Below are positions 1 through 55,115 of a stretch of DNA of 55,115 nucleotides, piece after piece. Position numbers and translations under genes: made by a program. The stretch is taken from the NCBI GenBank assembly GCA_046758465.1, contig JBHIAG010000002.1:1-55115 (forward strand). The letters run 5' to 3'. Source of the DNA: Terriglobia bacterium. Lineage in GTDB: Bacteria > Acidobacteriota > Terriglobia > Acidiferrales > 2-02-FULL-67-57. Below the pieces are notes generated by a model. That model was not told the DNA's origin. It ran no database searches and was given only the letters and a program-made list of their open reading frames with translations. Within the stretch, counting starts at the first letter, position 1; each line of letters starts with the position of its first letter.

Positions 1-621
1 CTATACACAGCGTCTTGACTCCAACTCGGCCTAGCCAGTCCCGCACTGCTTGCGCGCAGAACTCCGGGCCATTGTCCGAGCGGAGATGCTCCGGGGTCCC
101 CCGGAGCGCGAACAGCTCAGCCAGCAACTCCAGCACATCCTCAGAGCGAATCTGTCGGGCCACGCGAATGGCCACGCATTCCCGGGTGTACTCGTCGATC
201 ACCGTCAGCAGCCGCAAGGCCCGGCCAGCACGAGGTCGTAGGCCCAGAGGTGGTTGGGCCCACCGGGACGCAGGCGGACACAGGACCCGTCCTGCAGCCA
301 GAGACGGCCTCGTTGGGGCTGTTTCTGCGGCACTTTCAATCCCTCCCGCCGCCAGATCCGCTCCACCCGCTTGTGGTTCACCTGCCCGCCGGCCCGCCGG
401 AGCAGGGCGGTGATGCGCCGGTAGCCATAGCGACCGTACTGGCCAGCCAGTCGGACGATGGCCCGGGTCAGGGGGCCCTCATCCTCCCGCAAGACCGGCT
501 GCTGCCGCTGGGTGGAACGGGCTTGGCCCAGCACCCGGCAGGCCCGGCGCTCCGAGACGCCCAGCACCTCACAGACCCGCATCACGGTCTGCCGCCAGCG
601 GGCTGGGCTTAGGAGTTTCCC
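1..621 (-). pseudogene. IS3 transposase OrfB (DDE/rve), frameshifted and truncated by window edge
   Basis: Minus strand reads ..RRACRVLGQARSTQR..YGYRRITALLRR..NHKRVERIWRREGLKV..PNHLWAYD. It then continues in another frame as GRALRLLTVIDEYTRECVAIRVARQIRSEDVLELLAELFALRGTPEHLRSDNGPEF. The break lies around 227-238 and is additional to the programmed orfA/orfB shift. Confidence 0.75.
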
Positions 622-887
622 CGCGCCGCCTCCAGCAAAATCTGCTTCTCCAGGGTGAGATCGGCAACCGCTCGCCGCAAGCGGGCGTTCTCCTGCTCGA
701 GCTGCTGCAGCCGCTTGACCTGCTCCATCCGCAGTCCGCCATACTCCTTGCGCCAGCGGTAGTAGGTCTGCTCGGTCACCCCCAGGGCTCGGCACACCTC
801 GGCCACGGTGCTGCCCTTGGAAAGCAGGACCTCGGCTTCGCGGAGTTTGTGGATGATCTGCTCGACGGAGTGCTTCTTCCTAGGCAT
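609..887 (-). CDS. IS3-family transposase OrfA (HTH)
   Basis: 92-aa ORF MPRKKHSVEQIIHKLREAEVLL..EQTYYRWRKEYGG.. with a leucine-zipper-like tail, directly upstream of and overlapping OrfB. Confidence 0.85.
   Translation of the reverse strand: MPRKKHSVEQIIHKLREAEVLLSKGSTVAEVCRALGVTEQTYYRWRKEYGGLRMEQVKRLQQLEQENARLRRAVADLTLEKQILLEAARGNS
615..621 (-). other. candidate programmed -1 frameshift heptamer GGGAAAC of the IS3 element
   Basis: rc(615-621)=G GGA AAC in the orfA frame (X XXY YYZ), two codons before the orfA stop. The -1 frame continues as GKLLSPARW.. into OrfB. Confidence 0.55.
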
Positions 888-962
888 CCTGGCCTCCTCA
901 ACAAGGGCCCAATCCTAACATTCGAACTGGACCGGTTTTGGGGGGTCAGGTCAGGAGAAAAG

Positions 963-1008
963 TGGCGGGGCCGACGGGACTCGAACCCGCGACCTCCTGC
1001 GTGACAGG
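963..1008 (-). repeat. distal direct repeat: 46-nt copy of the 3' part of tRNA-Asp (att-like island boundary)
   Basis: TGGCGGGGCCGACGGGACTCGAACCCGCGACCTCCTGCGTGACAGG is identical over 46/46 nt to 25822-25867. Identity stops at both ends. Confidence 0.9.
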
Positions 1009-1313
1009 AAGACTCAGAAACACTATCTTGCTGGCCCGTCTAGCTTTGTTCTGCGCGATGTAGCACGGTTTTCCACGGTATTCGGCAGTCAATGGACCCA
1101 AGTGGAGGGGTCGTATGCGCTCTCTCGGAAGTTCCCGATGTCGCACAAGTCGAGGAAGTCGCCAGATCGCGGACAGCAATGCCCTGGAACGCACAGACTT
1201 CGCTTGTGACGCACGATCCACACTTGGGGGTGCCTGGGGCACCCACGCGGTTCGCGGCGCTCACAGCGCAACTTTATTTTTCTAAAGTTTAATTCTAGCC
1301 GTGGCGCGGGACG

Positions 1314-1664
1314 ATGCCCGAAGAGGCCGTAGCCGTCCAAACCGAAGATCAGCCCGAGCCGACCCAGGCAGGCCATCCGCCGGAGTGCGGCTGCCAGTCT
1401 TGCCGGCGGGAGCGGAAGCGGCTGGCGGACGAGGAGTGGTGGGCCATGCACTCGGAGGCATGGGGCGAACTGCCCAGCCGCCGAGATGAAGCGCGGGGGC
1501 TCTTGTACATGGTCGGCAAAAACGGCGACACGGTGGACACCATCCGCGCCCTCATTGCCGTCCCGCCAAAGGTCGAGGCCGTCTTGCTGGCCTACGCTCA
1601 GACAGACCGGAATGCCCAGCGCGGGATCGAGCGGGTGGCGGAGGCGTTTGAGCGGTTGCTCTAA
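1314..1664 (+). CDS. hypothetical protein
   Basis: 116-aa ORF with protein-like composition (..ECGCQSCRRERKRLADEEWW..). Preferred over the 208-aa antisense shadow ORF. No family recognised. Confidence 0.4.
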   Translation: MPEEAVAVQTEDQPEPTQAGHPPECGCQSCRRERKRLADEEWWAMHSEAWGELPSRRDEARGLLYMVGKNGDTVDTIRALIAVPPKVEAVLLAYAQTDRNAQRGIERVAEAFERLL

Positions 1665-1713
1665 GACGGTGAGAAGCGTACCATCGAACAGATAGCAAAT
1701 TAGAAGGTTCAGC

Positions 1714-2016
1714 ATGAAACCCGTGAACGTTGGGCGTGAGCCAGACGATCCTGTAGAGCATGCCCTGTGGCAGTTTGCTAGCCTTGCGAACCGAAACGCC
1801 CTGCACGTATACGATTGGGACAGGTTTTACGGGTTTATCGCCCTAGCGCACGAGAACAAGAAAAGCTGGGATCGTGATGATGTTCGTAAGCTGCTGCGCA
1901 AGTACCAATTCAACGAGGATTTTGTCCAGGAGCTCGGCGATGCCTACTGGCACGGACTATGTGCCTTGGAGAAGCGCAGAAGGATAGAATTCGGGAACAG
2001 AGAGCCAGTTGGATAA
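1714..2016 (+). CDS. hypothetical protein
   Basis: 100-aa ORF in a visibly AT-richer patch. No family recognised. Confidence 0.45.
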   Translation: MKPVNVGREPDDPVEHALWQFASLANRNALHVYDWDRFYGFIALAHENKKSWDRDDVRKLLRKYQFNEDFVQELGDAYWHGLCALEKRRRIEFGNREPVG

Positions 2017-2106
2017 CGAAATTACCTGCCCCGCAGTCTAGCTTCAATCCCCTCCGCCACCTCCCGCAGCTGAGCCAGCCGGTCCCTGAGACAAGAATAA
2101 GCTGAT

Positions 2107-2490
2107 ATGCTCCTGAGCATGGAGAAGGCAAGCGAGGGATGGGGCTCGTACTGGGAGCAGCGTAGGGTTCATTACTGGGTCGTGCTCGGGGTACGAACAC
2201 TCTGCGGCCAAGTCCACAAAGATACGAGTGATTTCAGAGTCCTCTCTGCCGCCGAAATAAGACGTGCCTATGAGCTAGACCCGTCAGGGAGCGGACTTTC
2301 CGGAAGTCTGTGTAAGGCCTGCTATGGGCTGACGGACCTCGAAGGTGAACATCAGCTCATCGAGTCGGGTTCTAGGGAGTGGGGTTGTAGCTGCGGGGTC
2401 ACGTTCAAACCTGGCGACTATATCCCCGAGGTCTATGAGGAGCACCGACAGGAGGTTGAGCGAAGAAGGAGTGCCCGTGGTGGAGCCTGA
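2107..2490 (+). CDS. hypothetical Cys-containing protein
   Basis: 127-aa ORF (possible start at the ATG at 2119) with CKAC and CSC motifs. No family recognised. Confidence 0.4.
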   Translation: MLLSMEKASEGWGSYWEQRRVHYWVVLGVRTLCGQVHKDTSDFRVLSAAEIRRAYELDPSGSGLSGSLCKACYGLTDLEGEHQLIESGSREWGCSCGVTFKPGDYIPEVYEEHRQEVERRRSARGGA

Positions 2491-2616
2491 GGTTCAGCAC
2501 CCTCCCCCCTCCACCTTGGCGATCTTCCGCCAGATGCGCTCCAGGCGCAGGGCGCGGCGGCTGGCAGCGGGGGACAGCGACGGGGTTGACATCACACGGC
2601 CCATCTGGGGAGCAGC

Positions 2617-2655
2617 CTACTCCGTGAAGTTCATGCGGCGCAGCAGGTCCTGGAA
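2617..2655 (-). repeat. relic ORF-tail module (..RFQDLLRRMNFTE-stop), copy without promoter
   Basis: rc reads TTCCAGGACCTGCTGCGCCGCATGAACTTCACGGAGTAG and aligns with the copies at 4608, 9051, 12389, 12851, 13839, 16271 and 18839. Confidence 0.6.
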
Positions 2656-2680
2656 GCGGAGGTCGGAACCCAGCGGTAGC

Positions 2681-3349
2681 TCATCGGTTCGCCATCACGC
2701 AGGTGACTTCCCGCCCAAGCTGACGCCGCTCTGTTCGAATGTTGCAGAAGCCCGCACGACGCACTAGTGCTTGAACTTCTTCAGCCTCCGTTTCCGTGAA
2801 GCCCGGCGCTACCATGAATTTTCGGGATGGGTGCTTCATCCGAAGACACAGAAACAGAAGGCCCCCTTCGTCCAGTACCCGGCTGACTTCCCTGAAATCG
2901 TTCTCGGGGCTTGTCCAGTGGTGGAACGTATTCACGGTACATATTTTGGTGAACCGCCCGTCCTCGTAGGGCAAACTCGAGACCGTGCCCTGTCTGAGTT
3001 CGACTCGGCCTGTCTTGATGAACTCTCGATTGCGCCTCGACGCCTGCTTCACCATCAGTGCAGAAACGTCGATACCAGCGACAAATCCGTTGGTAGCTCG
3101 CTTCTCCAACATGTGGATCAAGGTGCCGGGGCCAAACCCAATTTCAAGCACGCGGTCATCGGGCTGAACGTTGAGCAACTCAACCGTCAGCCGGTTCATG
3201 TATGCGTTCTTGGCGGCCATAAGGTGGCCAACGGCCCACCCCAGGACCCCGACCGGGTGCCCAAACTGCCGGGTCCATGTGGATCGCTTGCAGGCTCCGG
3301 GAGCACCGGTTTCAGGCGACATGGGCTTTTCGCGTGTGGTCGTGTTCAT
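2681..3349 (-). CDS. class I SAM-dependent methyltransferase
   Basis: VLEIGFGPGTLIHML glycine-rich SAM motif. Start moved to the ATG at 3349, because the TTG start in the track is the -35 hexamer of the promoter cassette. Confidence 0.8.
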   Translation of the reverse strand: MNTTTREKPMSPETGAPGACKRSTWTRQFGHPVGVLGWAVGHLMAAKNAYMNRLTVELLNVQPDDRVLEIGFGPGTLIHMLEKRATNGFVAGIDVSALMVKQASRRNREFIKTGRVELRQGTVSSLPYEDGRFTKICTVNTFHHWTSPENDFREVSRVLDEGGLLFLCLRMKHPSRKFMVAPGFTETEAEEVQALVRRAGFCNIRTERRQLGREVTCVMANR

Positions 3350-3356
3350 TGAGGCC

Positions 3357-3385
3357 ATCCTAAGCCGCACACGCACCCAAGTCAA
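3357..3385 (-). promoter_or_regulatory. repeated sigma70-type promoter cassette (TTGACT-N17-TAGGAT)
   Basis: rc: GCGTTGACT TGGGTGCGTGTGCGGCT TAGGATGG. The -10 ends 7 nt before the ATG at 3349. A short GAGTAGG relic of the tail module lies 10 nt upstream. Confidence 0.6.
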
Positions 3386-3425
3386 CGCGCAGAGCCTACT
3401 CGCCTGCGGCGCTGGCGTAGTGGGC

Positions 3426-4538
3426 TCAACCCCAGATACTTCGAGCGGTTTCCACTACGAGCCGGAGTTTGTGTGTCTGGTCTTCCACTGAAATGCGGTT
3501 GCCAAGAATCGATGTAGCGAAGCCACACTGCGGGCTGAGCCCTAATCGTTCCAGCGGCACATACTGGCTCGCCTCGCCAATACGCTCGATGAGTTCCTCA
3601 CGTGTCTCCAACCGCGATGTCTTCGTGGTCACTAGGCCGAGCACCACGATCTTATCGTCCGGCACGTGCCGCAGTGGCTCAAAGGTGCCCGAACGAGCAT
3701 CATCGTATTCGAGCAGGAATCGCTGCGCCTTGACTTTTTGGAAGAGCGCCGGTGCGATCGGTTCGTAGCTGCCTTCCACGAGCCATCGACTGCCCTGGTT
3801 GCCTCGGCAGAGGTGAAAGCCAATGGTGACCTGCGGCGGGGCTGCCGCTATGACGGCATTGTCGAGTTCAATGGCGCGTTCGAGCCACCACTTTACACTT
3901 CCTGCCTGTTGCTCATAGAAGGCGCGTGTACGGGGATCAATCAACAAGGCATAGTGCGGAGCGTCAATTTGGACGTAGGTTGTCCCCAGGCGCACGAGTT
4001 CCTCTACTTCTTCCCGCAGGATTTCGACCACATCGGTCAAGAAGGAGTCGAGGGTCGGATAGACATGGCCCGAGCGCTCGCGCGACCAGAAATTCGCCCA
4101 GAGGCTCGGACTGGGCAGCGTAATCTTTGGGATGCGGCGAGTCCGCCCACGTAAGTAGGTGAACTCCTCAGCCGAGATGTGGCGCCGCCGCCGCAGCTTA
4201 CCCACCACGCCTAGGTTCGATGGGCGTTCGACATCTCGGTTCCCTACTTGCGGGTCTCCACGCCACTCACCCCATAGGAACGCGTCCAGCGTGTACTCGC
4301 CAAAACCCTCGACCGCCGCTGTCATCTGGCTCTGGAACGACTGGCGGCGCATCTCGCCGTCGGTGATAATGTCGAGTCCGGCTTCCTCTTGCAGCGCCAC
4401 CGCTTGATCCACTGCGCGGTCTTCGATCCTTTTGAACTCCGCTGGCGTCAGCCCACCCACGGCGGGTTGCTTTTGAGCGGCGAGCAATTCCGGCGGGCGA
4501 AGGAGGCTGCCCACTACATCGGCCCGTGCGGTGATCAT
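3426..4538 (-). CDS. cobalamin-independent methionine synthase (MetE C-terminal domain)-like protein
   Basis: ..VVGSLLRPPELL..IITDGEMRRQSF..FHLCRGN..LEYDD..LSPQCGFA.. pattern of the Meth_synt_2/UROD-like family. Start re-picked downstream of the promoter cassette. Confidence 0.75.
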   Translation of the reverse strand: MITARADVVGSLLRPPELLAAQKQPAVGGLTPAEFKRIEDRAVDQAVALQEEAGLDIITDGEMRRQSFQSQMTAAVEGFGEYTLDAFLWGEWRGDPQVGNRDVERPSNLGVVGKLRRRRHISAEEFTYLRGRTRRIPKITLPSPSLWANFWSRERSGHVYPTLDSFLTDVVEILREEVEELVRLGTTYVQIDAPHYALLIDPRTRAFYEQQAGSVKWWLERAIELDNAVIAAAPPQVTIGFHLCRGNQGSRWLVEGSYEPIAPALFQKVKAQRFLLEYDDARSGTFEPLRHVPDDKIVVLGLVTTKTSRLETREELIERIGEASQYVPLERLGLSPQCGFATSILGNRISVEDQTHKLRLVVETARSIWG

Positions 4539-4569
4539 GGTTGGCCAGAGAACCCGACGGTTAGCGGGC

Positions 4570-4598
4570 ATCCTAGACCGCGCCTCCCGACAAGTCAA
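4570..4598 (-). promoter_or_regulatory. repeated sigma70-type promoter cassette
   Basis: rc: GCGTTGACT TGTCGGGAGGCGCGGTC TAGGATG, with hexamers spaced 17 nt. Confidence 0.6.
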
Positions 4599-4607
4599 CG
4601 CGCAAGC

Positions 4608-4649
4608 TTACTCCGGGAAGTTCTTGCAGCGGAGGTGGGAGTGGAAGCG
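4608..4649 (-). repeat. relic ORF-tail module (..LRCKNFPE-stop), 9 nt upstream of the promoter cassette
   Basis: rc: ..CGCTTCCACTCCCACCTCCGCTGCAAGAACTTCCCGGAGTAA. Confidence 0.55.
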
Positions 4650-4672
4650 AGGTTGCCGCAATGGGTCGCTCG

Positions 4673-5248
4673 TCACCGGGAGGGTAGCCCAAGGTACCGA
4701 GGAACCTGCTTGCAGTAACGTGCGTAATCCTCGCCATGCACCTTACGCAGATGTTCCTCTTCCGTTAGAACCATCATATGAGCGATAGCTGCGAATAGGA
4801 TCACCCATCCCAGGGCGTACCATGAAGGGCGAAGCACAGCCAATCCGATTATTATCGGAACACTTCCGACGATCTGGGGATTCCTGGTCACACGATAGAA
4901 GCCGGTCTGTCTCAGCACATTCACTTTTCGGCCCAAGGAGCGATCCAGCCCAAGCCCAGCCATTGCCGTGACCAAAAGAACGAGTCCGACGCCTATCAAA
5001 GTCACGCCACTAATCCTGAGGAGCGGATCGACACGCGGGTCGTGGAACCAGAACCTAGGCCAGCTGCACGGATTGTAGAGGCATGGAAAGCTGAAATACA
5101 AACTCCAGATCAGAAACTGGAGAGAAGAAGAAAACAGCGTCAGCCGACCTTTTTGTCGGTAGTCACGCCGGACGAAGATCCGAAAGATCACAAAGGCGCT
5201 GGCAAACAGTAGGAAAACATAAATGAGGTAGACGGTGGGGATCGTCAT
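4673..5248 (-). CDS. isoprenylcysteine carboxyl / phospholipid methyltransferase-family membrane protein
   Basis: Multi-TM protein with C-terminal ..YRVTRNPQIVG..MMVLTEEEHLRKVHGEDYARYCKQVPRYL, typical of the ICMT/PEMT family. Start set at the ATG at 5248, downstream of a promoter relic and a GGAAGG SD. Confidence 0.75.
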   Translation of the reverse strand: MTIPTVYLIYVFLLFASAFVIFRIFVRRDYRQKGRLTLFSSSLQFLIWSLYFSFPCLYNPCSWPRFWFHDPRVDPLLRISGVTLIGVGLVLLVTAMAGLGLDRSLGRKVNVLRQTGFYRVTRNPQIVGSVPIIIGLAVLRPSWYALGWVILFAAIAHMMVLTEEEHLRKVHGEDYARYCKQVPRYLGLPSR

Positions 5249-5283
5249 GTAACCTTCCGACTGCAACTCCCCCCTTGGCAGCC

Positions 5284-5312
5284 ATCCTAGGCCCCACCCG
5301 CAGGCAAGCGCT
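5284..5312 (-). promoter_or_regulatory. promoter-cassette relic (spacer and -10 kept, -35 replaced)
   Basis: rc: AGCGCT TGCCTGCGGGTGGGGCC TAGGATGG. A second degenerate copy with TTGACT lies at 5372-5377. Confidence 0.4.
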
Positions 5313-5522
5313 GTGACCGCCGTCACATGTGAGTTGTGAGGAATGCTGGGGTTTCGCCCCGCCTACAGCCAAGTCAACGCGGGGTGTACGAGAACCAACT
5401 CTTTCCGGGTGGTCTAATTCCTGGACTCACGGCTTCGTAGAAGCAGGCAGTTGTAAGGGGATGTGCGGAAGGGTTTTTGGGCGGTTTCTGAAGGGCGCGC
5501 TGGGCGGTGTTCTAGGCCTGCG

Positions 5523-5551
5523 TTAACTTGCCTGCGGGCGGGGCGTAGGAT
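5523..5551 (+). promoter_or_regulatory. repeated sigma70-type promoter cassette
   Basis: GCGTTAACT TGCCTGCGGGCGGGGCG TAGGATGG. Confidence 0.55.
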
Positions 5552-5631
5552 GGCTGCAACAACGGGAGAGTTCCTTCCTATGATTGGCCGTGCCATCGCA
5601 AAGCACCGCGCACAAGACCTAACACAAGAAA

Positions 5632-5928
5632 TTGGAGAGCAAGAATGACTGGCGAGGACAGTTAAATGGCACCACGGCGCTGATGGTTGCGGCATCGAAC
5701 GGGCACGCGGAGGTCGTTCGCACCTTGCTTGAGGCTGGCGCGGATGTCGATGCAAGAACTGAAGGCGGGATGCCGGCTCCGCTGAATGTACGTGGGATGA
5801 CAGCTCTGCTCGGTGCGGCAGGTGGGGGTCACACCGATGTCGTTCAAGCTCTACTCGATGGGGGTGCCGAGGACAACCTTGGCGCCACAATCATCTTTTT
5901 CCGGACTGACTCCATGTCGACGATGTAA
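5632..5928 (+). CDS. ankyrin-repeat protein (short, possibly a fragment)
   Basis: ..GTTALMVAASNGHAEVVRTLLEAGADVDART..GMTALLGAAGGGHTDVVQALLDGGA.. gives two ankyrin repeats. It has a TTG start and an out-of-frame upstream ORF, so it may be a remnant. Confidence 0.5.
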   Translation: MESKNDWRGQLNGTTALMVAASNGHAEVVRTLLEAGADVDARTEGGMPAPLNVRGMTALLGAAGGGHTDVVQALLDGGAEDNLGATIIFFRTDSMSTM

Positions 5929-6054
5929 GCGGCACTTGATTGCGGTAGACTAGGAGAGCAAGTCGTGGGTCCGATTACCCTGGATGGGAGTGGCCCGACC
6001 TAGCAGACCAGCCGGGTCAAGTTCACCGGCTGCCTCAACCGAGCGGAGTGTCTG

Positions 6055-6948
6055 ATGAAGCTGGCAGGAATCTATCCGATTGTTCCAACCCCCTTTGATG
6101 AATCAGGAAGAATCGATCCGGAAAGTATCCAGCGCCTGACTGCGTTCATGGCCGGCTGCGGCGTGCAGGGCCTTGCCATCCTGGGTGTGATGGGCGAGGC
6201 GCAGAAACTGAACGACGCCGAGCGGGTCGAAGTCATCAAGGCATTCCGTACCGCCCTTCCGGAAAACTTGGCTTTGGTCGTCGGGGTCCGTGCCGCTGGA
6301 ACCGATCCCGCCGTGGACCAGGCGCGGACGGCGCAGGACTTGGGCGCCAATGCCTTGCTGGTGGGCCCGCCGCCCATCCAGAAGGACGGCGCCATTTTTA
6401 CTTACTACCAGCGCGTCGCCCAGGCGGTCGACGTACCTCTTGTGATCCATGACTACCCGGCATCAACAGGTATCCTGATGTCTCCAGAACTGATCGCCCG
6501 GTTGCATCGCGAGGTGGAGGGGATTCCCTACATCAAGCTGGAAGACCCGCCCACGGGGCCGAAGATGGACAGGGTGCGCGAGCTGGCGGGTGACCCCCTG
6601 GGCGTGTTCGGGGCCCTGGGCGGAATGTACGCGTTCGAAGAGCTGGACCGGGGCGCGCTCGGCATCATGACCGGCTTCGCCTATCCCGAACTTCTGGTTG
6701 ACCTCTACCAGCGCTACTCGAAGGGTGATGTCGCCGGCGCGGCGACGCTCTTCTATGACATGCTGCCTCTCATCCGCTTTGAGTTTCAGCCGGGGATGGG
6801 GATTTCGCTCCGCAAGCACATCCTGGTGCAGCGGGGCATCATTCGAACCGCCACCATCCGTCACCCGGGCGCGCAGGCCGACGCCAGGACCTTGGAACAC
6901 CTCGAGCGAATCCTGGACCACATGAGGCAGCGCGGCTACAAAGTCTAG
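6055..6948 (+). CDS. dihydrodipicolinate synthase/N-acetylneuraminate lyase-family aldolase
   Basis: MKLAGIYPIVPTPFDESGRID..GVQGLAILGVMGE.. is the class I aldolase (DapA-like) pattern. Confidence 0.8.
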   Translation: MKLAGIYPIVPTPFDESGRIDPESIQRLTAFMAGCGVQGLAILGVMGEAQKLNDAERVEVIKAFRTALPENLALVVGVRAAGTDPAVDQARTAQDLGANALLVGPPPIQKDGAIFTYYQRVAQAVDVPLVIHDYPASTGILMSPELIARLHREVEGIPYIKLEDPPTGPKMDRVRELAGDPLGVFGALGGMYAFEELDRGALGIMTGFAYPELLVDLYQRYSKGDVAGAATLFYDMLPLIRFEFQPGMGISLRKHILVQRGIIRTATIRHPGAQADARTLEHLERILDHMRQRGYKV

Positions 6949-6972
6949 CGATTCCCGCGGAGGCAACCGCTC

Positions 6973-7836
6973 ATGCGTCTGGCATCCATCCGTACTCACA
7001 AGGGCGAGACCGCTGCCGTGGTTCTGGATGATGGAGCGTTGCCTGTCGAGCGTCTGGCCGCTGCCCGGCAGAAACCGCTGCCGGCTACCCTGATGGAGCT
7101 GATCGCCGGTGGCCATCTCCCGGCTGTGGCTTCGGTGATGGCAGAGGACCCGCTGCCGGAACTAATTCCTCACGACAAGGTGGCCTACGGCCCTCCACTC
7201 CAACGGCCGGGGAAGATCTGGGGCATCGGCCTCAACTACCGTGAGCACGCTCGCGATCTCGATGTGAGTATGCCGACCCATCCGGCCAGCTTCATGAAAC
7301 CCGCCACCGCCATCATCGGATTCGGAGAAGCCATCTGCCTGCCCGCCGAGTCCCAGCGGGTGACGGCAGAAGCGGAGCTCGGCGTCATCATTGGCCGTCG
7401 TTGCCGCAACGCTAGCGGAGAAGAAGCGCGTCAGGCCATCTTCGGTTTCACCTGTGTGCTCGACATGACCGCCGAAGACATCCTGCGGCAGAATCCGCGC
7501 TTCCTGACCCGGGCCAAGAGCTTCGACACCTTTTTCAGTTTCGGGCCCGTTGTCCTGACCGCCGATGAAGTGTCCGACCTCCGCCAGCTGGTGGTGCGCA
7601 CCATCGTCAACGAGGAAGTTCGCGCGGAGAACACCGTGTCCAACATGACGTTCGATCCCCTCGAATTGATACGGTTTCACTCGCAGGGGATGACGCTGGA
7701 ACCGGGCGACATCATCTCCACCGGCACGCCGGGGGCCTGGCCGGTCCAGCCGGGCGATGTAGTGCGCTGCGAGATTTCGGGCTTCCCTCACTTGGAGAAT
7801 CGAGTTCAAGCGCCGGCGCGGGAGGGACAGAGCTAA
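6973..7836 (+). CDS. fumarylacetoacetate hydrolase (FAH)-family protein
   Basis: ..KIWGIGLNYREHA..AELGVIIG..TRAKSFDTF..GDIISTGTPG.. is a FAH-fold signature. Confidence 0.85.
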   Translation: MRLASIRTHKGETAAVVLDDGALPVERLAAARQKPLPATLMELIAGGHLPAVASVMAEDPLPELIPHDKVAYGPPLQRPGKIWGIGLNYREHARDLDVSMPTHPASFMKPATAIIGFGEAICLPAESQRVTAEAELGVIIGRRCRNASGEEARQAIFGFTCVLDMTAEDILRQNPRFLTRAKSFDTFFSFGPVVLTADEVSDLRQLVVRTIVNEEVRAENTVSNMTFDPLELIRFHSQGMTLEPGDIISTGTPGAWPVQPGDVVRCEISGFPHLENRVQAPAREGQS

Positions 7837-7905
7837 GAAGCAACAGGACGGGACGTTGCCTCGGCTTCGTCCCCCTACACTCGGCGTTCAGCAGAGGAGG
7901 ACACC

Positions 7906-8697
7906 ATGGACTTGGGTATTCGTGGCCGGGTTGCACTCATTGGCGCCTCGGGAAGGGGCCTGGGGCTGGCGACAGCGCAGCGCCTGGCGATGGAGGGCTG
8001 CGTCGTCGCTATCTGTGACAAGGAAGCGAGCGTGCTGAAACCCGCGCTGAAAAGCGTTCAAGCCGCTGGCAGCAACGTGAAAGCCAAAGCCTATCCGGTG
8101 GACTTGACCAAAACAGAAGAGATCGAGCAGTTGGTGGCTTCGGTCAAGAGCGATCTGGGGCCGGTCTCGATCTTGGTCACAAACTCCGGCGGGCCGCCGC
8201 CGGGCCCCTTCGATGCGGCGGCCGATGAGAAGTGGGTCTTTGCCTACTCCCTCACTTTTCTCAGCGCCGTCCGTCTCATCCGCGCCGTACTGCCCGACAT
8301 GAAGGCGCAGAAGTGGGGCCGCATCATCAACTTCACTTCACGGTCGCTCAAGGAGCCCATCCCCAACCTCATCATCTCCAATGCCGTGCGTCTGGCCGTG
8401 GGCGGGATGGCGAAGACGCTGGCCGGCGAGGTGGCGCAGTTCGGCATCACCGTCAACAACGTGTGTCCCGGCCCGACCACGACCGATCGGGCGATTGAGC
8501 TGGCGGGGGCGCGGGCGACCAAGAAAGGCATTAGCGTCGAGGAAGAACTCGCGCAGACCTCCAAGACAATACCGTTGGGGCGGCTGGCCCGGCCGGAAGA
8601 GCAGGCAGCCGCCGTCGCCTTCCTGGCGTCGGAGCCGGCCGGTTATATCACCGGCATTTCCCTCCTTGTAGACGGAGGGGCAGTGAAGGCGCTCTAG
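7906..8697 (+). CDS. short-chain dehydrogenase/reductase (SDR)
   Basis: N-terminal Gly-rich Rossmann motif (ALIGASGRGLG), ..NNVCPGPT.., ~260 aa. Confidence 0.8.
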   Translation: MDLGIRGRVALIGASGRGLGLATAQRLAMEGCVVAICDKEASVLKPALKSVQAAGSNVKAKAYPVDLTKTEEIEQLVASVKSDLGPVSILVTNSGGPPPGPFDAAADEKWVFAYSLTFLSAVRLIRAVLPDMKAQKWGRIINFTSRSLKEPIPNLIISNAVRLAVGGMAKTLAGEVAQFGITVNNVCPGPTTTDRAIELAGARATKKGISVEEELAQTSKTIPLGRLARPEEQAAAVAFLASEPAGYITGISLLVDGGAVKAL

Positions 8698-8871
8698 GAA
8701 AGGAAAGACCACCTCTCCCGCGCCCGGAAAATGCGTCAATTTCGGCCTTTTTCAGCCTGCTTTTGAATTCCTGGTCTCGTCTGTATCTCCTTCAGGTGCA
8801 AGGGGTTAATGCGATGCCACAGGAGTTCGTTTTGCAGTTTTCCTTTTTTCGGATGAGCGAGCCTTGGCCTG

Positions 8872-9027
8872 CTCTTGCAGACCTGTGGGGGTGTGGTCCC
8901 ACCCCCCGAGGCGGGCGCGGATGTGAATGCGAAAGACAAGGATGGCAAGACAGCCTTGATGATGGCGACAAGGACGGGTCACACGACCGTCGTTCAACTG
9001 CTGAAGAAGGCCGGAGCGAAGGAATAA
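8872..9027 (+). pseudogene. ankyrin-repeat gene fragment (C-terminal repeat only)
   Basis: The frame ending at TAA 9025-9027 reads ..[39 protein letters not shown]-stop. There is no start or upstream repeats. Confidence 0.5.
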
Positions 9028-9050
9028 CAACTGCCCCACCCCGCGTCCCC

Positions 9051-9089
9051 TTCCAATCCCTCCTCCTCCGCCTGAACTTCCCGGAGTAA
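9051..9089 (+). repeat. relic ORF-tail module (..FQSLLLRLNFPE-stop), 10 nt upstream of the promoter cassette
   Basis: TTCCAATCCCTCCTCCTCCGCCTGAACTTCCCGGAGTAA. Confidence 0.6.
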
Positions 9090-9099
9090 CCCCTTCGTG

Positions 9100-9128
9100 T
9101 TGACTTGCCTGCGGGTAGGACTTAGAGT
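9100..9128 (+). promoter_or_regulatory. repeated sigma70-type promoter cassette
   Basis: GTGTTGACT TGCCTGCGGGTAGGACT TAGAGT, about 30 nt upstream of the ATG at 9158. Confidence 0.6.
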
Positions 9129-9157
9129 GAACCAAGTTAGAAAACTAGAGGCGGGCC

Positions 9158-9571
9158 ATGCTAAGAAGAGTTTTTCTGTTGGGTCCGGTTCTGGTCGCCC
9201 TGTTAGTGGCGGGCCAGCTTTCTTCAGTCACGAACAGCCCGGATCAGATCGCTCGAGGGAAATACCTAGTGGAAGGTGTGGCGATGTGCCAGGACTGTCA
9301 TAGCCCACGCAACGAGAAAGGCGAGTTCGACCCTTCACTGTGGTTGCAGGGTGCGAGCCTCGAATGTGCCCCCCTGCTTCCGATGCCGTGGGCCGAACTT
9401 GCTACCCCTATTGCCGGCCTTCCCACGTTGAGCACTTCCGAGGCAGTGAAGCTAATGGAAACCGGCCTGATGCCAGACGGTAAACCGTTGCTACCGCCGA
9501 TGCCTCAGTACCGATTCACACGTGAAGATGCGGAGGCCGCCGTCGCTTACCTCAAGTCGCTAGAGAACTAG
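9158..9571 (+). CDS. secreted mono-haem c-type cytochrome
   Basis: Signal-peptide-like N-terminus, CQDCH haem-binding motif, and a distal Met in ..LLPPMPQY... Confidence 0.8.
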   Translation: MLRRVFLLGPVLVALLVAGQLSSVTNSPDQIARGKYLVEGVAMCQDCHSPRNEKGEFDPSLWLQGASLECAPLLPMPWAELATPIAGLPTLSTSEAVKLMETGLMPDGKPLLPPMPQYRFTREDAEAAVAYLKSLEN

Positions 9572-9649
9572 TTGCTCGGCTTACACTAGCAGGAGCGATT
9601 GTGCCTTGTAGAGAAAAGCGGCTGGGCGAAGTCCTTGGGTGCCTTCGCG

Positions 9650-9678
9650 TTGACTTGCCTGCGGGTGCGGCCTAAGCT
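9650..9678 (+). promoter_or_regulatory. repeated sigma70-type promoter cassette
   Basis: GCGTTGACT TGCCTGCGGGTGCGGCC TAAGCT. Confidence 0.6.
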
Positions 9679-9711
9679 AATACGTCCGGCCAACATGGAA
9701 GGGAGAGCTCG

Positions 9712-9984
9712 ATGCTCCAGTTACAACGACTTTGTTGGCTGATGCTGGTGTTGGTGCTCTTTCCCGCGCTTGTGGAGGCACGGCAGGCTGCCCTGTCGGA
9801 GGACCCGCGCGTTGCGGGTGGACCTGGAAAGGTTAATTGTGTCGACCCTGGTCGCTCCTCCGAGTGTCAAGCCCGGGAAGCGCCGTCGCCGGCCATGCTC
9901 CTGCGTGGGTTTTTCCCGGCTTGGTACAAGCACTTAGCGCTACTGGGATTCGCTCCGAGTGCGGCAAGTGAGATGCAATGCTGA
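9712..9984 (+). CDS. hypothetical secreted protein
   Basis: 90-aa ORF with a hydrophobic signal-like N-terminus, a GGAAGGGAG SD and a promoter cassette upstream. No family recognised. Confidence 0.4.
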   Translation: MLQLQRLCWLMLVLVLFPALVEARQAALSEDPRVAGGPGKVNCVDPGRSSECQAREAPSPAMLLRGFFPAWYKHLALLGFAPSAASEMQC

Positions 9985-10026
9985 TGCAAGGAATGGTGTG
10001 ACCCGAACAGCCAGGAGGAGGTTGTT

Positions 10027-11385
10027 GTGAACACAGTCTTCGTAGTCGGCGCAGGTCCGGCCGGATTGTTCGCGGCGCAGAAAATCGCACGTGCCGGGCA
10101 TTCGGTGGTTATCTTCAACCAGGACATCAAGCCCGGCGGACTGGCTGAATACGGCATCTATCCGACCAAGGACAAGATGAAGAACGGGCTGCGGAAGCAG
10201 TTCGGAAAGATTCTGGCCATGCCCGAGGTAACTTACTTTGGCCACACGGCTGTCGGTGCGAACCGGGCTTTTTCGATTGCCGAGCTGCGCGAACTGAACC
10301 CGGCGGCGCTGGTGTTTGCGGTGGGCGCGCAGGGAACCAAGAGGCTGGGCCTGCCGGGCGAGGAGGCCGGCGGAGTGTACGCCTCCAAGGATTTCGTGTA
10401 CCACTACAACCAGCTGCCACCTTTCGCCGGGCAGGATTTCTCCACCGGAAAGCGCATCTGCATTATCGGGATGGGCAACGTAATGGTGGACGTAGCGCAC
10501 TGGTTACTGGTGGACGACCCCGAGCGCCAGGCAGAAGAAGTCACTGTGATCGCCCGGCGCGGGCCGTTCGAGGCCAAGTTCGACCAGAAGGAGTTTGCCT
10601 ACATAGAAGAGTTCCTTGACCGCCGTGCGCTGGAGGAAGAGCTACGGCGGGTGAAGGACCGTATAGCCAAGGTTGGGCAGGACATCGCCCAGGTGCCGGA
10701 CGCGAGTTTCCCCGCCCTCGCTAAGCCTTTCCGGGAGCCTCCCAGTCGCTGCCTGCGCTTTCGTTTCCTGACCTCGCCGACAGCCATTCATGCCGATGGT
10801 AGCGGGCGGATCGTGGGTTTGACAGTGACTGAAAACCTGTTGGTGCCGCGCAACGGCGGAACGAAAGCCCAGGCGACCGACCAAACTACAGAGCTCGAAT
10901 TCGACACCATGATTTTCGCTATCGGCGACGTTGCCGACCCCACCCTGGGCCTTCCTTACGAAAAGAACTCCTACGTGACCAACTCCGACACGGCCGATCC
11001 CGAGCGGGCCGGCTACGAGGTCTTCGACCCGCAAAGCGGGAAGCTACTGGACGGAACTTACGTGGTCGGCTGGGCGCGGAAGGCCAGCGAAGGCTTGGTA
11101 GGCGTTGCCCGCCGGGATGGAGAAACTGGCGCGACTCATATTCTGAACTACTTGGAGGGCGCGCCCCAAAAACCTGCTATCTCTCCGGGGGAGATTCGGC
11201 ACCGGCTCGACGGCAAGAACGTAGAGTGCATCACCAAGGGAGACCTGCCATACCTGACGCGAGCAGAGGAAAAGCAGGCGCAGGAGCGGGGCCTGCCTCG
11301 GTTCAAGTTCGGCGACGATACAGCTATGCTGGCCGCCATCAAGGAGGAAAAAACCAAGGGCGGCGTTCCCCGCGCTGCCGCCTGA
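10027..11385 (+). CDS. FAD/NADPH-dependent ferredoxin-NADP reductase-like oxidoreductase (adrenodoxin reductase/FprA type)
   Basis: VFVVGAGPAGLFAAQKI..GGL..YGI.P dinucleotide motif, second GMGNVMVDVA motif, GTG start behind an AGGAGG SD. Confidence 0.75.
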   Translation: MNTVFVVGAGPAGLFAAQKIARAGHSVVIFNQDIKPGGLAEYGIYPTKDKMKNGLRKQFGKILAMPEVTYFGHTAVGANRAFSIAELRELNPAALVFAVGAQGTKRLGLPGEEAGGVYASKDFVYHYNQLPPFAGQDFSTGKRICIIGMGNVMVDVAHWLLVDDPERQAEEVTVIARRGPFEAKFDQKEFAYIEEFLDRRALEEELRRVKDRIAKVGQDIAQVPDASFPALAKPFREPPSRCLRFRFLTSPTAIHADGSGRIVGLTVTENLLVPRNGGTKAQATDQTTELEFDTMIFAIGDVADPTLGLPYEKNSYVTNSDTADPERAGYEVFDPQSGKLLDGTYVVGWARKASEGLVGVARRDGETGATHILNYLEGAPQKPAISPGEIRHRLDGKNVECITKGDLPYLTRAEEKQAQERGLPRFKFGDDTAMLAAIKEEKTKGGVPRAAA

Positions 11386-11490
11386 CTTTCCTCCTGCTGG
11401 ATGCGAAACTGCCCAGCGCAGGGGACACTTGTGTCGGGGGCTGCAACGGTTCTAGCCCTGTAGTTTCTCGTTTATACCCGTTTTGAACAT

Positions 11491-11518
11491 AGGACTACTG
11501 CAATATTACTGCAGTCCT
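11491..11518. promoter_or_regulatory. 28-bp imperfect palindrome just upstream of a promoter cassette
   Basis: AGGACTACTGCAATATTACTGCAGTCCT (11 of 14 positions pair). It ends 17 nt before the -35 at 11536. Confidence 0.35.
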
Positions 11519-11535
11519 TTCGCACCTCCTTCGCG

Positions 11536-11564
11536 TTGACTTGCCTGCGGGGGCAGCTTACTCT
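11536..11564 (+). promoter_or_regulatory. repeated sigma70-type promoter cassette
   Basis: GCGTTGACT TGCCTGCGGGGGCAGCT TACTCT. Confidence 0.6.
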
Positions 11565-11594
11565 GCTTTCCAGAGTTCTCTGCTGAGGGTAGAG

Positions 11595-12311
11595 ATGAGA
11601 ATCACAAGAGTTCTCTCACTGGCTACGTTGACACTCCTTCTCTGTGGCTCCGCTTGTACACAGTTGGGTGAGTTGCAGGTTGAATCCCGCTCGATTGAGC
11701 TGGCAGATGCCGAGTCAGTTGTGGCCGAGATTAGGATGGGAGCCGGAGAGCTGAGGGTATCTGGGGGTGCCGCGCCACTGCTGGAAGCTGACTTCGCCTA
11801 TAACGTTGCCGACTGGAAGCCCGAAGTGGAGTACAGGGTAATGGGCGATCGCGGTCGGCTCACTGTTCGGCAGCCCAGCGTGACAGGGGGCACTTTAGGC
11901 GGTACCCGATATGAGTGGGACCTGCGTCTGAATGACGACGTTCTCATGGAGCTGAGCGTGGAACTAGGTGCTGGCCGTGCTGACCTCATCCTTGGTTCCC
12001 TCTCGCTGACCGATCTTGAAATCAAGACGGGAGCGGGCGATACCATTCTGGACTTGACCGGTGATTGGAAGACCGATTTACGCGCGCGAATCAGGGGTGG
12101 CGTGGGCCGAGCCACCGTACGGCTTCCCCGTGACGTGGGTGTGTGGGTCGATGCCAAGGCCGGAATAGGCGGCATCAATGCCACTGGCCTAAAGAGGGAC
12201 GGCAGCGCCTACGTCAACGATGCCTACGGAGAGTCAGATGTAACGCTCCGGATTGACATCAAAGGGGGTGTGGGGCAGATCAACTTGGAATTGGGTGCAG
12301 CGGTGCTGTAG
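11595..12311 (+). CDS. lipoprotein with toast-rack (DUF2154/LiaF-C-like) beta-repeat domain
   Basis: Lipobox-like ..LLLCGSAC, then repetitive ..GAG.L.V..G.. beta strands (ELGAGRADLILG..IKTGAGDTILDL..GGVGRATVRLP..GGVGQINLEL). Start set downstream of the promoter. Confidence 0.65.
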   Translation: MRITRVLSLATLTLLLCGSACTQLGELQVESRSIELADAESVVAEIRMGAGELRVSGGAAPLLEADFAYNVADWKPEVEYRVMGDRGRLTVRQPSVTGGTLGGTRYEWDLRLNDDVLMELSVELGAGRADLILGSLSLTDLEIKTGAGDTILDLTGDWKTDLRARIRGGVGRATVRLPRDVGVWVDAKAGIGGINATGLKRDGSAYVNDAYGESDVTLRIDIKGGVGQINLELGAAVL

Positions 12312-12388
12312 AGGAAACTCAAAGATTCCAGCGCGGACCCAAGGAACTTACTTTTCGAGCCTTCATTCTTACCTTTTACGACTCTCGC

Positions 12389-12427
12389 TTCCAATCCCTC
12401 CTGGGCCGCATGAACTTCCCCGAGTAG
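12389..12427 (+). repeat. relic ORF-tail module (..FQSLLGRMNFPE-stop) followed by a degenerate promoter part
   Basis: TTCCAATCCCTCCTGGGCCGCATGAACTTCCCCGAGTAG. Confidence 0.55.
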
Positions 12428-12498
12428 GCTGTTCTCCACACTTGCCAAAAGAGTCTTCCCAGCGCACTCTATGTTGAGTTAGGCCTGTGAGATAGGAG

Positions 12499-12843
12499 AT
12501 GCCAGAGGTCAAACAACGCCAAGCTGGCTCGGTCATCGTGCTGGAGCTGAGTGGACGGCTTACCATGGGGGAGGGTTGTGCCTCTTTGGAGCGCAAGCTG
12601 AAGAGCCTAGCCGCAGATGGGCTCCTCTCCTTGCTGCTGGATTGCAGCCAGCTACAAACGATTGATAGTCAGGGTATTGAAGTTCTGTTGGGAGGCCTCC
12701 GGTCACACGAAACACGAGGCGGCAAGCTGAAGCTGTTCAAGGTCTCACCCAGAGTGCGCTAGGTGCTGGAAATCACCCGTTTGCTCCGGCTTTTTGAAGT
12801 GTACGAGGATGAAGAGACTGCGCTAAAGAATTTCGCTTCCTAG
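12499..12843 (+). pseudogene. STAS-domain anti-sigma-factor antagonist interrupted by an in-frame TAG
   Basis: ..VIVLELSGRLTMGEG..LLLDCSQLQTIDSQGIEVLLG..GGKLKLFKVSPRVR-TAG(12760-12762)-VLEITRLLRLFEVYEDEETALKNFAS-stop. The segment after the TAG is in frame and completes the STAS fold. Confidence 0.75.
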
Positions 12844-12850
12844 GTGGGAA

Positions 12851-12893
12851 TTCCTCCAAGACGCTTCTCCGCCGCCTGAACTTCCCGGAGTAG
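12851..12893 (+). repeat. relic ORF-tail module (..LLRRLNFPE-stop), no promoter part
   Basis: TTCCTCCAAGACGCTTCTCCGCCGCCTGAACTTCCCGGAGTAG. Confidence 0.55.
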
Positions 12894-12906
12894 GTACGAC
12901 CCGTGC

Positions 12907-13767
12907 TCACTTCTGCGAGAACCATGTGGCGTAGAGCTCCGCGCGGCGGTCGCGCAGAAACAGACGCCGAGCGTGGGAGCGACGGACCTCGGACAGATCG
13001 AGGTCTGCATATAGGATGTGTTCTTCACCTTGAGGGGCGCGGCCCACAACAGCTCCGTCTGGCGCGCATACGAAGGACTCACCCGCAAAGGTGAGAAGTT
13101 CTTCCTGCCCAACCCGGTTACACAGAGCCACGAAATAACCATTTTGGAACGCGGCAACACGCATCTCGGCCTCGAAGAGTCCCTCGGGCCACTCGCCCAC
13201 AGCGCCGGCTTGCGGCACGACGACGACGTCAGCACCTCCCAGCGCTAGAGCTCGCATGTATTCGGGGTAGTGGCGGTCGTAGCAGATGGCCACGCCAAGC
13301 CGACCGACCTTCGTTTCGTAGACCGGCGTTCCCGTGTCCCCAGGCGTGTAGTAGCCCTGCTCGTGGAAGCAGCCGTAGTCCGTGATGTGGACCATGCGGG
13401 TCTTCCCGAGTAGCGTGCCATCGGCGTCGATAACCGGCGAGCAGCCGTAGGTACGATCGCCATCCCTCTCGAACAGGTTGAGCACCACCACTACCCCAAG
13501 CTCCTTGGCTTTGGCACAGAACGTCTCTGTAGTTAGCCCAGGGACCGGCTCGGCCTTCTTCAACACCTGTTGCTCTGCCCGCCGCTGGGGATAAAAGGGT
13601 TCGAAAGCGAGTTCGGCGTAGCAGCAGAGCTTTGCACCTGCGGCCGCCGCAGTTTCGAGCGTGTGAATGCCACGGTCGATGTTACCCGCTTTGTCGCCTG
13701 TTGCGCGTTGCTGTACGAGTGCAATGCGGATCACACTTGACTCCGTCTCTCGTTTCTCTATGACCAT
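12907..13767 (-). CDS. carbon-nitrogen hydrolase (nitrilase superfamily; N-carbamoyl-amide hydrolase-like)
   Basis: ..IALVQQ..CYAELAF.. (Glu), ..GKTRMVHI.. (Lys), ..LGVAICYDRHYPE.. (Cys). Start re-picked at MVIEKRE (13767). Confidence 0.8.
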   Translation of the reverse strand: MVIEKRETESSVIRIALVQQRATGDKAGNIDRGIHTLETAAAAGAKLCCYAELAFEPFYPQRRAEQQVLKKAEPVPGLTTETFCAKAKELGVVVVLNLFERDGDRTYGCSPVIDADGTLLGKTRMVHITDYGCFHEQGYYTPGDTGTPVYETKVGRLGVAICYDRHYPEYMRALALGGADVVVVPQAGAVGEWPEGLFEAEMRVAAFQNGYFVALCNRVGQEELLTFAGESFVCAPDGAVVGRAPQGEEHILYADLDLSEVRRSHARRLFLRDRRAELYATWFSQK

Positions 13768-13838
13768 GTGCGGGAACGTAGAGTATCCTTCCGTTCGCGG
13801 TCGGTCAATGTCCACCTCCTTGCGCCCTGCGCCTCCGC

Positions 13839-13874
13839 CTGGAGCGCATGCGCCGCATGAACTTCCCGGAATAG
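13839..13874 (+). repeat. relic ORF-tail module (..LERMRRMNFPE-stop), 9 nt upstream of the promoter cassette
   Basis: CTGGAGCGCATGCGCCGCATGAACTTCCCGGAATAG. Confidence 0.55.
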
Positions 13875-13883
13875 CCCACCGCG

Positions 13884-13912
13884 TTGACTTGCCTGTGGGT
13901 GGGGCGTAGGAT
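13884..13912 (+). promoter_or_regulatory. repeated sigma70-type promoter cassette
   Basis: GCGTTGACT TGCCTGTGGGTGGGGCG TAGGATG. An AAAGGAGGG SD precedes the ATG at 13940. Confidence 0.65.
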
Positions 13913-13939
13913 GCTTCACCCAAAGGAGGGAATCTTTCC

Positions 13940-15385
13940 ATGAATTGTATTTGCGTTATCTGTCTGTCGGTTCTGCTAACCGCCGTGCCGGTTTTCTCGC
14001 AGGCCACTTCACTCGCGGAGGATCGGGAAGTAGCTTCATCCCTTCGCCTGCTGGAAGCTTGGATAGAAACCCAGATGGCCTACCGCGGATTGCCGGGACT
14101 CTCGATTGGAATTGTGCGGGACCAGGAGCTGATATGGTGTCGCGGGTTCGGTTTTGCTGACCTCGAGAAAAGGATCCCCGCCACACCGCAGACCAACTAT
14201 CGCATCGCCTCTATCTCGAAGCTTTTCACCGCCACCGCTATCCTCCAGCTCCGCGACGCGGGCAAGCTCCAGCTCGATGACCCCGTCGCCAAGCATCTGC
14301 CCTAGTTCAAGATTCGCAACAACCACCCTGACGCTCCAGTCATTACCATCCGCCATCTGCTGACCCACACGTCGGGTCTGCCGCGCGAGTCAGCTTTCCC
14401 TTACTGGATGGATGCCAACTTTCCCACCCGCGAGGAGATCATCGAGAGTCTCCCCAAACAGCAAACCATTTACGCGCCCGAGACTCAGTTGAAGTATTCG
14501 AACCTGGCATTAGCGTTAGCCGGGGAGATTGTTCAAGCCGTTTCCGGTCAGCACTATGCCGGCTACATTCAGCAGCACATCCTTGGCCCACTCGATATGG
14601 CAAACACCAGTGCCCTGGTACGCGAAGAACACCGCAAGCGCTTGGCAACTCCTTACGGTCGTCGACTGCCCGACATGTCCCGGCCAGACCGGCCTTTCAT
14701 GGATACCAAGGCCATCACCCCGGCAGCCGGCCTCTCATCCAATGTCAAAGACCTCGCTCGTTTTGCTTCACTGCAATTCCGCGACGGTCCGGCTGGCGGC
14801 AAGCAGATACTCAAGGGTAGTACCTTGCGTGAAATGCACCGTGTCCACTGGCTCGCCCCCGGGTGGGAGATGGGCTGGGGGCTCGGATTCTCGGTGTGGA
14901 AGCGTGGAAGCCAGACGCTGTTTGGGCACGGTGGCTCTCTGGCAGGCTACCGAACTATCCTGCAAATGGATGGGAAAGAAAAGATTGCCGTCATAGTCAT
15001 GACCAACGCTGGCGACGGGAACCCTGGCCGGTATGCCAGCAAGGCGTGGGAATGGATAGCCCCGGCTCTAAAGCACGCCGCTGCCTCCTCCAAGGAATTG
15101 CCTCAACCCGATCCAGCGTGGCAACGTTACGTCGGCCGCTACCGCAATCCCTGGGGGGATTCACACGTCCTGATCTATAAGGGTGAATTGGTGATCATCA
15201 ATCCCGCCGCAGGGGATCCGCTGACTTCCATGATGAAATTGATACCCGTCGCCGAGCACACCTTTCGCATCGAGGGTAAGGTCCTCTATCAGGACCTCGG
15301 TGAGCTCGTAATCTTCGAACTCGGACCCGACGGCAAAGTCGTCCGCATGAGGGAGGGTGCCAACTACAGCGATCCCATTCCCTGA
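13940..15385 (+). pseudogene. serine hydrolase of the beta-lactamase/PBP4 (class C-like) family interrupted by an in-frame TAG
   Basis: Signal peptide and SxxK motif (ASISKLFTA). Then ..VAKHLP-TAG(14303-14305)-FKIRNNHPDAPVITIRHLLTHTSGLP.. continues in the same frame into the 325-aa ORF starting at 14408. Confidence 0.85.
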
Positions 15386-15396
15386 GCTCCCGCGCG

Positions 15397-15425
15397 TTGA
15401 CTTGGGTGGGGGTGCGGAATAGGAT
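15397..15425 (+). promoter_or_regulatory. repeated sigma70-type promoter cassette
   Basis: GCGTTGACT TGGGTGGGGGTGCGGAA TAGGATGG. Positions 15393-15427 are identical over 35 nt to 16316-16350. Confidence 0.6.
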
Positions 15426-15573
15426 GGGGTGCAATTAGGGAGTTTGTCCAAGGGAGGTAGCTCTTGCCAACCTGCGGCTCCGTCCCCTTGCTTCCCCTTC
15501 TCCAACCCCAGCTTGAGCGGCCAGCAGAGAGGCAAGAGTGTCCCGAATTCTTAGAAAATAGGAGGTGACTACC

Positions 15574-15813
15574 ATGTGTTTCTTTTTCAGTTTGATCCCG
15601 GCTACGTTTTGGGCCGTAGTAGGGTATTTTGTGCTTTTCGCCTCTACTCGTGCAGAAGGGACTTTGCATAGGTTTGGTCGGGTCCTGGGAATTTGGGTTT
15701 TAGTTGTTGCCTTGTTTTTTCCAATTTGTGGCGCATATGTAACGTTGTCTGGAAAGTGCCCAATCGAAAAGATGATGCAACAATGGGAAATGCCAACCGA
15801 GAAACAACCTTAG
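15574..15813 (+). CDS. small hydrophobic membrane protein
   Basis: 79 aa with two predicted TM stretches. The ATG lies 8 nt after the AGGAGG at 15560-15565, in an AT-richer patch. Confidence 0.45.
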   Translation: MCFFFSLIPATFWAVVGYFVLFASTRAEGTLHRFGRVLGIWVLVVALFFPICGAYVTLSGKCPIEKMMQQWEMPTEKQP

Positions 15814-15967
15814 TGGAAGCTGATATGGAAAGTAGCTTGCTGGGAGCAATCCCCGCGTCAGCGGGGGATGAAAAGGGATAGGTCTTTATTGGTTTTTCCG
15901 AGTGACCTTCATTGCTTAAGCCAACGAGTCAGCAGTCCGGAAGAGCCACAAAGATGGGGAGGTCCTA

Positions 15968-16183
15968 ATGCATTGGGATGGCTGGTGGCAGATGGGTTGG
16001 ATGTGGGTATTCTGGGTCCTTGTAATTGTCGCACTGTTTCTGTTTGTCCGCTGGATCACAATCTCAGCCCGCGATTCGGAAAAGACGCGCGAGCCGCCCG
16101 AGGAAATCTTGAAAAGTCGCTACGCGCGCGGTGAAATCGACAAGGAAGAATACGAGCGGCGGCTTCACGATCTGCGACGGTAG
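15968..16183 (+). CDS. SHOCT-domain small membrane protein
   Basis: Trp-rich TM segment followed by ..ILKSRYARGEIDKEEYERRLHDL.., the SHOCT short C-terminal motif. Confidence 0.7.
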   Translation: MHWDGWWQMGWMWVFWVLVIVALFLFVRWITISARDSEKTREPPEEILKSRYARGEIDKEEYERRLHDLRR

Positions 16184-16270
16184 ACCGTGACAGGCAACCC
16201 AAAACGGTCATCAAGACAGGAGCCGAGTCAGTAAGCGTCCATCGCGCTAATCTCCGTTCCAACTCTTCGC

Positions 16271-16309
16271 TTCCAAGACCTGCTCGGCCGCATAAACTTT
16301 CCTGAATAA
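16271..16309 (+). repeat. relic ORF-tail module (..FQDLLGRINFPE-stop), 10 nt upstream of the promoter cassette
   Basis: TTCCAAGACCTGCTCGGCCGCATAAACTTTCCTGAATAA. The frame is closed 22 codons upstream by a stop, so it is not a live gene. Confidence 0.6.
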
Positions 16310-16319
16310 GTCCGTCGCG

Positions 16320-16348
16320 TTGACTTGGGTGGGGGTGCGGAATAGGAT
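16320..16348 (+). promoter_or_regulatory. repeated sigma70-type promoter cassette
   Basis: GCGTTGACT TGGGTGGGGGTGCGGAA TAGGATGG, a 35-nt identity with the copy at 15393-15427. Confidence 0.6.
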
Positions 16349-16392
16349 GGTGGGCAACGTGGCCCCGTGGTGACTTTTTCGGGAGACAGACC

Positions 16393-18075
16393 ATGAAATG
16401 CACACGCATCTTGGGACTCGCAGTCGTCTTGCTTCTTCCGACTCAGGCTCTGGCACAGACCGCCGACATCATCCTCATCAACGGAAATGTCATTACCGTG
16501 GATGAACGAAAGCCGCGGGCGGAGGCCATTGCAATCCAGGGCGAGCGAATCCTGGCCGCCGGTTCTAATGAAGAAATCAAGCATCTGCGCGAGAGCCGGA
16601 CGCATGTGGTTGATCTTCAGGGGAAGACAGTTATTCCGGGCATGGTGGACGGGCATCTGCACTTTGTGGGACTCGGATCTGATCGCGGTGCGTCGCTTGA
16701 TCTGAGCGAGGCGAGAAGTGAGGCGGATGTGGCGGCGCAGGTCCGGCGTGCGCTTGGACGCGTAAAGCGGGGGGAGTGGATCACCGGCGGGGATTGGCAT
16801 ACGGGGAACTGGGATCGAGAACAGTGGCCGACCAAGGGGTCGCTGGACCAAGCGGCTCCAAACAATCCGGTGTTGCTGAGGGGGATGCACGGACACGCCA
16901 GTTGGGTCAACTCGAAGGCGCTCGAAATGGCAGGCATCACCAAGAACACGCCAGACCCGCCCGGCGGCAAGATCCTGCGCGACGACAAAACGGGTGAGGC
17001 GAGTGGCATTCTCATCGAGAATGCGCAGGCCCTGGTTCGCAACAAGATCCCGGAGACCAGCCGCGAGCCCCTGAAAGAGCGCATCAAGAAAAGCATCCGG
17101 CTGGCGCTGTCGTACGGCTTTGTCGGCGCGCATGATATGGGAACATCGCTCCAGACCGTTGAGGCTTACAAGGAACTGATTGATGTCGGCGAGTTTCCGT
17201 TCCGCATCAACGCTATTCCTCGTGTCCGGAATTCTGGGGCCCTGCTAGACGAAATCCTGAAGCGCGGGCCTCTCGTCGGCTATGGCAATCATCGCCTGAC
17301 GATGCGCGGCGTGAAGCTCTCGATCGACGGGGCGCTAGGATCACGAGGTGCAGCGATGATGCTGCCCTATGAGGACGAGCCGCACAACTTGGGCGTGATC
17401 CGCGTCCCGTACGAACAGCTCTACTTCATCTTGGAAAAATCGCTGAAGGCAGGGTTCAACGTGGCCATTCACGCCATCGGGGACCGCGGCAACCAGATGG
17501 CGCTGGACGCCGTTGAGCAGGCGCTGCTCGGCGTGCCGGTTCAGGACCATCGAATCCGGGTCGAGCATGCGCAGGTCGTGCAGCTGGAAGACCTGCCGCG
17601 TTTTGCCAGGCTCGGGATCCTGGCGTCGGTGCAGTGGATTCATTGCACGCTCGACATGCCCTGGGCCGAAAAGCGGATCGGCTCGGAGCGTATCCGGGGC
17701 GCGTACGCGTGGAGGACACTCCTGAACCACGGCGCGCGACTGGTTGGTGGCTCGGACGAAGGAGCGAAAACGTTCAGTCCATTCATGGGGATTTTCGCCG
17801 CCGTCACGCGCCAAGACGAGAAAGGTTGGCCCCAAGGAGGATGGTATCCCGACCAGAAGCTCACTCGTTATGAGGCGCTCAAGAGCTACACGCTCGATGC
17901 GGCCTATGCCAGCTTTGAAGAGGATGTTCTTGGCTCGATTACGCCGGGCAAGTATGCCGACGTCGTCGTCCTTTCCAAAGACATCATGACGGTCCCTGCT
18001 CCGGAGATTCTTCAAACCCAAGTCCTGATGACGATGGTTGGCGGCAAGATCGTCTTCGAGCGGAAGGAGCAATAA
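16393..18075 (+). CDS. secreted metal-dependent amidohydrolase (Amidohydro_3-like)
   Basis: Signal peptide, ..IPGMVDGHLHF.. metal-binding HxH motif, ..VAIHAIGD.., ..RVEHAQ.., ~560 aa. Confidence 0.85.
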   Translation: MKCTRILGLAVVLLLPTQALAQTADIILINGNVITVDERKPRAEAIAIQGERILAAGSNEEIKHLRESRTHVVDLQGKTVIPGMVDGHLHFVGLGSDRGASLDLSEARSEADVAAQVRRALGRVKRGEWITGGDWHTGNWDREQWPTKGSLDQAAPNNPVLLRGMHGHASWVNSKALEMAGITKNTPDPPGGKILRDDKTGEASGILIENAQALVRNKIPETSREPLKERIKKSIRLALSYGFVGAHDMGTSLQTVEAYKELIDVGEFPFRINAIPRVRNSGALLDEILKRGPLVGYGNHRLTMRGVKLSIDGALGSRGAAMMLPYEDEPHNLGVIRVPYEQLYFILEKSLKAGFNVAIHAIGDRGNQMALDAVEQALLGVPVQDHRIRVEHAQVVQLEDLPRFARLGILASVQWIHCTLDMPWAEKRIGSERIRGAYAWRTLLNHGARLVGGSDEGAKTFSPFMGIFAAVTRQDEKGWPQGGWYPDQKLTRYEALKSYTLDAAYASFEEDVLGSITPGKYADVVVLSKDIMTVPAPEILQTQVLMTMVGGKIVFERKEQ

Positions 18076-18155
18076 CACCGCCCACCGACGTTCTCTCCAA
18101 CTCACGCTGAAAACCATCGAGCGGAAGATTGCCACGGTAGACTTGAAAGTTCTCG

Positions 18156-18184
18156 TTGACACCCCCGAAGCGCAGGATTAGGGT
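18156..18184 (+). promoter_or_regulatory. sigma70-type promoter related to the cassette
   Basis: CGTTGACA CCCCCGAAGCGCAGGAT TAGGGT. An AAGGGAGG SD precedes the ATG at 18228. Confidence 0.5.
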
Positions 18185-18227
18185 AGCAACCTCGAAATTC
18201 CCCACACTTCAGAAAGGGAGGACAACC

Positions 18228-18689
18228 ATGCGTCGAATTTTGCTGGTGTTTGCAAGTGTTGCAGTTTTGAGTCTGACGCTCATTGCAGCGCCGTCCCAGA
18301 TAGCCGATGAAGTTATCGCTATAACGAAAGCACAGTGGGCGGCAGAGATGCAGAACGATATTGCAGCGGCGATGAAGAACGTGGCTGACGATTACACAGA
18401 GTTCAATCCCGACTATCCCACTAGGCTCGATGGCAAGGCATTGAATGTGCGGCTTGCCGAAGCACAGGCAAGTGGCAGTGGGCGTCTGGTGGCAGCGGAG
18501 ATGGCCAACGCAAAGGTGCAGGTATATGACAATGTGGCCATCCTCACCTACAACTTCATCGGTTCCACAAGAGATAAAGACGGCAACATCGAAGCTGTAC
18601 GTGCAAAGTCAACCCGTGTGTACGTGAAAAAAGGCGGGCAGTGGTGGCTTGTACACGCCAACTTTGCTCCGGTTGACGTAGAGAATTAG
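18228..18689 (+). CDS. secreted NTF2-like (DUF4440/SnoaL-like) protein
   Basis: Signal peptide plus ..DDYTEFNP..VQVYDNVAILTY..KSTRVYVKKGGQWWLVHANFAP.., an NTF2-fold pattern. Confidence 0.6.
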   Translation: MRRILLVFASVAVLSLTLIAAPSQIADEVIAITKAQWAAEMQNDIAAAMKNVADDYTEFNPDYPTRLDGKALNVRLAEAQASGSGRLVAAEMANAKVQVYDNVAILTYNFIGSTRDKDGNIEAVRAKSTRVYVKKGGQWWLVHANFAPVDVEN

Positions 18690-18838
18690 GTGCAAGTGCT
18701 GACCGAAGCTTACGAGCAGGTGGAAGCGGGACAGTTGCTGAAGCTGCGGGACAAGGCCACTCGTTGCGTCAAGAGCTTCATTTCGCGCTATCGGCCCGAT
18801 CTGAGCTACATCCCGGCAGGCCAATAGACGGGCTGTAT

Positions 18839-18869
18839 CAAGGGGAAGTTCAGGCGGAGTGACGGAGTG
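18839..18869 (-). repeat. degenerate relic ORF-tail module in minus orientation
   Basis: rc: CACTCCGTCACTCCGCCTGAACTTCCCCTTG, followed (rc of ~18790-18830) by a decayed promoter part ATTGGCCTGCCGGGATGTAGCT. Confidence 0.4.
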
Positions 18870-18965
18870 TGTCTAGTTGACGGCGCAGAAGCTCAAATCT
18901 AGCTCTGCGGGAGATGCTAGACTATTTGCAGGGAGTGGCGAGGGGGATTAGGGAGGAAGGCCATT

Positions 18966-19181
18966 ATGGGTAGCCATTGGAAACAATTCGAAGGCGCTCT
19001 GAATTCCGCTGCCAAGAATATCGGCAAGGAGCCGCGTTTCCAGGTTATCCCCGACCAGCGCAACACTCTGTATGAAATTCGCTACGGAAATAAGTGGCAG
19101 TCTGTAGACCTGTCGGAAGCTGAGCAGTTTCTTAGCGATCCGTCCAGGCTTGCAGAATTCGTGAACCAGTTTCTTGGTTAA
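18966..19181 (+). CDS. hypothetical protein
   Basis: 71-aa ORF with a GGGAGGAAGG SD in an AT-richer patch, convergent with the orphan operon. Confidence 0.45.
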   Translation: MGSHWKQFEGALNSAAKNIGKEPRFQVIPDQRNTLYEIRYGNKWQSVDLSEAEQFLSDPSRLAEFVNQFLG

Positions 19182-19254
19182 GTATCATCCGCCGATTGCT
19201 CGATGGGTGGCTGGGACTGGCCTGGTTGCCGCTAACGGGGGAAACGCTTCCGCA

Positions 19255-19767
19255 CTAAATTTTCCCCGTCAAGCCTGGCTGCCAATCTTTCAGCATCCCG
19301 CGCTGCCGCAGGAGTTTGGTGTATGCGTCCGGGTCTTTTTCCGCCAGTTCGGCCAAGTCAGCAAGCTCCCGTTCTGGCTCTTTCTTCTCGGGCGGTTTTT
19401 CTGCCCCTTGGGGCGGCTGCTCTTCCGTCTTGCCTAGAGCGAGCTTGCCTTTGTCGCGCAATTCGCAGAAGGCCGCCTTAAGGTTTTGAGGATTGACCTG
19501 CCAGCCACGCTCCGCCAGGTACTCGCCGATAGTCCTAGCGTTTTTCAAGTCGTCCTCACGCGACACTGCGCGCAGTTCCGGGTGTGCCCGCGCCAAGCCA
19601 GTTGCACAGGCGCTTTCGAAGCTCCAAGCCGCCATGCTTTCGGAAAACTGAAACCGTTGTTTGATGCTGCCCAAGTTGTCCTCGAAAATCTCCTCCAACA
19701 CCGTCTCAAGCGCGCCAAGCGGGTTGCGGTTGAACTCCTCTAAGAAAGCGTCCTTGTTCTGAGCCAC
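19255..19767 (-). CDS. hypothetical protein (last gene of the orphan operon)
   Basis: 170-aa ORF with an acidic helical N-half and a Lys/Glu/Pro-rich tail. It is tightly packed behind the large ORF. No family recognised. Confidence 0.5.
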   Translation of the reverse strand: MAQNKDAFLEEFNRNPLGALETVLEEIFEDNLGSIKQRFQFSESMAAWSFESACATGLARAHPELRAVSREDDLKNARTIGEYLAERGWQVNPQNLKAAFCELRDKGKLALGKTEEQPPQGAEKPPEKKEPERELADLAELAEKDPDAYTKLLRQRGMLKDWQPGLTGKI

Positions 19768-19776
19768 GATGTTCTC

Positions 19777-22772
19777 CTAGTCTTCCGGCCCCACAATCTT
19801 CACGCCCTCAGCGCGTAGCATGACCTTGACGATTTGGGTGATCTTGGCCCGCTGGCTTTGGTACAGCTTGCGGAGAACCTTGCGGCCTTTGGGCGACTTG
19901 ACCGCTGAGGGCATTTTTCTCATCAACCCTCGTGCCAGTTGGCCGTGCAGCCGGCCCCAGGCGCGCTCGAACTTTTCCTGAGTTTCTGGCGTCGTACCAC
20001 CCGCGACTCGAATCTGCGGAGCGCGCACTCGCTCAATACCAGCCGCACGCAAGAACTCTTCTTCGGGGGAAAGCTCTGCTGAAAGCACGCGGGAGCCGAC
20101 TGCGGCAGGCGCGGGAATGTCCGTACCCGAGATGAAGCGGCGCGGCTCCTTCGGCTTACCCGTGAACGGATCAATGCGCACCTCTCCCGTCTTAGAGAGG
20201 AACGGAATGTCACCGAAGCCACTCGCCCGCTCCTCGGGCGAAAGTAACTGTTCAAACACACCGAGCACGGTGCGCTGGGGAAAATAGCTGGAGATGAACT
20301 CCTCGAATCGCTTCCGCAAACTCCGCGCCGAGAGCCGTCCGTCTAGGTGGTCTGTCACCGCGCCCCATAGTTTTCCCACCAGTCCGGGCGACGACAAGAA
20401 AGTGACACTTGAATTCACAAGTTCCTTCCGCGCCTTCTCGCTATCCCCCCGTAACAGGGCTGCGAAAAACAGACCCTCGACCAAGAAAAGAATGCCCCCG
20501 AGCCTCTTACGACGCACCACTTTGCCGTCTAGGTCTTTAAACTGGTACTCGAAGCGGTCAAAGTCCACCTCGTCATAGATGGTTTCGTTGACAAAGTGGA
20601 CAAAGCCTGCGCCTTCCAAGTTCCGCACGGCGAACGCCACGGCATCATCAGCGGTGGCCCTGCCAGCCACAACCTTGCGGTAGAAACTCGGCGCGGCGGG
20701 TGTGAACTCAGCAAGAAAGCGCAACCATTGAAGCCGAATTTCGCAAAAGGTGACAAAAGCAAAATCGTAAAAGGGTGTCCGGTCAAACGCTCGATAGAAG
20801 CTGGCAGGGGCAGGGTGAATGATGCTTTCTGCCCTTCCTTCAATGCTTGTGTTACCACGTTCGGGTCTTTGAGCAATTCCGCCGCCCGCCGCCGCACAAA
20901 GTTTTGCCGGGCAACTCCGTGCAGGCCGCGACTTACTGCTTCCCGATGCGCTTGCGCCAGAATGGTTGATTTGAACGCGAAAGCTCGCGCCGTGCCATCT
21001 ACGAGCGTCTTCAACTTCAGCCCCGTGAAGGCGGCAATATCGGCACGCTCGCCGAAGAATGGTTTGAAGCGCAGCGAGAGGGCGGGGTCGGTTCCTAGTA
21101 CACGCTCCAACTCTTCTTTAGGGAATGCCCGCCAGTAGCGGATAGCATCAAAGGTTCCCTGCACACGCTTTCCAGGCTGGCCGGTGCGGACGAAATCGAG
21201 CACGTCGCTAACAATATCGCGCTGGCCCTTCTCCGCCAGCGTGCCGATGTCGCTGGGTAAGTCGGCGAGAAACGAAAACCAGGGGAAAATCGCACGACGC
21301 CAAAAATCAATCCCGAAGATGCGAGCGGCGCGGCCAAGGTTCCTGCTTTTGAGTGCTTCGACTCCTTCGCGGAATAGAGTCTTTGCTGGCCCAGATTCCA
21401 GCGCAGGCAACCCTTCAAGGCTGACGTTTGCGCGCTTCATCAGGTTGACTAACGTATCAACGGCGGCTCGCGCTTCCGCCCGCGCCTGGGCACTCACAGG
21501 CTCTTGAAAAGCGCGGCCAGTGAGTCCGAAAGTGCGGGCGAAGCGTACCCGCTGACGACTGGCAAGACTCATAAGCGAAACCAGTGCTTGTGCCTGCTCG
21601 ACCGTCGCAAGGTTCTCGGCCTTGCCGATTGTATTGGTGGCAAATTCCTTGATTTGCTCGCTGAGGATGACTGTGGCCTTGTTCAGCGTGCGGACCCGCT
21701 GCGGGGAAACGGTGAGCGACGTGCGGCGAGCAACCTGCTCCTCGGCCAACTGGCGGGCGCGCTCGCCCGCGATTCCGCGCAGTTGCCGTTCAAGAATGTC
21801 GGTCTCAACCTCGCGCCCTAGTTGGCGCAGAGGCACCTTGGCCGTCGCTGCGACCGTTCCGGTTTCCGCAATGGCCGGGGCTTGCTCCAAAGTGATTCGC
21901 CCAATGTCATCTAGCTCGTTGATGACGGCACGGACGGATTCTCCGAGCTGGCTTCCCTCCTGTTGCAGCGCATCTTTAATCGGCTTCGCCCGCAAGATTG
22001 CCTGCAATTCCCGGCGTGCTGTGGCCGCCAAAAGCTCGTCGCCGGGTTCAACTCCTTTCATGCGCGTGGTGAGCCGAGTCCACGCGTTTGCGATAGCCTC
22101 GGGTACACCGCTCATCCTAAGAGCTGCGACACCACCAGGGAAAAGCGCGGAAATTCCCGCTAGCGTGCCCGCTTCGCGCAAGCGTTCGGTCGGCTGGCCA
22201 GCTACTTCTCTGCGCGGAACCACCGCGCCGAACTTGGCCCCGACCGCACCGGATCGAATTGTTTCCTCAACCAGCCGTGGGAGTGAGATGCCACGCTCGG
22301 CTAGTGCGCCAGCTAAACGACTGCCAACGGTTTTTTCAAAGACCTTCTTCCCAGCAGCGCGCGCCACCGGACTCGCCACGCCGCCGACAGGTATTCCCAT
22401 CGCAAGCAAGTCGAGGCTGGCGGCTTTCAGCGCCTCTTCCTCCTCGGGAGTATGTTTGGGAATGCCAAAGCGCCTGCCAGTGTGCCGCTCCACGTAAAGT
22501 TTTTCATGCTCGTTGGGTTCTTCCCCTGGCCCGAGCCTGCGGGCCATCGGGGGCCACCCAAAAGCAATTTTCGTCGCCTTGAGTTGACGCCGGGGGATGT
22601 CGAGGATGTCACGGACAACATCTACAACCGCTTCTCCAACCGCCCCAGGAATTGCGCCGGCGACAGACATCTCCCGCATTTCGACCTCGGGCGGTGGTGG
22701 AGGGGGCGGGACCGCGAGTTCGTCACGGATGCGACGCCCGGCGCGTTCGATGGCAGCTTGAAGGTCGCCCAT
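19777..22772 (-). CDS. large (~1000-aa) hypothetical protein whose reading frame switches by -1 near 20769-20775
   Basis: The 747-aa ORF (20529-22772) looks protein-like only up to ..PLPASIERLTGHPF and then becomes compositional junk. The -1 frame reads ..PFYDFAFVTFCEIRLQWLRFLAEF.. into the 315-aa ORF (19777-20724). No family recognised. Confidence 0.55.
20769..20775 (-). other. CCCUUUU slippery heptamer at the frame switch of the large ORF
   Basis: rc(20769-20775)=C CCT TTT in the upstream (zero) frame (caC CCT TTT acg). A -1 slip gives CCC TTT TAC.., exactly the downstream frame. Confidence 0.45.
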
Positions 22773-22784
22773 TGCTATGGATTC

Positions 22785-23009
22785 CTATCTGCTTAGAGAA
22801 AAATCAATAAGCTTCTCAAGATTGGTGTTGAGTCTGTCGGTCTTCATGGCGCGGAGAATCCGCCGAAGGTTTTTCTTCACGGCTGGGTCTGTTGTGGCAT
22901 CCCTGCGTGCAAGCAGAGTGGCTTGTTTTTTGTCGCCACCACCTTGCACCCAGTATGCTCCGGCCAACGCGCTGATCTCATCCTGCCTCACTGGCTGAAG
23001 GTTACTCAT
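22785..23009 (-). CDS. hypothetical 74-aa protein, paralogous to the C-terminus of the upstream gene
   Basis: QDEISALAGAYWVQGGGDKKQATLLARRDATTDPAVKKNLRRILRAMKTDRLNTNLEKLIDF aligns with QGEVNALAGAYLVQAGNDVRQAMQLALKEARTDPHVRRNLPLILRAVKAGKLDTALEDLLRF of the 286-aa protein. Confidence 0.55.
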   Translation of the reverse strand: MSNLQPVRQDEISALAGAYWVQGGGDKKQATLLARRDATTDPAVKKNLRRILRAMKTDRLNTNLEKLIDFSLSR

Positions 23010-23012
23010 GTG

Positions 23013-23873
23013 TCACTCCTGATTTTGGTCTTGCCTGCCTGCTTCGAGAAATCGGAGCAGGTCTTCCAAAGCAGTGTCAAGTTTGCCAGCCTTGACAGCA
23101 CGAAGAATCAGCGGAAGATTTCTCCGCACGTGTGGGTCTGTTCTGGCCTCTTTGAGTGCGAGCTGCATCGCCTGGCGTACATCGTTGCCAGCTTGAACTA
23201 GGTATGCGCCGGCCAGCGCATTGACCTCACCCTGCCGCCCTGCCTGAGCCGCAGCGCGCCTTTCGGCGGGCGATAGCGGCTCAAAGTTCGAAATGCGCTT
23301 GATCTCCCCGCCAGTCGCCCTGTCGAGGAAAACCAAGTCACGCCCGCTCATGCGGGTGAAATATTTTTGTTCATCGCCCGCGCGGAAGAAATCTAAAACC
23401 TCCCGCGCCTCGTCAGTCCGCCCCTGCTGGAAAAGTTTGGCTGCCAAGCCCTGAAATGACGTGGGCTGTTTTGGCGGTTTCGGGCGTCCAAGCAGTCTCG
23501 TCCGCTCTTCCTCCGCAGCCACTTCCCGCTCGCGCAAACCGAACGCGCGTTCCTCGCTCCGTCGCTGGGCCTCTTGCTGACGGCGAATCAATTGCTGCTG
23601 TTGGACGGCACCGAAGCCACGCGCAAAGCCCGCTGCCACGCCACCTTCAGGGCCAGAAAGTGAGCCGGCGATGGCTGTGGGCAGATTAGTCAAAAAAGCG
23701 TGCATGAAAGTGGGCCGCGTCTGAAGCTCAACTTGCGGCACCATGACGGGCATGGTGCCGAGTTCACCATCCGCACCGCCAAGAGGAATCTCCCCGACTT
23801 GCTGTACGCCGACCTGCTTATAGCCTGTTGGAACCGGGCTGAAGCTGAATTCGCGTTTGAGTCCTTCTCCCAT
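23013..23873 (-). CDS. hypothetical protein with coiled-coil centre and the duplicated C-terminal domain
   Basis: Start re-picked at the ATG at 23873, 5 nt after a GGAGAGGGAG SD. Gln/Arg/Glu-rich middle. No family recognised. Confidence 0.55.
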   Translation of the reverse strand: MGEGLKREFSFSPVPTGYKQVGVQQVGEIPLGGADGELGTMPVMVPQVELQTRPTFMHAFLTNLPTAIAGSLSGPEGGVAAGFARGFGAVQQQQLIRRQQEAQRRSEERAFGLREREVAAEEERTRLLGRPKPPKQPTSFQGLAAKLFQQGRTDEAREVLDFFRAGDEQKYFTRMSGRDLVFLDRATGGEIKRISNFEPLSPAERRAAAQAGRQGEVNALAGAYLVQAGNDVRQAMQLALKEARTDPHVRRNLPLILRAVKAGKLDTALEDLLRFLEAGRQDQNQE

Positions 23874-23875
23874 GT

Positions 23876-24157
23876 CTACTCCCTCTCCTTGCAAGATATC
23901 GGTGCTGGCCTGGTCTCAACTGGCGCGCCGCCGCTGAGAGGTGGGCACGGGAATTTTTGAAATAGATACGCTTCGGCTTCACCCAGCAGTTCAGCCAGCT
24001 TTGCGCGCTCCCACTGGCTAGCCTCGGCTTGGCCGTGGACGATCTGGCTTAGACGGCTGGACGAGATGCCCGCTGCCGCCGCGATGCGCGTTTGCTTGTA
24101 CCCATTGCGCCAGAGCGCACGGTGTAGGTTTTCGAGCACTGCCCTCCCCTCCTTCAT
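23876..24157 (-). CDS. small helix-turn-helix DNA-binding protein (XRE/Cro-like)
   Basis: ..YKQTRIAAAAGISSSRLSQIVHGQ.. HTH. Start set at the ATG at 24157, because the longer ORF would include the intrinsic terminator at 24181-24208. Confidence 0.6.
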   Translation of the reverse strand: MKEGRAVLENLHRALWRNGYKQTRIAAAAGISSSRLSQIVHGQAEASQWERAKLAELLGEAEAYLFQKFPCPPLSGGAPVETRPAPISCKERE

Positions 24158-24180
24158 GGAATTTCCTTGCAGGCCACGGT

Positions 24181-24208
24181 AAAAAAAAGCCCCGCCCGAA
24201 GACGGGGC
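24181..24208 (-). terminator. rho-independent terminator
   Basis: Minus strand: GCCCCGTC-TTCG-GGCGGGGC (8-bp stem including one G-U) followed by TTTTTTTT, 52 nt after the stop of the 24260-25330 gene. Confidence 0.8.
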
Positions 24209-24259
24209 CTTCTCTCGAATCTGTAGCACTGGGATGCTACTTGGCCTACTTACTCTACA

Positions 24260-25330
24260 TCACCCCTTTCGCAATTTCGTACGCTGGCTCTTCAAAAAGC
24301 TGCTAATCCATTCTGGCTCAGGCAGATAAGCAGCCCGGCCAAGCGTCCGCTCGCCCAGGAGGATGACCAGTTCATACTCAAGGGTGTCAGTAATCCATGC
24401 TTTTGAAGCCAAGGTAATCTTCTGCGTAGGGTTGAAAACCTCAAGTGCTGGCTCCAACCAGTAGCATTGTTTCTTCCGCCCATCCAAATACTGAAGAATC
24501 TTCTGGTTCAGCTTGGAGATGTTGGACGGGGATACTTTGGCGCGGCGGGCAATCTTGCGAGAAATCCCTGGGGTGTCCTCGCCGCGCATCGCAGCCCGCA
24601 CAGAAGCGCGAGCAACCCGCTGCTGCTCTGCTGTGGGCAATCCCTCGATCCCTTCAAGCAAACCTTCTGCATCCGGCGTGGCCGCGTACCCCTCGGGAAT
24701 CTTCGTGTCAACAAGTACCTCGTCAGCCGCCACAACCCTGCCGGGCACCGGCTCGCCAGCTTCATCCTTTTCGTAGTCCTCAAGGAGATGAACTTCCCGG
24801 CTCGCCCGCTCCAATTCGAGCTTCTTCCGCTTCCAGCGGAGCCTGCGCAGATTGCTCCGCAGATATTCAGAGGGCACCTGATGATGCTTGATGAAGTCGT
24901 AGCCTTCGTACAAATCCGCGAAGTCCTCAAAGGTTTCGGGGTTAGCTGAGTTCGGGCCTGCAATTTCGCTGCCGTGCTCTTCCCAGTAAGCGTTCCGCTC
25001 CCGAAAGCTGCGATGCTTGGAGGCGAGAAAGTCTGTGTCGGCAGCCTTGAGATTCTGGGGGCCGAGGACAGTAATCAGGGCAAAGGCTTGCAGAACGGCA
25101 AGGGCAGCCACAGCAGCTTGTGGCATTGGTTTCTTACGAGCCGCTGCCAGTGCACGCTTGACGCTCGGGTTGCGCTGTTGGTGTTCTTCTACCGTGAGTG
25201 CAAAAGTCCAAGCAAAATGTGCCAGCCTTGGATTACGCTTGAAATCTTGGAAAACTTTCTCGCGCTCGCTCTTGAACACCCCAGAGGCGAGCTTGATGAG
25301 CAGGGTGGCAGTCTTGCGGGCTGAGGCCAT
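24260..25330 (-). CDS. hypothetical protein with a C-terminal sigma-70 region-4-like HTH
   Basis: 356 aa from MASARK. ..LPTAEQQRVARASVRAAMRGEDTPGISRKIARRAKVSPSNISKLNQKILQYL.. resembles a region-4/LuxR-type HTH. The upstream 93 codons of the track ORF are Arg/Pro junk overlapping the integrase relic. Confidence 0.5.
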   Translation of the reverse strand: MASARKTATLLIKLASGVFKSEREKVFQDFKRNPRLAHFAWTFALTVEEHQQRNPSVKRALAAARKKPMPQAAVAALAVLQAFALITVLGPQNLKAADTDFLASKHRSFRERNAYWEEHGSEIAGPNSANPETFEDFADLYEGYDFIKHHQVPSEYLRSNLRRLRWKRKKLELERASREVHLLEDYEKDEAGEPVPGRVVAADEVLVDTKIPEGYAATPDAEGLLEGIEGLPTAEQQRVARASVRAAMRGEDTPGISRKIARRAKVSPSNISKLNQKILQYLDGRKKQCYWLEPALEVFNPTQKITLASKAWITDTLEYELVILLGERTLGRAAYLPEPEWISSFLKSQRTKLRKG

Positions 25331-25380
25331 GCAGCCCTCCCAGTTCACAGATTTTCGGGGAGTTCCTTCAGGTGGGGTAA

Positions 25381-25797
25381 CCACCTTGCGGAATCCCCCT
25401 AAAGGGCTTCGGCCCGGAAGCCGTGGCAGCACTTCAGGAACACCGGGGGCGTTTGGGTGGCAGTCCGCAGCCCGACGCCTTGGTGTTTCCCAACAAGAAG
25501 GGCGGCTCGCTTGACGCCCACAACTTGCTCTGGCGCGTTCTCTACTTAGCTTGCGACGGGGCTGGTGTACCACGTGTCTCATGGCACGCGCTGCGCCATA
25601 CCCACGCAACCCTGCTAAACGTGCAGGGCGAGTCGGTCAGAACGATCCAGGCACAGCTTCGCCACTCGTCAGCCCGCGTTGCTTTGGAAACGTACACGCA
25701 GGTCGTTCCTGAGCAGCAGCGCAGCGCGGTGGAGAGGCTGGAACGCCTGGTATTTGGACCCAAATTCAGGAGATTGAGGGTCGGAAGGCTCCGCTAA
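25381..25797 (+). pseudogene. tyrosine recombinase (phage-type integrase), C-terminal relic only
   Basis: ..EAVAALQEHRGRLGG..LVFPNKKGGSLDAHNL..VSWHALRHTHATLLNVQGESVRTIQAQLRHSSARVALETYTQV.. has the HxxR, H and Tyr boxes. The frame is closed by TAA at 25378-25380, so the N-terminal core-binding domain and first catalytic Arg are missing. Confidence 0.8.
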
Positions 25798-25821
25798 TTC
25801 AATGATTCTACGGAAGATAGC

Positions 25822-25898
25822 TGGCGGGGCCGACGGGACTCGAACCCGCGACCTCCTGCGTGACAGGCAGGCGTTCTAACCAACTGAACTACAGCCCC
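25822..25898 (-). tRNA. tRNA-Asp (anticodon GUC), CCA encoded
   Basis: rc: GGGGCTG TA GTTCAGTTGGTTAGAAC G CCTGC CTGTCAC GCAGG AGGTC GCGGG TTCGAGT CCCGT CGGCCCC G CCA. The 3' 46 nt (25822-25867) are the proximal direct repeat. Confidence 0.95.
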
Positions 25899-25908
25899 GC
25901 AGGGCTAC

Positions 25909-25983
25909 TGGTGGGCGATGTCCGATTCGAACGGACGACCTTCCCGGTGTAAACGGGATGCTCTACCGCTGAGCTAACCGCCC
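25909..25983 (-). tRNA. tRNA-Val (anticodon UAC), CCA encoded
   Basis: rc: GGGCGGT TA GCTCAGCGGTAGAGC A TCCCG TTTACAC CGGGA AGGTC GTCCG TTCGAAT CGGAC ATCGCCC A CCA. Confidence 0.95.
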
Positions 25984-25997
25984 ACCTTGCGCAGGCG

Positions 25998-26026
25998 ATT
26001 GTAGCACGGGCCTGCGGCCCTGACAA
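25998..26026 (-). promoter_or_regulatory. sigma70-type promoter of the tRNA-Val/tRNA-Asp pair
   Basis: rc: TTGTCA-N17-TACAAT. The -10 ends 14 nt before the tRNA-Val 5' end. Confidence 0.6.
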
Positions 26027-26300
26027 ATTGCTGTACTCGTCCACATGATTGGTGACACTTTCCGGAAAGGAACGCACCCTGGGCATCTTGCAAGGCCTTG
26101 AGAAATCGGGACGGTCAGGAGGGGGGTATCAAGAAGGAAGACAGGCACTTAGAGAAGAAGAAACGGCAGTCCAGCTAAGCATCAAGAGTAGGCGTCAGAA
26201 CTGCCCCAGGCTGCGGGGATTGGCCTTCTTGAGTGTCACCCATCATTCTGAACGAGTACAATTGCCGCCTGCCCACATACAGGCCCGGAACAGCCTTGTC

Positions 26301-26975
26301 CTAACGATTTACCTCTTCGCGTGTGATCTTCTTGAACCGGTGCGCCAGACGCCATTGTCGGCGCAAACCTGCCTCCTCAAATCGCCGCCGCTCGGTCGGC
26401 GTTGCGCAAATCAGCGGCCGAACCGCCTTGGGTTGCCCCTGCGCATCAATCGCCACGAACGTGACATAGGCCGAACTCGTGTGCTGCCGACGACCAGTCA
26501 GCACGTTCTCCGCAAACACCTTCACTCCCACCTCCATCGATGTCCGAAACACCCGGTTCACCGACGACTTCAATACGATCAACTCTCCCACCTTGATGGG
26601 CGTGCGGAAATCGACGTAATCCACCGATGCAGTGACAACGTGGCTGTTGCTGTGCCGGTGCGCCGCGATAGCCGCAGCAATATCCACCAAATGCATCACC
26701 CGCCCGCCCAGGATGTTCCCCAGCGGGTTGGCATCGTTCGGCAACACCACCTCCACCATCTCTGCCTGCGACTCTCGCACCGGCTTGCCCTGCTTACCCC
26801 GAGTCCCGCTAGCCTGCCACGGCGGGCTTGCGGGATCGAGGGGAGCTGCGTCGAAGGGTTTCTTCTCGGCCAGCTCACGCCTTGCCTCCCGTCGAGGCTG
26901 CCAGGCCGGAGGTTTTGCGGGTGGAGTTCTGCGGCGAGGACGAGAACGTCCCTTCCGTGCTGGTTTGCGTCGCAT
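26301..26975 (-). CDS. acyl-CoA thioesterase (hotdog fold, YciA-like) with an Arg/Pro-rich N-terminal extension
   Basis: ..VVLPNDANPLGNILGGRVMHLVDIAAAIAA..ASVDYVDFRTPIKVGELI... The true start is uncertain. Confidence 0.75.
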   Translation of the reverse strand: MRRKPARKGRSRPRRRTPPAKPPAWQPRREARRELAEKKPFDAAPLDPASPPWQASGTRGKQGKPVRESQAEMVEVVLPNDANPLGNILGGRVMHLVDIAAAIAAHRHSNSHVVTASVDYVDFRTPIKVGELIVLKSSVNRVFRTSMEVGVKVFAENVLTGRRQHTSSAYVTFVAIDAQGQPKAVRPLICATPTERRRFEEAGLRRQWRLAHRFKKITREEVNR

Positions 26976-27013
26976 AAGCTCAGCTCGTTCGGCTGGTGCT
27001 GCTTGTGTGCTCC

Positions 27014-27838
27014 CTAGTTCGAGCCCGGCAGCGGCGCTTCGGGCGATTCAAATACCTCCGCCCGCACCCTCTCAAGTGCCCGCAACACCGGGAACCAAAT
27101 CCGCATGCTCCCGTCATCGCGCACTTTGTCGCTCGCCAGCCACACCCCGCCCACCTGCTTCCAGCCGCGCCAATCCCACGCGGTCGCCGCCTCCAGCCGC
27201 GGCTCTCCTCTGTCTCTGTAGCCTTCTAGAAAGTAGGCCCAGCGGTCAATGCGGCGGGTTTCGGGGTGAATGAAAACCCAGTAGTGGTCGCCCGGTGTCA
27301 ATCCCACCTGGTCGAACCAAACGTGTACCACATCGTAATTTATGCTCTTCAGTTCTCGCCTGCCGGCGTAGCCCAGGTGCACGCCTGGGTCTTTCAGCTT
27401 CATGGGCTGGACGAGCCAGTAGGTGTCGTTGATGTACCGCCCGTAGGCGAACTGGAGTGCTTTCTGCAACTCGTCACCTTCGAGCTTCTTCCCATCCACC
27501 CAGGCGTTGCCTGCTCGCGTCTGCACGTTGCAGAGCGTCAGGAACGGCTTGCCTTCGCGTGTCGTGCCCTCCACGCGGTAACGGCCGTCGTAGCGGTCCC
27601 AGAGATGCCGAACCGCAGCCACCCGCTGGCCCCCCCGCTCGACCACCCAATCAAACCGCAGGTAGCGGACTCGCGCCCAGGCCTCTGCGCCGCCCAGCGC
27701 CTGCTGCATCGCTTCCACGAGCTCAATGGCCTTCGCATCCGAGCCGGCTGGGTCGAACGCTTTTTCGTCCGCCAGGCTCGGTGCCACCAGCAACAACGCA
27801 AGCAGGATACTGTCCCAGACTCGCATGTTCCGTTTCAT
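27014..27838 (-). CDS. secreted hypothetical protein
   Basis: Start re-picked at MKRNMRVWDSILLALLLVAPSLA (signal peptide). The upstream 134 codons of the track ORF are antisense to the TPR gene. No family recognised. Confidence 0.55.
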   Translation of the reverse strand: MKRNMRVWDSILLALLLVAPSLADEKAFDPAGSDAKAIELVEAMQQALGGAEAWARVRYLRFDWVVERGGQRVAAVRHLWDRYDGRYRVEGTTREGKPFLTLCNVQTRAGNAWVDGKKLEGDELQKALQFAYGRYINDTYWLVQPMKLKDPGVHLGYAGRRELKSINYDVVHVWFDQVGLTPGDHYWVFIHPETRRIDRWAYFLEGYRDRGEPRLEAATAWDWRGWKQVGGVWLASDKVRDDGSMRIWFPVLRALERVRAEVFESPEAPLPGSN

Positions 27839-27922
27839 GCTGCCTCGCAGGAAGGGCTCGCGCCCGAGTGAAAACGCATGTACTATACTTAGGTTAGTAG
27901 GGCTTTTGCAATCAACCCTCGG

Positions 27923-28273
27923 TTGACGAGAGACATAATGACCAAATCGCGCCTGGAAATGCTCGAAGAGTCCGCTCGCACCAACCCCCACGATGCCTTC
28001 GTACGCTACGGGCTGGCAATGGAATACGCCTCTCAGGGTCGCAGCGACGACGCCGTGGCTACCTTCCGCCAACTCATCGAAAACAAGTCCGACTACACCG
28101 CTGCCTACTACCAAGCCGGCGTCCTGCTCGCCCGGCTCAACCACGTTGCCGAGGCGCGCACGATGTTTGAACGCGGCATCGAGGCCGCGACTCGCACCGT
28201 GGACTGGCACACCAAGGGCGAACTCGAGATGGCCTTGCACGAGTTGCCTCCCCAGCCGGCGGGCGACGAGTAA
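27923..28273 (+). CDS. tetratricopeptide-repeat protein
   Basis: ..AFVRYGLAMEYASQGRSDDAVATFRQLIENKSDYTAAYYQAGVLLARLNHVAEARTMFERGI.. (TPR pattern). The start may be the ATG at 27938. Confidence 0.65.
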   Translation: MTRDIMTKSRLEMLEESARTNPHDAFVRYGLAMEYASQGRSDDAVATFRQLIENKSDYTAAYYQAGVLLARLNHVAEARTMFERGIEAATRTVDWHTKGELEMALHELPPQPAGDE

Positions 28274-28281
28274 CAGTCTCG

Positions 28282-29076
28282 CTAGACCTCTCGAAAAATA
28301 AACACGCGAATCAAACGGTCCATGAGTGCGGGAAAGAACGTGCGCAACCCAATTGCCAACCGCAACACCAGCGGTACTACTACTTCCCGCCGCCCGCCCA
28401 GCGTCGCCCGCAGCGTCGTCCGCGCCACACGTTCCGCTGAGATTCCACGCCCGATACGCCCCTTATACTTCGCCGTACCGCCGTCATAGTAGGCCCGGTC
28501 GTGGAAAGGCGTGCGTACCCGCCCGGGGCAAATCAGCACCACGCGAATACTGTCGCGGGCCAGCTCCATTCGTACTCCGTCGGATAAGGCGTTGAGGGCG
28601 AACTTGGTGGCACAATAGCTCGCCATGAATGGGAGCGGGATCCGCCCGGCAACCGAGGAAATGTTCACGATAGTCCCCCGGCCGCGCTGCTTCATGATCG
28701 GCACCACCTCTCGCATCGCGTAGGCCGCGCCGAAAAAGTTCACCTCCCACATCTCGCAAAAATGCTTCCAGATCACCTGCTCGTACGGAGCATACATCCC
28801 GATGCCCGCATTATTGACCAGCACATCCACCGTCCCAAACTCTTCCACCGTCCGCCCCACCAGCCGCCGCACCTGTTCGGGCTGGCGCACATCAGTCGGC
28901 ACCACCAGCACTTGCCCCGCTGCTACCCCGAGCGTTTGCGCTAATTCGTTCAACTTCTCTTCGGAGCGCGCTGCCAGCACCAGCCGCGCCCCTTCCGCCG
29001 CAAACACGCGCGCAATCGCCGCCCCAATGCCACTTGAGGCACCGGTGATGACCACGACTTGGTCTTGGAGTCGCAT
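28282..29076 (-). CDS. short-chain dehydrogenase/reductase
   Basis: VVVITGASSGIGAA, NNAG and SYCATKFAL (YxxxK) motifs. Confidence 0.85.
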   Translation of the reverse strand: MRLQDQVVVITGASSGIGAAIARVFAAEGARLVLAARSEEKLNELAQTLGVAAGQVLVVPTDVRQPEQVRRLVGRTVEEFGTVDVLVNNAGIGMYAPYEQVIWKHFCEMWEVNFFGAAYAMREVVPIMKQRGRGTIVNISSVAGRIPLPFMASYCATKFALNALSDGVRMELARDSIRVVLICPGRVRTPFHDRAYYDGGTAKYKGRIGRGISAERVARTTLRATLGGRREVVVPLVLRLAIGLRTFFPALMDRLIRVFIFREV

Positions 29077-29108
29077 AGGATTCCCCCGGCTTGGATTCGG
29101 TGCGGTCT

Positions 29109-29137
29109 GTTCTAGTCCGCTGCCCTCGGCAAGTCAA
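29109..29137 (-). promoter_or_regulatory. sigma70-type promoter resembling the island cassette (only copy outside the island)
   Basis: rc: TTGACT TGCCGAGGGCAGCGGAC TAGAAC, 32 nt upstream of the SDR start. A divergent TATAAT sits at 29161-29166 on the plus strand. Confidence 0.5.
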
Positions 29138-29401
29138 TGAGAAAGCCGCACCCAGCCTGTTATAATCGGGCTGAGCACGAGCAGTTCGAGTTGAGGGCGC
29201 GCGCTGCGGGCGCTTTTCTCGAGGCTGCCCGGAACGACCGCACCCGCTTGCGGCCCTGCCGACGGGACGGCCCGTGGGTCTTCTATCACACCGTGGCCCC
29301 GTTCCTCTGGCAACGCTGACTGCTCCGTGCCACGGCAGCCGCCTCGGCCGCATCTTACAGATTGGGAGTTCCGCATCAGCTTAGCAGCAAAATCGTCTAT
29401 A

Positions 29402-30907
29402 ATGGAAGGGACCTCAGGGCGAGCAAAGAAACTGATGAACCTGCCACGGACGCTTGGCCAACTCCGCTCCTCCCCATATAGCGAGGAACGCTATGCCAGC
29501 CGCAGCGTGAAGGATGAGATGCGGGAAAATCTCCTGCGGAAGCTGGAGCACAGAGAAGAGCTCTTCTCTGGCATCGTCGGCTACGACGATACGGTAACCC
29601 CTCACATCATCAACGCCATTCTCTCAAAGCACAACTTCGTTCTGCTGGGCCTACGCGGCCAGGCCAAGAGCCGCATCCTGCGCGCGCTCACGAATTTCCT
29701 CGACGAGGCCATCCCCATCATCGCCGGCTGCGAGATCAACGATAACCCCTATCGGCCCATCTGCCGTGCCTGCCGGTTGTTGGTCGAAGAGCAGGGCGAC
29801 GCTACGCCCATCGAGTTTCTGCCCCGCGTGTGCCGCTTCGTCGAAAAGCTGGCCACCCCCGACGTCACCATTGCCGACATCCTAGGCGACGTCGATCCCA
29901 TCAAAGCCGCCCGCGGCGGCCTTGCTCTCTCGGATGAGTTGACCATCCACTACGGCCTGCTCCCACGCGCCAATCGCAGCATCTTTGCCATCAATGAGCT
30001 GCCCGACTTGGCGGCCAAAATCCAGGTGGGCTTGTTCAACATCATGCAGGAGGGCGACGTCCAGATCAAAGGCTACCCGGTCCGCCTCCCGCTCGACATC
30101 TGCCTGATCTTCACCGCCAACCCTGAGGACTACACTGCCCGCGGCAAAATCATCACCCCGCTCAAAGACCGCATCGGGACAGAAATTCGCACCCACTACC
30201 CGTTGACACAAGCCGAGGGCCTCCGCATCACCGCCCAGGAAGCCTGGATCCAGCGCGACGGCACCCGCCACCTCGTGATGCCGGACTACATCCCAGAGAT
30301 TGTAGAGGAGATTGCCTTTCTCGCCCGCGCGGACAAGAAGATTGACAAGCGCTCCGGCGTCAGTCAGCGCATGCCCATCACCGCGCTCGAAAACGTGGCC
30401 AGCAATGCCGAGCGCCGTACCCTGCTCGCCAAAGAACCGAAGGTTGTCCCACGCATCGCCGACATCTATGCGGCCATCTCCTCACTGACCGGCAAGTTTG
30501 AACTGGAATACGAGGGGGAGATGCGGGGTGCCGAACAGATTGCCCGTGAGCTCATTCGCAACGCCATCGCCCGTGTCTTCCAAAACCGCTTCCGCGACGC
30601 CAACTTGCAGCAGGTAGTGCAGTGGTTTGAGCTGGGTGGCACACTCAAGCTCTCCGATACGGCGTCATCGGCTAAATTGCTCGGGCAACTCCGCAAGATC
30701 CAGGGCTTGCTGGAGAGCACCGCCCGCCTGGGCTTGCGCCCCAAAGACGGCCCGGGTGTACTGGTCGCCGCCTGTGAGTTCATCCTCGAGGGCCTTTATG
30801 CCCAGCACAAGATCAGTCGCAGCGAAGAGCGCGGCTTCTATGCCGAAGAGCCCAAACCGCAGATGCCGTCCGAGGAGCCCCGCCGCCACCGTCGCTCCTA
30901 CCAGTAA
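29402..30907 (+). CDS. AAA+ ATPase of the Mg-chelatase ChlI/MoxR-like type
   Basis: Walker A-like GLRGQAKS (29648-29671), Walker B-like SIFAINELPDL, ..IFTANPEDYTARGKIITPLKDRIG... Start ambiguous (29402 or 29435). Confidence 0.75.
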   Translation: MEGTSGRAKKLMNLPRTLGQLRSSPYSEERYASRSVKDEMRENLLRKLEHREELFSGIVGYDDTVTPHIINAILSKHNFVLLGLRGQAKSRILRALTNFLDEAIPIIAGCEINDNPYRPICRACRLLVEEQGDATPIEFLPRVCRFVEKLATPDVTIADILGDVDPIKAARGGLALSDELTIHYGLLPRANRSIFAINELPDLAAKIQVGLFNIMQEGDVQIKGYPVRLPLDICLIFTANPEDYTARGKIITPLKDRIGTEIRTHYPLTQAEGLRITAQEAWIQRDGTRHLVMPDYIPEIVEEIAFLARADKKIDKRSGVSQRMPITALENVASNAERRTLLAKEPKVVPRIADIYAAISSLTGKFELEYEGEMRGAEQIARELIRNAIARVFQNRFRDANLQQVVQWFELGGTLKLSDTASSAKLLGQLRKIQGLLESTARLGLRPKDGPGVLVAACEFILEGLYAQHKISRSEERGFYAEEPKPQMPSEEPRRHRRSYQ

Positions 30908-30913
30908 CTCGCT

Positions 30914-32185
30914 ATGCGCTTCACCCGCTACTCGCGCTTCACCGGCACCTGGGCCGACGGCATTGACCTCGACGACCTGTTCTCCCAACTCGCAGACTAC
31001 CTCCTCCAAAGCGGCTTCCAGAGTTCCTATGGCTTCTACGAGATGGACTTCGAGCGCACGCTCGAGCGACTGCGCGAGGCCATCTTACGCGCCCTTGAAG
31101 AAAACAACCTCCTGCCGCCTGACCTGCGACAGCAAATGGAGCAGAACCCGGAACAAGCCGACCAACGGCTCCAACAATTACTCCAACAACTCATCGAGCG
31201 GATGGCTGAGGAAGGCTATATCCGCGTGGACGAGCTGCCCACCAAGTCAGTTCTCGAATCCCACCCCGGCCGTGTCGAAGATGACTACCCGGAAAGCTCC
31301 TACGCCCGCTTTGAGCTCACTGACAAGGCGCTCGACTTCCTCGGCTACCGACAGTTGAAAGACTTGCTCAGCTCACTCGGTCGGTCGAGCTTCGGTCGGC
31401 ACGATACGAAGGAGCTGGCCACCGGCGTCGAGGTTATCGGCGCGTCCAAACCCTACGAGTTTGGCGACCACCTGAACCTCGACATCACTGCCACCCTCGG
31501 CCACTGCATCAAGCGCCAAATGGCCGCCGGCAGCACCGGCCTCACCTTCCCTCTCGACCTCGACTACCCAGATTTGCAGGTGCACCAGTCCGAATACCAG
31601 AGCTCCTGCGCCACCGTGCTGATGCTTGATTGCAGCCACAGCATGATCCTCTACGGCGAAGACCGCTTCACGCCCGCCAAGAAAGTGGCGCTGGCGCTCT
31701 CCCACCTCATCCGCACGCAGTATCCCGGCGACTCGCTCCACCTCGTCCTGTTTCACGACTCAGCTGAACCCGTGCCGCTCGCACAACTGGCGCGCGTGCA
31801 GGTGGGCCCTTACTACACCAACACCCGGGAGGGCCTCCGTATGGCACGCCAGCTGCTGGCAGCCGAAAACAAAGACATGCGCCAGATTGTGATGATCACA
31901 GACGGCAAGCCTTCTGCGTTGACGCTCGAAGACGGCCGTATCTACAAAAACGCCTTCGGGCTCGATCCACTCGTGGTGAGCGAGACACTGAAGGAAGTGG
32001 CGCACTGCCGCCGCTCCGGCATCCTGATCAACACTTTTATGCTCGCTGACGACTACAGTCTGGTCCACTTCGTCCACCAGGTCTGCCAGATTGGTCGTGG
32101 CAAGGCCTACTTCACCACCGCGCACACCCTCGGCCAGTACTTGCTCCTCGATTACATGAACCGCAAGGCCCGCCACATCCACTAA
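30914..32185 (+). CDS. von Willebrand factor type A (VWA) domain protein, partner of the AAA+ ATPase
   Basis: Helical N-half, then a VWA domain with MIDAS DCSHS and ..MITDGKPSA... It begins 7 nt after the ATPase stop. Confidence 0.8.
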
Positions 32186-32256
32186 TCTGCTACCCTTCGC
32201 GCCGCTCGCAGGCACAAACGCGATTGGCCAGAGCGTGAGGATTTGCTAAGATAAAA

Positions 32257-32802
32257 GTGGCAATGGTTTTCGACCGCCTCATCAAACTCTTTGGAGGGAA
32301 AAGGAAAGTGGCAACTCCGGGGCCAGAAACAAAAGCACCCGAATTCACACTCAACGCATTGGACGGCAAGAAATATTCACTGCCAACGGCACTCGCCCGC
32401 GGGCCAGTCCTGGTCGCGTTCTTCAAAGAAAGTTGCCCTGTCTGCCAGTTTACGTTTCCCTTCATCGAGCGCATCTTCCAAGGGGTCAACAGCCAACGTG
32501 GAATTCAAATCTGGGCTGTCTCCCAGGACGATGCGCGCGACACGAGTGATTTCGCTAAAGAGTACGGGGTCCGGTTTCCGATTTTGCTCGATGAGGCTGG
32601 CTATCCGGTTTCGAACGCCTACGGCCTGACCACTGTGCCCACGCTGTTCTTAATTGAACCCGACGGTAAAATCGCGCTCACCAGTGTCGGCTTCGACAAG
32701 AGGGACATCGAGACCATCGCGGCCCGCCTCGGCGAGCGGGCGGGCAAAAGCGTCGTGCCCTTCCGACCCGGCGAAAACATCCCAGATTCCAAAGCCGGTT
32801 GA
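32257..32802 (+). CDS. thioredoxin-fold thiol:disulfide oxidoreductase (AhpC/TSA-redoxin/TlpA-like)
   Basis: ..PVLVAFFKESCPVCQFTFP.. CxxC motif in a redoxin-like context. Confidence 0.75.
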   Translation: MAMVFDRLIKLFGGKRKVATPGPETKAPEFTLNALDGKKYSLPTALARGPVLVAFFKESCPVCQFTFPFIERIFQGVNSQRGIQIWAVSQDDARDTSDFAKEYGVRFPILLDEAGYPVSNAYGLTTVPTLFLIEPDGKIALTSVGFDKRDIETIAARLGERAGKSVVPFRPGENIPDSKAG

Positions 32803-32808
32803 GGCTCC

Positions 32809-32832
32809 AAAAATTGACGCCGGGACGGCGTC
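32809..32832 (-). terminator. rho-independent terminator-like hairpin
   Basis: Minus strand: GACGCCG-TCC-CGGCGTC followed by AATTTTT. It lies between the convergent thioredoxin-like gene and the selC region. Confidence 0.5.
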
Positions 32833-33083
32833 CTCCTGAACCTGCCGAAGGATCGTCCCCGTAGCCAAGGGCGCGAGCGCCGGTACGGGGTGAGAGCCTC
32901 CGTCAACCCTAGCTTTAGCTTTCCAGCTCTCGTTCCAGTTCGCGTCGTTTGTGCTTGGGCGGCTTTTTCTTTTTGCTCGGGATGACGCGCCCGGCGGGCG
33001 GTCTGCCGAGGACCGCGCGCGCCATCCGTCGTGCTTGCGTGGCGGGATCGTATTTTGTCCGCTTGCGTCGGCTCACAAAAAGC

Positions 33084-33183
33084 TGGCGGAAGGGTATGGG
33101 AGTCGAACCCATCGCCCCGATCCCTACGAACCGGGGCCACCGGCTTTGAAGGCCGGGAGAGTCACCGGACCCTGCACCCCTCC
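33084..33183 (-). tRNA. selC: tRNA-Sec (anticodon UCA)
   Basis: rc: GGAGGGGT GC AGGGTC CGGT GACTCT CC CCGGC CTTCAAA GCCGG TGGCCCCGGTTCGTAGGGATCGGGGCGA TGGG TTCGACT CCCA T ACCCTTCC G CCA. It has an 8-bp acceptor stem, 6-bp D stem with a 4-nt loop, and a long variable arm. Confidence 0.9.
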
Positions 33184-33194
33184 ATGGGGATTTG

Positions 33195-33200
33195 ATTATA
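33195..33200 (-). promoter_or_regulatory. perfect TATAAT -10 box upstream of selC
   Basis: rc(33195-33200)=TATAAT, 11 nt before the tRNA-Sec 5' end. No convincing -35 was seen. Confidence 0.4.
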
Positions 33201-33210
33201 GCTGAAGAAC

Positions 33211-35670
33211 TCAGGAGGGCGCTGGCGTCTGTGGGAAGCGCTCGTAGAGCTGTGAGGGAACGCAGATCTCATAGTAGCGGCGGTTGGTCCACTCTTTGAC
33301 CCTTAGTGTCTGCGGCTCGACGCGCGGCACGCACGCCTCCCGGATGATGAGTTTTTCAAAGCCAGTGCCGAGCGGCAGCACACCATAGTGCAGGCGCACG
33401 GGCTGTGGTTGGCCCAACAGATCAACCGTGGTCTCTTCCGCCGTCAGCGAAATCTCCTCGCTCAGCTTTTTGAAGCCGTCTTCATTGAGCTCGACGCCGT
33501 TGACGTTGTAGCGAATGAGAAACTCCTCCTCTTCTTCGGCGACACCGAGTGCGGGATAGCCTTGGAATAGAAAGACGTTAAAAAGCGGATTGTTGCAAGC
33601 GACGAGTCGCCGCGCGAGCTTCGAGCAGCTCGAGAGCTGGTCCGAGAGGTTGATGGCGCGCGAGATCATAATGCGCGTCTCGCCGTCTACCCAGTAAGTG
33701 GGCGCCGAGCCGTGGAAAGCAATGCCAAGGCCGAGCTCCAACCGCGGAAGGTCCTGCGCTTCCGCCTTCTGGTTGTAACTCTGCGACACTTGCAGGATTT
33801 CTTTGGCCAGACAACAGGCCTTGGCTACCGGACGCTGGAAGGCACGGTTGGCTTCGGTTTCGTAGATAGCCAGGATGAGCGCGTCGCCCTCGATGAACAC
33901 CTTGGCTGCTGCGTAGCGGTCGAGAATTTTGCGGACCGGTTCGTAGAAATGCAGACTGAAGTGGGTGGCCGGGTTAAGTCCCCGACTCAGCAGTTGCGCC
34001 GTGATGCGTGTCGAATCACGGATGTCAGCCTTGACGATCACATGGGTGAGCACACGCTCTGCCTGCTCCCGCTGCTCTTCGGGGAGCAGAAATTCATAGA
34101 GTGTGCCGTTTAGTTCCGACACGCGTCGGGTTTTCTCGTCGCTGATGAGATGGATTTTTTCCATTTGGGAGTTGAGGAGATGGAGGTGGCGGGCGTCGTG
34201 GCGGAGGTTGGCGAGGTCGCGCACAAAGCGGAGCAGTATCGCCCGCGTGTCGTCGCGGGAAACACGGCGCACGTGCTGGCGCACACTCTCGACCTTTTCC
34301 AGCGGAAACTCACGGGTCGAAAACTGTTCGAGGAAAATCTCCAGCTGGTCGCGCTCCTGGCGGTCGAGGACGGCTTTCTTCACCTGCTGCGGGTTGAGCG
34401 GTGGGCAAAAGTTTTTGTACACGGGTTTTAGGTAGTAGCTGGCCAGGATGGATTTCAACATGCCGTGCTGCTCGAGCCGTCGGTGGAGCTCATCGAGCAA
34501 CGCAGCGCGTAAGCTCGCTTTGGCTTTGTCGTCCGCCGGCACGCCCGGGGCGCCGAAGAGTTCGCGCGCATTCGCGGGATTGCAAAGGATGTCGGCCACC
34601 CGCGTTTCGTAGCGTTCCCGCATAAAGCCAGCGGTCTGCTCTGCCTCTTCCACGCGGTGCACCATGGCATCGCGTCCATGCCGTGCGCCTGCGAGTTCCT
34701 CCCGTAGCTTTCGTGCTTCCTCGTGAATTTCGGCTAGTGGGCGGCGCGAGAACCAGCGGTGAGCGCTCGTACTAGCCCGCTCGAGCTCGGCCAGCCGAGC
34801 TTCCAGTTGGCGCACACAGCGGTTCTGCTCCTGCAGCTTGACCCGCAACTCCTCGTGCTGACGCTGCGCCCGGGTGACGTCGGTGTCCCCGGCCAGTTTC
34901 AGCACTCGCTCCTTCAGCAGGTCGGCTACCACCGCTACCACACGGTCTTCGCGATCCATGTCTTTGGGGAAATGGCCGAGCATTACGTAGTGTTCGATGT
35001 GCACATGCGCATCGCTTGCGTTCTCGAGAAAGACCAGGCGATTCCGCAGGATCGAATAGGTTTCAACAAAGTCATGCCCGAACAAGGCCTGGCGTGTCGT
35101 GCGTAGATGGCTCTCTTCCAGCTCTTCCAACAGGCTGAACAGCGACTCCGCCACAGCACGCAAGATGTGGCGCTTGTTGATTTGGAAATCTGCGATGCGG
35201 GATCTCAGCCGGAAGCTTTCGACACTGCCTTCAAACGCCAGGCCACCGCGCGTCTGCGCGCGTTCCTTGCAAGCGATGGTCAGCTGGGCAAACTGGCGTT
35301 GCATTTCTGCCGTCAGCCACTTGTAGAGACTCAGCCGCGCCAAAACGTCAATCTCGATGTTGTTCTTCTCTTTGGCCTGGGTCAGTGTGGCTTGCAGAAG
35401 TTGAAGCAGAGTGCGACGAAAGTCCGCCAGCAAAGCACTACGACGCCGTACGTCGGTCGGATAGAGGTCGCCCAGTTGCGCCTGACTGTGCTGCAGAATC
35501 AATTCGAACAGGTAGCGTTGTCCCAGTTCTTGAAAGCGCGGGCTCAAAAACACGTCGTGGCGAACGTTGTCAACGCCAACAGCCAGGCTGGTAAGGGTCA
35601 GTTCCGGGGAGTAGGGTTCGAGCGACCATTGCACATGCTTCGCGGCCGCACTCGCATCTCGCCCGAGCAT
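33211..35670 (-). CDS. 819-aa protein: large helical/coiled-coil N-region plus divergent class III nucleotidyl-cyclase-like domain
   Basis: aa ~540-700 (about 33570-34053): VIVKADIRDSTRI (metal Asp), ..AKVFIEGDALILAIY (second Asp), ..LGLGIAFHGSAPTYWVDGETRIMISRAINLSDQL (Asn kept, canonical Arg position reads Gln). Confidence 0.65.
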   Translation of the reverse strand: MLGRDASAAAKHVQWSLEPYSPELTLTSLAVGVDNVRHDVFLSPRFQELGQRYLFELILQHSQAQLGDLYPTDVRRRSALLADFRRTLLQLLQATLTQAKEKNNIEIDVLARLSLYKWLTAEMQRQFAQLTIACKERAQTRGGLAFEGSVESFRLRSRIADFQINKRHILRAVAESLFSLLEELEESHLRTTRQALFGHDFVETYSILRNRLVFLENASDAHVHIEHYVMLGHFPKDMDREDRVVAVVADLLKERVLKLAGDTDVTRAQRQHEELRVKLQEQNRCVRQLEARLAELERASTSAHRWFSRRPLAEIHEEARKLREELAGARHGRDAMVHRVEEAEQTAGFMRERYETRVADILCNPANARELFGAPGVPADDKAKASLRAALLDELHRRLEQHGMLKSILASYYLKPVYKNFCPPLNPQQVKKAVLDRQERDQLEIFLEQFSTREFPLEKVESVRQHVRRVSRDDTRAILLRFVRDLANLRHDARHLHLLNSQMEKIHLISDEKTRRVSELNGTLYEFLLPEEQREQAERVLTHVIVKADIRDSTRITAQLLSRGLNPATHFSLHFYEPVRKILDRYAAAKVFIEGDALILAIYETEANRAFQRPVAKACCLAKEILQVSQSYNQKAEAQDLPRLELGLGIAFHGSAPTYWVDGETRIMISRAINLSDQLSSCSKLARRLVACNNPLFNVFLFQGYPALGVAEEEEEFLIRYNVNGVELNEDGFKKLSEEISLTAEETTVDLLGQPQPVRLHYGVLPLGTGFEKLIIREACVPRVEPQTLRVKEWTNRRYYEICVPSQLYERFPQTPAPS

Positions 35671-35762
35671 GAAGGATGCGCCACCTTTAACGGGCTGGCT
35701 TGACTATAGCAGAGTCACCACAGGCCGAACAAGCGTAGCCAACCCGCCTGCGTGGCAGTAGA

Positions 35763-35987
35763 ATGTCCGGGTCCATGGGTCAATGTTTGCATCTCGATGC
35801 CTCCGGCCGGCAGTGCAGGAGGCAAAGCAGCGAAGACCAAGTTTTCTGTTTGGAGCACCAAGCCGGGCGTTCCCGGACTTTCGGCCTCACAGGCTGGCGC
35901 AAGTTTGTATTTCGCCTAGCAGCCTTGGTACTGTTACTGCTTTTCGCCTTGCAGAGCTATCTACTGCTGAAAGCCCTCCTCAGCTAG
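35763..35987 (+). CDS. small Cys/His-containing protein with a C-terminal TM helix
   Basis: 74 aa: CLHLDASGRQC..FCLEH then ..FVFRLAALVLLLLFALQSYLLLKALL. Divergent from the cyclase-like gene. No family recognised. Confidence 0.35.
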   Translation: MSGSMGQCLHLDASGRQCRRQSSEDQVFCLEHQAGRSRTFGLTGWRKFVFRLAALVLLLLFALQSYLLLKALLS

Positions 35988-36008
35988 GACTGTTCCGAGG
36001 CTCGGGCT

Positions 36009-36815
36009 TCAGCCCACGATGTCCTCGCCCCCGTCCACACCAATCACATTGCCTGTCATCCAATAGGTGTTGGGATGGACCAGGACCCCGACGGCCGCGG
36101 CCACGTCAGCGGGAGTGGTGAGGCGTCCGTGGGGGTTCTTGCGGAGGGCATCCTCCATCAACTTCTCGTTTCTGGGAATTTTGCGCAGCGAAGGCGTATC
36201 GGTGACGCCGGCGCGGATGGCGTTGGCGGTGATTCCGTGCGGAGCCAGCTCGAAAGCGAGCTGGCGGATGTGGGATTCCAGCGCCGCCTTGGCGGCTGAA
36301 ACTGCCCCGTAGGTGGCTAACACCCGCGTGCCACCGGAACTGGTCATCGCAAAGATGCGACCACCCTGGCGCAATAGCGCCCGGGTCACCAAGTCCTGTG
36401 CCCAATAGACCAGACTGTGGGCCATCACGTCCAGGGTCATCTCCATCTGCCGTTGCTTCAGGGCCTCGTCTGGCGAGTTGACGAAGTAAGGCTCAAGGGC
36501 ACCGAAGGAGAGGGAGTGGAACAACACGCGCACGGTTGCGGGCGGCGTAGCACCTTGCAGACGAGTTTCAAGCTCGTCGAGGATTTCTTTCCGCTTCTCT
36601 GGGTCGGCGGCGTTGGCGTTGAAGAAGAGTGCCTCGCGGCCACACGCACGGATTTTGCTTACAACCTCTTCCACGTGGGGCAGAGTGGCTTTGCGGTCAA
36701 GGTGAACACCGGCGATGTTCATTCCCAGGCGTGCCAGCTCGAGGGCGGTGGCTTCGCCAAAGCCGCTGGAAGCTCCGAGAATCAACGCCCAGAGGTTTTC
36801 CCGTGTTTCGCTCAT
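36009..36815 (-). CDS. SDR-family oxidoreductase (enoyl/ketoacyl-ACP-reductase-like)
   Basis: ALILGASSGFGEA Rossmann motif and YGAVSAAKAALE (YxxxK). The ATG overlaps the tsaE stop (ATGA). Confidence 0.75.
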   Translation of the reverse strand: MSETRENLWALILGASSGFGEATALELARLGMNIAGVHLDRKATLPHVEEVVSKIRACGREALFFNANAADPEKRKEILDELETRLQGATPPATVRVLFHSLSFGALEPYFVNSPDEALKQRQMEMTLDVMAHSLVYWAQDLVTRALLRQGGRIFAMTSSGGTRVLATYGAVSAAKAALESHIRQLAFELAPHGITANAIRAGVTDTPSLRKIPRNEKLMEDALRKNPHGRLTTPADVAAAVGVLVHPNTYWMTGNVIGVDGGEDIVG

Positions 36816-37264
36816 AGGGGGTTTCCCTTCTCCGGTTGTGTTTCTTCGATGCGGATGTGGCGCTCCGTTTCGGACAGGCTCTCGAGGTGGATGCGCCAGT
36901 CGGGCACGAGCCCCGATGCGGCTAGCTTTTCCGCCCACTCCACAATCACGATGGTCGGCTCAGCCAAGAAATCTTCCAACCCCAATGTCTCTGTCTCGCT
37001 TGGCTCCTCGATGCGATAGAGGTCCACATGATAGACGGTCCTGTGATTGCGAAAGACGTGCACGAAGACGAACGACGGACTGCGCACCTCATTCGCGTCG
37101 GCCAGCCCGAGCCCGCTGATGATGCCCTTGACCAGCGTCGTCTTCCCTGACCCGAGCGCACCGTGCAAGTACATCAGTGTCGGCGGGCGCAAACGTGCGG
37201 CGAGTTGCCGGCCGAAGGCAAGTGTTGCCTCAGGGGACGACGTAGTAATCTCGGTTGACGTCAC
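36812..37264 (-). CDS. tsaE: tRNA t6A37 biosynthesis ATPase TsaE
   Basis: ~150 aa with P-loop HGALGSGKTTLVKG and ..HVDLYR... Confidence 0.85.
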   Translation of the reverse strand: MTSTEITTSSPEATLAFGRQLAARLRPPTLMYLHGALGSGKTTLVKGIISGLGLADANEVRSPSFVFVHVFRNHRTVYHVDLYRIEEPSETETLGLEDFLAEPTIVIVEWAEKLAASGLVPDWRIHLESLSETERHIRIEETQPEKGNPL

Positions 37265-38840
37265 GATTCACACGCTCTTCAAGCTCTCGCAGCGCGCGGG
37301 GGAAGGCTTGGAGAATGTCGCGTGCGATCAGCGGCGCTTCCCCCATCGCTTCGGCGGCGAGGTCGCCGGCCCGTCCGTGCAGATAGACGCCTAAGCTCAG
37401 GACGTCGGCCAGCGGCGTCGAACCGGACTGCGCCAGTAGGCCCGCCAGCAACCCCGTCAGCACATCCCCGGAACCTCCACTTGCCATTCCCGGGTTCCCG
37501 GTTGGATTCACGTACACTTGCGCTTCAGGTGTTGCCACCAGGGTACGATATCCTTTCAGGATAACAAACGCCCCGTATTCCTGCGCAAAGCTCCGCGCCA
37601 CCCCGACGCGAGCGCACTGTACCTCGGCGCTCGTGCTGCCGACCAGCCGGGCCATTTCGCCAGGATGCGGAGTCACAACCAGGACGCGCGCCCGGCGCTC
37701 CCGCAGGAGGTCGAGTTGGCCCACCAGCACATTCAGGGCGTCGGCATCGAGCACCAGCGGCAGCTCACATTGACGAACAACGCTGCGCACAAATTGAACA
37801 GTTTCGGGATGCTGCCCGAGTCCGGGTCCCATCGCCAGGACGGTCTTGCCCTCAAGAATCTTCGCGAAGCGCCCGTAGTCGAGCGCGCGGCTGGAAATCG
37901 TCCCCGCTTCGGTCTCTGCCAGTGGCTCGGTCATAATCTCCGCCACCTGACCCGCTACCACCGGCAGGACACTCTCCGGCGTCGCAACACTCACCAGCCC
38001 GGCGCCCGCGCGCAGTCCGGCCAGACCCGCCATCGCCGCCGCGCCGCTTTTCCCGCGCGAACCCGCCACCACGAGCACGTGGCCAAACTCACCCTTATGA
38101 GCAGCGCGTGGCCGCCGAAACGGAAACTGGACGAACTGGTGTGCGGTGATGAGATTCAAGAACAGATCGGGATTGTTCTCGTAGAGCTCGGGCGGTGAGC
38201 CAATCGAGGCGATGATGAGCTTGCCCGCACGTTCGCAATGAGGCGGGAAGATGTGTCCCATCTTGGGCGCCGTGAAGGTGATGGTGCAGTCGGCCTCGAC
38301 CGAAACGCCAATCGGTTCTCCACTGTCGGAAGGGAGTCCGGATGGGATGTCCACGGCCAAGACCCGGTAGCCGCTGCGAGCGGCATTGATGCCTTCGATG
38401 ACGTCAGCCACTAACCCGTGTGCCGGGCCGGCCAGTCCCGTGCCGAGCAGCGCGTCCACAACGACGTCGCAGTCGAGCCAGCGGCTTCGTTGGGCGTGCC
38501 AGGTGGCAACGCTCGTGATGGCTTCGACCTTCGCGCCCGTCTTGGCGAGGGCTTCGTAGTTGCTGCGCGCGTCGCCCACCAGGTCGGCGGGGTTGGCAAA
38601 CAGGGCTACTGCAGGCTCGAACTTCTGCTGGTGTAGGTAGCGCGCCGCCACCAAGCCGTCGCCGCCATTGTTGCCCTTGCCGCAGAGCACGTTGATGCGG
38701 CACGCTTGAGGAAATTCACGGCGGAGAGCATCCGCGGTGTGACGGCCTGCGTTTTCCATCAAGGTCAGGCTGGGAATGCCGGCGCGGCTAGAGGAGAGCC
38801 GGTCCACCTCAGCCATTTGTTCCGCTGTGAGGATCTTCAT
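37230..38840 (-). CDS. nnr: bifunctional NAD(P)H-hydrate repair enzyme (epimerase/ADP-dependent dehydratase)
   Basis: YjeF-N part (..VLCGKGNNGGDG..) fused to the kinase-like dehydratase part (..GHVLVVAGSRGKSGAA..GGSGDVLTG..). Confidence 0.85.
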   Translation of the reverse strand: MKILTAEQMAEVDRLSSSRAGIPSLTLMENAGRHTADALRREFPQACRINVLCGKGNNGGDGLVAARYLHQQKFEPAVALFANPADLVGDARSNYEALAKTGAKVEAITSVATWHAQRSRWLDCDVVVDALLGTGLAGPAHGLVADVIEGINAARSGYRVLAVDIPSGLPSDSGEPIGVSVEADCTITFTAPKMGHIFPPHCERAGKLIIASIGSPPELYENNPDLFLNLITAHQFVQFPFRRPRAAHKGEFGHVLVVAGSRGKSGAAAMAGLAGLRAGAGLVSVATPESVLPVVAGQVAEIMTEPLAETEAGTISSRALDYGRFAKILEGKTVLAMGPGLGQHPETVQFVRSVVRQCELPLVLDADALNVLVGQLDLLRERRARVLVVTPHPGEMARLVGSTSAEVQCARVGVARSFAQEYGAFVILKGYRTLVATPEAQVYVNPTGNPGMASGGSGDVLTGLLAGLLAQSGSTPLADVLSLGVYLHGRAGDLAAEAMGEAPLIARDILQAFPRALRELEERVNRDVNRDYYVVP

Positions 38841-38859
38841 CGGGAGTAGCCCCGGCCGG

Positions 38860-39603
38860 TCACAGCATCCAGCCGCCGCTCACCGTGAGTGCCTGACCGG
38901 TGATGTAGCTGGCTTCTTCGCCGAGGAAAAATTTCACTGCGGCGGTCACATCCTCCGCCGTAGGCGGACGCCCCGCCGGGAAGCGCGCGTCGCGGATGCG
39001 CCGCGCTTCTTCGACCGTCAGGTTTTTGTCGTCGAGAATCGAGGGGTTGACCACGTTGATGGTGATAGTGTAGCGCGCCTCCTCGATCGCGAGTGAGCGC
39101 GTGAAGGCAACCACGGCGGCTTTGGCAGCGGCATAGGCGGAAATCTTGGCCTGGCCGAACGCCCGGTCGGCGCCTACCGCGCCGAGGTTGACGATCCGGC
39201 CCCATCGCTGCCGCCGCATCACTGGAATGACCTGCTTGCTCATATAGACCACGCTCAGAAGGTTCGAAGCTAGGATCTGTTCCCACTCCTCGATCGTGGA
39301 CTCATGCACCGACCGCCAGCCGAACTCGCCGACATTGTTGATCAAGATGTCTATCCGCCCGAACTGCTTCAGTGCAGCCTGCACCAGCTTCTCCGCGTGC
39401 TGCGGGCGGGTTACGTCGGCTTGCACCGCCAGCACCTCGACCCCGCAAGCTTGAATCTGCCGCAGCGTGCTCTGCGCCGCGGAACGATTCGACCGGTAGC
39501 AGAAAGCCATGCGCGCGCCCTCGCGCGCGAGCGCCAAGGCAATGCTGCGGCCCAGACCCCGCGAGGCTCCCGTAACGAGTGCGACGCGATGGATGAGCGT
39601 CAA
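38860..39603 (-). CDS. SDR-family oxidoreductase (FabG-like)
   Basis: VALVTGASRGLG, NNVG and SAYAAAKAA motifs. Start re-picked at the TTG 7 nt after an AAGGAGGG SD. Confidence 0.8.
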   Translation of the reverse strand: MTLIHRVALVTGASRGLGRSIALALAREGARMAFCYRSNRSAAQSTLRQIQACGVEVLAVQADVTRPQHAEKLVQAALKQFGRIDILINNVGEFGWRSVHESTIEEWEQILASNLLSVVYMSKQVIPVMRRQRWGRIVNLGAVGADRAFGQAKISAYAAAKAAVVAFTRSLAIEEARYTITINVVNPSILDDKNLTVEEARRIRDARFPAGRPPTAEDVTAAVKFFLGEEASYITGQALTVSGGWML

Positions 39604-39687
39604 CGAACAACCCTCCTTGCCTGACTTTCTGAATGACAACCGGCAGTATATACCAGGGCCGCTTGGCGACGCACGCGCGGTGCCGAG

Positions 39688-41649
39688 CTAGCGTGCCCGC
39701 ACAAGCAGCAGGGTCATATCGTCGGCTTGCTCAGCCGTGGCTACCCAGTGCTGGATTTCATTGAATAATGTCTCCGCCAAGCGCTCGGGGGCCATGCCCG
39801 CGTTTTGTCGGAAGATTGCGAGCAGCCGGTCGCTGCTGAACTCTTCGCCGTAGGCGTTTTCCGCTTCTGTCAGGCCATCGGTAAAGGCAATGAGCAGGCT
39901 GCCGGGTTCGAGCCGCACCTCGCCTTCTTCGTAGTCCGAGTCCCCAAACACGCCCACGACGGGGCCGCCGACCTCGAGCCGCGTGATCTGGCCATTGCCC
40001 AAGACCGCCGGGGGCATATGTCCGGCATTGCAGTAGGTGAGCAGGCGCTTAGCCTCGTCGTAGAACCCGCAGAACAGCGAAGCGTATTTCTCGCTGCTCG
40101 TAGTCGCATAGAGCTGCTGATTGAGCCGCGCGACCAGAGCGGCGGGACTCGGTTGCTGGGTGTCGCCGCGAATCGGAACGGCATAGAGTTGGCTCCGCAA
40201 GGCCGCCTGAATGGTAGCCATCAGCAAGGCTGCCGAGATGCCCTTGCCGCTGATGTCCCCGATGGCAAAAACCAGCTTCCCGGGGGCAAACAAACCATAA
40301 TCGTAGTAATCGCCGCTGACCACGCGCGCCGGCCGACAGACGCCGACTACGTCCAGGGTCCTCAGTCGTGGCGTCTCGCGGGGGAAAAGTTGCTGTTGCA
40401 CTTCGCGGGCAATCTCTAGTTCATTTTCCAGCCGTTGTTTTACCTCCGATTCACGAATGAGTAGCTGGATGGAGCCAGTCATGCGATTGAAGGACTGCGC
40501 CAGAGCCCCCAGCTGGTCGGTGGTGGGGAAAAGAATGCGGTGGGAGAAGTCACCGCGCTGTACTGTTTGCGTGCCCTCATAGAGGCCCGTGATCGCACGG
40601 GTGATGGAGCGTGTGAGGATGATTCCGGCAATCAAGGCAGCGGATTCCATCAGGAGGAATAGGATGGCGATACCGGTGAGGAGTGTGAACTGCACCAGGG
40701 TCAACTCTCCCGGTCTACGGAAGAGTCTTTGATTGAGGAGGGAAGGGCGCGTGATGACCCCTAAGCCGACCGGGATCGTAGTTGGGACCTCGGCGTCCGG
40801 GCCCGGCCAGAGTACCGCATCCACTGTTGAGACACCCGAAATCGAGAAATCCAAGCGGTGCGCGGGTGACGGCAAGGTGAGGGTCGAGTGGAGGCGTAGA
40901 CTTGGCCCCGAAACCGAAACACCGCCCAGAGTTTGTGCCACTTGGTCGAGCCAGCGCGCGTCGAGGGGAAGTGAAAGGATAAGCCAAAGCCTACCTTGCG
41001 AAAGCTCCACTGGCAAAGCAGACCGGATGAACAATTGCTCACCGGACTTGATGAGGCCGTGAAATTCCGCCTGCAACCACGGCGGGAGAGAGAAGGTCGA
41101 TTCATCGCGTCCTCTGCCCAGCGCGCGCATTGTTTTCTTGTCCCAGAGAGCGTCGCACGCCAAGCCTGGCGTCTCCTGCCGCAGCAAGGAGCACGCAGTG
41201 GTCAGGAAGTTACGGAGGCGCTCACTGGAAGGCGCGGCGCCCTCCATGCGCTGCCGCAGATTGATGGAGAGGATGCGATTGGCAGCCGCGAGGTGTTCAG
41301 CCTGCTGCTGTATTTGGTTGCTGACAAGGTAGGTAGAGAACTGTCCGTAGACGAGGTAGGCGGTGAGGCCAATCATACCCACGATGAGGATAATGGGGAC
41401 AACTGCGATGAAGATGTAGATCACCAGCAGGCGGTTGCGGAGGCGCCAGAGCAATCGCTGCCGCCACGGGACGAGAGCGCGCCATCCCAGGAAGACAAGT
41501 AAGACGAGGGCCAGCAGGCCGAAGAAAAAGCGCCAGCCGGCAGCGCCGCTGAGCGTGGCCGCCACAAACCCGACCAAGGAAAAGAAGGAAAGGATTGCAC
41601 CCCAAGCAGCTTTGGAATGGGGACGCCACTTCTCAGCCAGTGGAGACAT
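39688..41649 (-). CDS. membrane sensor PP2C phosphatase (TM - periplasmic region - TM - HAMP - SpoIIE/PP2C)
   Basis: Two TM segments, a HAMP-like linker (..ITRSITRAITGLYEGTQTVQRGDFSHRI..), and a C-terminal ..VSGDYYDY..GDISGKGISAALLMA..FTDGLTEA.. domain. Confidence 0.8.
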   Translation of the reverse strand: MSPLAEKWRPHSKAAWGAILSFFSLVGFVAATLSGAAGWRFFFGLLALVLLVFLGWRALVPWRQRLLWRLRNRLLVIYIFIAVVPIILIVGMIGLTAYLVYGQFSTYLVSNQIQQQAEHLAAANRILSINLRQRMEGAAPSSERLRNFLTTACSLLRQETPGLACDALWDKKTMRALGRGRDESTFSLPPWLQAEFHGLIKSGEQLFIRSALPVELSQGRLWLILSLPLDARWLDQVAQTLGGVSVSGPSLRLHSTLTLPSPAHRLDFSISGVSTVDAVLWPGPDAEVPTTIPVGLGVITRPSLLNQRLFRRPGELTLVQFTLLTGIAILFLLMESAALIAGIILTRSITRAITGLYEGTQTVQRGDFSHRILFPTTDQLGALAQSFNRMTGSIQLLIRESEVKQRLENELEIAREVQQQLFPRETPRLRTLDVVGVCRPARVVSGDYYDYGLFAPGKLVFAIGDISGKGISAALLMATIQAALRSQLYAVPIRGDTQQPSPAALVARLNQQLYATTSSEKYASLFCGFYDEAKRLLTYCNAGHMPPAVLGNGQITRLEVGGPVVGVFGDSDYEEGEVRLEPGSLLIAFTDGLTEAENAYGEEFSSDRLLAIFRQNAGMAPERLAETLFNEIQHWVATAEQADDMTLLLVRAR

Positions 41650-41712
41650 CAGGAGTCACACCCAGTTCGACTCGATGCCGGAGAGAAAAAGTGGCAGAAA
41701 CGTTTTCCGGTG

Positions 41713-43200
41713 TCAATGCGCCGCGGGTGGCATCGGCCCCTGCGGCCGGTCCGGGTTACCGTGGGCAAGCCGGCTGTGCCGTATCCCGTAGGCGAAGTAA
41801 ATGAGCAGGCCAATGACCATCCAGATCACCAGCCGCCGCCAAGTTCCCCACGGCAGTCCCACCATCAGATAGAAGCAGGAGACCACGCCCAGCAACGGAA
41901 TCCAGGGAACCCAGGGGGTTTTGAACGACCGAGGAATGTCCGGCTGGGTATAGCGCAACACCCAGACACCCCCGCAGACCAACACGAAAGCGAACAGGGT
42001 GCCGATGCTGACCAGTTTTGCCAGTTCACCGATGGGAAACAAGCTCCCTGTGATGGCTACGACCACTCCTGTCATAATCGTCGTGATGTAGGGAGTGCGG
42101 AAGCGGGGGTGGACTTTACTGAACACTTTTGGGAGCAGCCCATCACGCGCCATAGTCCAAAAAATGCGCGGCTGGCTAAGCAGCATCACCAAAATGACCG
42201 AACTCAACCCGGCGATGGCACCAATCTTGACAATGGGGCGGAGCCAGACCAAGCCGGTGGCATTGATGCCCACGGCGATGGGGTCGGGGACGTTCAGTTC
42301 GCTGTAGTGCACGATCCCGGTCAGGACACCTGAGACAATGATGTAGAGCACGGTACAAATCAGCAGGCTACCGATGATGCCGATGGGCATGTCGCGTCGC
42401 GGATTGCGGGCTTCCTGCGCCGCCGTGGACACCGCGTCAAAGCCGATGTAGGCAAAGAAGATCACCCCAGCCCCGCGCAGCACCCCGCTCAAACCGTAGG
42501 AGCCAAATTCTCCCGTGTTGGGGGGGATGAACGGCTCCCAGTTGGCGCGGTTAATGTAGGCCACGCCGACCAGTGCGAACGTAATGACCACCGCCAGCTT
42601 CAGGATAACGATGGCGGTGTTGACGTTGGCCGACTCCCGGATGCCCACGACCAAGAGGGAGGTCACGAAAAGGATGATGAACAGCGCCGGCAGATTGATC
42701 AGACCTGTTGCTTGCGTGCCATCCGGCAAAGCAACTGTCTGGAACGGGCCGGCGGTCAGGCGCGCTGGGAGGTGAATCCCGAAGTCACGCAGAAAGCTGA
42801 CTACATACCCGGACCACCCAACCGAAACGGTGGCCGCCCCCAACGAGTATTCCAGAATCAGGTCCCAGCCGATGATCCAGGCCAGGAACTCCCCCAGGGT
42901 GGCGTAGGAATAGGTGTAAGCGCTGCCGGCGATGGGGATCATGGAGGCCATCTCAGCGTAGCAGAAGCCCGCGAACACGCACGCCAGACCCGCCAGGATG
43001 AAAGAAAGCACAATCGCCGGGCCTGCGTGGGCCGCGGCCGCCTGCCCGGTCAAGACGAAGATGCCGGCGCCAATGATGGCACCCACACCCAGCATCACCA
43101 GGTCAATGCGGCCCAGGGCGCGTTTCAGGCCGTGCTCGGTGTCAGCGGCTTCCTGTTGCAGTAGGCTTAGGGGCTTGGTGATAAACAGGCGACTCGCCAT
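41713..43200 (-). CDS. APC-family amino-acid permease
   Basis: ~12 TM. The N-terminal ..[28 protein letters not shown].. is typical of cationic amino-acid transporters. Confidence 0.85.
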
Positions 43201-43285
43201 TCTGCCTCCACATGTTCTGGTGTGTTAGGAGATTGCCGTTGAGAATGTACGCCTCCCGCTGTGCGCTGGCTTCCGCCATCGGGAC

Positions 43286-43915
43286 TTAGTTGAGACGCCC
43301 GAGCGCCTGGCGGAATTCCGCCAACCGCTGGGGAATATCCTGCGCCTGCATCCAACCGCTGATAACCGCCACGACGTCAGCGCCCGCTTCGATCACTTGG
43401 GCTGCATTCGCCGGCGTAATCCCACCGATAGCCACCAGCGGCTTGCGGACACACCTGCACACGTCTCTTAGACGCTCCAAGCCGACTACACGTTCCGCCT
43501 CAGCTTTCGTCTTGGTCGGGAAAATGGGCCCGAAGGCCACGTAGTCGGCCAGTGTGGCGTCGGCAGCCTCCACCTGGGTAGGGGTGTGCGTGGAAATCCC
43601 GATCAGCTTTTCGGGCCCGAGCAGAGTACGCGCTGCCGCGACCAGCAGGTCCTGTTGGCCCAGATGGACACCCGCAGCGCCCGCCAGCCAAGCCACGTCG
43701 GCGCGATCGTTGACCACCACACGCAGAGAGGGAGAAACGTGAGAGAGGAGCTCTTGCGTCTCGGAGAGAAACTGGCGTCCCGGTGCCTGCTTGGCCCGGA
43801 ATTGAATCAGGGTGACCCCCGCCTCTCGTAGTGTTCCTGCCAGATGCGCAAGCGTCAGCTCCGGTCGAAGCGAGCGGTCGATTATAGCGTAGAAGCGCGG
43901 CAGCACAAGAGACAT
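43286..43915 (-). CDS. thiE: thiamine-phosphate synthase
   Basis: ..FYAIIDRS..LIQFRAK..GVHLGQQD..IGISTHT..DYVAFGPIFPTKTK..VAIGGI... Start re-picked (ATG at 43915), because the track extension overlaps accC. Confidence 0.85.
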   Translation of the reverse strand: MSLVLPRFYAIIDRSLRPELTLAHLAGTLREAGVTLIQFRAKQAPGRQFLSETQELLSHVSPSLRVVVNDRADVAWLAGAAGVHLGQQDLLVAAARTLLGPEKLIGISTHTPTQVEAADATLADYVAFGPIFPTKTKAEAERVVGLERLRDVCRCVRKPLVAIGGITPANAAQVIEAGADVVAVISGWMQAQDIPQRLAEFRQALGRLN

Positions 43916-43917
43916 TT

Positions 43918-45270
43918 TCAGGCGAGGTGATTGCGGAGGAACCGGCTCATAAAGTGGGTGTTGTAGTGACCCGCTTGAAAGTCCGGGTCGGCTACGATCT
44001 TGCGGAGGATGGGGATGGAGGTTTGGATACCTTCCACAACGAACATCTCCAGCGCGCGCTCCATGCGCCCCAGCGCCTCCCGGCGGTCTTTGCCGTGGGT
44101 GATGAGCTTGGCAACGAGGGAGTCGTAGTAGGGCGGAATGACGGCTTCGGCGTAGGCTGCCGTATCCACGCGCACGCCGGTTCCGCCTGGCGTGTGGAAC
44201 GCAGTGACGCGACCGGCAGAGGGGTTGAAGGTTTCCGGGTCTTCGGCCACGATGCGGCATTCAATGGCGTGGCCGCGCAAGTGCAAGTCAGGCCGCGAAA
44301 TAGCGCTCAGGGCAACACCGCCCGTGAGCTGAATTTGTGCCTTGATGAGATCAATCCCCGTAACCATTTCCGTGACGCAGTGTTCGACCTGGATGCGGGT
44401 GTTCATTTCGATAAAATAAAAATTTTGCTTCTCGTCCATCAGGAACTCGACAGTGCCCGCGTTGGTATAGCTGATCGTGTGCAGGGCCTTGACCACTCGG
44501 CTGCCCATCTGCTTGCGCCGCTCGGCGTCCACGGCGGCCGAGGGCGACTCTTCAACTAGCTTCTGATGGCGCCGCTGGATGGAACACTCGCGTTCCCCGA
44601 GGTGCATCACCTCCCCGTGCTGGTCGGCCAGGACCTGGAACTCGATGTGGTGCGGCCGGTCGATGAATTTTTCCAAGTAGACGTCCGCCGTACCAAAAGC
44701 CTGCTCGGCTTCCACCTGGGCCATTCTGAACAGCGGCGCCAACTCTTCCGCCCGGCGTACCACACGCATGCCTTTGCCGCCCCCGCCAGCCGCCGCCTTG
44801 ATCATCACCGGGTAGCCGACGGTACTGGCCAGCCGCGCGGCTTCTTCCTGGGTGGCGACGACGCCGTCGGAGCCCGGTAAGACGGACAAGCCAGCCCGTG
44901 CCATCTCGCGCCGCGCCAGCGATTTCTCCCCCATCAGGCGGATGTGGGAGGAGTGCGGCCCAATGAACGTGAGGCCGGAGGCTTCGCAGACTTCGGCGAA
45001 GTTGGCATTTTCAGCCAAGAAACCGTAGCCGGGATGGATGGCGTCGGCGCCGGTGATTTCGGCAGCGCTGATCACCTGCGGGATGTTCAAGTAGCTATCG
45101 GCGGCGCGCGAGGGGCCAATGCAGACCGCCTCGTCGGCGAAGCGGACGGGGAGTGAGTAGCGGTCGGCCTCGGAATAGACGGCCACCGTCTTGATGCCCA
45201 GCTCCTTGCAAGCGCAGATAATGCGGAGGGCAATTTCGCCGCGATTGGCAATGAGGATTTTTTTGAACAT
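43918..45270 (-). CDS. accC: acetyl-CoA carboxylase biotin carboxylase subunit
   Basis: [18 protein letters not shown].., an ATP-grasp core, 450 aa. Confidence 0.95.
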
Positions 45271-45317
45271 CCTGAGTCGCTCGCGTCTCCGCCGCTGCCC
45301 AGACGAAGCAGCGAGTC

Positions 45318-45869
45318 CTATTGCTTACGGGCGGGGCGGATGGCGAACAGGGATTCGCCATACTCGACCGGCTGACCGTTCTCGAGGTAGATGCGAACGA
45401 TTTCGCCGGCCGCGTCGGCCTCAATCTCATTCATCAATTTCATCGCCTCAATGATACAGAGCACCTGGCCCACCTCGACCGTATCGCCCAGCTTGACGAA
45501 TGGGGGTGCATCCGAGGCGGGAGCGGCGTAGAACGTGCCCACAATGGGGGACTTAACAACATGTGACTTGCCCTCTGCCACCTCTTCGGCGCTCACGGGC
45601 GGGGCCGGACTGGGTGCCGACTCCGTGGCGTTGGTGTCGGCAGCAGGGGGGAAAGCCTCAACCACGTGGGCCGGGGGCGGTGCAGGAGTATGCCCCCGGC
45701 GCTTGATGCGGATGCGCACGCCCGCGCGCTCGAATTCGAACTCCTCCAGCCCGCGCTGTTCGAGCAAGTCAATGAGTTCATGCACCTGCTCGAGCGGCAA
45801 GGGATTGCTCGGCCTCGCTTGTGACTTCTTGGCAGCGGGACGCGCGGATTTCTGAGTCTTCTTTTTCAC
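45318..45869 (-). CDS. accB: biotin carboxyl carrier protein
   Basis: Pro/Ala-rich linker and ..[14 protein letters not shown].. biotinyl-Lys motif. The GTG start overlaps the pepP stop. Confidence 0.9.
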
Positions 45870-46957
45870 AGAGCGATGAGTCCGTGCGGGGTGGGCGTCA
45901 GGCGTTCGGCCCCGCCGGGGCGGACGACGACAACGTCCTCGATACGGATGCCGCCCCAGCCGGGCACGTAAACACCTGGCTCGAGCGTGACCACGTGGCC
46001 GGTGGCCAGCCGCGTACCCACGCCGTGTCCCAGCCGCGGCTCTTCGTGAATCTCCAGTCCTAGCCCGTGGCCTGTGCCGTGAATGACATAGCGGTCAACG
46101 CCGTAGGTTTTCAGAGTCTGGCGCGCAGCAGCATCGACCTGCCGCGCCGGCACACCGGGCCGCACCGCATCAAAAGCGCGCTGCTGCGCTTCGCGCACAG
46201 CCGCGTAGAAACGGCGGATGCGGGCAGAAGGCTTTCCCAGGTACACCGTGCGGCTCATGTCGCTGCAATAATCTTTAAGTATAGCACCCAAGTCGAGTAC
46301 GACCAATTCATTTTTGGCCAAACGTTTTGAGGAGGCACGGGCGTGCGGCCAGGCAGCGCGCGGTCCCGAGGCCACGATGGTTTCGAAAGCAGGCGCGCTG
46401 GCACCCGAGCGTTTCATCCGGTACTCAATCTCTGCCGCGAGGTCGAGTTCCCGTACGCCGGGACGAATCAGCGGCAGCACTTCGGCAAAAACCTGGGAGC
46501 TCAAGCAAACAGCCCGACGGATTGAGGCAATCTCGGTCGCGTCTTTGCGGGCGCGCAGACCTTCAACCAGGTTGGCGGTGGGGATGAGGCGGGTAGGTGT
46601 CTTGAAGGCTTTGCGTAGCTGCTGGCAGGCGGCGAAGGCCAGCCGCGGTGCCTCGAAGCCAACCTGCTCTGGGCGCTCGGAGCGCAACCACTCCGCGGCA
46701 GCCGCGAGCAGCGAACCGGTTGTGACCAACACCTGTGCGCCCCGGACCTCGCGGCGCGCCTGGGTGCAGTAACGGCCATCGGTGAAGAGCACAGCACGCC
46801 GCGAGGTGACCACCAGCAGTGCGGTGCTGCCGTGAAAATTCGTGAGGTAGAGAACGTTGGGCAGATGCGAGACCAGCAATGCGCCCAAGCTGGCGTCGCG
46901 GAGCCGTTGCCGTAGGCGTCGCAGGCGTTTGTGCCAGGGTGTCATCCGATTCCTCAC
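45866..46957 (-). CDS. pepP: Xaa-Pro aminopeptidase (M24B)
   Basis: ..DLGAILKDYCSDMSRT.. and ..HGTGHGLGLEIHEEP..VTLEPGVY.. metal-ligand motifs. Confidence 0.85.
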   Translation of the reverse strand: MRNRMTPWHKRLRRLRQRLRDASLGALLVSHLPNVLYLTNFHGSTALLVVTSRRAVLFTDGRYCTQARREVRGAQVLVTTGSLLAAAAEWLRSERPEQVGFEAPRLAFAACQQLRKAFKTPTRLIPTANLVEGLRARKDATEIASIRRAVCLSSQVFAEVLPLIRPGVRELDLAAEIEYRMKRSGASAPAFETIVASGPRAAWPHARASSKRLAKNELVVLDLGAILKDYCSDMSRTVYLGKPSARIRRFYAAVREAQQRAFDAVRPGVPARQVDAAARQTLKTYGVDRYVIHGTGHGLGLEIHEEPRLGHGVGTRLATGHVVTLEPGVYVPGWGGIRIEDVVVVRPGGAERLTPTPHGLIAL

Positions 46958-46974
46958 TGCTCGAGCCGGGCCAG

Positions 46975-47011
46975 AAAAAAAGTACGGGGAGGAGAATCGC
47001 TTCTCCTCCCC
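46975..47011 (-). terminator. rho-independent terminator after pilQ
   Basis: Minus strand: GGGGAGGAGAA-GCGA-TTCTCCTCCCC (11-bp stem) followed by GTACTTTTTTT. Confidence 0.85.
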
Positions 47012-47036
47012 GGCAGAGGTCTTTTTCCTCGGACTC

Positions 47037-49037
47037 CTAGCTCGGCACGATGCGCGGGGTGATGAAGAACAGCAGCTCCGACGAGCGCGTGCTCACGCTC
47101 GTGCGTTTGAAGAGGTGGCCGATGATGGGCACACTGCCCAGGAACGGCACCTGGTTAACCTCATAGGAGGTTTCCGTGGTCATCACGCCGCCAATCACCA
47201 CCGTGCCGCCATCGTTGATCAACACCTGTGTGGTGGCCTGTTGCGTGTCCAAGGCGGGGATGCCATTGATGCGGGGGATACCGGGGTTGATGGCGGTGTT
47301 CTCGACGTTGACGTCGAGGAAGATGGTACCGTCCTTTGTGATGTGGGGTGTGACCTCGAGCTTGAGCACGACGGGCGTGTACTGCACGGTGACGGTTTGC
47401 ATCACCGTCGTCTGTATCGGGATCTGCGTACCTTGTTGCACGGTAGCCAGAACGTTGTTCTGTGTGATGACGCGGGGCTTGGAGAGCAACTTGCCGACGC
47501 CCCGCGCCTCGGCCGCGGTGATGATCAGGTCGAGCGCCAGGTTCTGGGAGCGGTGGGCAATGGTGAAGCCGGCCCCGGCGGCGATGTCCACGGTGGCCGG
47601 GAAGCTCGAGACGAGGGGAGGGGCGAGGGTACCCGCGGTCGTAAACGGCGGCACGGGCACGCCGGGCCCGCCTTCGATTCCGCTGTCGCCGATGGTAGTG
47701 GCGCCGCCGAAGGCGGTGCCCGCCCCGCCACCGCGCGTGAAGGCGGTGGAGAAGGCCAACTGCGAACCGATTTCGCGGGCAAAGGAGCGGGTGGCGGTGA
47801 CGACGCGAGCCTCAATTTCCACCTGGAGCGACTTGCGGTCGAGTTGCTTGATAATGTTGTCCATTTGCGGGAGCACCTGGGGGATGTCGCGGATGATGAG
47901 AGTATTGGTGCGTTCGTCGGTGATAATCTCGCCAACCTGGGAGAGGAACTTGCGGAGAACCTGTTCCATATCGCTGGCCTTCGCGTAGCTGAGCTCGCGG
48001 GTTGTCGTCACCGGCTGGGCGGCTTCGGCGCGGACGCGAGCCAGGTCGCGCCGATCCTCCTCTTCCCGCTTGAGGGTCGCGATAGCGGCAATGCGCAAGA
48101 CATTGCCCTCGAGTTGACAGCCGAGGTTGTTGTTTTTGAGCACGATGCTGAGGGCTTGATCCCAGGGGACTTCATCGAGCACCAGGGTGACGGCGCCGCT
48201 GACGGCGGGGTCGAGGACGATATTAAACCCGCTGATGGCGTGGATCAGGCGAAAGAAATCCTTTAGATCCACATCCTTGAGGTCGACCGAAATCGGCTCG
48301 CCCGTGAAGGGGGTGCGAGGACACACGTGCTGGGCCGCAACGGTGGGAGTGGGAGTAGGGGCAGGGGCGGGGACCTGGGGGAGCTGGGGCACCTGGGCCT
48401 CGACTGCGGGAACTTCTTTGGCGGCTTCCAGCAGGGGTGGGTTGGGCTGCGGGGTAGTAGGCGCGGGAGCGTCAGGAAGTTCTGCGGCTGCCTGCGCAGG
48501 AACGACTGGGGCCAGAGAAGCCAGTAGAACCGGTGTCTGGGGGCGAGGCTGCGGCTCGGCAGCCAGCACCGGCACGTCCGGGGCAGTGTGGAAGAGGGTG
48601 AGCTTGAGACCGCGGGGCACCACCTTGATGTCATAGGAAACCGCCTCGCGCAGGTCTACCACCACGCGCGTCACCGGCGGCACTGCCTGGAACTGTGCGG
48701 TGCGGACGCGGAGAACCGCCTCGGCATCAACCGGGATCTGGCGCCGGCGGCCGAGGAGAATCGTCTGGGGCAGGTCCACCACCAAGCGCGCGGGGTGGCT
48801 GAGCATTTGGGTCTGGTAGCGCAGCGGCCCACTGGCATGGACCCAGACGGTGACGGCTTCGGCGCCTTTCTGTACCGACACGGTGCGCACCCGTGCGGCC
48901 TGCGGTTCCGGCGCACGCGCCGCCTGCGCCTGGCTCGCGCCCGGCGTGGGCAGAGATGGTTCATCAGTGGCCGGGCTACTGAGCCCTGCCACGAGCATCG
49001 CCCCGAGGAGAAAGGGGCTCACCAGCTTGACCTTCAT
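47037..49037 (-). CDS. pilQ: type IV pilus secretin PilQ
   Basis: Signal peptide, AMIN-like repeats, a Pro/Ala-rich linker, and a C-terminal secretin domain ending ..VPFLGSVPIIGHLFKR... Start re-picked at MKVKLVS. Confidence 0.9.
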   Translation of the reverse strand: MKVKLVSPFLLGAMLVAGLSSPATDEPSLPTPGASQAQAARAPEPQAARVRTVSVQKGAEAVTVWVHASGPLRYQTQMLSHPARLVVDLPQTILLGRRRQIPVDAEAVLRVRTAQFQAVPPVTRVVVDLREAVSYDIKVVPRGLKLTLFHTAPDVPVLAAEPQPRPQTPVLLASLAPVVPAQAAAELPDAPAPTTPQPNPPLLEAAKEVPAVEAQVPQLPQVPAPAPTPTPTVAAQHVCPRTPFTGEPISVDLKDVDLKDFFRLIHAISGFNIVLDPAVSGAVTLVLDEVPWDQALSIVLKNNNLGCQLEGNVLRIAAIATLKREEEDRRDLARVRAEAAQPVTTTRELSYAKASDMEQVLRKFLSQVGEIITDERTNTLIIRDIPQVLPQMDNIIKQLDRKSLQVEIEARVVTATRSFAREIGSQLAFSTAFTRGGGAGTAFGGATTIGDSGIEGGPGVPVPPFTTAGTLAPPLVSSFPATVDIAAGAGFTIAHRSQNLALDLIITAAEARGVGKLLSKPRVITQNNVLATVQQGTQIPIQTTVMQTVTVQYTPVVLKLEVTPHITKDGTIFLDVNVENTAINPGIPRINGIPALDTQQATTQVLINDGGTVVIGGVMTTETSYEVNQVPFLGSVPIIGHLFKRTSVSTRSSELLFFITPRIVPS

Positions 49038-49068
49038 TGTGTCGCTCCTGCAGGCGAGATCATTGCTT

Positions 49069-49617
49069 TCATTGCCTCCTGCTCGGCGTGCGGAAAACCT
49101 GCTCACTCCCCGCAGTCGCCCTCAGTTGCTTCACTACCTGACGCTCATAGGGCCGGCCAAAAGCATCGAATGTACGTTCTTTGAAAATGACGTAGTCTTT
49201 GTGAATTTCGGCCACGTAGCCATTGAACAGCTCATCTCGCTCGCGCAGGAAGTAGGCGGGCTTTTTGTTTGGCACGGTAACGATCGCGATGCGGTCCGTG
49301 GGGGTGAGCACAATGCCTTCCAAACGGATTTGGCCGATCAGCAGGCCGGGCTTGCCGGGCGGCAAGGCCTGGGTGAGCTGGTCAGCACGCACCAACAAGC
49401 TCCGGAAGGGGTCACGGCGGCCAGGCGCGCGCGGCCGCCGGGCCACTGCGGAGCCGGGCTGGGCTTGTGCGGGCGGCGAGACCTGTGGCCGGGGGGGAGC
49501 TTGAGCGGGGCTGGGCGGCAGCGGCTGGGCCAGCACAGCGACTGCCGCGAGGGCGACGAAGAGAGTCATCCCTGCGACGCTCCGGGAGGCTGTGCGAGCT
49601 ACACGGGAGTCGGTCAT
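49069..49617 (-). CDS. pilP: pilus assembly protein PilP-like
   Basis: Signal-like N-terminus, a Pro-rich linker and a C-terminal beta domain (..IGQIRLEGIVLTPTDRIAIV..). It sits between pilO and pilQ. Confidence 0.7.
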   Translation of the reverse strand: MTDSRVARTASRSVAGMTLFVALAAVAVLAQPLPPSPAQAPPRPQVSPPAQAQPGSAVARRPRAPGRRDPFRSLLVRADQLTQALPPGKPGLLIGQIRLEGIVLTPTDRIAIVTVPNKKPAYFLRERDELFNGYVAEIHKDYVIFKERTFDAFGRPYERQVVKQLRATAGSEQVFRTPSRRQ

Positions 49618-50255
49618 GGCGTCCTCTTTCCCTCGGCCATAGCCTGCTCCGCTTGGGGAAGCAAGTAATAGTAGGTGGTCAACACGCAGATGCCAGCGAC
49701 CGAGGTATCAGGGGCGTAGTCGTACTTCTGGCCACGGCCGCGTGTGGTTTGGACGGCGTCCAGTCTCAACTCCGTAACGTTGACGACGCGAGACATCTGG
49801 CTAAGGCGGTTATAGAACTCAAGCAGGCTGTAGTAGGCCCCATCGATCTCAATCTCGATGGGCATTTCGGCGTAGCCTTTTTCAGGCTGGGGCACGATCT
49901 CTTTGGCGGTCAGGCGGCGGATGGTGATGCGGGAGTTGACGGCCGCCTCCTGCACCGAGCGCATAAAGTCGTCGGTGCGCTTCTCATCGGGGAGGACGAG
50001 CTTGCGGCGCTCCAGCTCCCGCTCGAGATTTTGTATTTTGTCTTCCAACTCTCGGCGGTGCTTATCGCGATTCCGCAAGATGGTCACCTCACCGCTCAAG
50101 CGTTCGCGCTTTTCCACCTCGACTTTGAGCTCCTCGCGCTTTTGTTTCACCGGCGATAAGCCGTACATCTCGCCGACAAGAAACACGGCCACGGCGACGC
50201 CAAAGAAGATCAGGGTTTGGAAATACCAGGGAAGCTCGCGGAAGCGTAGCGCCAT
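49614..50255 (-). CDS. pilO: pilus assembly protein PilO
   Basis: One TM (..WYFQTLIFFGVAVAVFLVG..) plus a coiled coil. Position is in the pilMNOPQ order and its stop overlaps the pilP start (ATGA). Confidence 0.75.
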   Translation of the reverse strand: MALRFRELPWYFQTLIFFGVAVAVFLVGEMYGLSPVKQKREELKVEVEKRERLSGEVTILRNRDKHRRELEDKIQNLERELERRKLVLPDEKRTDDFMRSVQEAAVNSRITIRRLTAKEIVPQPEKGYAEMPIEIEIDGAYYSLLEFYNRLSQMSRVVNVTELRLDAVQTTRGRGQKYDYAPDTSVAGICVLTTYYYLLPQAEQAMAEGKRTP

Positions 50256-50265
50256 CGTAGTTCCC

Positions 50266-50880
50266 CTAGGTGCGCCCCGCACTGGTGGGCGTTTCCGATG
50301 TGGTCTGTTCAGATTCCGGCAACACGAAGTCGCAACTCAGCGAAAAGGTGTAGTTCTCGACGTTGGGATTTTGGGTAGACTGCACCGCTTCTTTGATTTC
50401 GATATTTTTGAAGAAGCCCGTAGCTTTCAAGTTGGTGATGAAGTTGGCGAGGGCGTTGACCGAGCCCGCCACGCCTTCCAGGGTAATCTTGCCACCACGC
50501 TGCTCATCGAGGCGCGTCAGCCAGAGGGTTTCGGTCTGGTTGACGGTGCTCCCGATGGCGTCCAGCAAGTTCGCCGGTCCTGTCTTTTTGCTCTCCAGCT
50601 CCTTGATGACGCTCTGCAGGGTTTCTAGGTCGCTCTTCTTTTTCTGAGCCTGCTGGATTTTCACCTCCACGTCCTTCAAGCTCTCTTTCTCGGCCTTGAG
50701 CGTAGTAATCTTCTCTTTGACATTGCTGATCTCGCTCTTGGTGGTGGAGTAGTCATAGTACAGAAGTAACAGCGCGGCCAGGAGCGGGATCACAAAGAGC
50801 CCCAGTTGGAGGGTGCCGGCGATGGCGATGCGGCGCTTGACCTTAGGGCGGGGGCGTCCGAGAAGATTGATGCGAATCAT
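50266..50880 (-). CDS. pilN: pilus assembly protein PilN
   Basis: MIRINLL.. N-terminus, a single TM and a coiled coil. It overlaps the pilM stop. Confidence 0.8.
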   Translation of the reverse strand: MIRINLLGRPRPKVKRRIAIAGTLQLGLFVIPLLAALLLLYYDYSTTKSEISNVKEKITTLKAEKESLKDVEVKIQQAQKKKSDLETLQSVIKELESKKTGPANLLDAIGSTVNQTETLWLTRLDEQRGGKITLEGVAGSVNALANFITNLKATGFFKNIEIKEAVQSTQNPNVENYTFSLSCDFVLPESEQTTSETPTSAGRT

Positions 50881-51941
50881 GCTTGCTCAAAGCTCCTCAG
50901 GGCCAGCCCGACGGCGACCGCCAGCCGGGGCTTGACCTCATCGATGTATTCATCACTAAACTTGGCGGGGCTGTAGCGGATGTTGCGGAAGGGGTCGAGT
51001 TCGTCGACGTTGACCTGGAACTCGTCCCGCATCAAATCCAGCAAGCCCGAGACGCGGGCCGAGCCGCCGGCGACGAAGAGGTGGTTGATGGTTTCGCCGC
51101 TGGCGCTGGCGCGGAAGAAGTCGAAGGTTTTCTGGATTTCCAGGGCGAGGATCTCCGACACCGAGCGGAGCACCGCGGTTTTCTGTTCCTCGGAGACGGT
51201 GGCGATGGCTTGTCCGCGCTTGAGATTTTCCGCATCGTCGAAGGTGAGTTCCAGCTCTTTCTGGAGGGCGTCGGTGTAGGAGTTGCCGCCGACGGAGACG
51301 TCGCGGGTGAAGAGGGGGACGCCGCCGCGGATGATGTTAATATTCATCACGCTGGCGCCGATGTTGAGCAGGGCCACGGTGAGGGCAGGTTCCGGCTCGT
51401 AGTTGAACTCGTAGGTATTCTGCAAGGCGAAGGCATCGACGTCGACGAAGGTGGCGGTACGTCGGGCCTGGATCAAAGCATTGGTGTAGTTGGAGATTTT
51501 TTCTTTCTTCACCGCCACCAGGAGGATGTCGACCTGGTCACCCATGGGGGTGACCTCGAGCACCTGGTAGTCCAAATTGACGTCAGCAATGTCGAAGGGG
51601 ATGTACTGGCCCGCATCGGCGTAGACTTGGTCGTAGAGTTCGTCCTCGGGCAAGTTGTCCATGGTGACCCGTTTGATGATGACGGAATGGCCGGAGACGG
51701 AGGTGGCGACATTCTTGCTTTTGATCTTTTGTTGGTCGAAGATGCGTTCGATGGCAGACGAGACCGCGAGGGCGTCGATGATGGCGCCATCGACCAGGGT
51801 TTCCGGCGTCAAGGCTTCCAAGCCGACATTGGTCAGCTCGTAGCCTTCACGCGCCTTCTTGAGATCGACAACCTTGACGGCGCTGGAGCCGATATCGAGG
51901 CCCACCACCGGCTTGCTTTTCTTGCCTCCGAACAGTGCCAT
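50877..51941 (-). CDS. pilM: pilus assembly ATPase-fold protein PilM
   Basis: MALFGGKKSKPVVGLDIGSSAVKVV.., an actin-like fold. The upstream 45 codons of the track ORF were rejected. Confidence 0.9.
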   Translation of the reverse strand: MALFGGKKSKPVVGLDIGSSAVKVVDLKKAREGYELTNVGLEALTPETLVDGAIIDALAVSSAIERIFDQQKIKSKNVATSVSGHSVIIKRVTMDNLPEDELYDQVYADAGQYIPFDIADVNLDYQVLEVTPMGDQVDILLVAVKKEKISNYTNALIQARRTATFVDVDAFALQNTYEFNYEPEPALTVALLNIGASVMNINIIRGGVPLFTRDVSVGGNSYTDALQKELELTFDDAENLKRGQAIATVSEEQKTAVLRSVSEILALEIQKTFDFFRASASGETINHLFVAGGSARVSGLLDLMRDEFQVNVDELDPFRNIRYSPAKFSDEYIDEVKPRLAVAVGLALRSFEQA

Positions 51942-51948
51942 GGGGTGC

Positions 51949-52155
51949 CTACCTCTTTCCTCGCCGGAGATTTTTCGCCCGGCTGATTTTGCGTTCCATC
52001 CAGCGGTCCAAGACGGTTTTCTTGAACTTCCAGCGATTGCCCAGCTTGAAGGCTGGGATCTTGTCCTGGTAGACATACCGGTACAGCGTGTCGGGTGAGA
52101 TGCCCAAGTAGTCGGACGCCTCTCTGATATTCATTACTTCGCGGAGAGCAGCCAT
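51949..52155 (-). CDS. excisionase-family (MerR-like) helix-turn-helix protein, first gene of the pil operon
   Basis: 68 aa: ..MNIREASDYLGISPDTLYRYVYQDKIPAFKLGNRWKFKKTVLDRWM.. Its stop is 7 nt before the pilM ATG. Confidence 0.75.
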   Translation of the reverse strand: MAALREVMNIREASDYLGISPDTLYRYVYQDKIPAFKLGNRWKFKKTVLDRWMERKISRAKNLRRGKR

Positions 52156-52251
52156 TCGTGATCCCTCTGCCCGCCGCCGTTTCTGGTAGCGCGGGGCCGA
52201 GAGCTAACAAGCTGCGCAAGGGAAGGCAGCAATCCCCAACTTTCCTCTACT

Positions 52252-52280
52252 TTTGTAGGGAAAAGCTGGTTGGATGTCAA
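52252..52280 (-). promoter_or_regulatory. strong sigma70-type promoter of the HTH-pilMNOPQ operon
   Basis: rc: A-tract (AAACAAAAAAAAGC) then TTGACA-N17-TACAAA, about 100 nt upstream of the HTH gene. Confidence 0.65.
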
Positions 52281-52393
52281 GCTTTTTTTTGTTTCTGTTG
52301 GTTGTTATGCCGCTTTTTCCGCGGGGCCTTGGCCGGGCTAGGGTAATTCCCCTAGCGAGCTGTGCCTTGGGCGGCACCAGCGGCGGGCGGGGA

Positions 52394-53848
52394 TTAGTCG
52401 AGGCCGAGCTGGCGCCAGCGTTGCGCGACGCGTCGCTTGATTTCCGGGTCCATTTTGATCTCGTCGGGCCAGGGGCCACGGGTGTAGCCCTCGCCGGGCC
52501 ACTTGCGGGTGGCGTCGATGCCCATCTTGGAGCCGAAGTCGGGCAGGCGGGCAGCATGGTCGAGCGTGTCGACGGGGCCGAGAGTGAACTGGATGTCGCG
52601 TTCGGGGTCAAGGGCGCAGAGCGCTTTCCAGACGACCTCACGCGGGTTGTGGACGTCGACGTCGTCATCAACCACGACCAGGCACTTGGTGAACATGGCC
52701 TGGCCGAGCGACCAGATGGCATTCATCACCTTGCGCGCCTGGCCGGGATAGGACTTGCGGATGGAGACCATCATCAGGTTGTGGAAGATGCCCTCGGCGG
52801 GCATGTGCAGGTCGACGATCTCCGGGTACTGCAGTTTGATGATGGGCAGTAGGATGCGCTCGATGGCGTGGCCCATGAAGTAGTCCTCTTCCGGCGGCGG
52901 GCCGACGATGGTGGTGAGATAGATGGGATCTTTGCGGTGGGTGATGCAGGTGATGTGGAAAACCGGGTAGTCGTCGGCGAGCGAGTAGTAGCCGGTATGG
53001 TCGCCAAAGGGGCCTTCGCGGCGGAACTCGTTCAAGTCCACGTAGCCTTCGAGAACGATCTCGGCGTTGGCAGGGACTTCGAGGTCCACGGTTTCACACT
53101 TGACCAGCTCGACCGGCGCACGGCGCAAAAAGCCGGCGAACAACAACTCGTCCAGGTCAGGTGGGGCCGGGATGACGGCCGAGAAGACCGTAGCCGGGTC
53201 GGAACCGATGGCGCAGGCAACTGCGAGCTTGCCAGTGCCGAATTTCTTGCGCGCCCGGCGGAAGTGCTCGGTGCCGTGCTTCTGGGTTTGCCAGTGCATG
53301 GCGGTGGTGCGCGCGTCGAAGACCTGCATGCGGTAGGCGCCGACGTTGCGCTTGCCGGTGTCGGGATTTTTGGTAAAGACGAGCGGGAAGGTGATGTAGC
53401 GCCCGGCGTCCTGGGGCCAACACTGGATGATAGGAAAATCGAAGAGAGAAAAATTATCTTTGTTGATGACCTGCTTGCAGGGCCCGCCGCGGACGGTTTT
53501 GGGAAAAAACGAGCCCATCTCGGCGAGCTTGGGTAACATCTTGATTTTGTCCAGCAGCCCTTGCGGCGACTGAAAATCGAGGTAGCCCGAGATGCGGTCG
53601 GCAACCTCCTGCAGCGAGTCAACCTCGAGCGCCAAGCACATCCGGCGATGGGAACCAAAAAGGTTGATGGCGAGCGGCGTCTGGTAGCCCTTGACGTTCT
53701 CAAACAGCAACGCCGGCCCGCCGGACTTCGTTACCCGGTCGGTGATTGCGGCGACCTCGAGCTTCCAGTCGACCTCGGCACGAATGCGTTTCAGTTCGCC
53801 TTCTTTTTCCAACCGCGTCAGAAACTCCCGCAGATCCTTGTAAGCCAC
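52394..53848 (-). CDS. UbiD-family (prenylated-FMN-dependent) decarboxylase
   Basis: ..YKDLREFLTRLEKEGELKRI..GGPALLFENVKGY..GAYRMQV..GPFGDHTGYY... GTG start behind a GGAGGGAAGGGAA SD. Confidence 0.85.
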   Translation of the reverse strand: MAYKDLREFLTRLEKEGELKRIRAEVDWKLEVAAITDRVTKSGGPALLFENVKGYQTPLAINLFGSHRRMCLALEVDSLQEVADRISGYLDFQSPQGLLDKIKMLPKLAEMGSFFPKTVRGGPCKQVINKDNFSLFDFPIIQCWPQDAGRYITFPLVFTKNPDTGKRNVGAYRMQVFDARTTAMHWQTQKHGTEHFRRARKKFGTGKLAVACAIGSDPATVFSAVIPAPPDLDELLFAGFLRRAPVELVKCETVDLEVPANAEIVLEGYVDLNEFRREGPFGDHTGYYSLADDYPVFHITCITHRKDPIYLTTIVGPPPEEDYFMGHAIERILLPIIKLQYPEIVDLHMPAEGIFHNLMMVSIRKSYPGQARKVMNAIWSLGQAMFTKCLVVVDDDVDVHNPREVVWKALCALDPERDIQFTLGPVDTLDHAARLPDFGSKMGIDATRKWPGEGYTRGPWPDEIKMDPEIKRRVAQRWRQLGLD

Positions 53849-53988
53849 TTCCCTTCCCTCCGCGATCAACCTTGCTGGTAATTCCGAGATTGGGCGCTCG
53901 ATTATGGCAGGTCGCCCGCACCCTCGCAAACGGCATTACGGGAACGGATGGCGTCGGATCGAGACGGAAGACGTCGCAACGAGGGCAC

Positions 53989-54738
53989 TTACAGGGCCCC
54001 CCGCAGCAGCTTGTAGGAGGCAACGAACAACACCGCCGCCAGAATCCGCCGCAGCCACAGCCCCCGCAACCACCGCGCCCCCAGCCGCGACCCCAGCAAG
54101 CCCCCGGCAAACGCCGCCACCACCAGCGGCAGCAGACCCCGCCAGTCCAACCGCGTCCGGCTCAGATGGCCGTAGAGGCCGGCAGCGGAATTCACAAAGA
54201 TGAACGCCGCCGAAGCCGCCGCCGTGCGCTTCACGTCGGCCCAGCGCAGCAGCAGCACCAGCGGAGAGAGGAAAATTCCCCCGCCGACGCCCACAATCCC
54301 CGACAAGTAGCCGATGCCTGCGCCCACCGGCAACGCCACCCCCCTCCGTGGCGGCGCCAGCCAGCTTTCATCGCGCGCACTCGCCGCCTGCAGCGCCAGC
54401 CGCACCGCCGCAAATACCAACACCCCGCCCAGCAGCAGGCTGTACACCCGCACCGAAACCTGCGTCAGCCCCCCCAGAAACGCCGCCGGAATCGAGGTCA
54501 CCACAAAGGGCACCAGCAACCGTCGGGAAAAATGCCCCGCGCGCCAATAGGTGAGAAACCCTGTCCCCGCCACCAGCAGGTTCAGACACAGCGCGCTTGG
54601 CGCCATCTGCGCCGGCACCACCCCAAACAGCGCCATCACCGCCAGGTAGCCCGAAGCGCCCCCATGCCCCACCGACGAGTACGCCACCGCCACCAGAAAA
54701 AACAGTGGCGCCAGCAGCCACCAGTTCTCAAATGCCAT
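53989..54738 (-). CDS. TauE/SafE-family (DUF81) anion exporter membrane protein
   Basis: ~8 TM, Gly-rich, with an internally repeated ..GGGIFL.P.L.. pattern. Confidence 0.75.
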   Translation of the reverse strand: MAFENWWLLAPLFFLVAVAYSSVGHGGASGYLAVMALFGVVPAQMAPSALCLNLLVAGTGFLTYWRAGHFSRRLLVPFVVTSIPAAFLGGLTQVSVRVYSLLLGGVLVFAAVRLALQAASARDESWLAPPRRGVALPVGAGIGYLSGIVGVGGGIFLSPLVLLLRWADVKRTAAASAAFIFVNSAAGLYGHLSRTRLDWRGLLPLVVAAFAGGLLGSRLGARWLRGLWLRRILAAVLFVASYKLLRGAL

Positions 54739-54789
54739 GAGCGCCGAGTCTAAGCGAGCCCCGCAGCCAAAACAACCACTCTCCTAATT

Positions 54790-54827
54790 GGTGGCACCGG
54801 CTGGTGGCACCGGCTGGTGGCACCGGC
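54790..54827. repeat. 13-bp tandem repeat (about 3 units), each carrying the 9-bp palindrome GGTGGCACC
   Basis: GGTGGCACCGGCT GGTGGCACCGGCT GGTGGCACCGGC. The last unit merges into the inverted repeat CACCGGCG-TCC-CGCCGGTG (54821-54839). Confidence 0.8.
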
Positions 54828-55062
54828 GTCCCGCCGGTGTCTTGCCACCGCAGGTCCTTGCAACGCCGCCCACCTCCCCTGAAACGCCCCTGGAGGGCGC
54901 GTTTAGGAGTTTGGGGGGGATGAGTTCGTGGCGGGATTTGGTGCGGATTGCCCGTCCTCGGCCAGGGCTTCCCAGGATGGGCTAGCGGGCAAGAATCTCA
55001 GTGCCTCAGTGCCTCGGTGGCGCTCTGCCTCTTGCCTCTCTGCTTCTTTGCCTCAGGAAGGG

Positions 55063-55115
55063 AGCGGGAGACGGGAATCGAACCCGCGACATCCAGCTTG
55101 GGAAGCTGGCGTTCT
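55063..55115 (-). tRNA. tRNA-Gly (anticodon CCC), 3' portion; 5' part beyond the window
   Basis: rc: ..AGAACGCCAGC TTCCCAA GCTGG ATGTC GCGGG TTCGATT CCCGT CTCCCGC T. The genomic bases that follow are CCC, not CCA. Confidence 0.8.

Follow-up and report, generated by a model that had tools for sequence, protein, structure and literature searches.

Positions 963-25867 of the window, the whole 55,115-nt stretch analysed here from a Terriglobia ('Ca. Acidiferrales'-like) acidobacterium of a hydrothermal vent, very probably constitute a genomic island of 24.8 kb that entered a tRNA-Asp gene site-specifically by means of a tyrosine integrase and carries a cassette array as its cargo. This reading draws on what can be seen directly, namely the repeat at the island ends, the tRNA, the integrase stub, the conserved arms, a shift in composition, the array, and the occurrence of common cassettes in different genomes.

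The island ends are marked by a direct repeat, 963-1008 and 25822-25867 being identical at 46 of 46 nt in the same orientation, while the number of such 46-nt pairs expected by chance in 55 kb is ~6e-19. The features at the two ends are as follows:

963..1008, minus strand: attR core, orphan 3' 46 nt of tRNA-Asp, with the CCA end at 963 and the anticodon-loop end at 1008
25822..25898, minus strand: intact tRNA-Asp(GTC) (ARAGORN; Rfam, 73.6 bits)
25822-25867, minus strand: attL core, the 3' 46 nt of the intact tRNA-Asp
25909..25983, minus strand: tRNA-Val(TAC) (ARAGORN and Rfam), upstream partner of tRNA-Asp

The initial annotation had described an exact 46-bp duplication of the tRNA-Asp 3' end with a sharp stop of identity on either side, and both points are borne out: the left copy is flanked by GAGAAAAG and AAGACT, the right copy by GATAGC and CAGGCG. 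Its assignment of the right copy to an intact tRNA-Asp and of the left copy to an orphan also holds, with ARAGORN and Rfam calling the former and ARAGORN giving no tRNA call at 963-1008. Apart from the tRNAs, the Rfam scan returned no RNA family. The repeat reaches from the anticodon loop of the tRNA through its CCA end, an extent that is one of the classical sublocations for the identity blocks of tRNA-targeting integrases. No further att copy, even a partial one, was found inside the island. The conserved chromosomal flank starts at tRNA-Val(TAC).

Integration would have involved recombination of an element-borne attP with the chromosomal tRNA-Asp(GTC) gene across the 46-bp identity block. 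The tRNA (attL) would now be completed by the copy that the element brought, and the orphan (attR) would be the original 3' end in its displaced position. The earlier proposal of tRNA-targeted integration is supported by the regenerated tRNA, the displaced 3' fragment and the recombinase remnant, and is further backed by arms with a common motif, a lower GC3 and a gene content unlike that of the relative L082. It might be argued that the contig is a chimera mis-joined at the 46-mer, a sequence that many organisms of the community share in their tRNA-Asp genes: the contig is of metagenomic origin and runs into repeats on both sides, and unitig depth is 240-510x over the 46-mer versus 6-10x in its flanks. 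However, in island-depth unitigs of three runs the 46-mer joined to the non-tRNA sequence from 1009 onwards is already an orphan, the same junction with a homologous arm recurs in three independent assemblies, and depth is even over 1-26 kb, rendering such a mis-join very improbable. The orphan junction is not an assembly artefact, since unitigs of the three runs cover it on both sides and the orphan-plus-arm junction is also present in independent assemblies.

Both core copies are flanked by attP-type arms with repeats, as in the definition of Islander-type islands, and these arms are candidate integrase sites:

1009..1104, plus strand: conserved attR-proximal arm (P' arm), with motif GGACCCAAGT at 1094-1103
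25756-25765: attL arm motif, inside the integrase stub

Within the window, GGACCCAA(A/G)T has exact copies at 1094 and 25756 alone, one in each arm, and the motif is found in tandem in relatives and in run X2. These repeats are probably the arm-type binding sites of the integrase. The ~95 nt inside the orphan copy form a conserved arm that adjoins orphan tRNA pieces in five other assemblies; it is 81-86% identical beside orphan tRNA-Asp pieces in L096 and L226, and is retained beside a tRNA-Pro-like piece in L228, L225 and L227.

The distal end of the island is bordered by an insertion sequence:

1..954, minus strand: partial IS3-family insertion sequence, cut by the contig start, just outside the island
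609-887, minus strand: IS orfA (Pfam HTH_Tnp_1)
205-795, minus strand: IS orfB fragment (Pfam HTH_21)

HTH_Tnp_1 and HTH_21 are both present, as for an IS3 element, and the rve part would fall beyond the contig start; an exact-protein look-up with orfA gave no match. The IS3 element that had been placed 10 bp outside the distal repeat is there, but its distance is 8 nt: the IS-free junction in runs X1 and X3 starts at 955, which sets the end of the IS at 954. The IS is polymorphic in the population, being absent from a part of it in which the orphan is still there. The proximity of this element could suggest another origin of the orphan, namely decay of a duplicate tRNA gene or an IS-mediated rearrangement, with no site-specific integration. 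Yet the part of the population that lacks the IS keeps the orphan, which breaks off precisely at the anticodon loop, just as the corresponding pieces in L146 and L226 do. The orphan also shows 100% identity with the intact gene and is flanked by the conserved arm of other elements. Taken together, these points make such an origin extremely unlikely, and site-specific integration remains the preferred reading.

The recombinase that would have carried out this integration is represented by a remnant beside the tRNA:

25408..25805, plus strand: tyrosine-integrase stub, C-terminal ~30% with the H-x-x-R and Tyr region

The stub matches only positions 91-169 of PF00589 and is 61% identical to residues 284-402 of the 402-aa integrase of L145, with nothing further upstream; its homologues are 64-69% identical. 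As first annotated, the integrase ORF (25423-25797) stops 24 nt short of the tRNA, but the relic is a 5'-truncated stub that retains the final 30% of the protein and does not show frameshifts along its length. Only its tail is frameshifted, through loss of one 10-nt GGACCCAAAT unit, and run X2 carries a 10-nt insertion at this tail. Integrases of the same family adjoin tRNA-Asp/tRNA-Val in L147 and, in L146, an orphan tRNA-Asp piece of 45 nt whose boundary is identical; members of a sister clade occupy tRNA-Thr in 12 loci. As the relics in L146 and L147 are likewise truncated, the stub could predate the cargo by a long time.

Comparison of the island with the core, a check that had been proposed along with the island, revealed differences, with a patchy interior. 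GC is 58.9% in the island and 61.7% in the core, GC3 is 0.68 versus 0.76 (p = 5e-5), and tetranucleotide profiles correlate with the core at 0.84-0.93 in island windows, compared to 0.91-0.96 in core windows. Overall, the shift in composition is modest. GC3 varies across the island, and the DHDPS/FAA-hydrolase/SDR genes have a core-like GC3.

L082 is the only syntenic relative, sharing the tRNA pair and the right flank. It has none of the island genes after tRNA-Asp, with different genes downstream, and its own array lies directly against tRNA-Asp, with neither integrase nor arm motif. For this reason the array may be a feature of the locus rather than of one element. In L118, an integrase of a different family is found at tRNA-Asp, with a box and promoter nearby. 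No empty site or circular junction was observed, and Logan unitigs (k = 31) cannot bridge a 46-nt repeat. An empty site is not demonstrable: since the contig opens within the IS, the distal chromosomal flank extends for 30 nt only, and the search for relatives in which this flank could be aligned gave none. The IS-free 30 nt had no match in JGI metagenomes and could not be aligned to L082, L118 or L147. Eighty relatives of the flanking thioesterase were considered as empty sites and rejected, as none has the tRNA pair beside the thioesterase.

In a second account, the 24.8 kb are the sum of successive integrations, deletions and cassette insertions at a tRNA-Asp hotspot, with separate origins for the orphan, the integrase stub and most of the cargo. 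Relatives with stubs of varying truncation at this tRNA, the other integrase family in L118, the array without integrase in L082, the patchy GC3, and cassettes common to unrelated contexts all agree with it. Against it stand the absence of any internal att copy, even partial, the same family-specific motif on both arms, and the box and promoter that L096 carries to the interior of an attR arm of this kind. A composite origin is thus conceivable but somewhat doubtful, and entry of an island by tyrosine-integrase recombination is preferred.

Two thirds of the island are taken up by the cassette array, which extends from 2.6 to 18.8 kb in two divergent arms and comprises about 12 cassettes, 10 near-identical predicted promoters of the sigma-70 type (consensus GCGTTGACTTG-N-TAGGAT) and 7 boxes:

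2617..5380, minus strand: cassette array, minus arm (Pfam; promoter and box scans)
2617-2658, minus strand: box
2681-3385, minus strand: SAM methyltransferase, promoter 3357-3388
3426-4598, minus strand: MetE-like gene, promoter 4570-4601
4608-4647, minus strand: box
4673-5326, minus strand: PEMT-like gene, promoter ~5349-5380
5515..18850, plus strand: cassette array, plus arm (Pfam; repeats)
5520, 9097, 9647, 11533, 13881, 15394 and 16317, plus strand: promoter starts of the plus arm
9050-9089, 12388-12427, 12854-12893, 13835-13874 and 16270-16309: boxes of the plus arm
6055-8697, plus arm: DHDPS/FAA-hydrolase/SDR genes
12907-~13767, within the plus arm: inverted CN hydrolase gene
13940-15385, plus arm: beta-lactamase-family gene, with a polymorphic amber stop at 14303
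18690-18828, plus arm: gene fragment

The plus arm also contains an ankyrin fragment and genes for cytochrome c, an FAD oxidoreductase, a LiaF-like protein, a STAS protein, an amidohydrolase and DUF4440; in an exact-protein look-up, the amidohydrolase was found elsewhere only on a 1.8-kb Logan contig. The fullest cassette consists of a promoter copy, one or a few genes and a terminal box, and some cassettes lack a canonical promoter or a box. The box measures 22-60 nt and is a relic of the C-terminal coding end ...RFQ(D/S)LLRRMNFPE-stop of TPR/Ser-Thr-kinase genes. An 11-nt likeness between the att core and some boxes is likely due to chance. The ten promoter copies precede unrelated Pfam families. 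The cargo had been called unrelated, which is correct for its functions; however, it is not a random collection, being an ordered array of promoter-bearing cassettes common to other genomes.

Similar arrays occur in other Acidobacteria, with common cassettes at 83-87% nucleotide identity. Identity is 87% for the LiaF cassette and 83% for the STAS cassette (L111, L126), and in both cases the neighbours differ and the boundaries lie at modules. The ends of homology blocks fall within 60 nt of a module in 41 of 134 cases, compared to 5.5% expected, and boxes were absent from 2.6 Mb of background loci. Cassettes thus appear to be gained, lost and exchanged between islands via recombination at the short shared modules. 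An integron-type attC was ruled out by single-stranded DNA folding, in which box-promoter units fold no better than shuffles (z = +0.3 to +2.2), and inspection revealed no GTTRRRY/RYYYAAC (R''/R' core) pair. A search for a cassette-specific recombinase with a tyrosine-recombinase HMM found only tRNA-site integrases, and Pfam assigned the large array-adjacent ORFs to peptidases, OMPs and similar proteins. No cassette excision junction was detected in reads; apparent 'joints' were rejected as excision circles, as they are other box-promoter junctions elsewhere in the metagenome. We tentatively suggest that the box/promoter arrays could be an undescribed gene-cassette system of Acidobacteria with an integron-like outcome, achieved at a double-stranded junction with no hairpin. 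In such a system, single-gene units would be exchanged between genomes and stacked beside tRNA-site recombinases; the source of the junction would be the 3' end of TPR/kinase genes, with most cassettes bringing their own promoter.

The island outside the array contains the following segments:

1105..2616, no strand assigned: island segment with ORFs (no Pfam, PHROG or PADLOC match)
19255..24229, minus strand: mobile-element backbone remnant
23876-24229, minus strand: HTH regulator (HTH_3)
23013-23894, minus strand: 293-aa ORF
19753-22772, minus strand: ~1000-aa gene split by a frameshift
19255-19767, minus strand: 170-aa ORF

Homologues of the ~1000-aa gene (P0017-P0021) are 958-1019 aa long and map in two frames. 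A backbone-gene homologue in L229 has an element-like context, its neighbours including SSB and HTH_17 genes, and searches of Pfam, PHROG, PADLOC and PDB sequences gave no match that would assign a function to the backbone ORFs. At the other end, 1104-1276 is a 173-bp indel polymorphism, with a joint from 1103 to 1277 in runs X2 and X3. The island is decaying, as seen in the truncated integrase, the frameshifted ~1000-aa gene, the polymorphic amber stop, the indel and the neighbouring IS. It is no longer mobile by itself, since the integrase has lost 70% of its length, and with it the N-terminal domains and the first catalytic Arg.

Genomic islands integrated in tRNA genes by tyrosine integrases are catalogued in Islander (PMC4383910). 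As in those islands, the tRNA gene would have been split and restored, and the ends are marked by the regenerated tRNA and a displaced 3' fragment. The integrase remnant beside the tRNA fits in position and family, although it is a non-functional 30% stub, a fossil. The cargo differs in being ordered promoter-bearing cassettes instead of a phage, an ICE or a loose gene collection. Integrons consist of IntI, attI and arrays of attC cassettes (PMC4889954, IntegronFinder). Like these, the array contains mostly single-gene units of unrelated functions with a short conserved separator and a tyrosine recombinase nearby, and its units are common to genomes in different neighbourhoods. In contrast to integrons, the separator has neither hairpin nor R''/R' cores, most cassettes have their own promoter and lie on both strands instead of being promoterless and in one orientation, and in place of IntI, attI and Pc the arrays have tRNA-site integrases nearby, which vary between loci and represent at least two families.

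Putative mobile promoters are highly similar promoters in front of non-homologous genes, within and across genomes (PMC3575422). The near-identical upstream regions of the array, which are predicted promoters, likewise precede non-homologous genes, but ten copies lie within 14 kb of one island and several are coupled to a second module, the cassette-end box. REP/BIME elements are mosaic intergenic repeats in which short modules are combined in varying order. In the arrays, box, promoter and, in some loci, a hairpin are similarly placed in variable order between genes; however, box and promoter are not palindromic, the box being a relic of a coding C-terminus, and the modules are confined to island-like arrays instead of being dispersed genome-wide.

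The island itself is one more fossil example of a textbook process, and its cargo matters more. The island also delineates a family of integrases from soil and vent Acidobacteria, together with the core and arms of this family and a target switch between tRNA-Asp, tRNA-Thr and tRNA-Pro. If promoter-plus-box units are indeed exchanged as cassettes, they would represent a second modular route of gene capture, independent of attC, by which captured genes would arrive wired for expression, in a phylum that is abundant and genetically almost unexplored. As the cassette genes are metabolic and envelope-related (hydrolases, methyltransferases, redox proteins and a beta-lactamase-family protein), such a system would bear on the adaptation of accessory metabolism in these bacteria.

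The 46-nt stretches at 963-1008 and 25822-25867 are identical, with the match breaking off sharply at either side, and the chance expectation for an exact 46-mer pair in a 55-kb sequence is about 6e-19. The repeat starts in the anticodon loop of tRNA-Asp and includes everything up to the encoded CCA. Its right copy belongs to an intact tRNA-Asp gene, located 10 nt downstream of a tRNA-Val gene and identified, like the latter, by both ARAGORN and Rfam:

25822-25898, minus strand, tRNA-Asp(GTC), intact
25909-25983, minus strand, tRNA-Val(TAC)

The left copy runs from the CCA end (963) to the anticodon-loop end (1008), where non-tRNA sequence takes over; it is therefore a displaced 3' piece of the tRNA, oriented as a direct repeat. 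Between the two copies no further att copies were found, partial ones included. Alignment, ARAGORN and Rfam thus bear out the initial annotation, which described a 46/46 duplication with sharp ends, an orphan on the left and an intact tRNA-Asp on the right; its main interpretation, site-specific integration into tRNA-Asp, is upheld along with that observation. The segment is very probably a fossil tRNA-Asp integrative island, and tRNA integrative islands are an ordinary kind of object (PMC4383910).

The window, one complete metagenomic contig, originates from hydrothermal-vent metagenomes (sequencing runs X1-X3, examined as unitigs), which contain 80-94% of its words, and its flanking-gene proteins are 60-83% identical to those of Terriglobia/'Ca. 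Acidiferrales' MAGs. The k = 31 unitigs are too short to bridge the 46-nt repeat. The contig starts within an IS3-family element (HTH_Tnp_1 orfA and HTH_21 orfB). Unitigs of X1 and X3 show ...CTCCGTCGGGACGTGTTCACCGCGCTCCAC joined directly to 955 without the IS, so that the insertion is polymorphic. The Pfam domains agree with the earlier placement of an IS3 element just outside the distal repeat, but the proposed distance of 10 bp becomes 8 nt, as the IS-free junction sets the IS end at 954. The IS-free distal flank, 30 nt long, matched nothing, and neither this flank nor the unitigs revealed a true empty site. The right contig end (55053-55115) falls within a further tRNA-like 3' half that shares 66% similarity with the att region, and, with the left end in the IS, the contig therefore has repeats at both ends; the right end may mark a second tRNA-linked variable region. 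Elsewhere in the core, tRNA-SeC (33084-33184) adjoins a large ORF (33211-35670), and linkage of tRNA-SeC to the thioesterase region also occurs in the loci L030, L042 and L079.

Beside the tRNA, the tyrosine-recombinase relic reported in the initial annotation is supported by a PF00589-type match and by relatives, although only the equivalent of residues 284-402 remains. In the Pfam Phage_integrase model, ORF 25423-25797 covers just positions 91-169, and its database homologues show 57-72% identity. Of the full-length 402-aa relative L145, residues 284-402 only align to the window (25408-25764, 61% identity), and the stub therefore lacks its N-terminal domains as well as the first catalytic Arg region (LLLTGxRIGE in integrase homologues); no recognisable integrase sequence was found upstream of the aligned region. 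The frame changes at the extreme tail (WTQIQE...), because a 10-nt unit was lost at 25754-25765. The window has a single GGACCCAAAT unit here, versus two in run X2 and relatives, and the additional TGGACCCAAA after 25754 in X2 restores the tail frame (GPKWTQIQE). Stubs of the same family adjoin tRNA-Asp/tRNA-Val in L147 (72% aa), where the other neighbours are unrelated, and an orphan 45-nt tRNA-Asp piece with an identical anticodon-loop boundary in L146, while a sister clade (~45% identity) adjoins tRNA-Thr(CGT) in 12 loci. This integrase family targets the tRNA-Asp site.

The attR-side arm next to the orphan copy (1009-1104, ~95 nt) is 81-86% identical to sequence beside orphan tRNA-Asp pieces in L096 and L226, the core of L226 matching at 45/45, and is also conserved beside a tRNA-Pro-like piece in L228, L225 and L227. 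Arms of the attR type terminate in tandem GGACCCAAGT units. The corresponding unit, GGACCCAAAT, is found on the tRNA side ~58 nt from the core and occurs in tandem in L146, L147 and run X2. Exact copies of the arm motif occur in the window at 1094 and 25756 only. Judged from sequence, this two-sided layout is that expected for attP arm-type sites, which the integrase would bind. The arm motif also doubles as coding sequence for GPKWTQ.

Beyond the integrase, decay comprises three lesions. A ~1000-aa gene (19753-22772; homologues of 958-1019 aa) is frameshifted near 20700-20775. The beta-lactamase-family gene carries an amber codon (TAG) at 14303-14305 that reads TGG in X1 and X3, and is therefore a young, segregating pseudogene. 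The third is a 173-bp indel polymorphism at 1104-1276; its deletion variant, seen in X2 and X3, begins exactly where the conserved attR arm ends. The ~1000-aa protein is conserved in Acidobacteria (53-56% identity); family searches assigned neither this split gene nor the adjacent HTH regulator and ORFs of 293 and 170 aa. In L229 a homologue of the split gene sits among SSB and HTH_17 genes, a mobile-element-like context.

The composition check proposed in the initial annotation separates the island from the core in GC (58.9% versus 61.7%), in tetranucleotide correlation to the core (0.84-0.93 for island windows, 0.91-0.96 for core windows) and in mean gene GC3 (0.68 versus 0.76; Mann-Whitney p = 5e-5). 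However, the DHDPS, FAA-hydrolase and SDR genes have core-like GC3 despite their island position. The island might be partly composite in origin, which is rather doubtful and would be compatible with the integrative island reading. L082 is the sole representative genome in which the tRNA-Asp/tRNA-Val pair recurs (99% nt) and the right flank is syntenic. Other genes lie downstream of its tRNA-Asp (PilZ, a 251-aa protein and a glyoxalase), and no integrase was found there, on a contig that stops 2.2 kb from the tRNA. The 251-aa cassette gene is intact beside the L082 tRNA-Asp (725-1480), and window 18690-18828 is a C-terminal fragment of it (...RPDLSYIPAGQ and stop).

The cargo contains, between 2.6 and 18.8 kb, ten copies of a single promoter-like unit, (CCTTC)GCGTTGACTTG-N-TAGGAT (spacer 17 nt). 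The plus strand carries seven of them and the minus strand three, and the two groups diverge from about 5.45 kb. Each copy lies 35-50 nt ahead of a different gene's start, and similarity stops just past the -10 element. Seven copies of a 'box', ended by a stop codon and encoding ...RFQ(D/S)LLxR(M/L)NFPE, differ synonymously and are therefore a relic of coding sequence; the 22-nt box string is the genuine terminus of Ser/Thr-kinase-TPR and TPR proteins in other phyla. The array genes are mutually unrelated (methyltransferases, MetE-like protein, PEMT, cytochrome c, FAD oxidoreductase, LiaF-like protein, STAS, nitrilase-family protein, beta-lactamase-family protein, amidohydrolase and DUF4440). 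An ankyrin-repeat gene fragment (5632-5928) lies downstream of promoter 5520, and ankyrin proteins also occur in array loci L105 and L112. The likeness of GACCTCCTGCG in the att core (25848-25858) to GACCTGCTGCG in some box variants (L087, L107), at 10/11 positions, is probably due to chance.

With one mismatch allowed, no box occurs in 2.6 Mb of further acidobacterial loci. Box-dense genomes are represented by loci of JACZYA01 (38 boxes and 28 promoters in 127 kb) and JALLOH01 (30 and 25), and tRNA genes and tyrosine integrases of differing families are found a few kb or less from several arrays (L118, at tRNA-Asp, L120, L121, L089 and L114). Nucleotide identity is 87% between the LiaF-like cassette (11528-12431) and L111 6075-6958, and 83% between the STAS cassette (12385-12859) and L126. 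The window and L118, which belongs with L111 to one assembly (JACZYA01), have tRNA genes that are only 86% identical. Each shared cassette has different neighbours between genomes, its homology beginning at the promoter or just past the preceding box and stopping 3-4 nt beyond its own box stop codon. Furthermore, 41 of 134 internal ends of inter-genome homology blocks lie at most 60 nt from a module, versus 5.5% expected. The 251-aa cassette is also preceded by boxes in L090, L100 and L111, and in L095, L121, L131, L136 and L139 the box is followed not by the promoter but by the hairpin gtgccaaaaccatgtggttttggcac, a third module that recurs. Unitigs of X1-X3 of similar depth show other box-promoter junctions (window 9078, 12405-12425, 15393, 16316), and further arrays therefore exist in the same community outside the window's contig, probably in the window's own genome.

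No cassette-specific recombinase or cassette excision junction was found. As a candidate attC, the junction folds as ssDNA no better than shuffled sequence and returned nothing in an Rfam search. The attC and IntI features that define integrons (PMC4889954) are not seen here. No described system was found to match the cargo organisation, integrons and 'mobile promoters' (PMC3575422) being the nearest concepts, and the arrays may tentatively be read as a cassette-exchange system in their own right.

Follow-up and report, generated by a model that had tools for sequence, protein, structure and literature searches.

The boxes described here look like sigma-70-type promoters that recur ahead of genes without homology to one another, and they probably form a lineage-specific promoter class that is selected through a shared trans-acting factor and that arose by capture, as genes at kinase "slots" were replaced or deleted. 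Nine complete copies, one copy without a -35 hexamer and one half copy occur between positions 3354 and 16351 of the window (the whole 55,115-nucleotide stretch of Terriglobia DNA analyzed), with the consensus cttCGCGTTGACTTG[CC/GG]TGnGGGyGsGGnnTArGATGGc (Table 1). Their -35- and -10-like hexamers show sigma-70-type geometry (17 ± 1 bp).

The first-pass annotation had placed ten TTGACT-N17-TAGGAT promoters in this region (at 3357, 4570, 5523, 9100, 9650, 11536, 13884, 15397, 16320 and 18156) and a relic at 5284. All of these coordinates hold, and the recurrence is far above that in shuffled sequence; however, only five of the ten sites are exact (3357 and 4570 on the minus strand and 13884, 15397 and 16320 on the plus strand, versus 0.00 expected from 100 shuffles), the rest vary in their hexamers, and 18156 falls outside the extended family. 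The four complete boxes without exact hexamers carry TTGACT or TTAACT and a TAnnnT-type -10, 17 bp apart. When up to two mismatches were allowed, 14 matches were found, versus 1.39 ± 1.23 expected. A 36-nt weight matrix gave 11 matches above 12 bits (17.7 to 51.0), all within 3357 to 16320, and a top score of 15.6 bits (one match) in 20 shuffles; the window sites themselves served to build this matrix and match by construction, and it therefore demonstrates clustering and absence elsewhere rather than independent discovery.

Conservation beyond the hexamers is as first described: the GCG flank and TAGGATGG recur, as does a pair of spacer types (GCCTGCGGG.. and GGGTGGGGG..). Positions 15393-15427 and 16316-16350 match at all 35 nt, and the identity goes no further in either direction. 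Pairwise local alignments of the window copies reach 36 nt at most, giving a common core of 35 to 36 nt. The relic at 5284 is also present, but a half box with a -35 hexamer and spacer had been overlooked upstream of it, and the two look like a single box split by insertion or recombination.

Each complete copy faces a downstream ORF at a plausible distance, with three units on the minus strand and the remainder on the plus strand, each under its own box. Distances from -10 to start codon along the sites are 7, 31, 35, 28, 29, 33, 30, 27, 139-148 and 44 nt; in eight of the nine complete boxes the start codon lies 7 to 44 nt past the -10, mostly with a Shine-Dalgarno-like sequence. A distance of 7 nt separates the -10 of the 3357 box from the ATG of the methyltransferase gene (3349-2681), whose mRNA is therefore probably leaderless. 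Pfam assignments and box orientation confirm that the genes behind the boxes are unrelated and lie on both strands, as had been claimed: they comprise non-paralogous methyltransferase, MetE-like, PEMT, cytochrome c, FAD oxidoreductase, toast-rack, beta-lactamase and amidohydrolase genes. The two nearest sizeable ORFs to the 15397 box had no match in Pfam.

Table 1. Promoter boxes, coding-sequence relics and comparison sites in the window (relic and ORF translations are each followed by a stop codon)
Feature	Position	Strand	Context
NFPE relic (RFQDLLRRMNFTE)	2617..2658	-	Orphan TPR-module 3' end, just downstream of methyltransferase unit
Promoter box (CGCGTTGACTTGGGTGCGTGTGCGGCTTAGGATGGC)	3354..3389	-	Before class-I methyltransferase gene 3349-2681 (Pfam)
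Promoter box	4567..4602	-	Before MetE-like gene 4538-3426 (Pfam)
NFPE relic (RFHSHLRCKNFPE)	4608..4649	-	Stop 10 nt ahead of -35 of 4570 box
Box relic: spacer and -10 TAGGAT, no -35	5284..5312	-	Before PEMT-family gene 5248-4673 (Pfam)
Half box: GCGTTGACTTG and spacer, no -10	5349..5384	-	65 nt upstream of 5284 relic
Promoter box, -35 variant TTAACT	5519..5554	+	Divergent from 5284 box
22-codon ORF MIGRAIAKHRAQDLTQEIGEQE	5580..5648	+	Behind 5519 box; followed by ankyrin fragment 5632-5928
NFPE relic (PFQSLLLRLNFPE)	9048..9089	+	Stop 10 nt ahead of 9100 box
Promoter box, -10 TAGAGT	9096..9131	+	Before cytochrome c gene 9158-9571
Promoter box, -10 TAAGCT	9646..9681	+	Before 90-aa exported ORF and FAD oxidoreductase 9712-11385
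Promoter box, -10 TACTCT	11532..11567	+	Before toast-rack/LiaF-like lipoprotein 11595-12311
NFPE relic (RFQSLLGRMNFPE)	12386..12427	+	Closes toast-rack unit
Short NFPE relic (TLLRRLNFPE)	12861..12893	+	After STAS-domain ORF 12499-12762
Short NFPE relic (ERMRRMNFPE)	13842..13874	+	9 nt ahead of 13884 box
Promoter box	13880..13915	+	Before split beta-lactamase-family gene 13940-14305 and 14408-15385
Promoter box, GGGTGGGGGTGCGGAA spacer type	15393..15428	+	Nearest sizeable ORFs 15565-15813, 15868-16134
NFPE relic (RFQDLLGRINFPE)	16268..16309	+	Synonymous codon changes TTT, CCT, GAA, TAA; 10 nt ahead of 16320 box
Promoter box, 35-mer identical to 15393-15427	16316..16351	+	Before exported amidohydrolase 16393-18075
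Ordinary sigma-70-like site TTGACA..TAGGGT	18156..18184	+	Before DUF4440 gene; below 12 bits
tRNA-Val/Asp promoter TTGTCA-N17-TACAAT with TG (control)	25998..26026	-	Spacer and flanks unrelated to box
Weak box relative (TTGACTTGCCGAGGGCAGCGGACTAGAAC; 13.4 bits)	29109..29137	-	Before SDR gene, core part

No comparable box was found in the other 39 kb of the window. The copy at 29109, earlier regarded as comparable, is related but weak. The site at 18156 was rejected as a member of the extended family, with which it has only the hexamers in common; its AGTTCTCGTTGACACC and TAGGGT also occur at a site in the metagenome-assembled genome (MAG) B25T1B10. The box is absent from the tRNA-Val/Asp promoter and from the accBC, pil, thiE and yjeF regions, where best scores are below zero, as they are for 26 of the 27 genes and ORFs outside the cluster. 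Occurrence of the motif in front of housekeeping genes, which the first-pass annotation had named as the sign of a mere host consensus, was thus not seen in the window. No integrase or recombinase domain was detected among ~50 window ORFs scanned against Pfam. The sole mobile-element trace in those ORFs was an IS HTH_21 fragment (205-795).

A genome scan that demanded the first 19 nt of the box found this exact pattern in ~25 species-level Acidobacteriota genomes (Terriglobia/"Ca. Acidiferrales"), nearly always with TA..AT at the right spacing, whereas matches in other phyla lacked a -10. In these relatives, seen as 8-kb chunks, the copies are dispersed over large, megabase contigs and are often clustered, contrary to the idea of an island-specific element. 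They head genes for Ser/Thr kinases, for ankyrin and TPR proteins and for numerous enzymes, with Pkinase in 15 of 69 proteins downstream of boxes and 84 Pfam families among the downstream genes. One copy (L019/L074) has no ORF behind it and sits instead at the 3' terminus of a gene convergent with it. Information in the box is limited to approximately -7 to +32 relative to TTGACT and decays gradually on both sides, without sharp ends. The CGCG flank and spacer positions carry 0.6 to 1.6 bits (90 boxes from at least 8 genomes, with sites ascertained by pattern), and this conservation beyond the hexamers is kept across species, as in a regulon cis-element. Each of the two spacer subtypes is found in several species. 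Box identity is 0.670 within genomes and 0.663 between genomes (a difference reached in 111 of 500 permutations), although this comparison and the sequence logo are partly ascertainment biased through the 19-nt scan requirement and the window-trained matrix. In orthologous pairs, box and gene have diverged at similar rates (31/35 versus 87% for the window and B25T1B10 and ~27/35 versus 82% for the window and the single amplified genome [SAG] AH_259_A11_L15), which indicates moderate rather than extreme constraint.

These comparisons bear on recent copy-and-paste, in which a mobile promoter (MITE-, Correia- or REPIN-like, or a "putative mobile promoter") inserted in front of island genes. Such propagation, one of two readings offered in the first-pass annotation, would account for 11 copies per 13 kb before non-homologous genes, for the exactly identical 35-mer pair, for the split box at 5284/5349 as a local rearrangement and for a common upstream relic of ~42 nt that lies a constant 9 to 10 nt from four copies. 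Nevertheless, it is very unlikely. The box occurs in ~25 genomes, no pair could be aligned beyond 36 nt, identity ends abruptly at the functional box, and the decay of information is gradual, with no sharp element ends. An inverted-repeat search returned only oppositely oriented boxes and no terminal inverted repeats, and the relic-box junctions folded worse than shuffles on both strands (z of +0.2 to +1.9), without a hairpin. The 35-mer shared by 15397 and 16320 is also present in another species (L026), and its identity is therefore no proof of recent duplication; furthermore, orthologous genes of other species carry the same box. Equal likeness within and between genomes, together with the lack of any alignment beyond 36 nt, argues against recent copying and for a selected cis-element.

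Among 80 kinases sampled from metagenomes without bias, 62 had TTGAC, 30 had TTGACTTG and 48 had TTGAC-N18-TAnnnT, and a -35 TTGACTTG with a TAAGAT/TAACAT-type -10 is common before kinases phylum-wide. The GCG flank was found in 1 of the 80, with spacers that were variable and not G-rich by inspection, and the GCG flank and G-rich spacer appear confined to the window's lineage. In 24 of 61 unbiased kinase loci with the promoter pattern, an in-frame start codon lies exactly 8 to 9 nt past the -10, a sharp peak that represents a leaderless-mRNA signature and independent support for a real -10.

Given hexamers close to the sigma-70 consensus, an optimal 17-bp spacer, the 84 downstream Pfam families and the wide use of TTGACTTG with TAAGAT before kinases, the box could be a generic strong housekeeping sigma-A consensus, its G-rich spacer reflecting base composition and its clustering many short monocistronic units. 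This is unlikely in view of its absence from the tRNA promoter and the four regions named above, the up to ~1.5 bits at spacer positions and the kinase promoters outside the lineage, which keep the hexamers but not the spacer. It is extremely improbable that the box is not a promoter at all but another protein-binding or structural DNA repeat resembling the two hexamers: the L019/L074 copy, which precedes no ORF, fits that reading, but strand orientation to ORFs is consistent, start-codon spacing is tight, kinases show the 8- to 9-nt leaderless peak, both hexamers are retained exactly 17 bp apart despite variation elsewhere in the box, and no Rfam family matches the box.

Several boxed units end in fragments of other genes. 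Seven relics of ~40 nt, derived from the C terminus of TPR-module genes (..RFQSLLRRMNFPE and a stop codon), lie at the 3' ends of units and are a new finding of the present analysis. Their left ends range over 8 to 21 codons, and relics outnumber intact TPR-module genes by ~20 to 1. The frame of the relic at 9048 differs from that of the ankyrin fragment ending at 9027, and in one relative (L083) a non-kinase ORF reads in frame into a relic. The 22-codon ORF in Table 1 can be read as a decayed N terminus of the kinase family starting MIGQTISHYRILEKLGGGGMG. Homology blocks between genomes begin at the left edge of a box, which bears out the cassette-like build proposed for the region, and end after a relic. 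Window positions 11528-12431 are 87% identical to 6075-6958 of the B25T1B10 locus (L095), with unrelated flanks, the homology starting at the box and stopping 4 nt past the relic that closes the toast-rack unit. Homology with the AH_259_A11_L15 locus (L090) ends at the upstream edge of the 4570 box, and in several further blocks a box marks the start or a relic the end. A 634-nt block, 95% identical between two species, has its gene on the strand opposite to the box.

Box and relic might accordingly serve as recombination sites or portable homology arms, with units exchanged among kinase loci and genomes as in an integron without attC. A gene that landed inside a kinase gene would conceivably become portable, to be swapped by homologous recombination into other kinase slots, and such units would make a recombinase-free, self-expressing integron analogue out of the conserved termini that members of an expanded gene family share; each of these suggestions is improbable. 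The block edges, including those of the 634-nt block, the excess of relics over intact genes and the in-frame ORF are all consistent with exchange, but rearrangement breakpoints are expected anyway at the edges of transcription units, the scanned ORFs held no integrase or recombinase, the boxes have neither dyad symmetry nor hairpins, and the varied left ends of the relics are what deletion decay would give.

In the preferred reading of a selected promoter class, the -35 (TTGACT, close to consensus) and the -10 (TAGGAT or TAAGAT), 17 bp apart, belong to a ~40-bp box that is conserved from ~-39 to ~-4, with its CGCG flank, G-rich spacer and GGC discriminator. The hexamers and extended -35 would be the ancestral promoter of a large acidobacterial Ser/Thr-kinase family, and in the lineage of the window a version with the G-rich spacer would stand before numerous accessory transcription units other than kinases (this lineage being relatives of MAG B25T1B10, SAG AH_259_A11_L15 and "Ca. 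Acidiferrales"/Terriglobia MAGs). Spacer positions are normally not read by RNA polymerase; their conservation, as strong between genomes as within them, is best accounted for by selection for a common trans-acting factor. Either a dedicated sigma factor or a regulator that binds across the spacer could play this part, and the boxed genes would then be one regulon. The window from ~2.6 to 18 kb would then be an accessory, decaying and recombining stretch full of boxed units. Orphan N- and C-terminal kinase/TPR scraps suggest that several units occupy former kinase slots and hence that the promoter was captured by replacement or deletion, not carried by a mobile element. Promoter activity, the factor and this replacement history are all inferred from sequence.

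The criterion for putative mobile promoters was a stretch of 50 nt or more, between -150 and -50, with 80% identity or higher (Matus-Garcia, Nijveen and van Passel 2012; PMC3575422). Like these, the boxes are similar upstream sequences before non-paralogous genes, within a genome and across taxa, with no known mobile element; however, they share only a 35- to 36-nt core that includes the -10 and fall short of that identity and length. This short core, with no higher similarity within genomes, indicates behavior as a selected cis-regulatory motif rather than as copied DNA. Correia, ERIC and REPIN elements are also short intergenic repeats able to supply promoters to neighbors, but the box lacks the inverted termini, stem-loop, target duplication and sharp ends of these elements and of MITEs. 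Integron gene-cassette arrays share the dense one- to two-gene units of unrelated function, the recurring short borders and the same unit in different contexts across genomes. Unlike these mostly promoterless, single-orientation arrays, the boxed region has neither an integrase nor attC-like hairpins, each unit has its own promoter, both strands are used, and a promoter at one border faces a relic of coding sequence at the other. Regulon promoters that contain an operator in the core promoter, where a regulator or a dedicated sigma factor reads spacer or flank positions, resemble the boxes in conservation past the hexamers, fixed geometry, diverse genes and the same consensus across species, but the dyad or direct-repeat symmetry of known operators is absent from the box, and the boxed genes (kinases, ankyrin/TPR proteins and exported enzymes) have no obvious common pathway.

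To our knowledge, almost nothing is known of the transcription signals of Acidobacteriota, least of all for uncultured Terriglobia/Acidiferrales. A 35- to 40-bp box before scores of unrelated genes in about two dozen species marks a candidate large regulon; the boxed genes are plausibly a co-regulated set, which would link the expanded Ser/Thr-kinase family with ankyrin/TPR proteins and exported enzymes. The box also offers a ready-made putative promoter part for genetics in these Acidobacteriota. More generally, near-identical promoters within one region need not imply recent mobility, and the leftover N- and C-terminal scraps point to promoter capture with a nameable donor gene family. Should cassette exchange prove true, it would represent a new route to accessory gene arrays.

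The promoter sequence singled out in the first-pass annotation is a recurrent, extended element of the window. Exact TTGACT-N17-TAGGAT occurs five times versus zero expected, and 14 matches versus 1.4 expected are obtained when up to two mismatches are allowed. Alignment of the sites revealed a longer common box, cttCGCGTTGACTTG[CC/GG]TGnGGGyGsGGnnTAGGATGGc, and a 36-nt weight matrix trained on window sites identified nine complete boxes, a box relic without a -35 and a previously overlooked half box without a -10 (see the table). No further window site reached 12 bits, and shuffled sequences yielded at most one hit. Most of the initially listed sites were retained (nine complete boxes and the 5284 relic), but the 18156 site has only the hexamers in common with the box and the 29109 site is a weak relative (13.4 bits). 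The reported 35-nt identity between 15393-15427 and 16316-16350 is exact, with zero bases of extension. All complete boxes are oriented toward an ORF, with 7, 31, 28, 29, 33, 30, 27, and 44 nt from the -10 to the start codon and an SD-like sequence mostly present; downstream of the 15397 box, the first sizeable ORF begins after 139 to 148 nt.

Positions of promoter elements, gene remnants, and landmarks in the window
Feature	Position	Strand	Remark
Complete box	3357	-	
Complete box	4570	-	
Complete box	5523	+	
Complete box	9100	+	
Complete box	9650	+	
Complete box	11536	+	
Complete box	13884	+	
Complete box	15397	+	
Complete box	16320	+	
Box relic	5284	-	
Half box	5349	-	
NFPE relic	2617-2658	-	
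NFPE relic	4608-4649	-	
NFPE relic	9048-9089		
NFPE relic	12386-12427		
NFPE relic	12861-12893		
NFPE relic	13842-13874		
NFPE relic	16268-16309		
IS-type transposase fragment	205-795		HTH_21 domain
Ankyrin-repeat fragment	5632-5928		
DHDPS-FAH-SDR block	6055-8697		
Ankyrin-repeat fragment	8857-9027		
STAS-domain protein	12499-12762		
Beta-lactamase family, first ORF	13940-14305		Pfam profile positions 1-84
Beta-lactamase family, second ORF	14408-15385		Pfam profile positions 121-317
Five successive ORFs	19255-25609	-	170-747 aa, without Pfam match
tRNA-Asp and tRNA-Val	25822-25983	-	
tRNA-SeC	33084-33184		directly 3' of an 819-aa ORF without Pfam match
HAMP-SpoIIE phosphatase	39688-41649		
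Partial tRNA	55063-55115		cut by the window's right end

The 36 nt between half box and box relic (5313-5348) contain small inverted repeats (TCACATGTGA; GTGAC-GGCG-GTCAC), and the spacer sequence appears duplicated on both sides, which suggests a scar of insertion or of box-box recombination. The window and L095 (an 8-kb locus of MAG B25T1B10) share another promoter-like sequence (AGTTCTCGTTGACACC ... TAGGGT), at 18151-18184 and 6970-7020, respectively, with different genes downstream; a second promoter family around 18156 was rejected, as this L095 site is the only other member (two copies in all). An ECF-type promoter in the upstream GAACTT...CGTT was also rejected, since the AAC-to-CGT spacing is 20 nt, not 16 to 17 nt, and the sequence is a coding relic with synonymous variation.

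Within the window, the box does not behave as a general host promoter. The tRNA-Val/Asp promoter (TTGTCA-N17-TACAAT, with a TG extension) has a spacer unrelated to that of the box, and, among the 27 noncluster genes and ORFs scored, 26 have a best box score below zero. Nor is the box specific to an island, as had been supposed. The exact pattern GCGTTGACTTGSSTGNGGG, searched in 185,579 species, each represented by a single genome, matched at least 114 stretches, where chance alone would give ~70 in such a collection by our own arithmetic. Among the matches listed, those outside the Acidobacteriota lie within coding sequence and lack a -10, and nearly all of those in Acidobacteriota continue as ..GsGGccTArGATGGc, with the right spacing and an ORF downstream. 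Acidobacteriota box stretches number at least ~80, from at least ~25 species-level genomes, including MAG B25T1B10, the single-cell genome AH_259_A11_L15 (AH_259), several “Ca. Acidiferrales” and Terriglobia MAGs, and soil MAGs. Boxes are dispersed on large contigs (at 1-8, 88-96, 184-192, 232-240, and 528-536 kb of the 655-kb CBDFHE010000017) and locally clustered (two or more in 26 of the 8-kb chunks fetched around matches, and six in L038). Orthologues of two window units are present in B25T1B10 and AH_259 at 82-87% nucleotide identity, and the window organism is therefore related to these genomes, in Acidobacteriota: Terriglobia.

Full boxes, relics, or an acidobacterial-type kinase were also seen on six loci (L029, L053, L064, L080, L101, and L113) binned as Deltaproteobacteria, Nitrospinota, Chloroflexi, Planctomycetota, Dongiaceae, or Enterobacteriaceae; these are probably mis-binned acidobacterial contigs. 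The 27 viral-contig matches to the pattern were discarded, nearly all being a single AT-rich phage coding sequence matched by chance, and a strict-pattern search showed that a hairpin repeat (GTGCCAAAACC...GGTTTTGGCAC) noticed close to boxes of AH_259 loci is rare. Transposase-like gene copies on two contigs of “Ca. Acidiferrales” MAG CBDFHE01 (L089 3892-5564 and L111 3405-5077 / 7072-8000) are 99.9% identical, pointing to a putatively active IS in this relative.

Propagation of the box as a mobile promoter, one of the two origins first proposed, is not supported. The nearest published concept of promoter reuse or propagation, that of putative mobile promoters, is defined by ≥80% identity over 50 nt (PMC3575422); no pair of window copies aligns past 36 nt, and the boxes therefore fall outside it. 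A logo of 90 boxes has its information limited to ~40 bp, fading on both sides without sharp element ends. No terminal inverted repeats were found at the boxes, and attC-like or REP-like structures were rejected, as there were neither such repeats nor stable folds (the junctions formed weaker folds than shuffled sequence). Over the 24 positions that follow TTGACTTG, boxes average 0.670 identity within genomes versus 0.663 between them, a difference reached in 111 of 500 label permutations, and thus neither concerted evolution nor a recent spread within genomes is indicated. Furthermore, each spacer type is found in more than one species, and the 35-mer common to the 15397 and 16320 boxes recurs unchanged in another species (L026). 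These features fit a cis-element kept near consensus by selection, with two caveats: the figures carry ascertainment bias (the scan required a fixed 19-nt box start, and the matrix was built from window sites), and box divergence approximates gene divergence in two orthologous pairs. The spacer, at approximately -29 to -13, is not normally read base specifically by the sigma-70 RNA polymerase holoenzyme. Its conservation therefore argues for a trans-acting factor that reads it, putatively a regulator or a specialised sigma factor.

The sequences upstream of the boxes point to a kinase family. The 4570, 9100, 13884, and 16320 boxes are preceded, at a fixed 9 to 10 nt, by ~42 nt encoding ..RFQ[S/D]LLRRMNFPE*. 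Copies of this relic vary mainly synonymously (CTC/CTG, CGC/CGG, TTC/TTT, CCG/CCT, GAG/GAA, and TAG/TAA), and the sequence therefore evolved as coding DNA. It is not the true C-terminus of the upstream genes, as in-frame ORFs have only 10 to 60 codons or are evidently spurious, and the genes actually located upstream terminate in different frames. A protein search showed that members of a very large TPR-module family naturally end in ..DSLRSDPRFQDLLRRMNFPE*. Short TPR proteins ranked highest, so the tail search alone does not prove a link to kinases; the link comes from three other loci and from N-terminal relics. L088 carries a kinase ORF of ~800 aa ending ..DPRYHDLLRRMGLPP*, in L060 a TPR tail (..RRMNFPED*) is preceded by sequence homologous to the kinase-coding parts of L088 and of other kinase loci, and in L094 the middle of a kinase is deleted, leaving box, N-terminus, and relic. 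An N-terminal scrap (MIGRAIAKHR..) lies 28 nt past the 5523 box, and MIGK.. is joined to other ORFs in L029 and L092. The TPR module thus ends Ser/Thr kinases in the window's lineage. The fetched loci together contain ~20 relics for every intact tail, and the window contains no intact TPR-module or kinase gene. In L083 (3838-4977), a 379-aa nonkinase ORF reads in frame into an NFPE-type relic and terminates at the relic's stop (..NLLSIRNFPE*); the L095 and L090 (AH_259) orthologues of this ORF are without the relic.

Box-driven ORFs of ≥100 aa (n = 69) include 15 protein kinases, with N-termini MIGQTISHYRILEKLGGGGMG or MPDS..SGRTISHYR.., as well as four ankyrin proteins, four TPR proteins, and two ion channels; the rest are scattered (84 Pfam families in all). 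Among the window's closest genomes, the box precedes a kinase in just 7 of 67 cases. An unbiased sample was provided by 80 acidobacterial kinase genes found by protein sequence in metagenomes. TTGAC was upstream of 62, TTGACTTG of 30, and TTGAC-N18-TAnnnT, usually with TAAGAT or TAACAT, of 48, so the extended -35 and the -10 constitute an old, phylum-wide promoter of the kinase family. Only one had the GCG flank, and by inspection the spacers were variable and not G rich; the CGCG flank and G-rich spacer are, on this comparison, derived features of the window's lineage. Of the 61 loci in the sample with a promoter, 24 have an in-frame start codon exactly 8 to 9 nt past the -10. Such geometry is meaningful only if transcription starts there (leaderless mRNA), providing indirect but independent evidence that the hexamers are likely real promoters. 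The 3357 site has a comparable leaderless geometry (7 nt).

Boxes and relics also coincide with homology boundaries. Window positions 11528-12431 (box, toast-rack gene, and relic) are 87% identical to L095 6075-6958, the homology running from ..CCTTCGCGTTGACTTG to 4 nt past ..GAGTAG between unrelated flanks. Positions 4023-4603 match L090 as far as the left edge of the box, and in an all-against-all comparison several other intergenome blocks begin at a box or finish at a relic. A 634-nt block (L019 2013-2645 / L074 3109-3742), shared by single cell AH_259_A11_L15 and a different species-level MAG, CBDEGR01, begins at a box and carries a TPR gene on the opposite strand; its 95% identity, far above the 80-88% of other shared genes, hints at recent transfer. 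The region therefore consists of units that each open with a box, continue with one or more genes, and close with a relic, compatible with the cassette-wise assembly suggested earlier as the alternative to a mobile promoter. With lower probability, boxes may also act as homology arms that promote unit exchange; the boundary coincidences are suggestive, but transcription-unit edges alone would yield the same coincidences.

The region is decaying, with a split box (5284/5349), two ankyrin fragments, a split beta-lactamase gene, and an IS fragment. The ankyrin fragments flank the DHDPS-FAH-SDR block, as if a box-driven ankyrin gene (as in L002, L084, and L097) had been split by insertion of a three-gene operon, and the beta-lactamase-family gene, now in two ORFs, is probably a pseudogene that arose by frameshift or internal deletion. 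The IS fragment, which borders the accessory region on the left, has 69% DNA identity to part of L061.

The left part of the window (~2.6-18.7 kb) is an accessory mix: methyltransferase, MetE-like protein, PEMT-family protein, DHDPS-FAH-SDR trio, ankyrin fragments, cytochrome c, FAD oxidoreductase, toast-rack lipoprotein, STAS protein, nitrilase-family hydrolase, split beta-lactamase, amidohydrolase, and DUF4440 protein. The right half has ordinary chromosomal genes (accB/accC, Xaa-Pro peptidase, pilMNOQ, thiE, yjeF, ubiD, amino-acid permease, and SpoIIE phosphatase). The window (G+C, ~60%) is chromosomal, as it contains tRNA and core genes. The GC3 of the accessory genes is somewhat lower than that of the core part (0.685 versus 0.741), and calling the left part an island seems tentatively reasonable. 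A phage origin was rejected, as 3-20 kb and 26-50 kb had no megablast match in 50,697 phage records. In an Rfam scan of the window only tRNAs reached the gathering score, with nothing at box sites. The run of five ORFs separates the boxed region from the tRNA-Asp/Val pair. The boxed region also encodes the STAS-domain protein, and the core part the HAMP-SpoIIE phosphatase; STAS-domain and HAMP-SpoIIE proteins are components of partner-switching sigma-factor control.

The best-supported reading is that the boxes represent sigma-70-type promoters of a class specific to the lineage, one that arose from the promoter of the kinase family and would now head many accessory transcription units. The promoter would have been captured by replacement or deletion inside kinase “slots,” which would account for the N- and C-terminal scraps, and the window cluster would be an accessory stretch with units packed among kinase/TPR gene remains. 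A full-text literature search retrieved no description of the motif, and the ECF reclassification paper contained nothing relevant. From sequence, we infer promoter activity, a trans-acting factor, and a regulon: the boxed accessory units probably form a single regulon, and the co-regulated set envisaged in the first-pass annotation is compatible with this interpretation. The box thus looks like a regulon promoter whose spacer is conserved, with, in addition, what would be an unusual, datable origin in an expanded kinase family.
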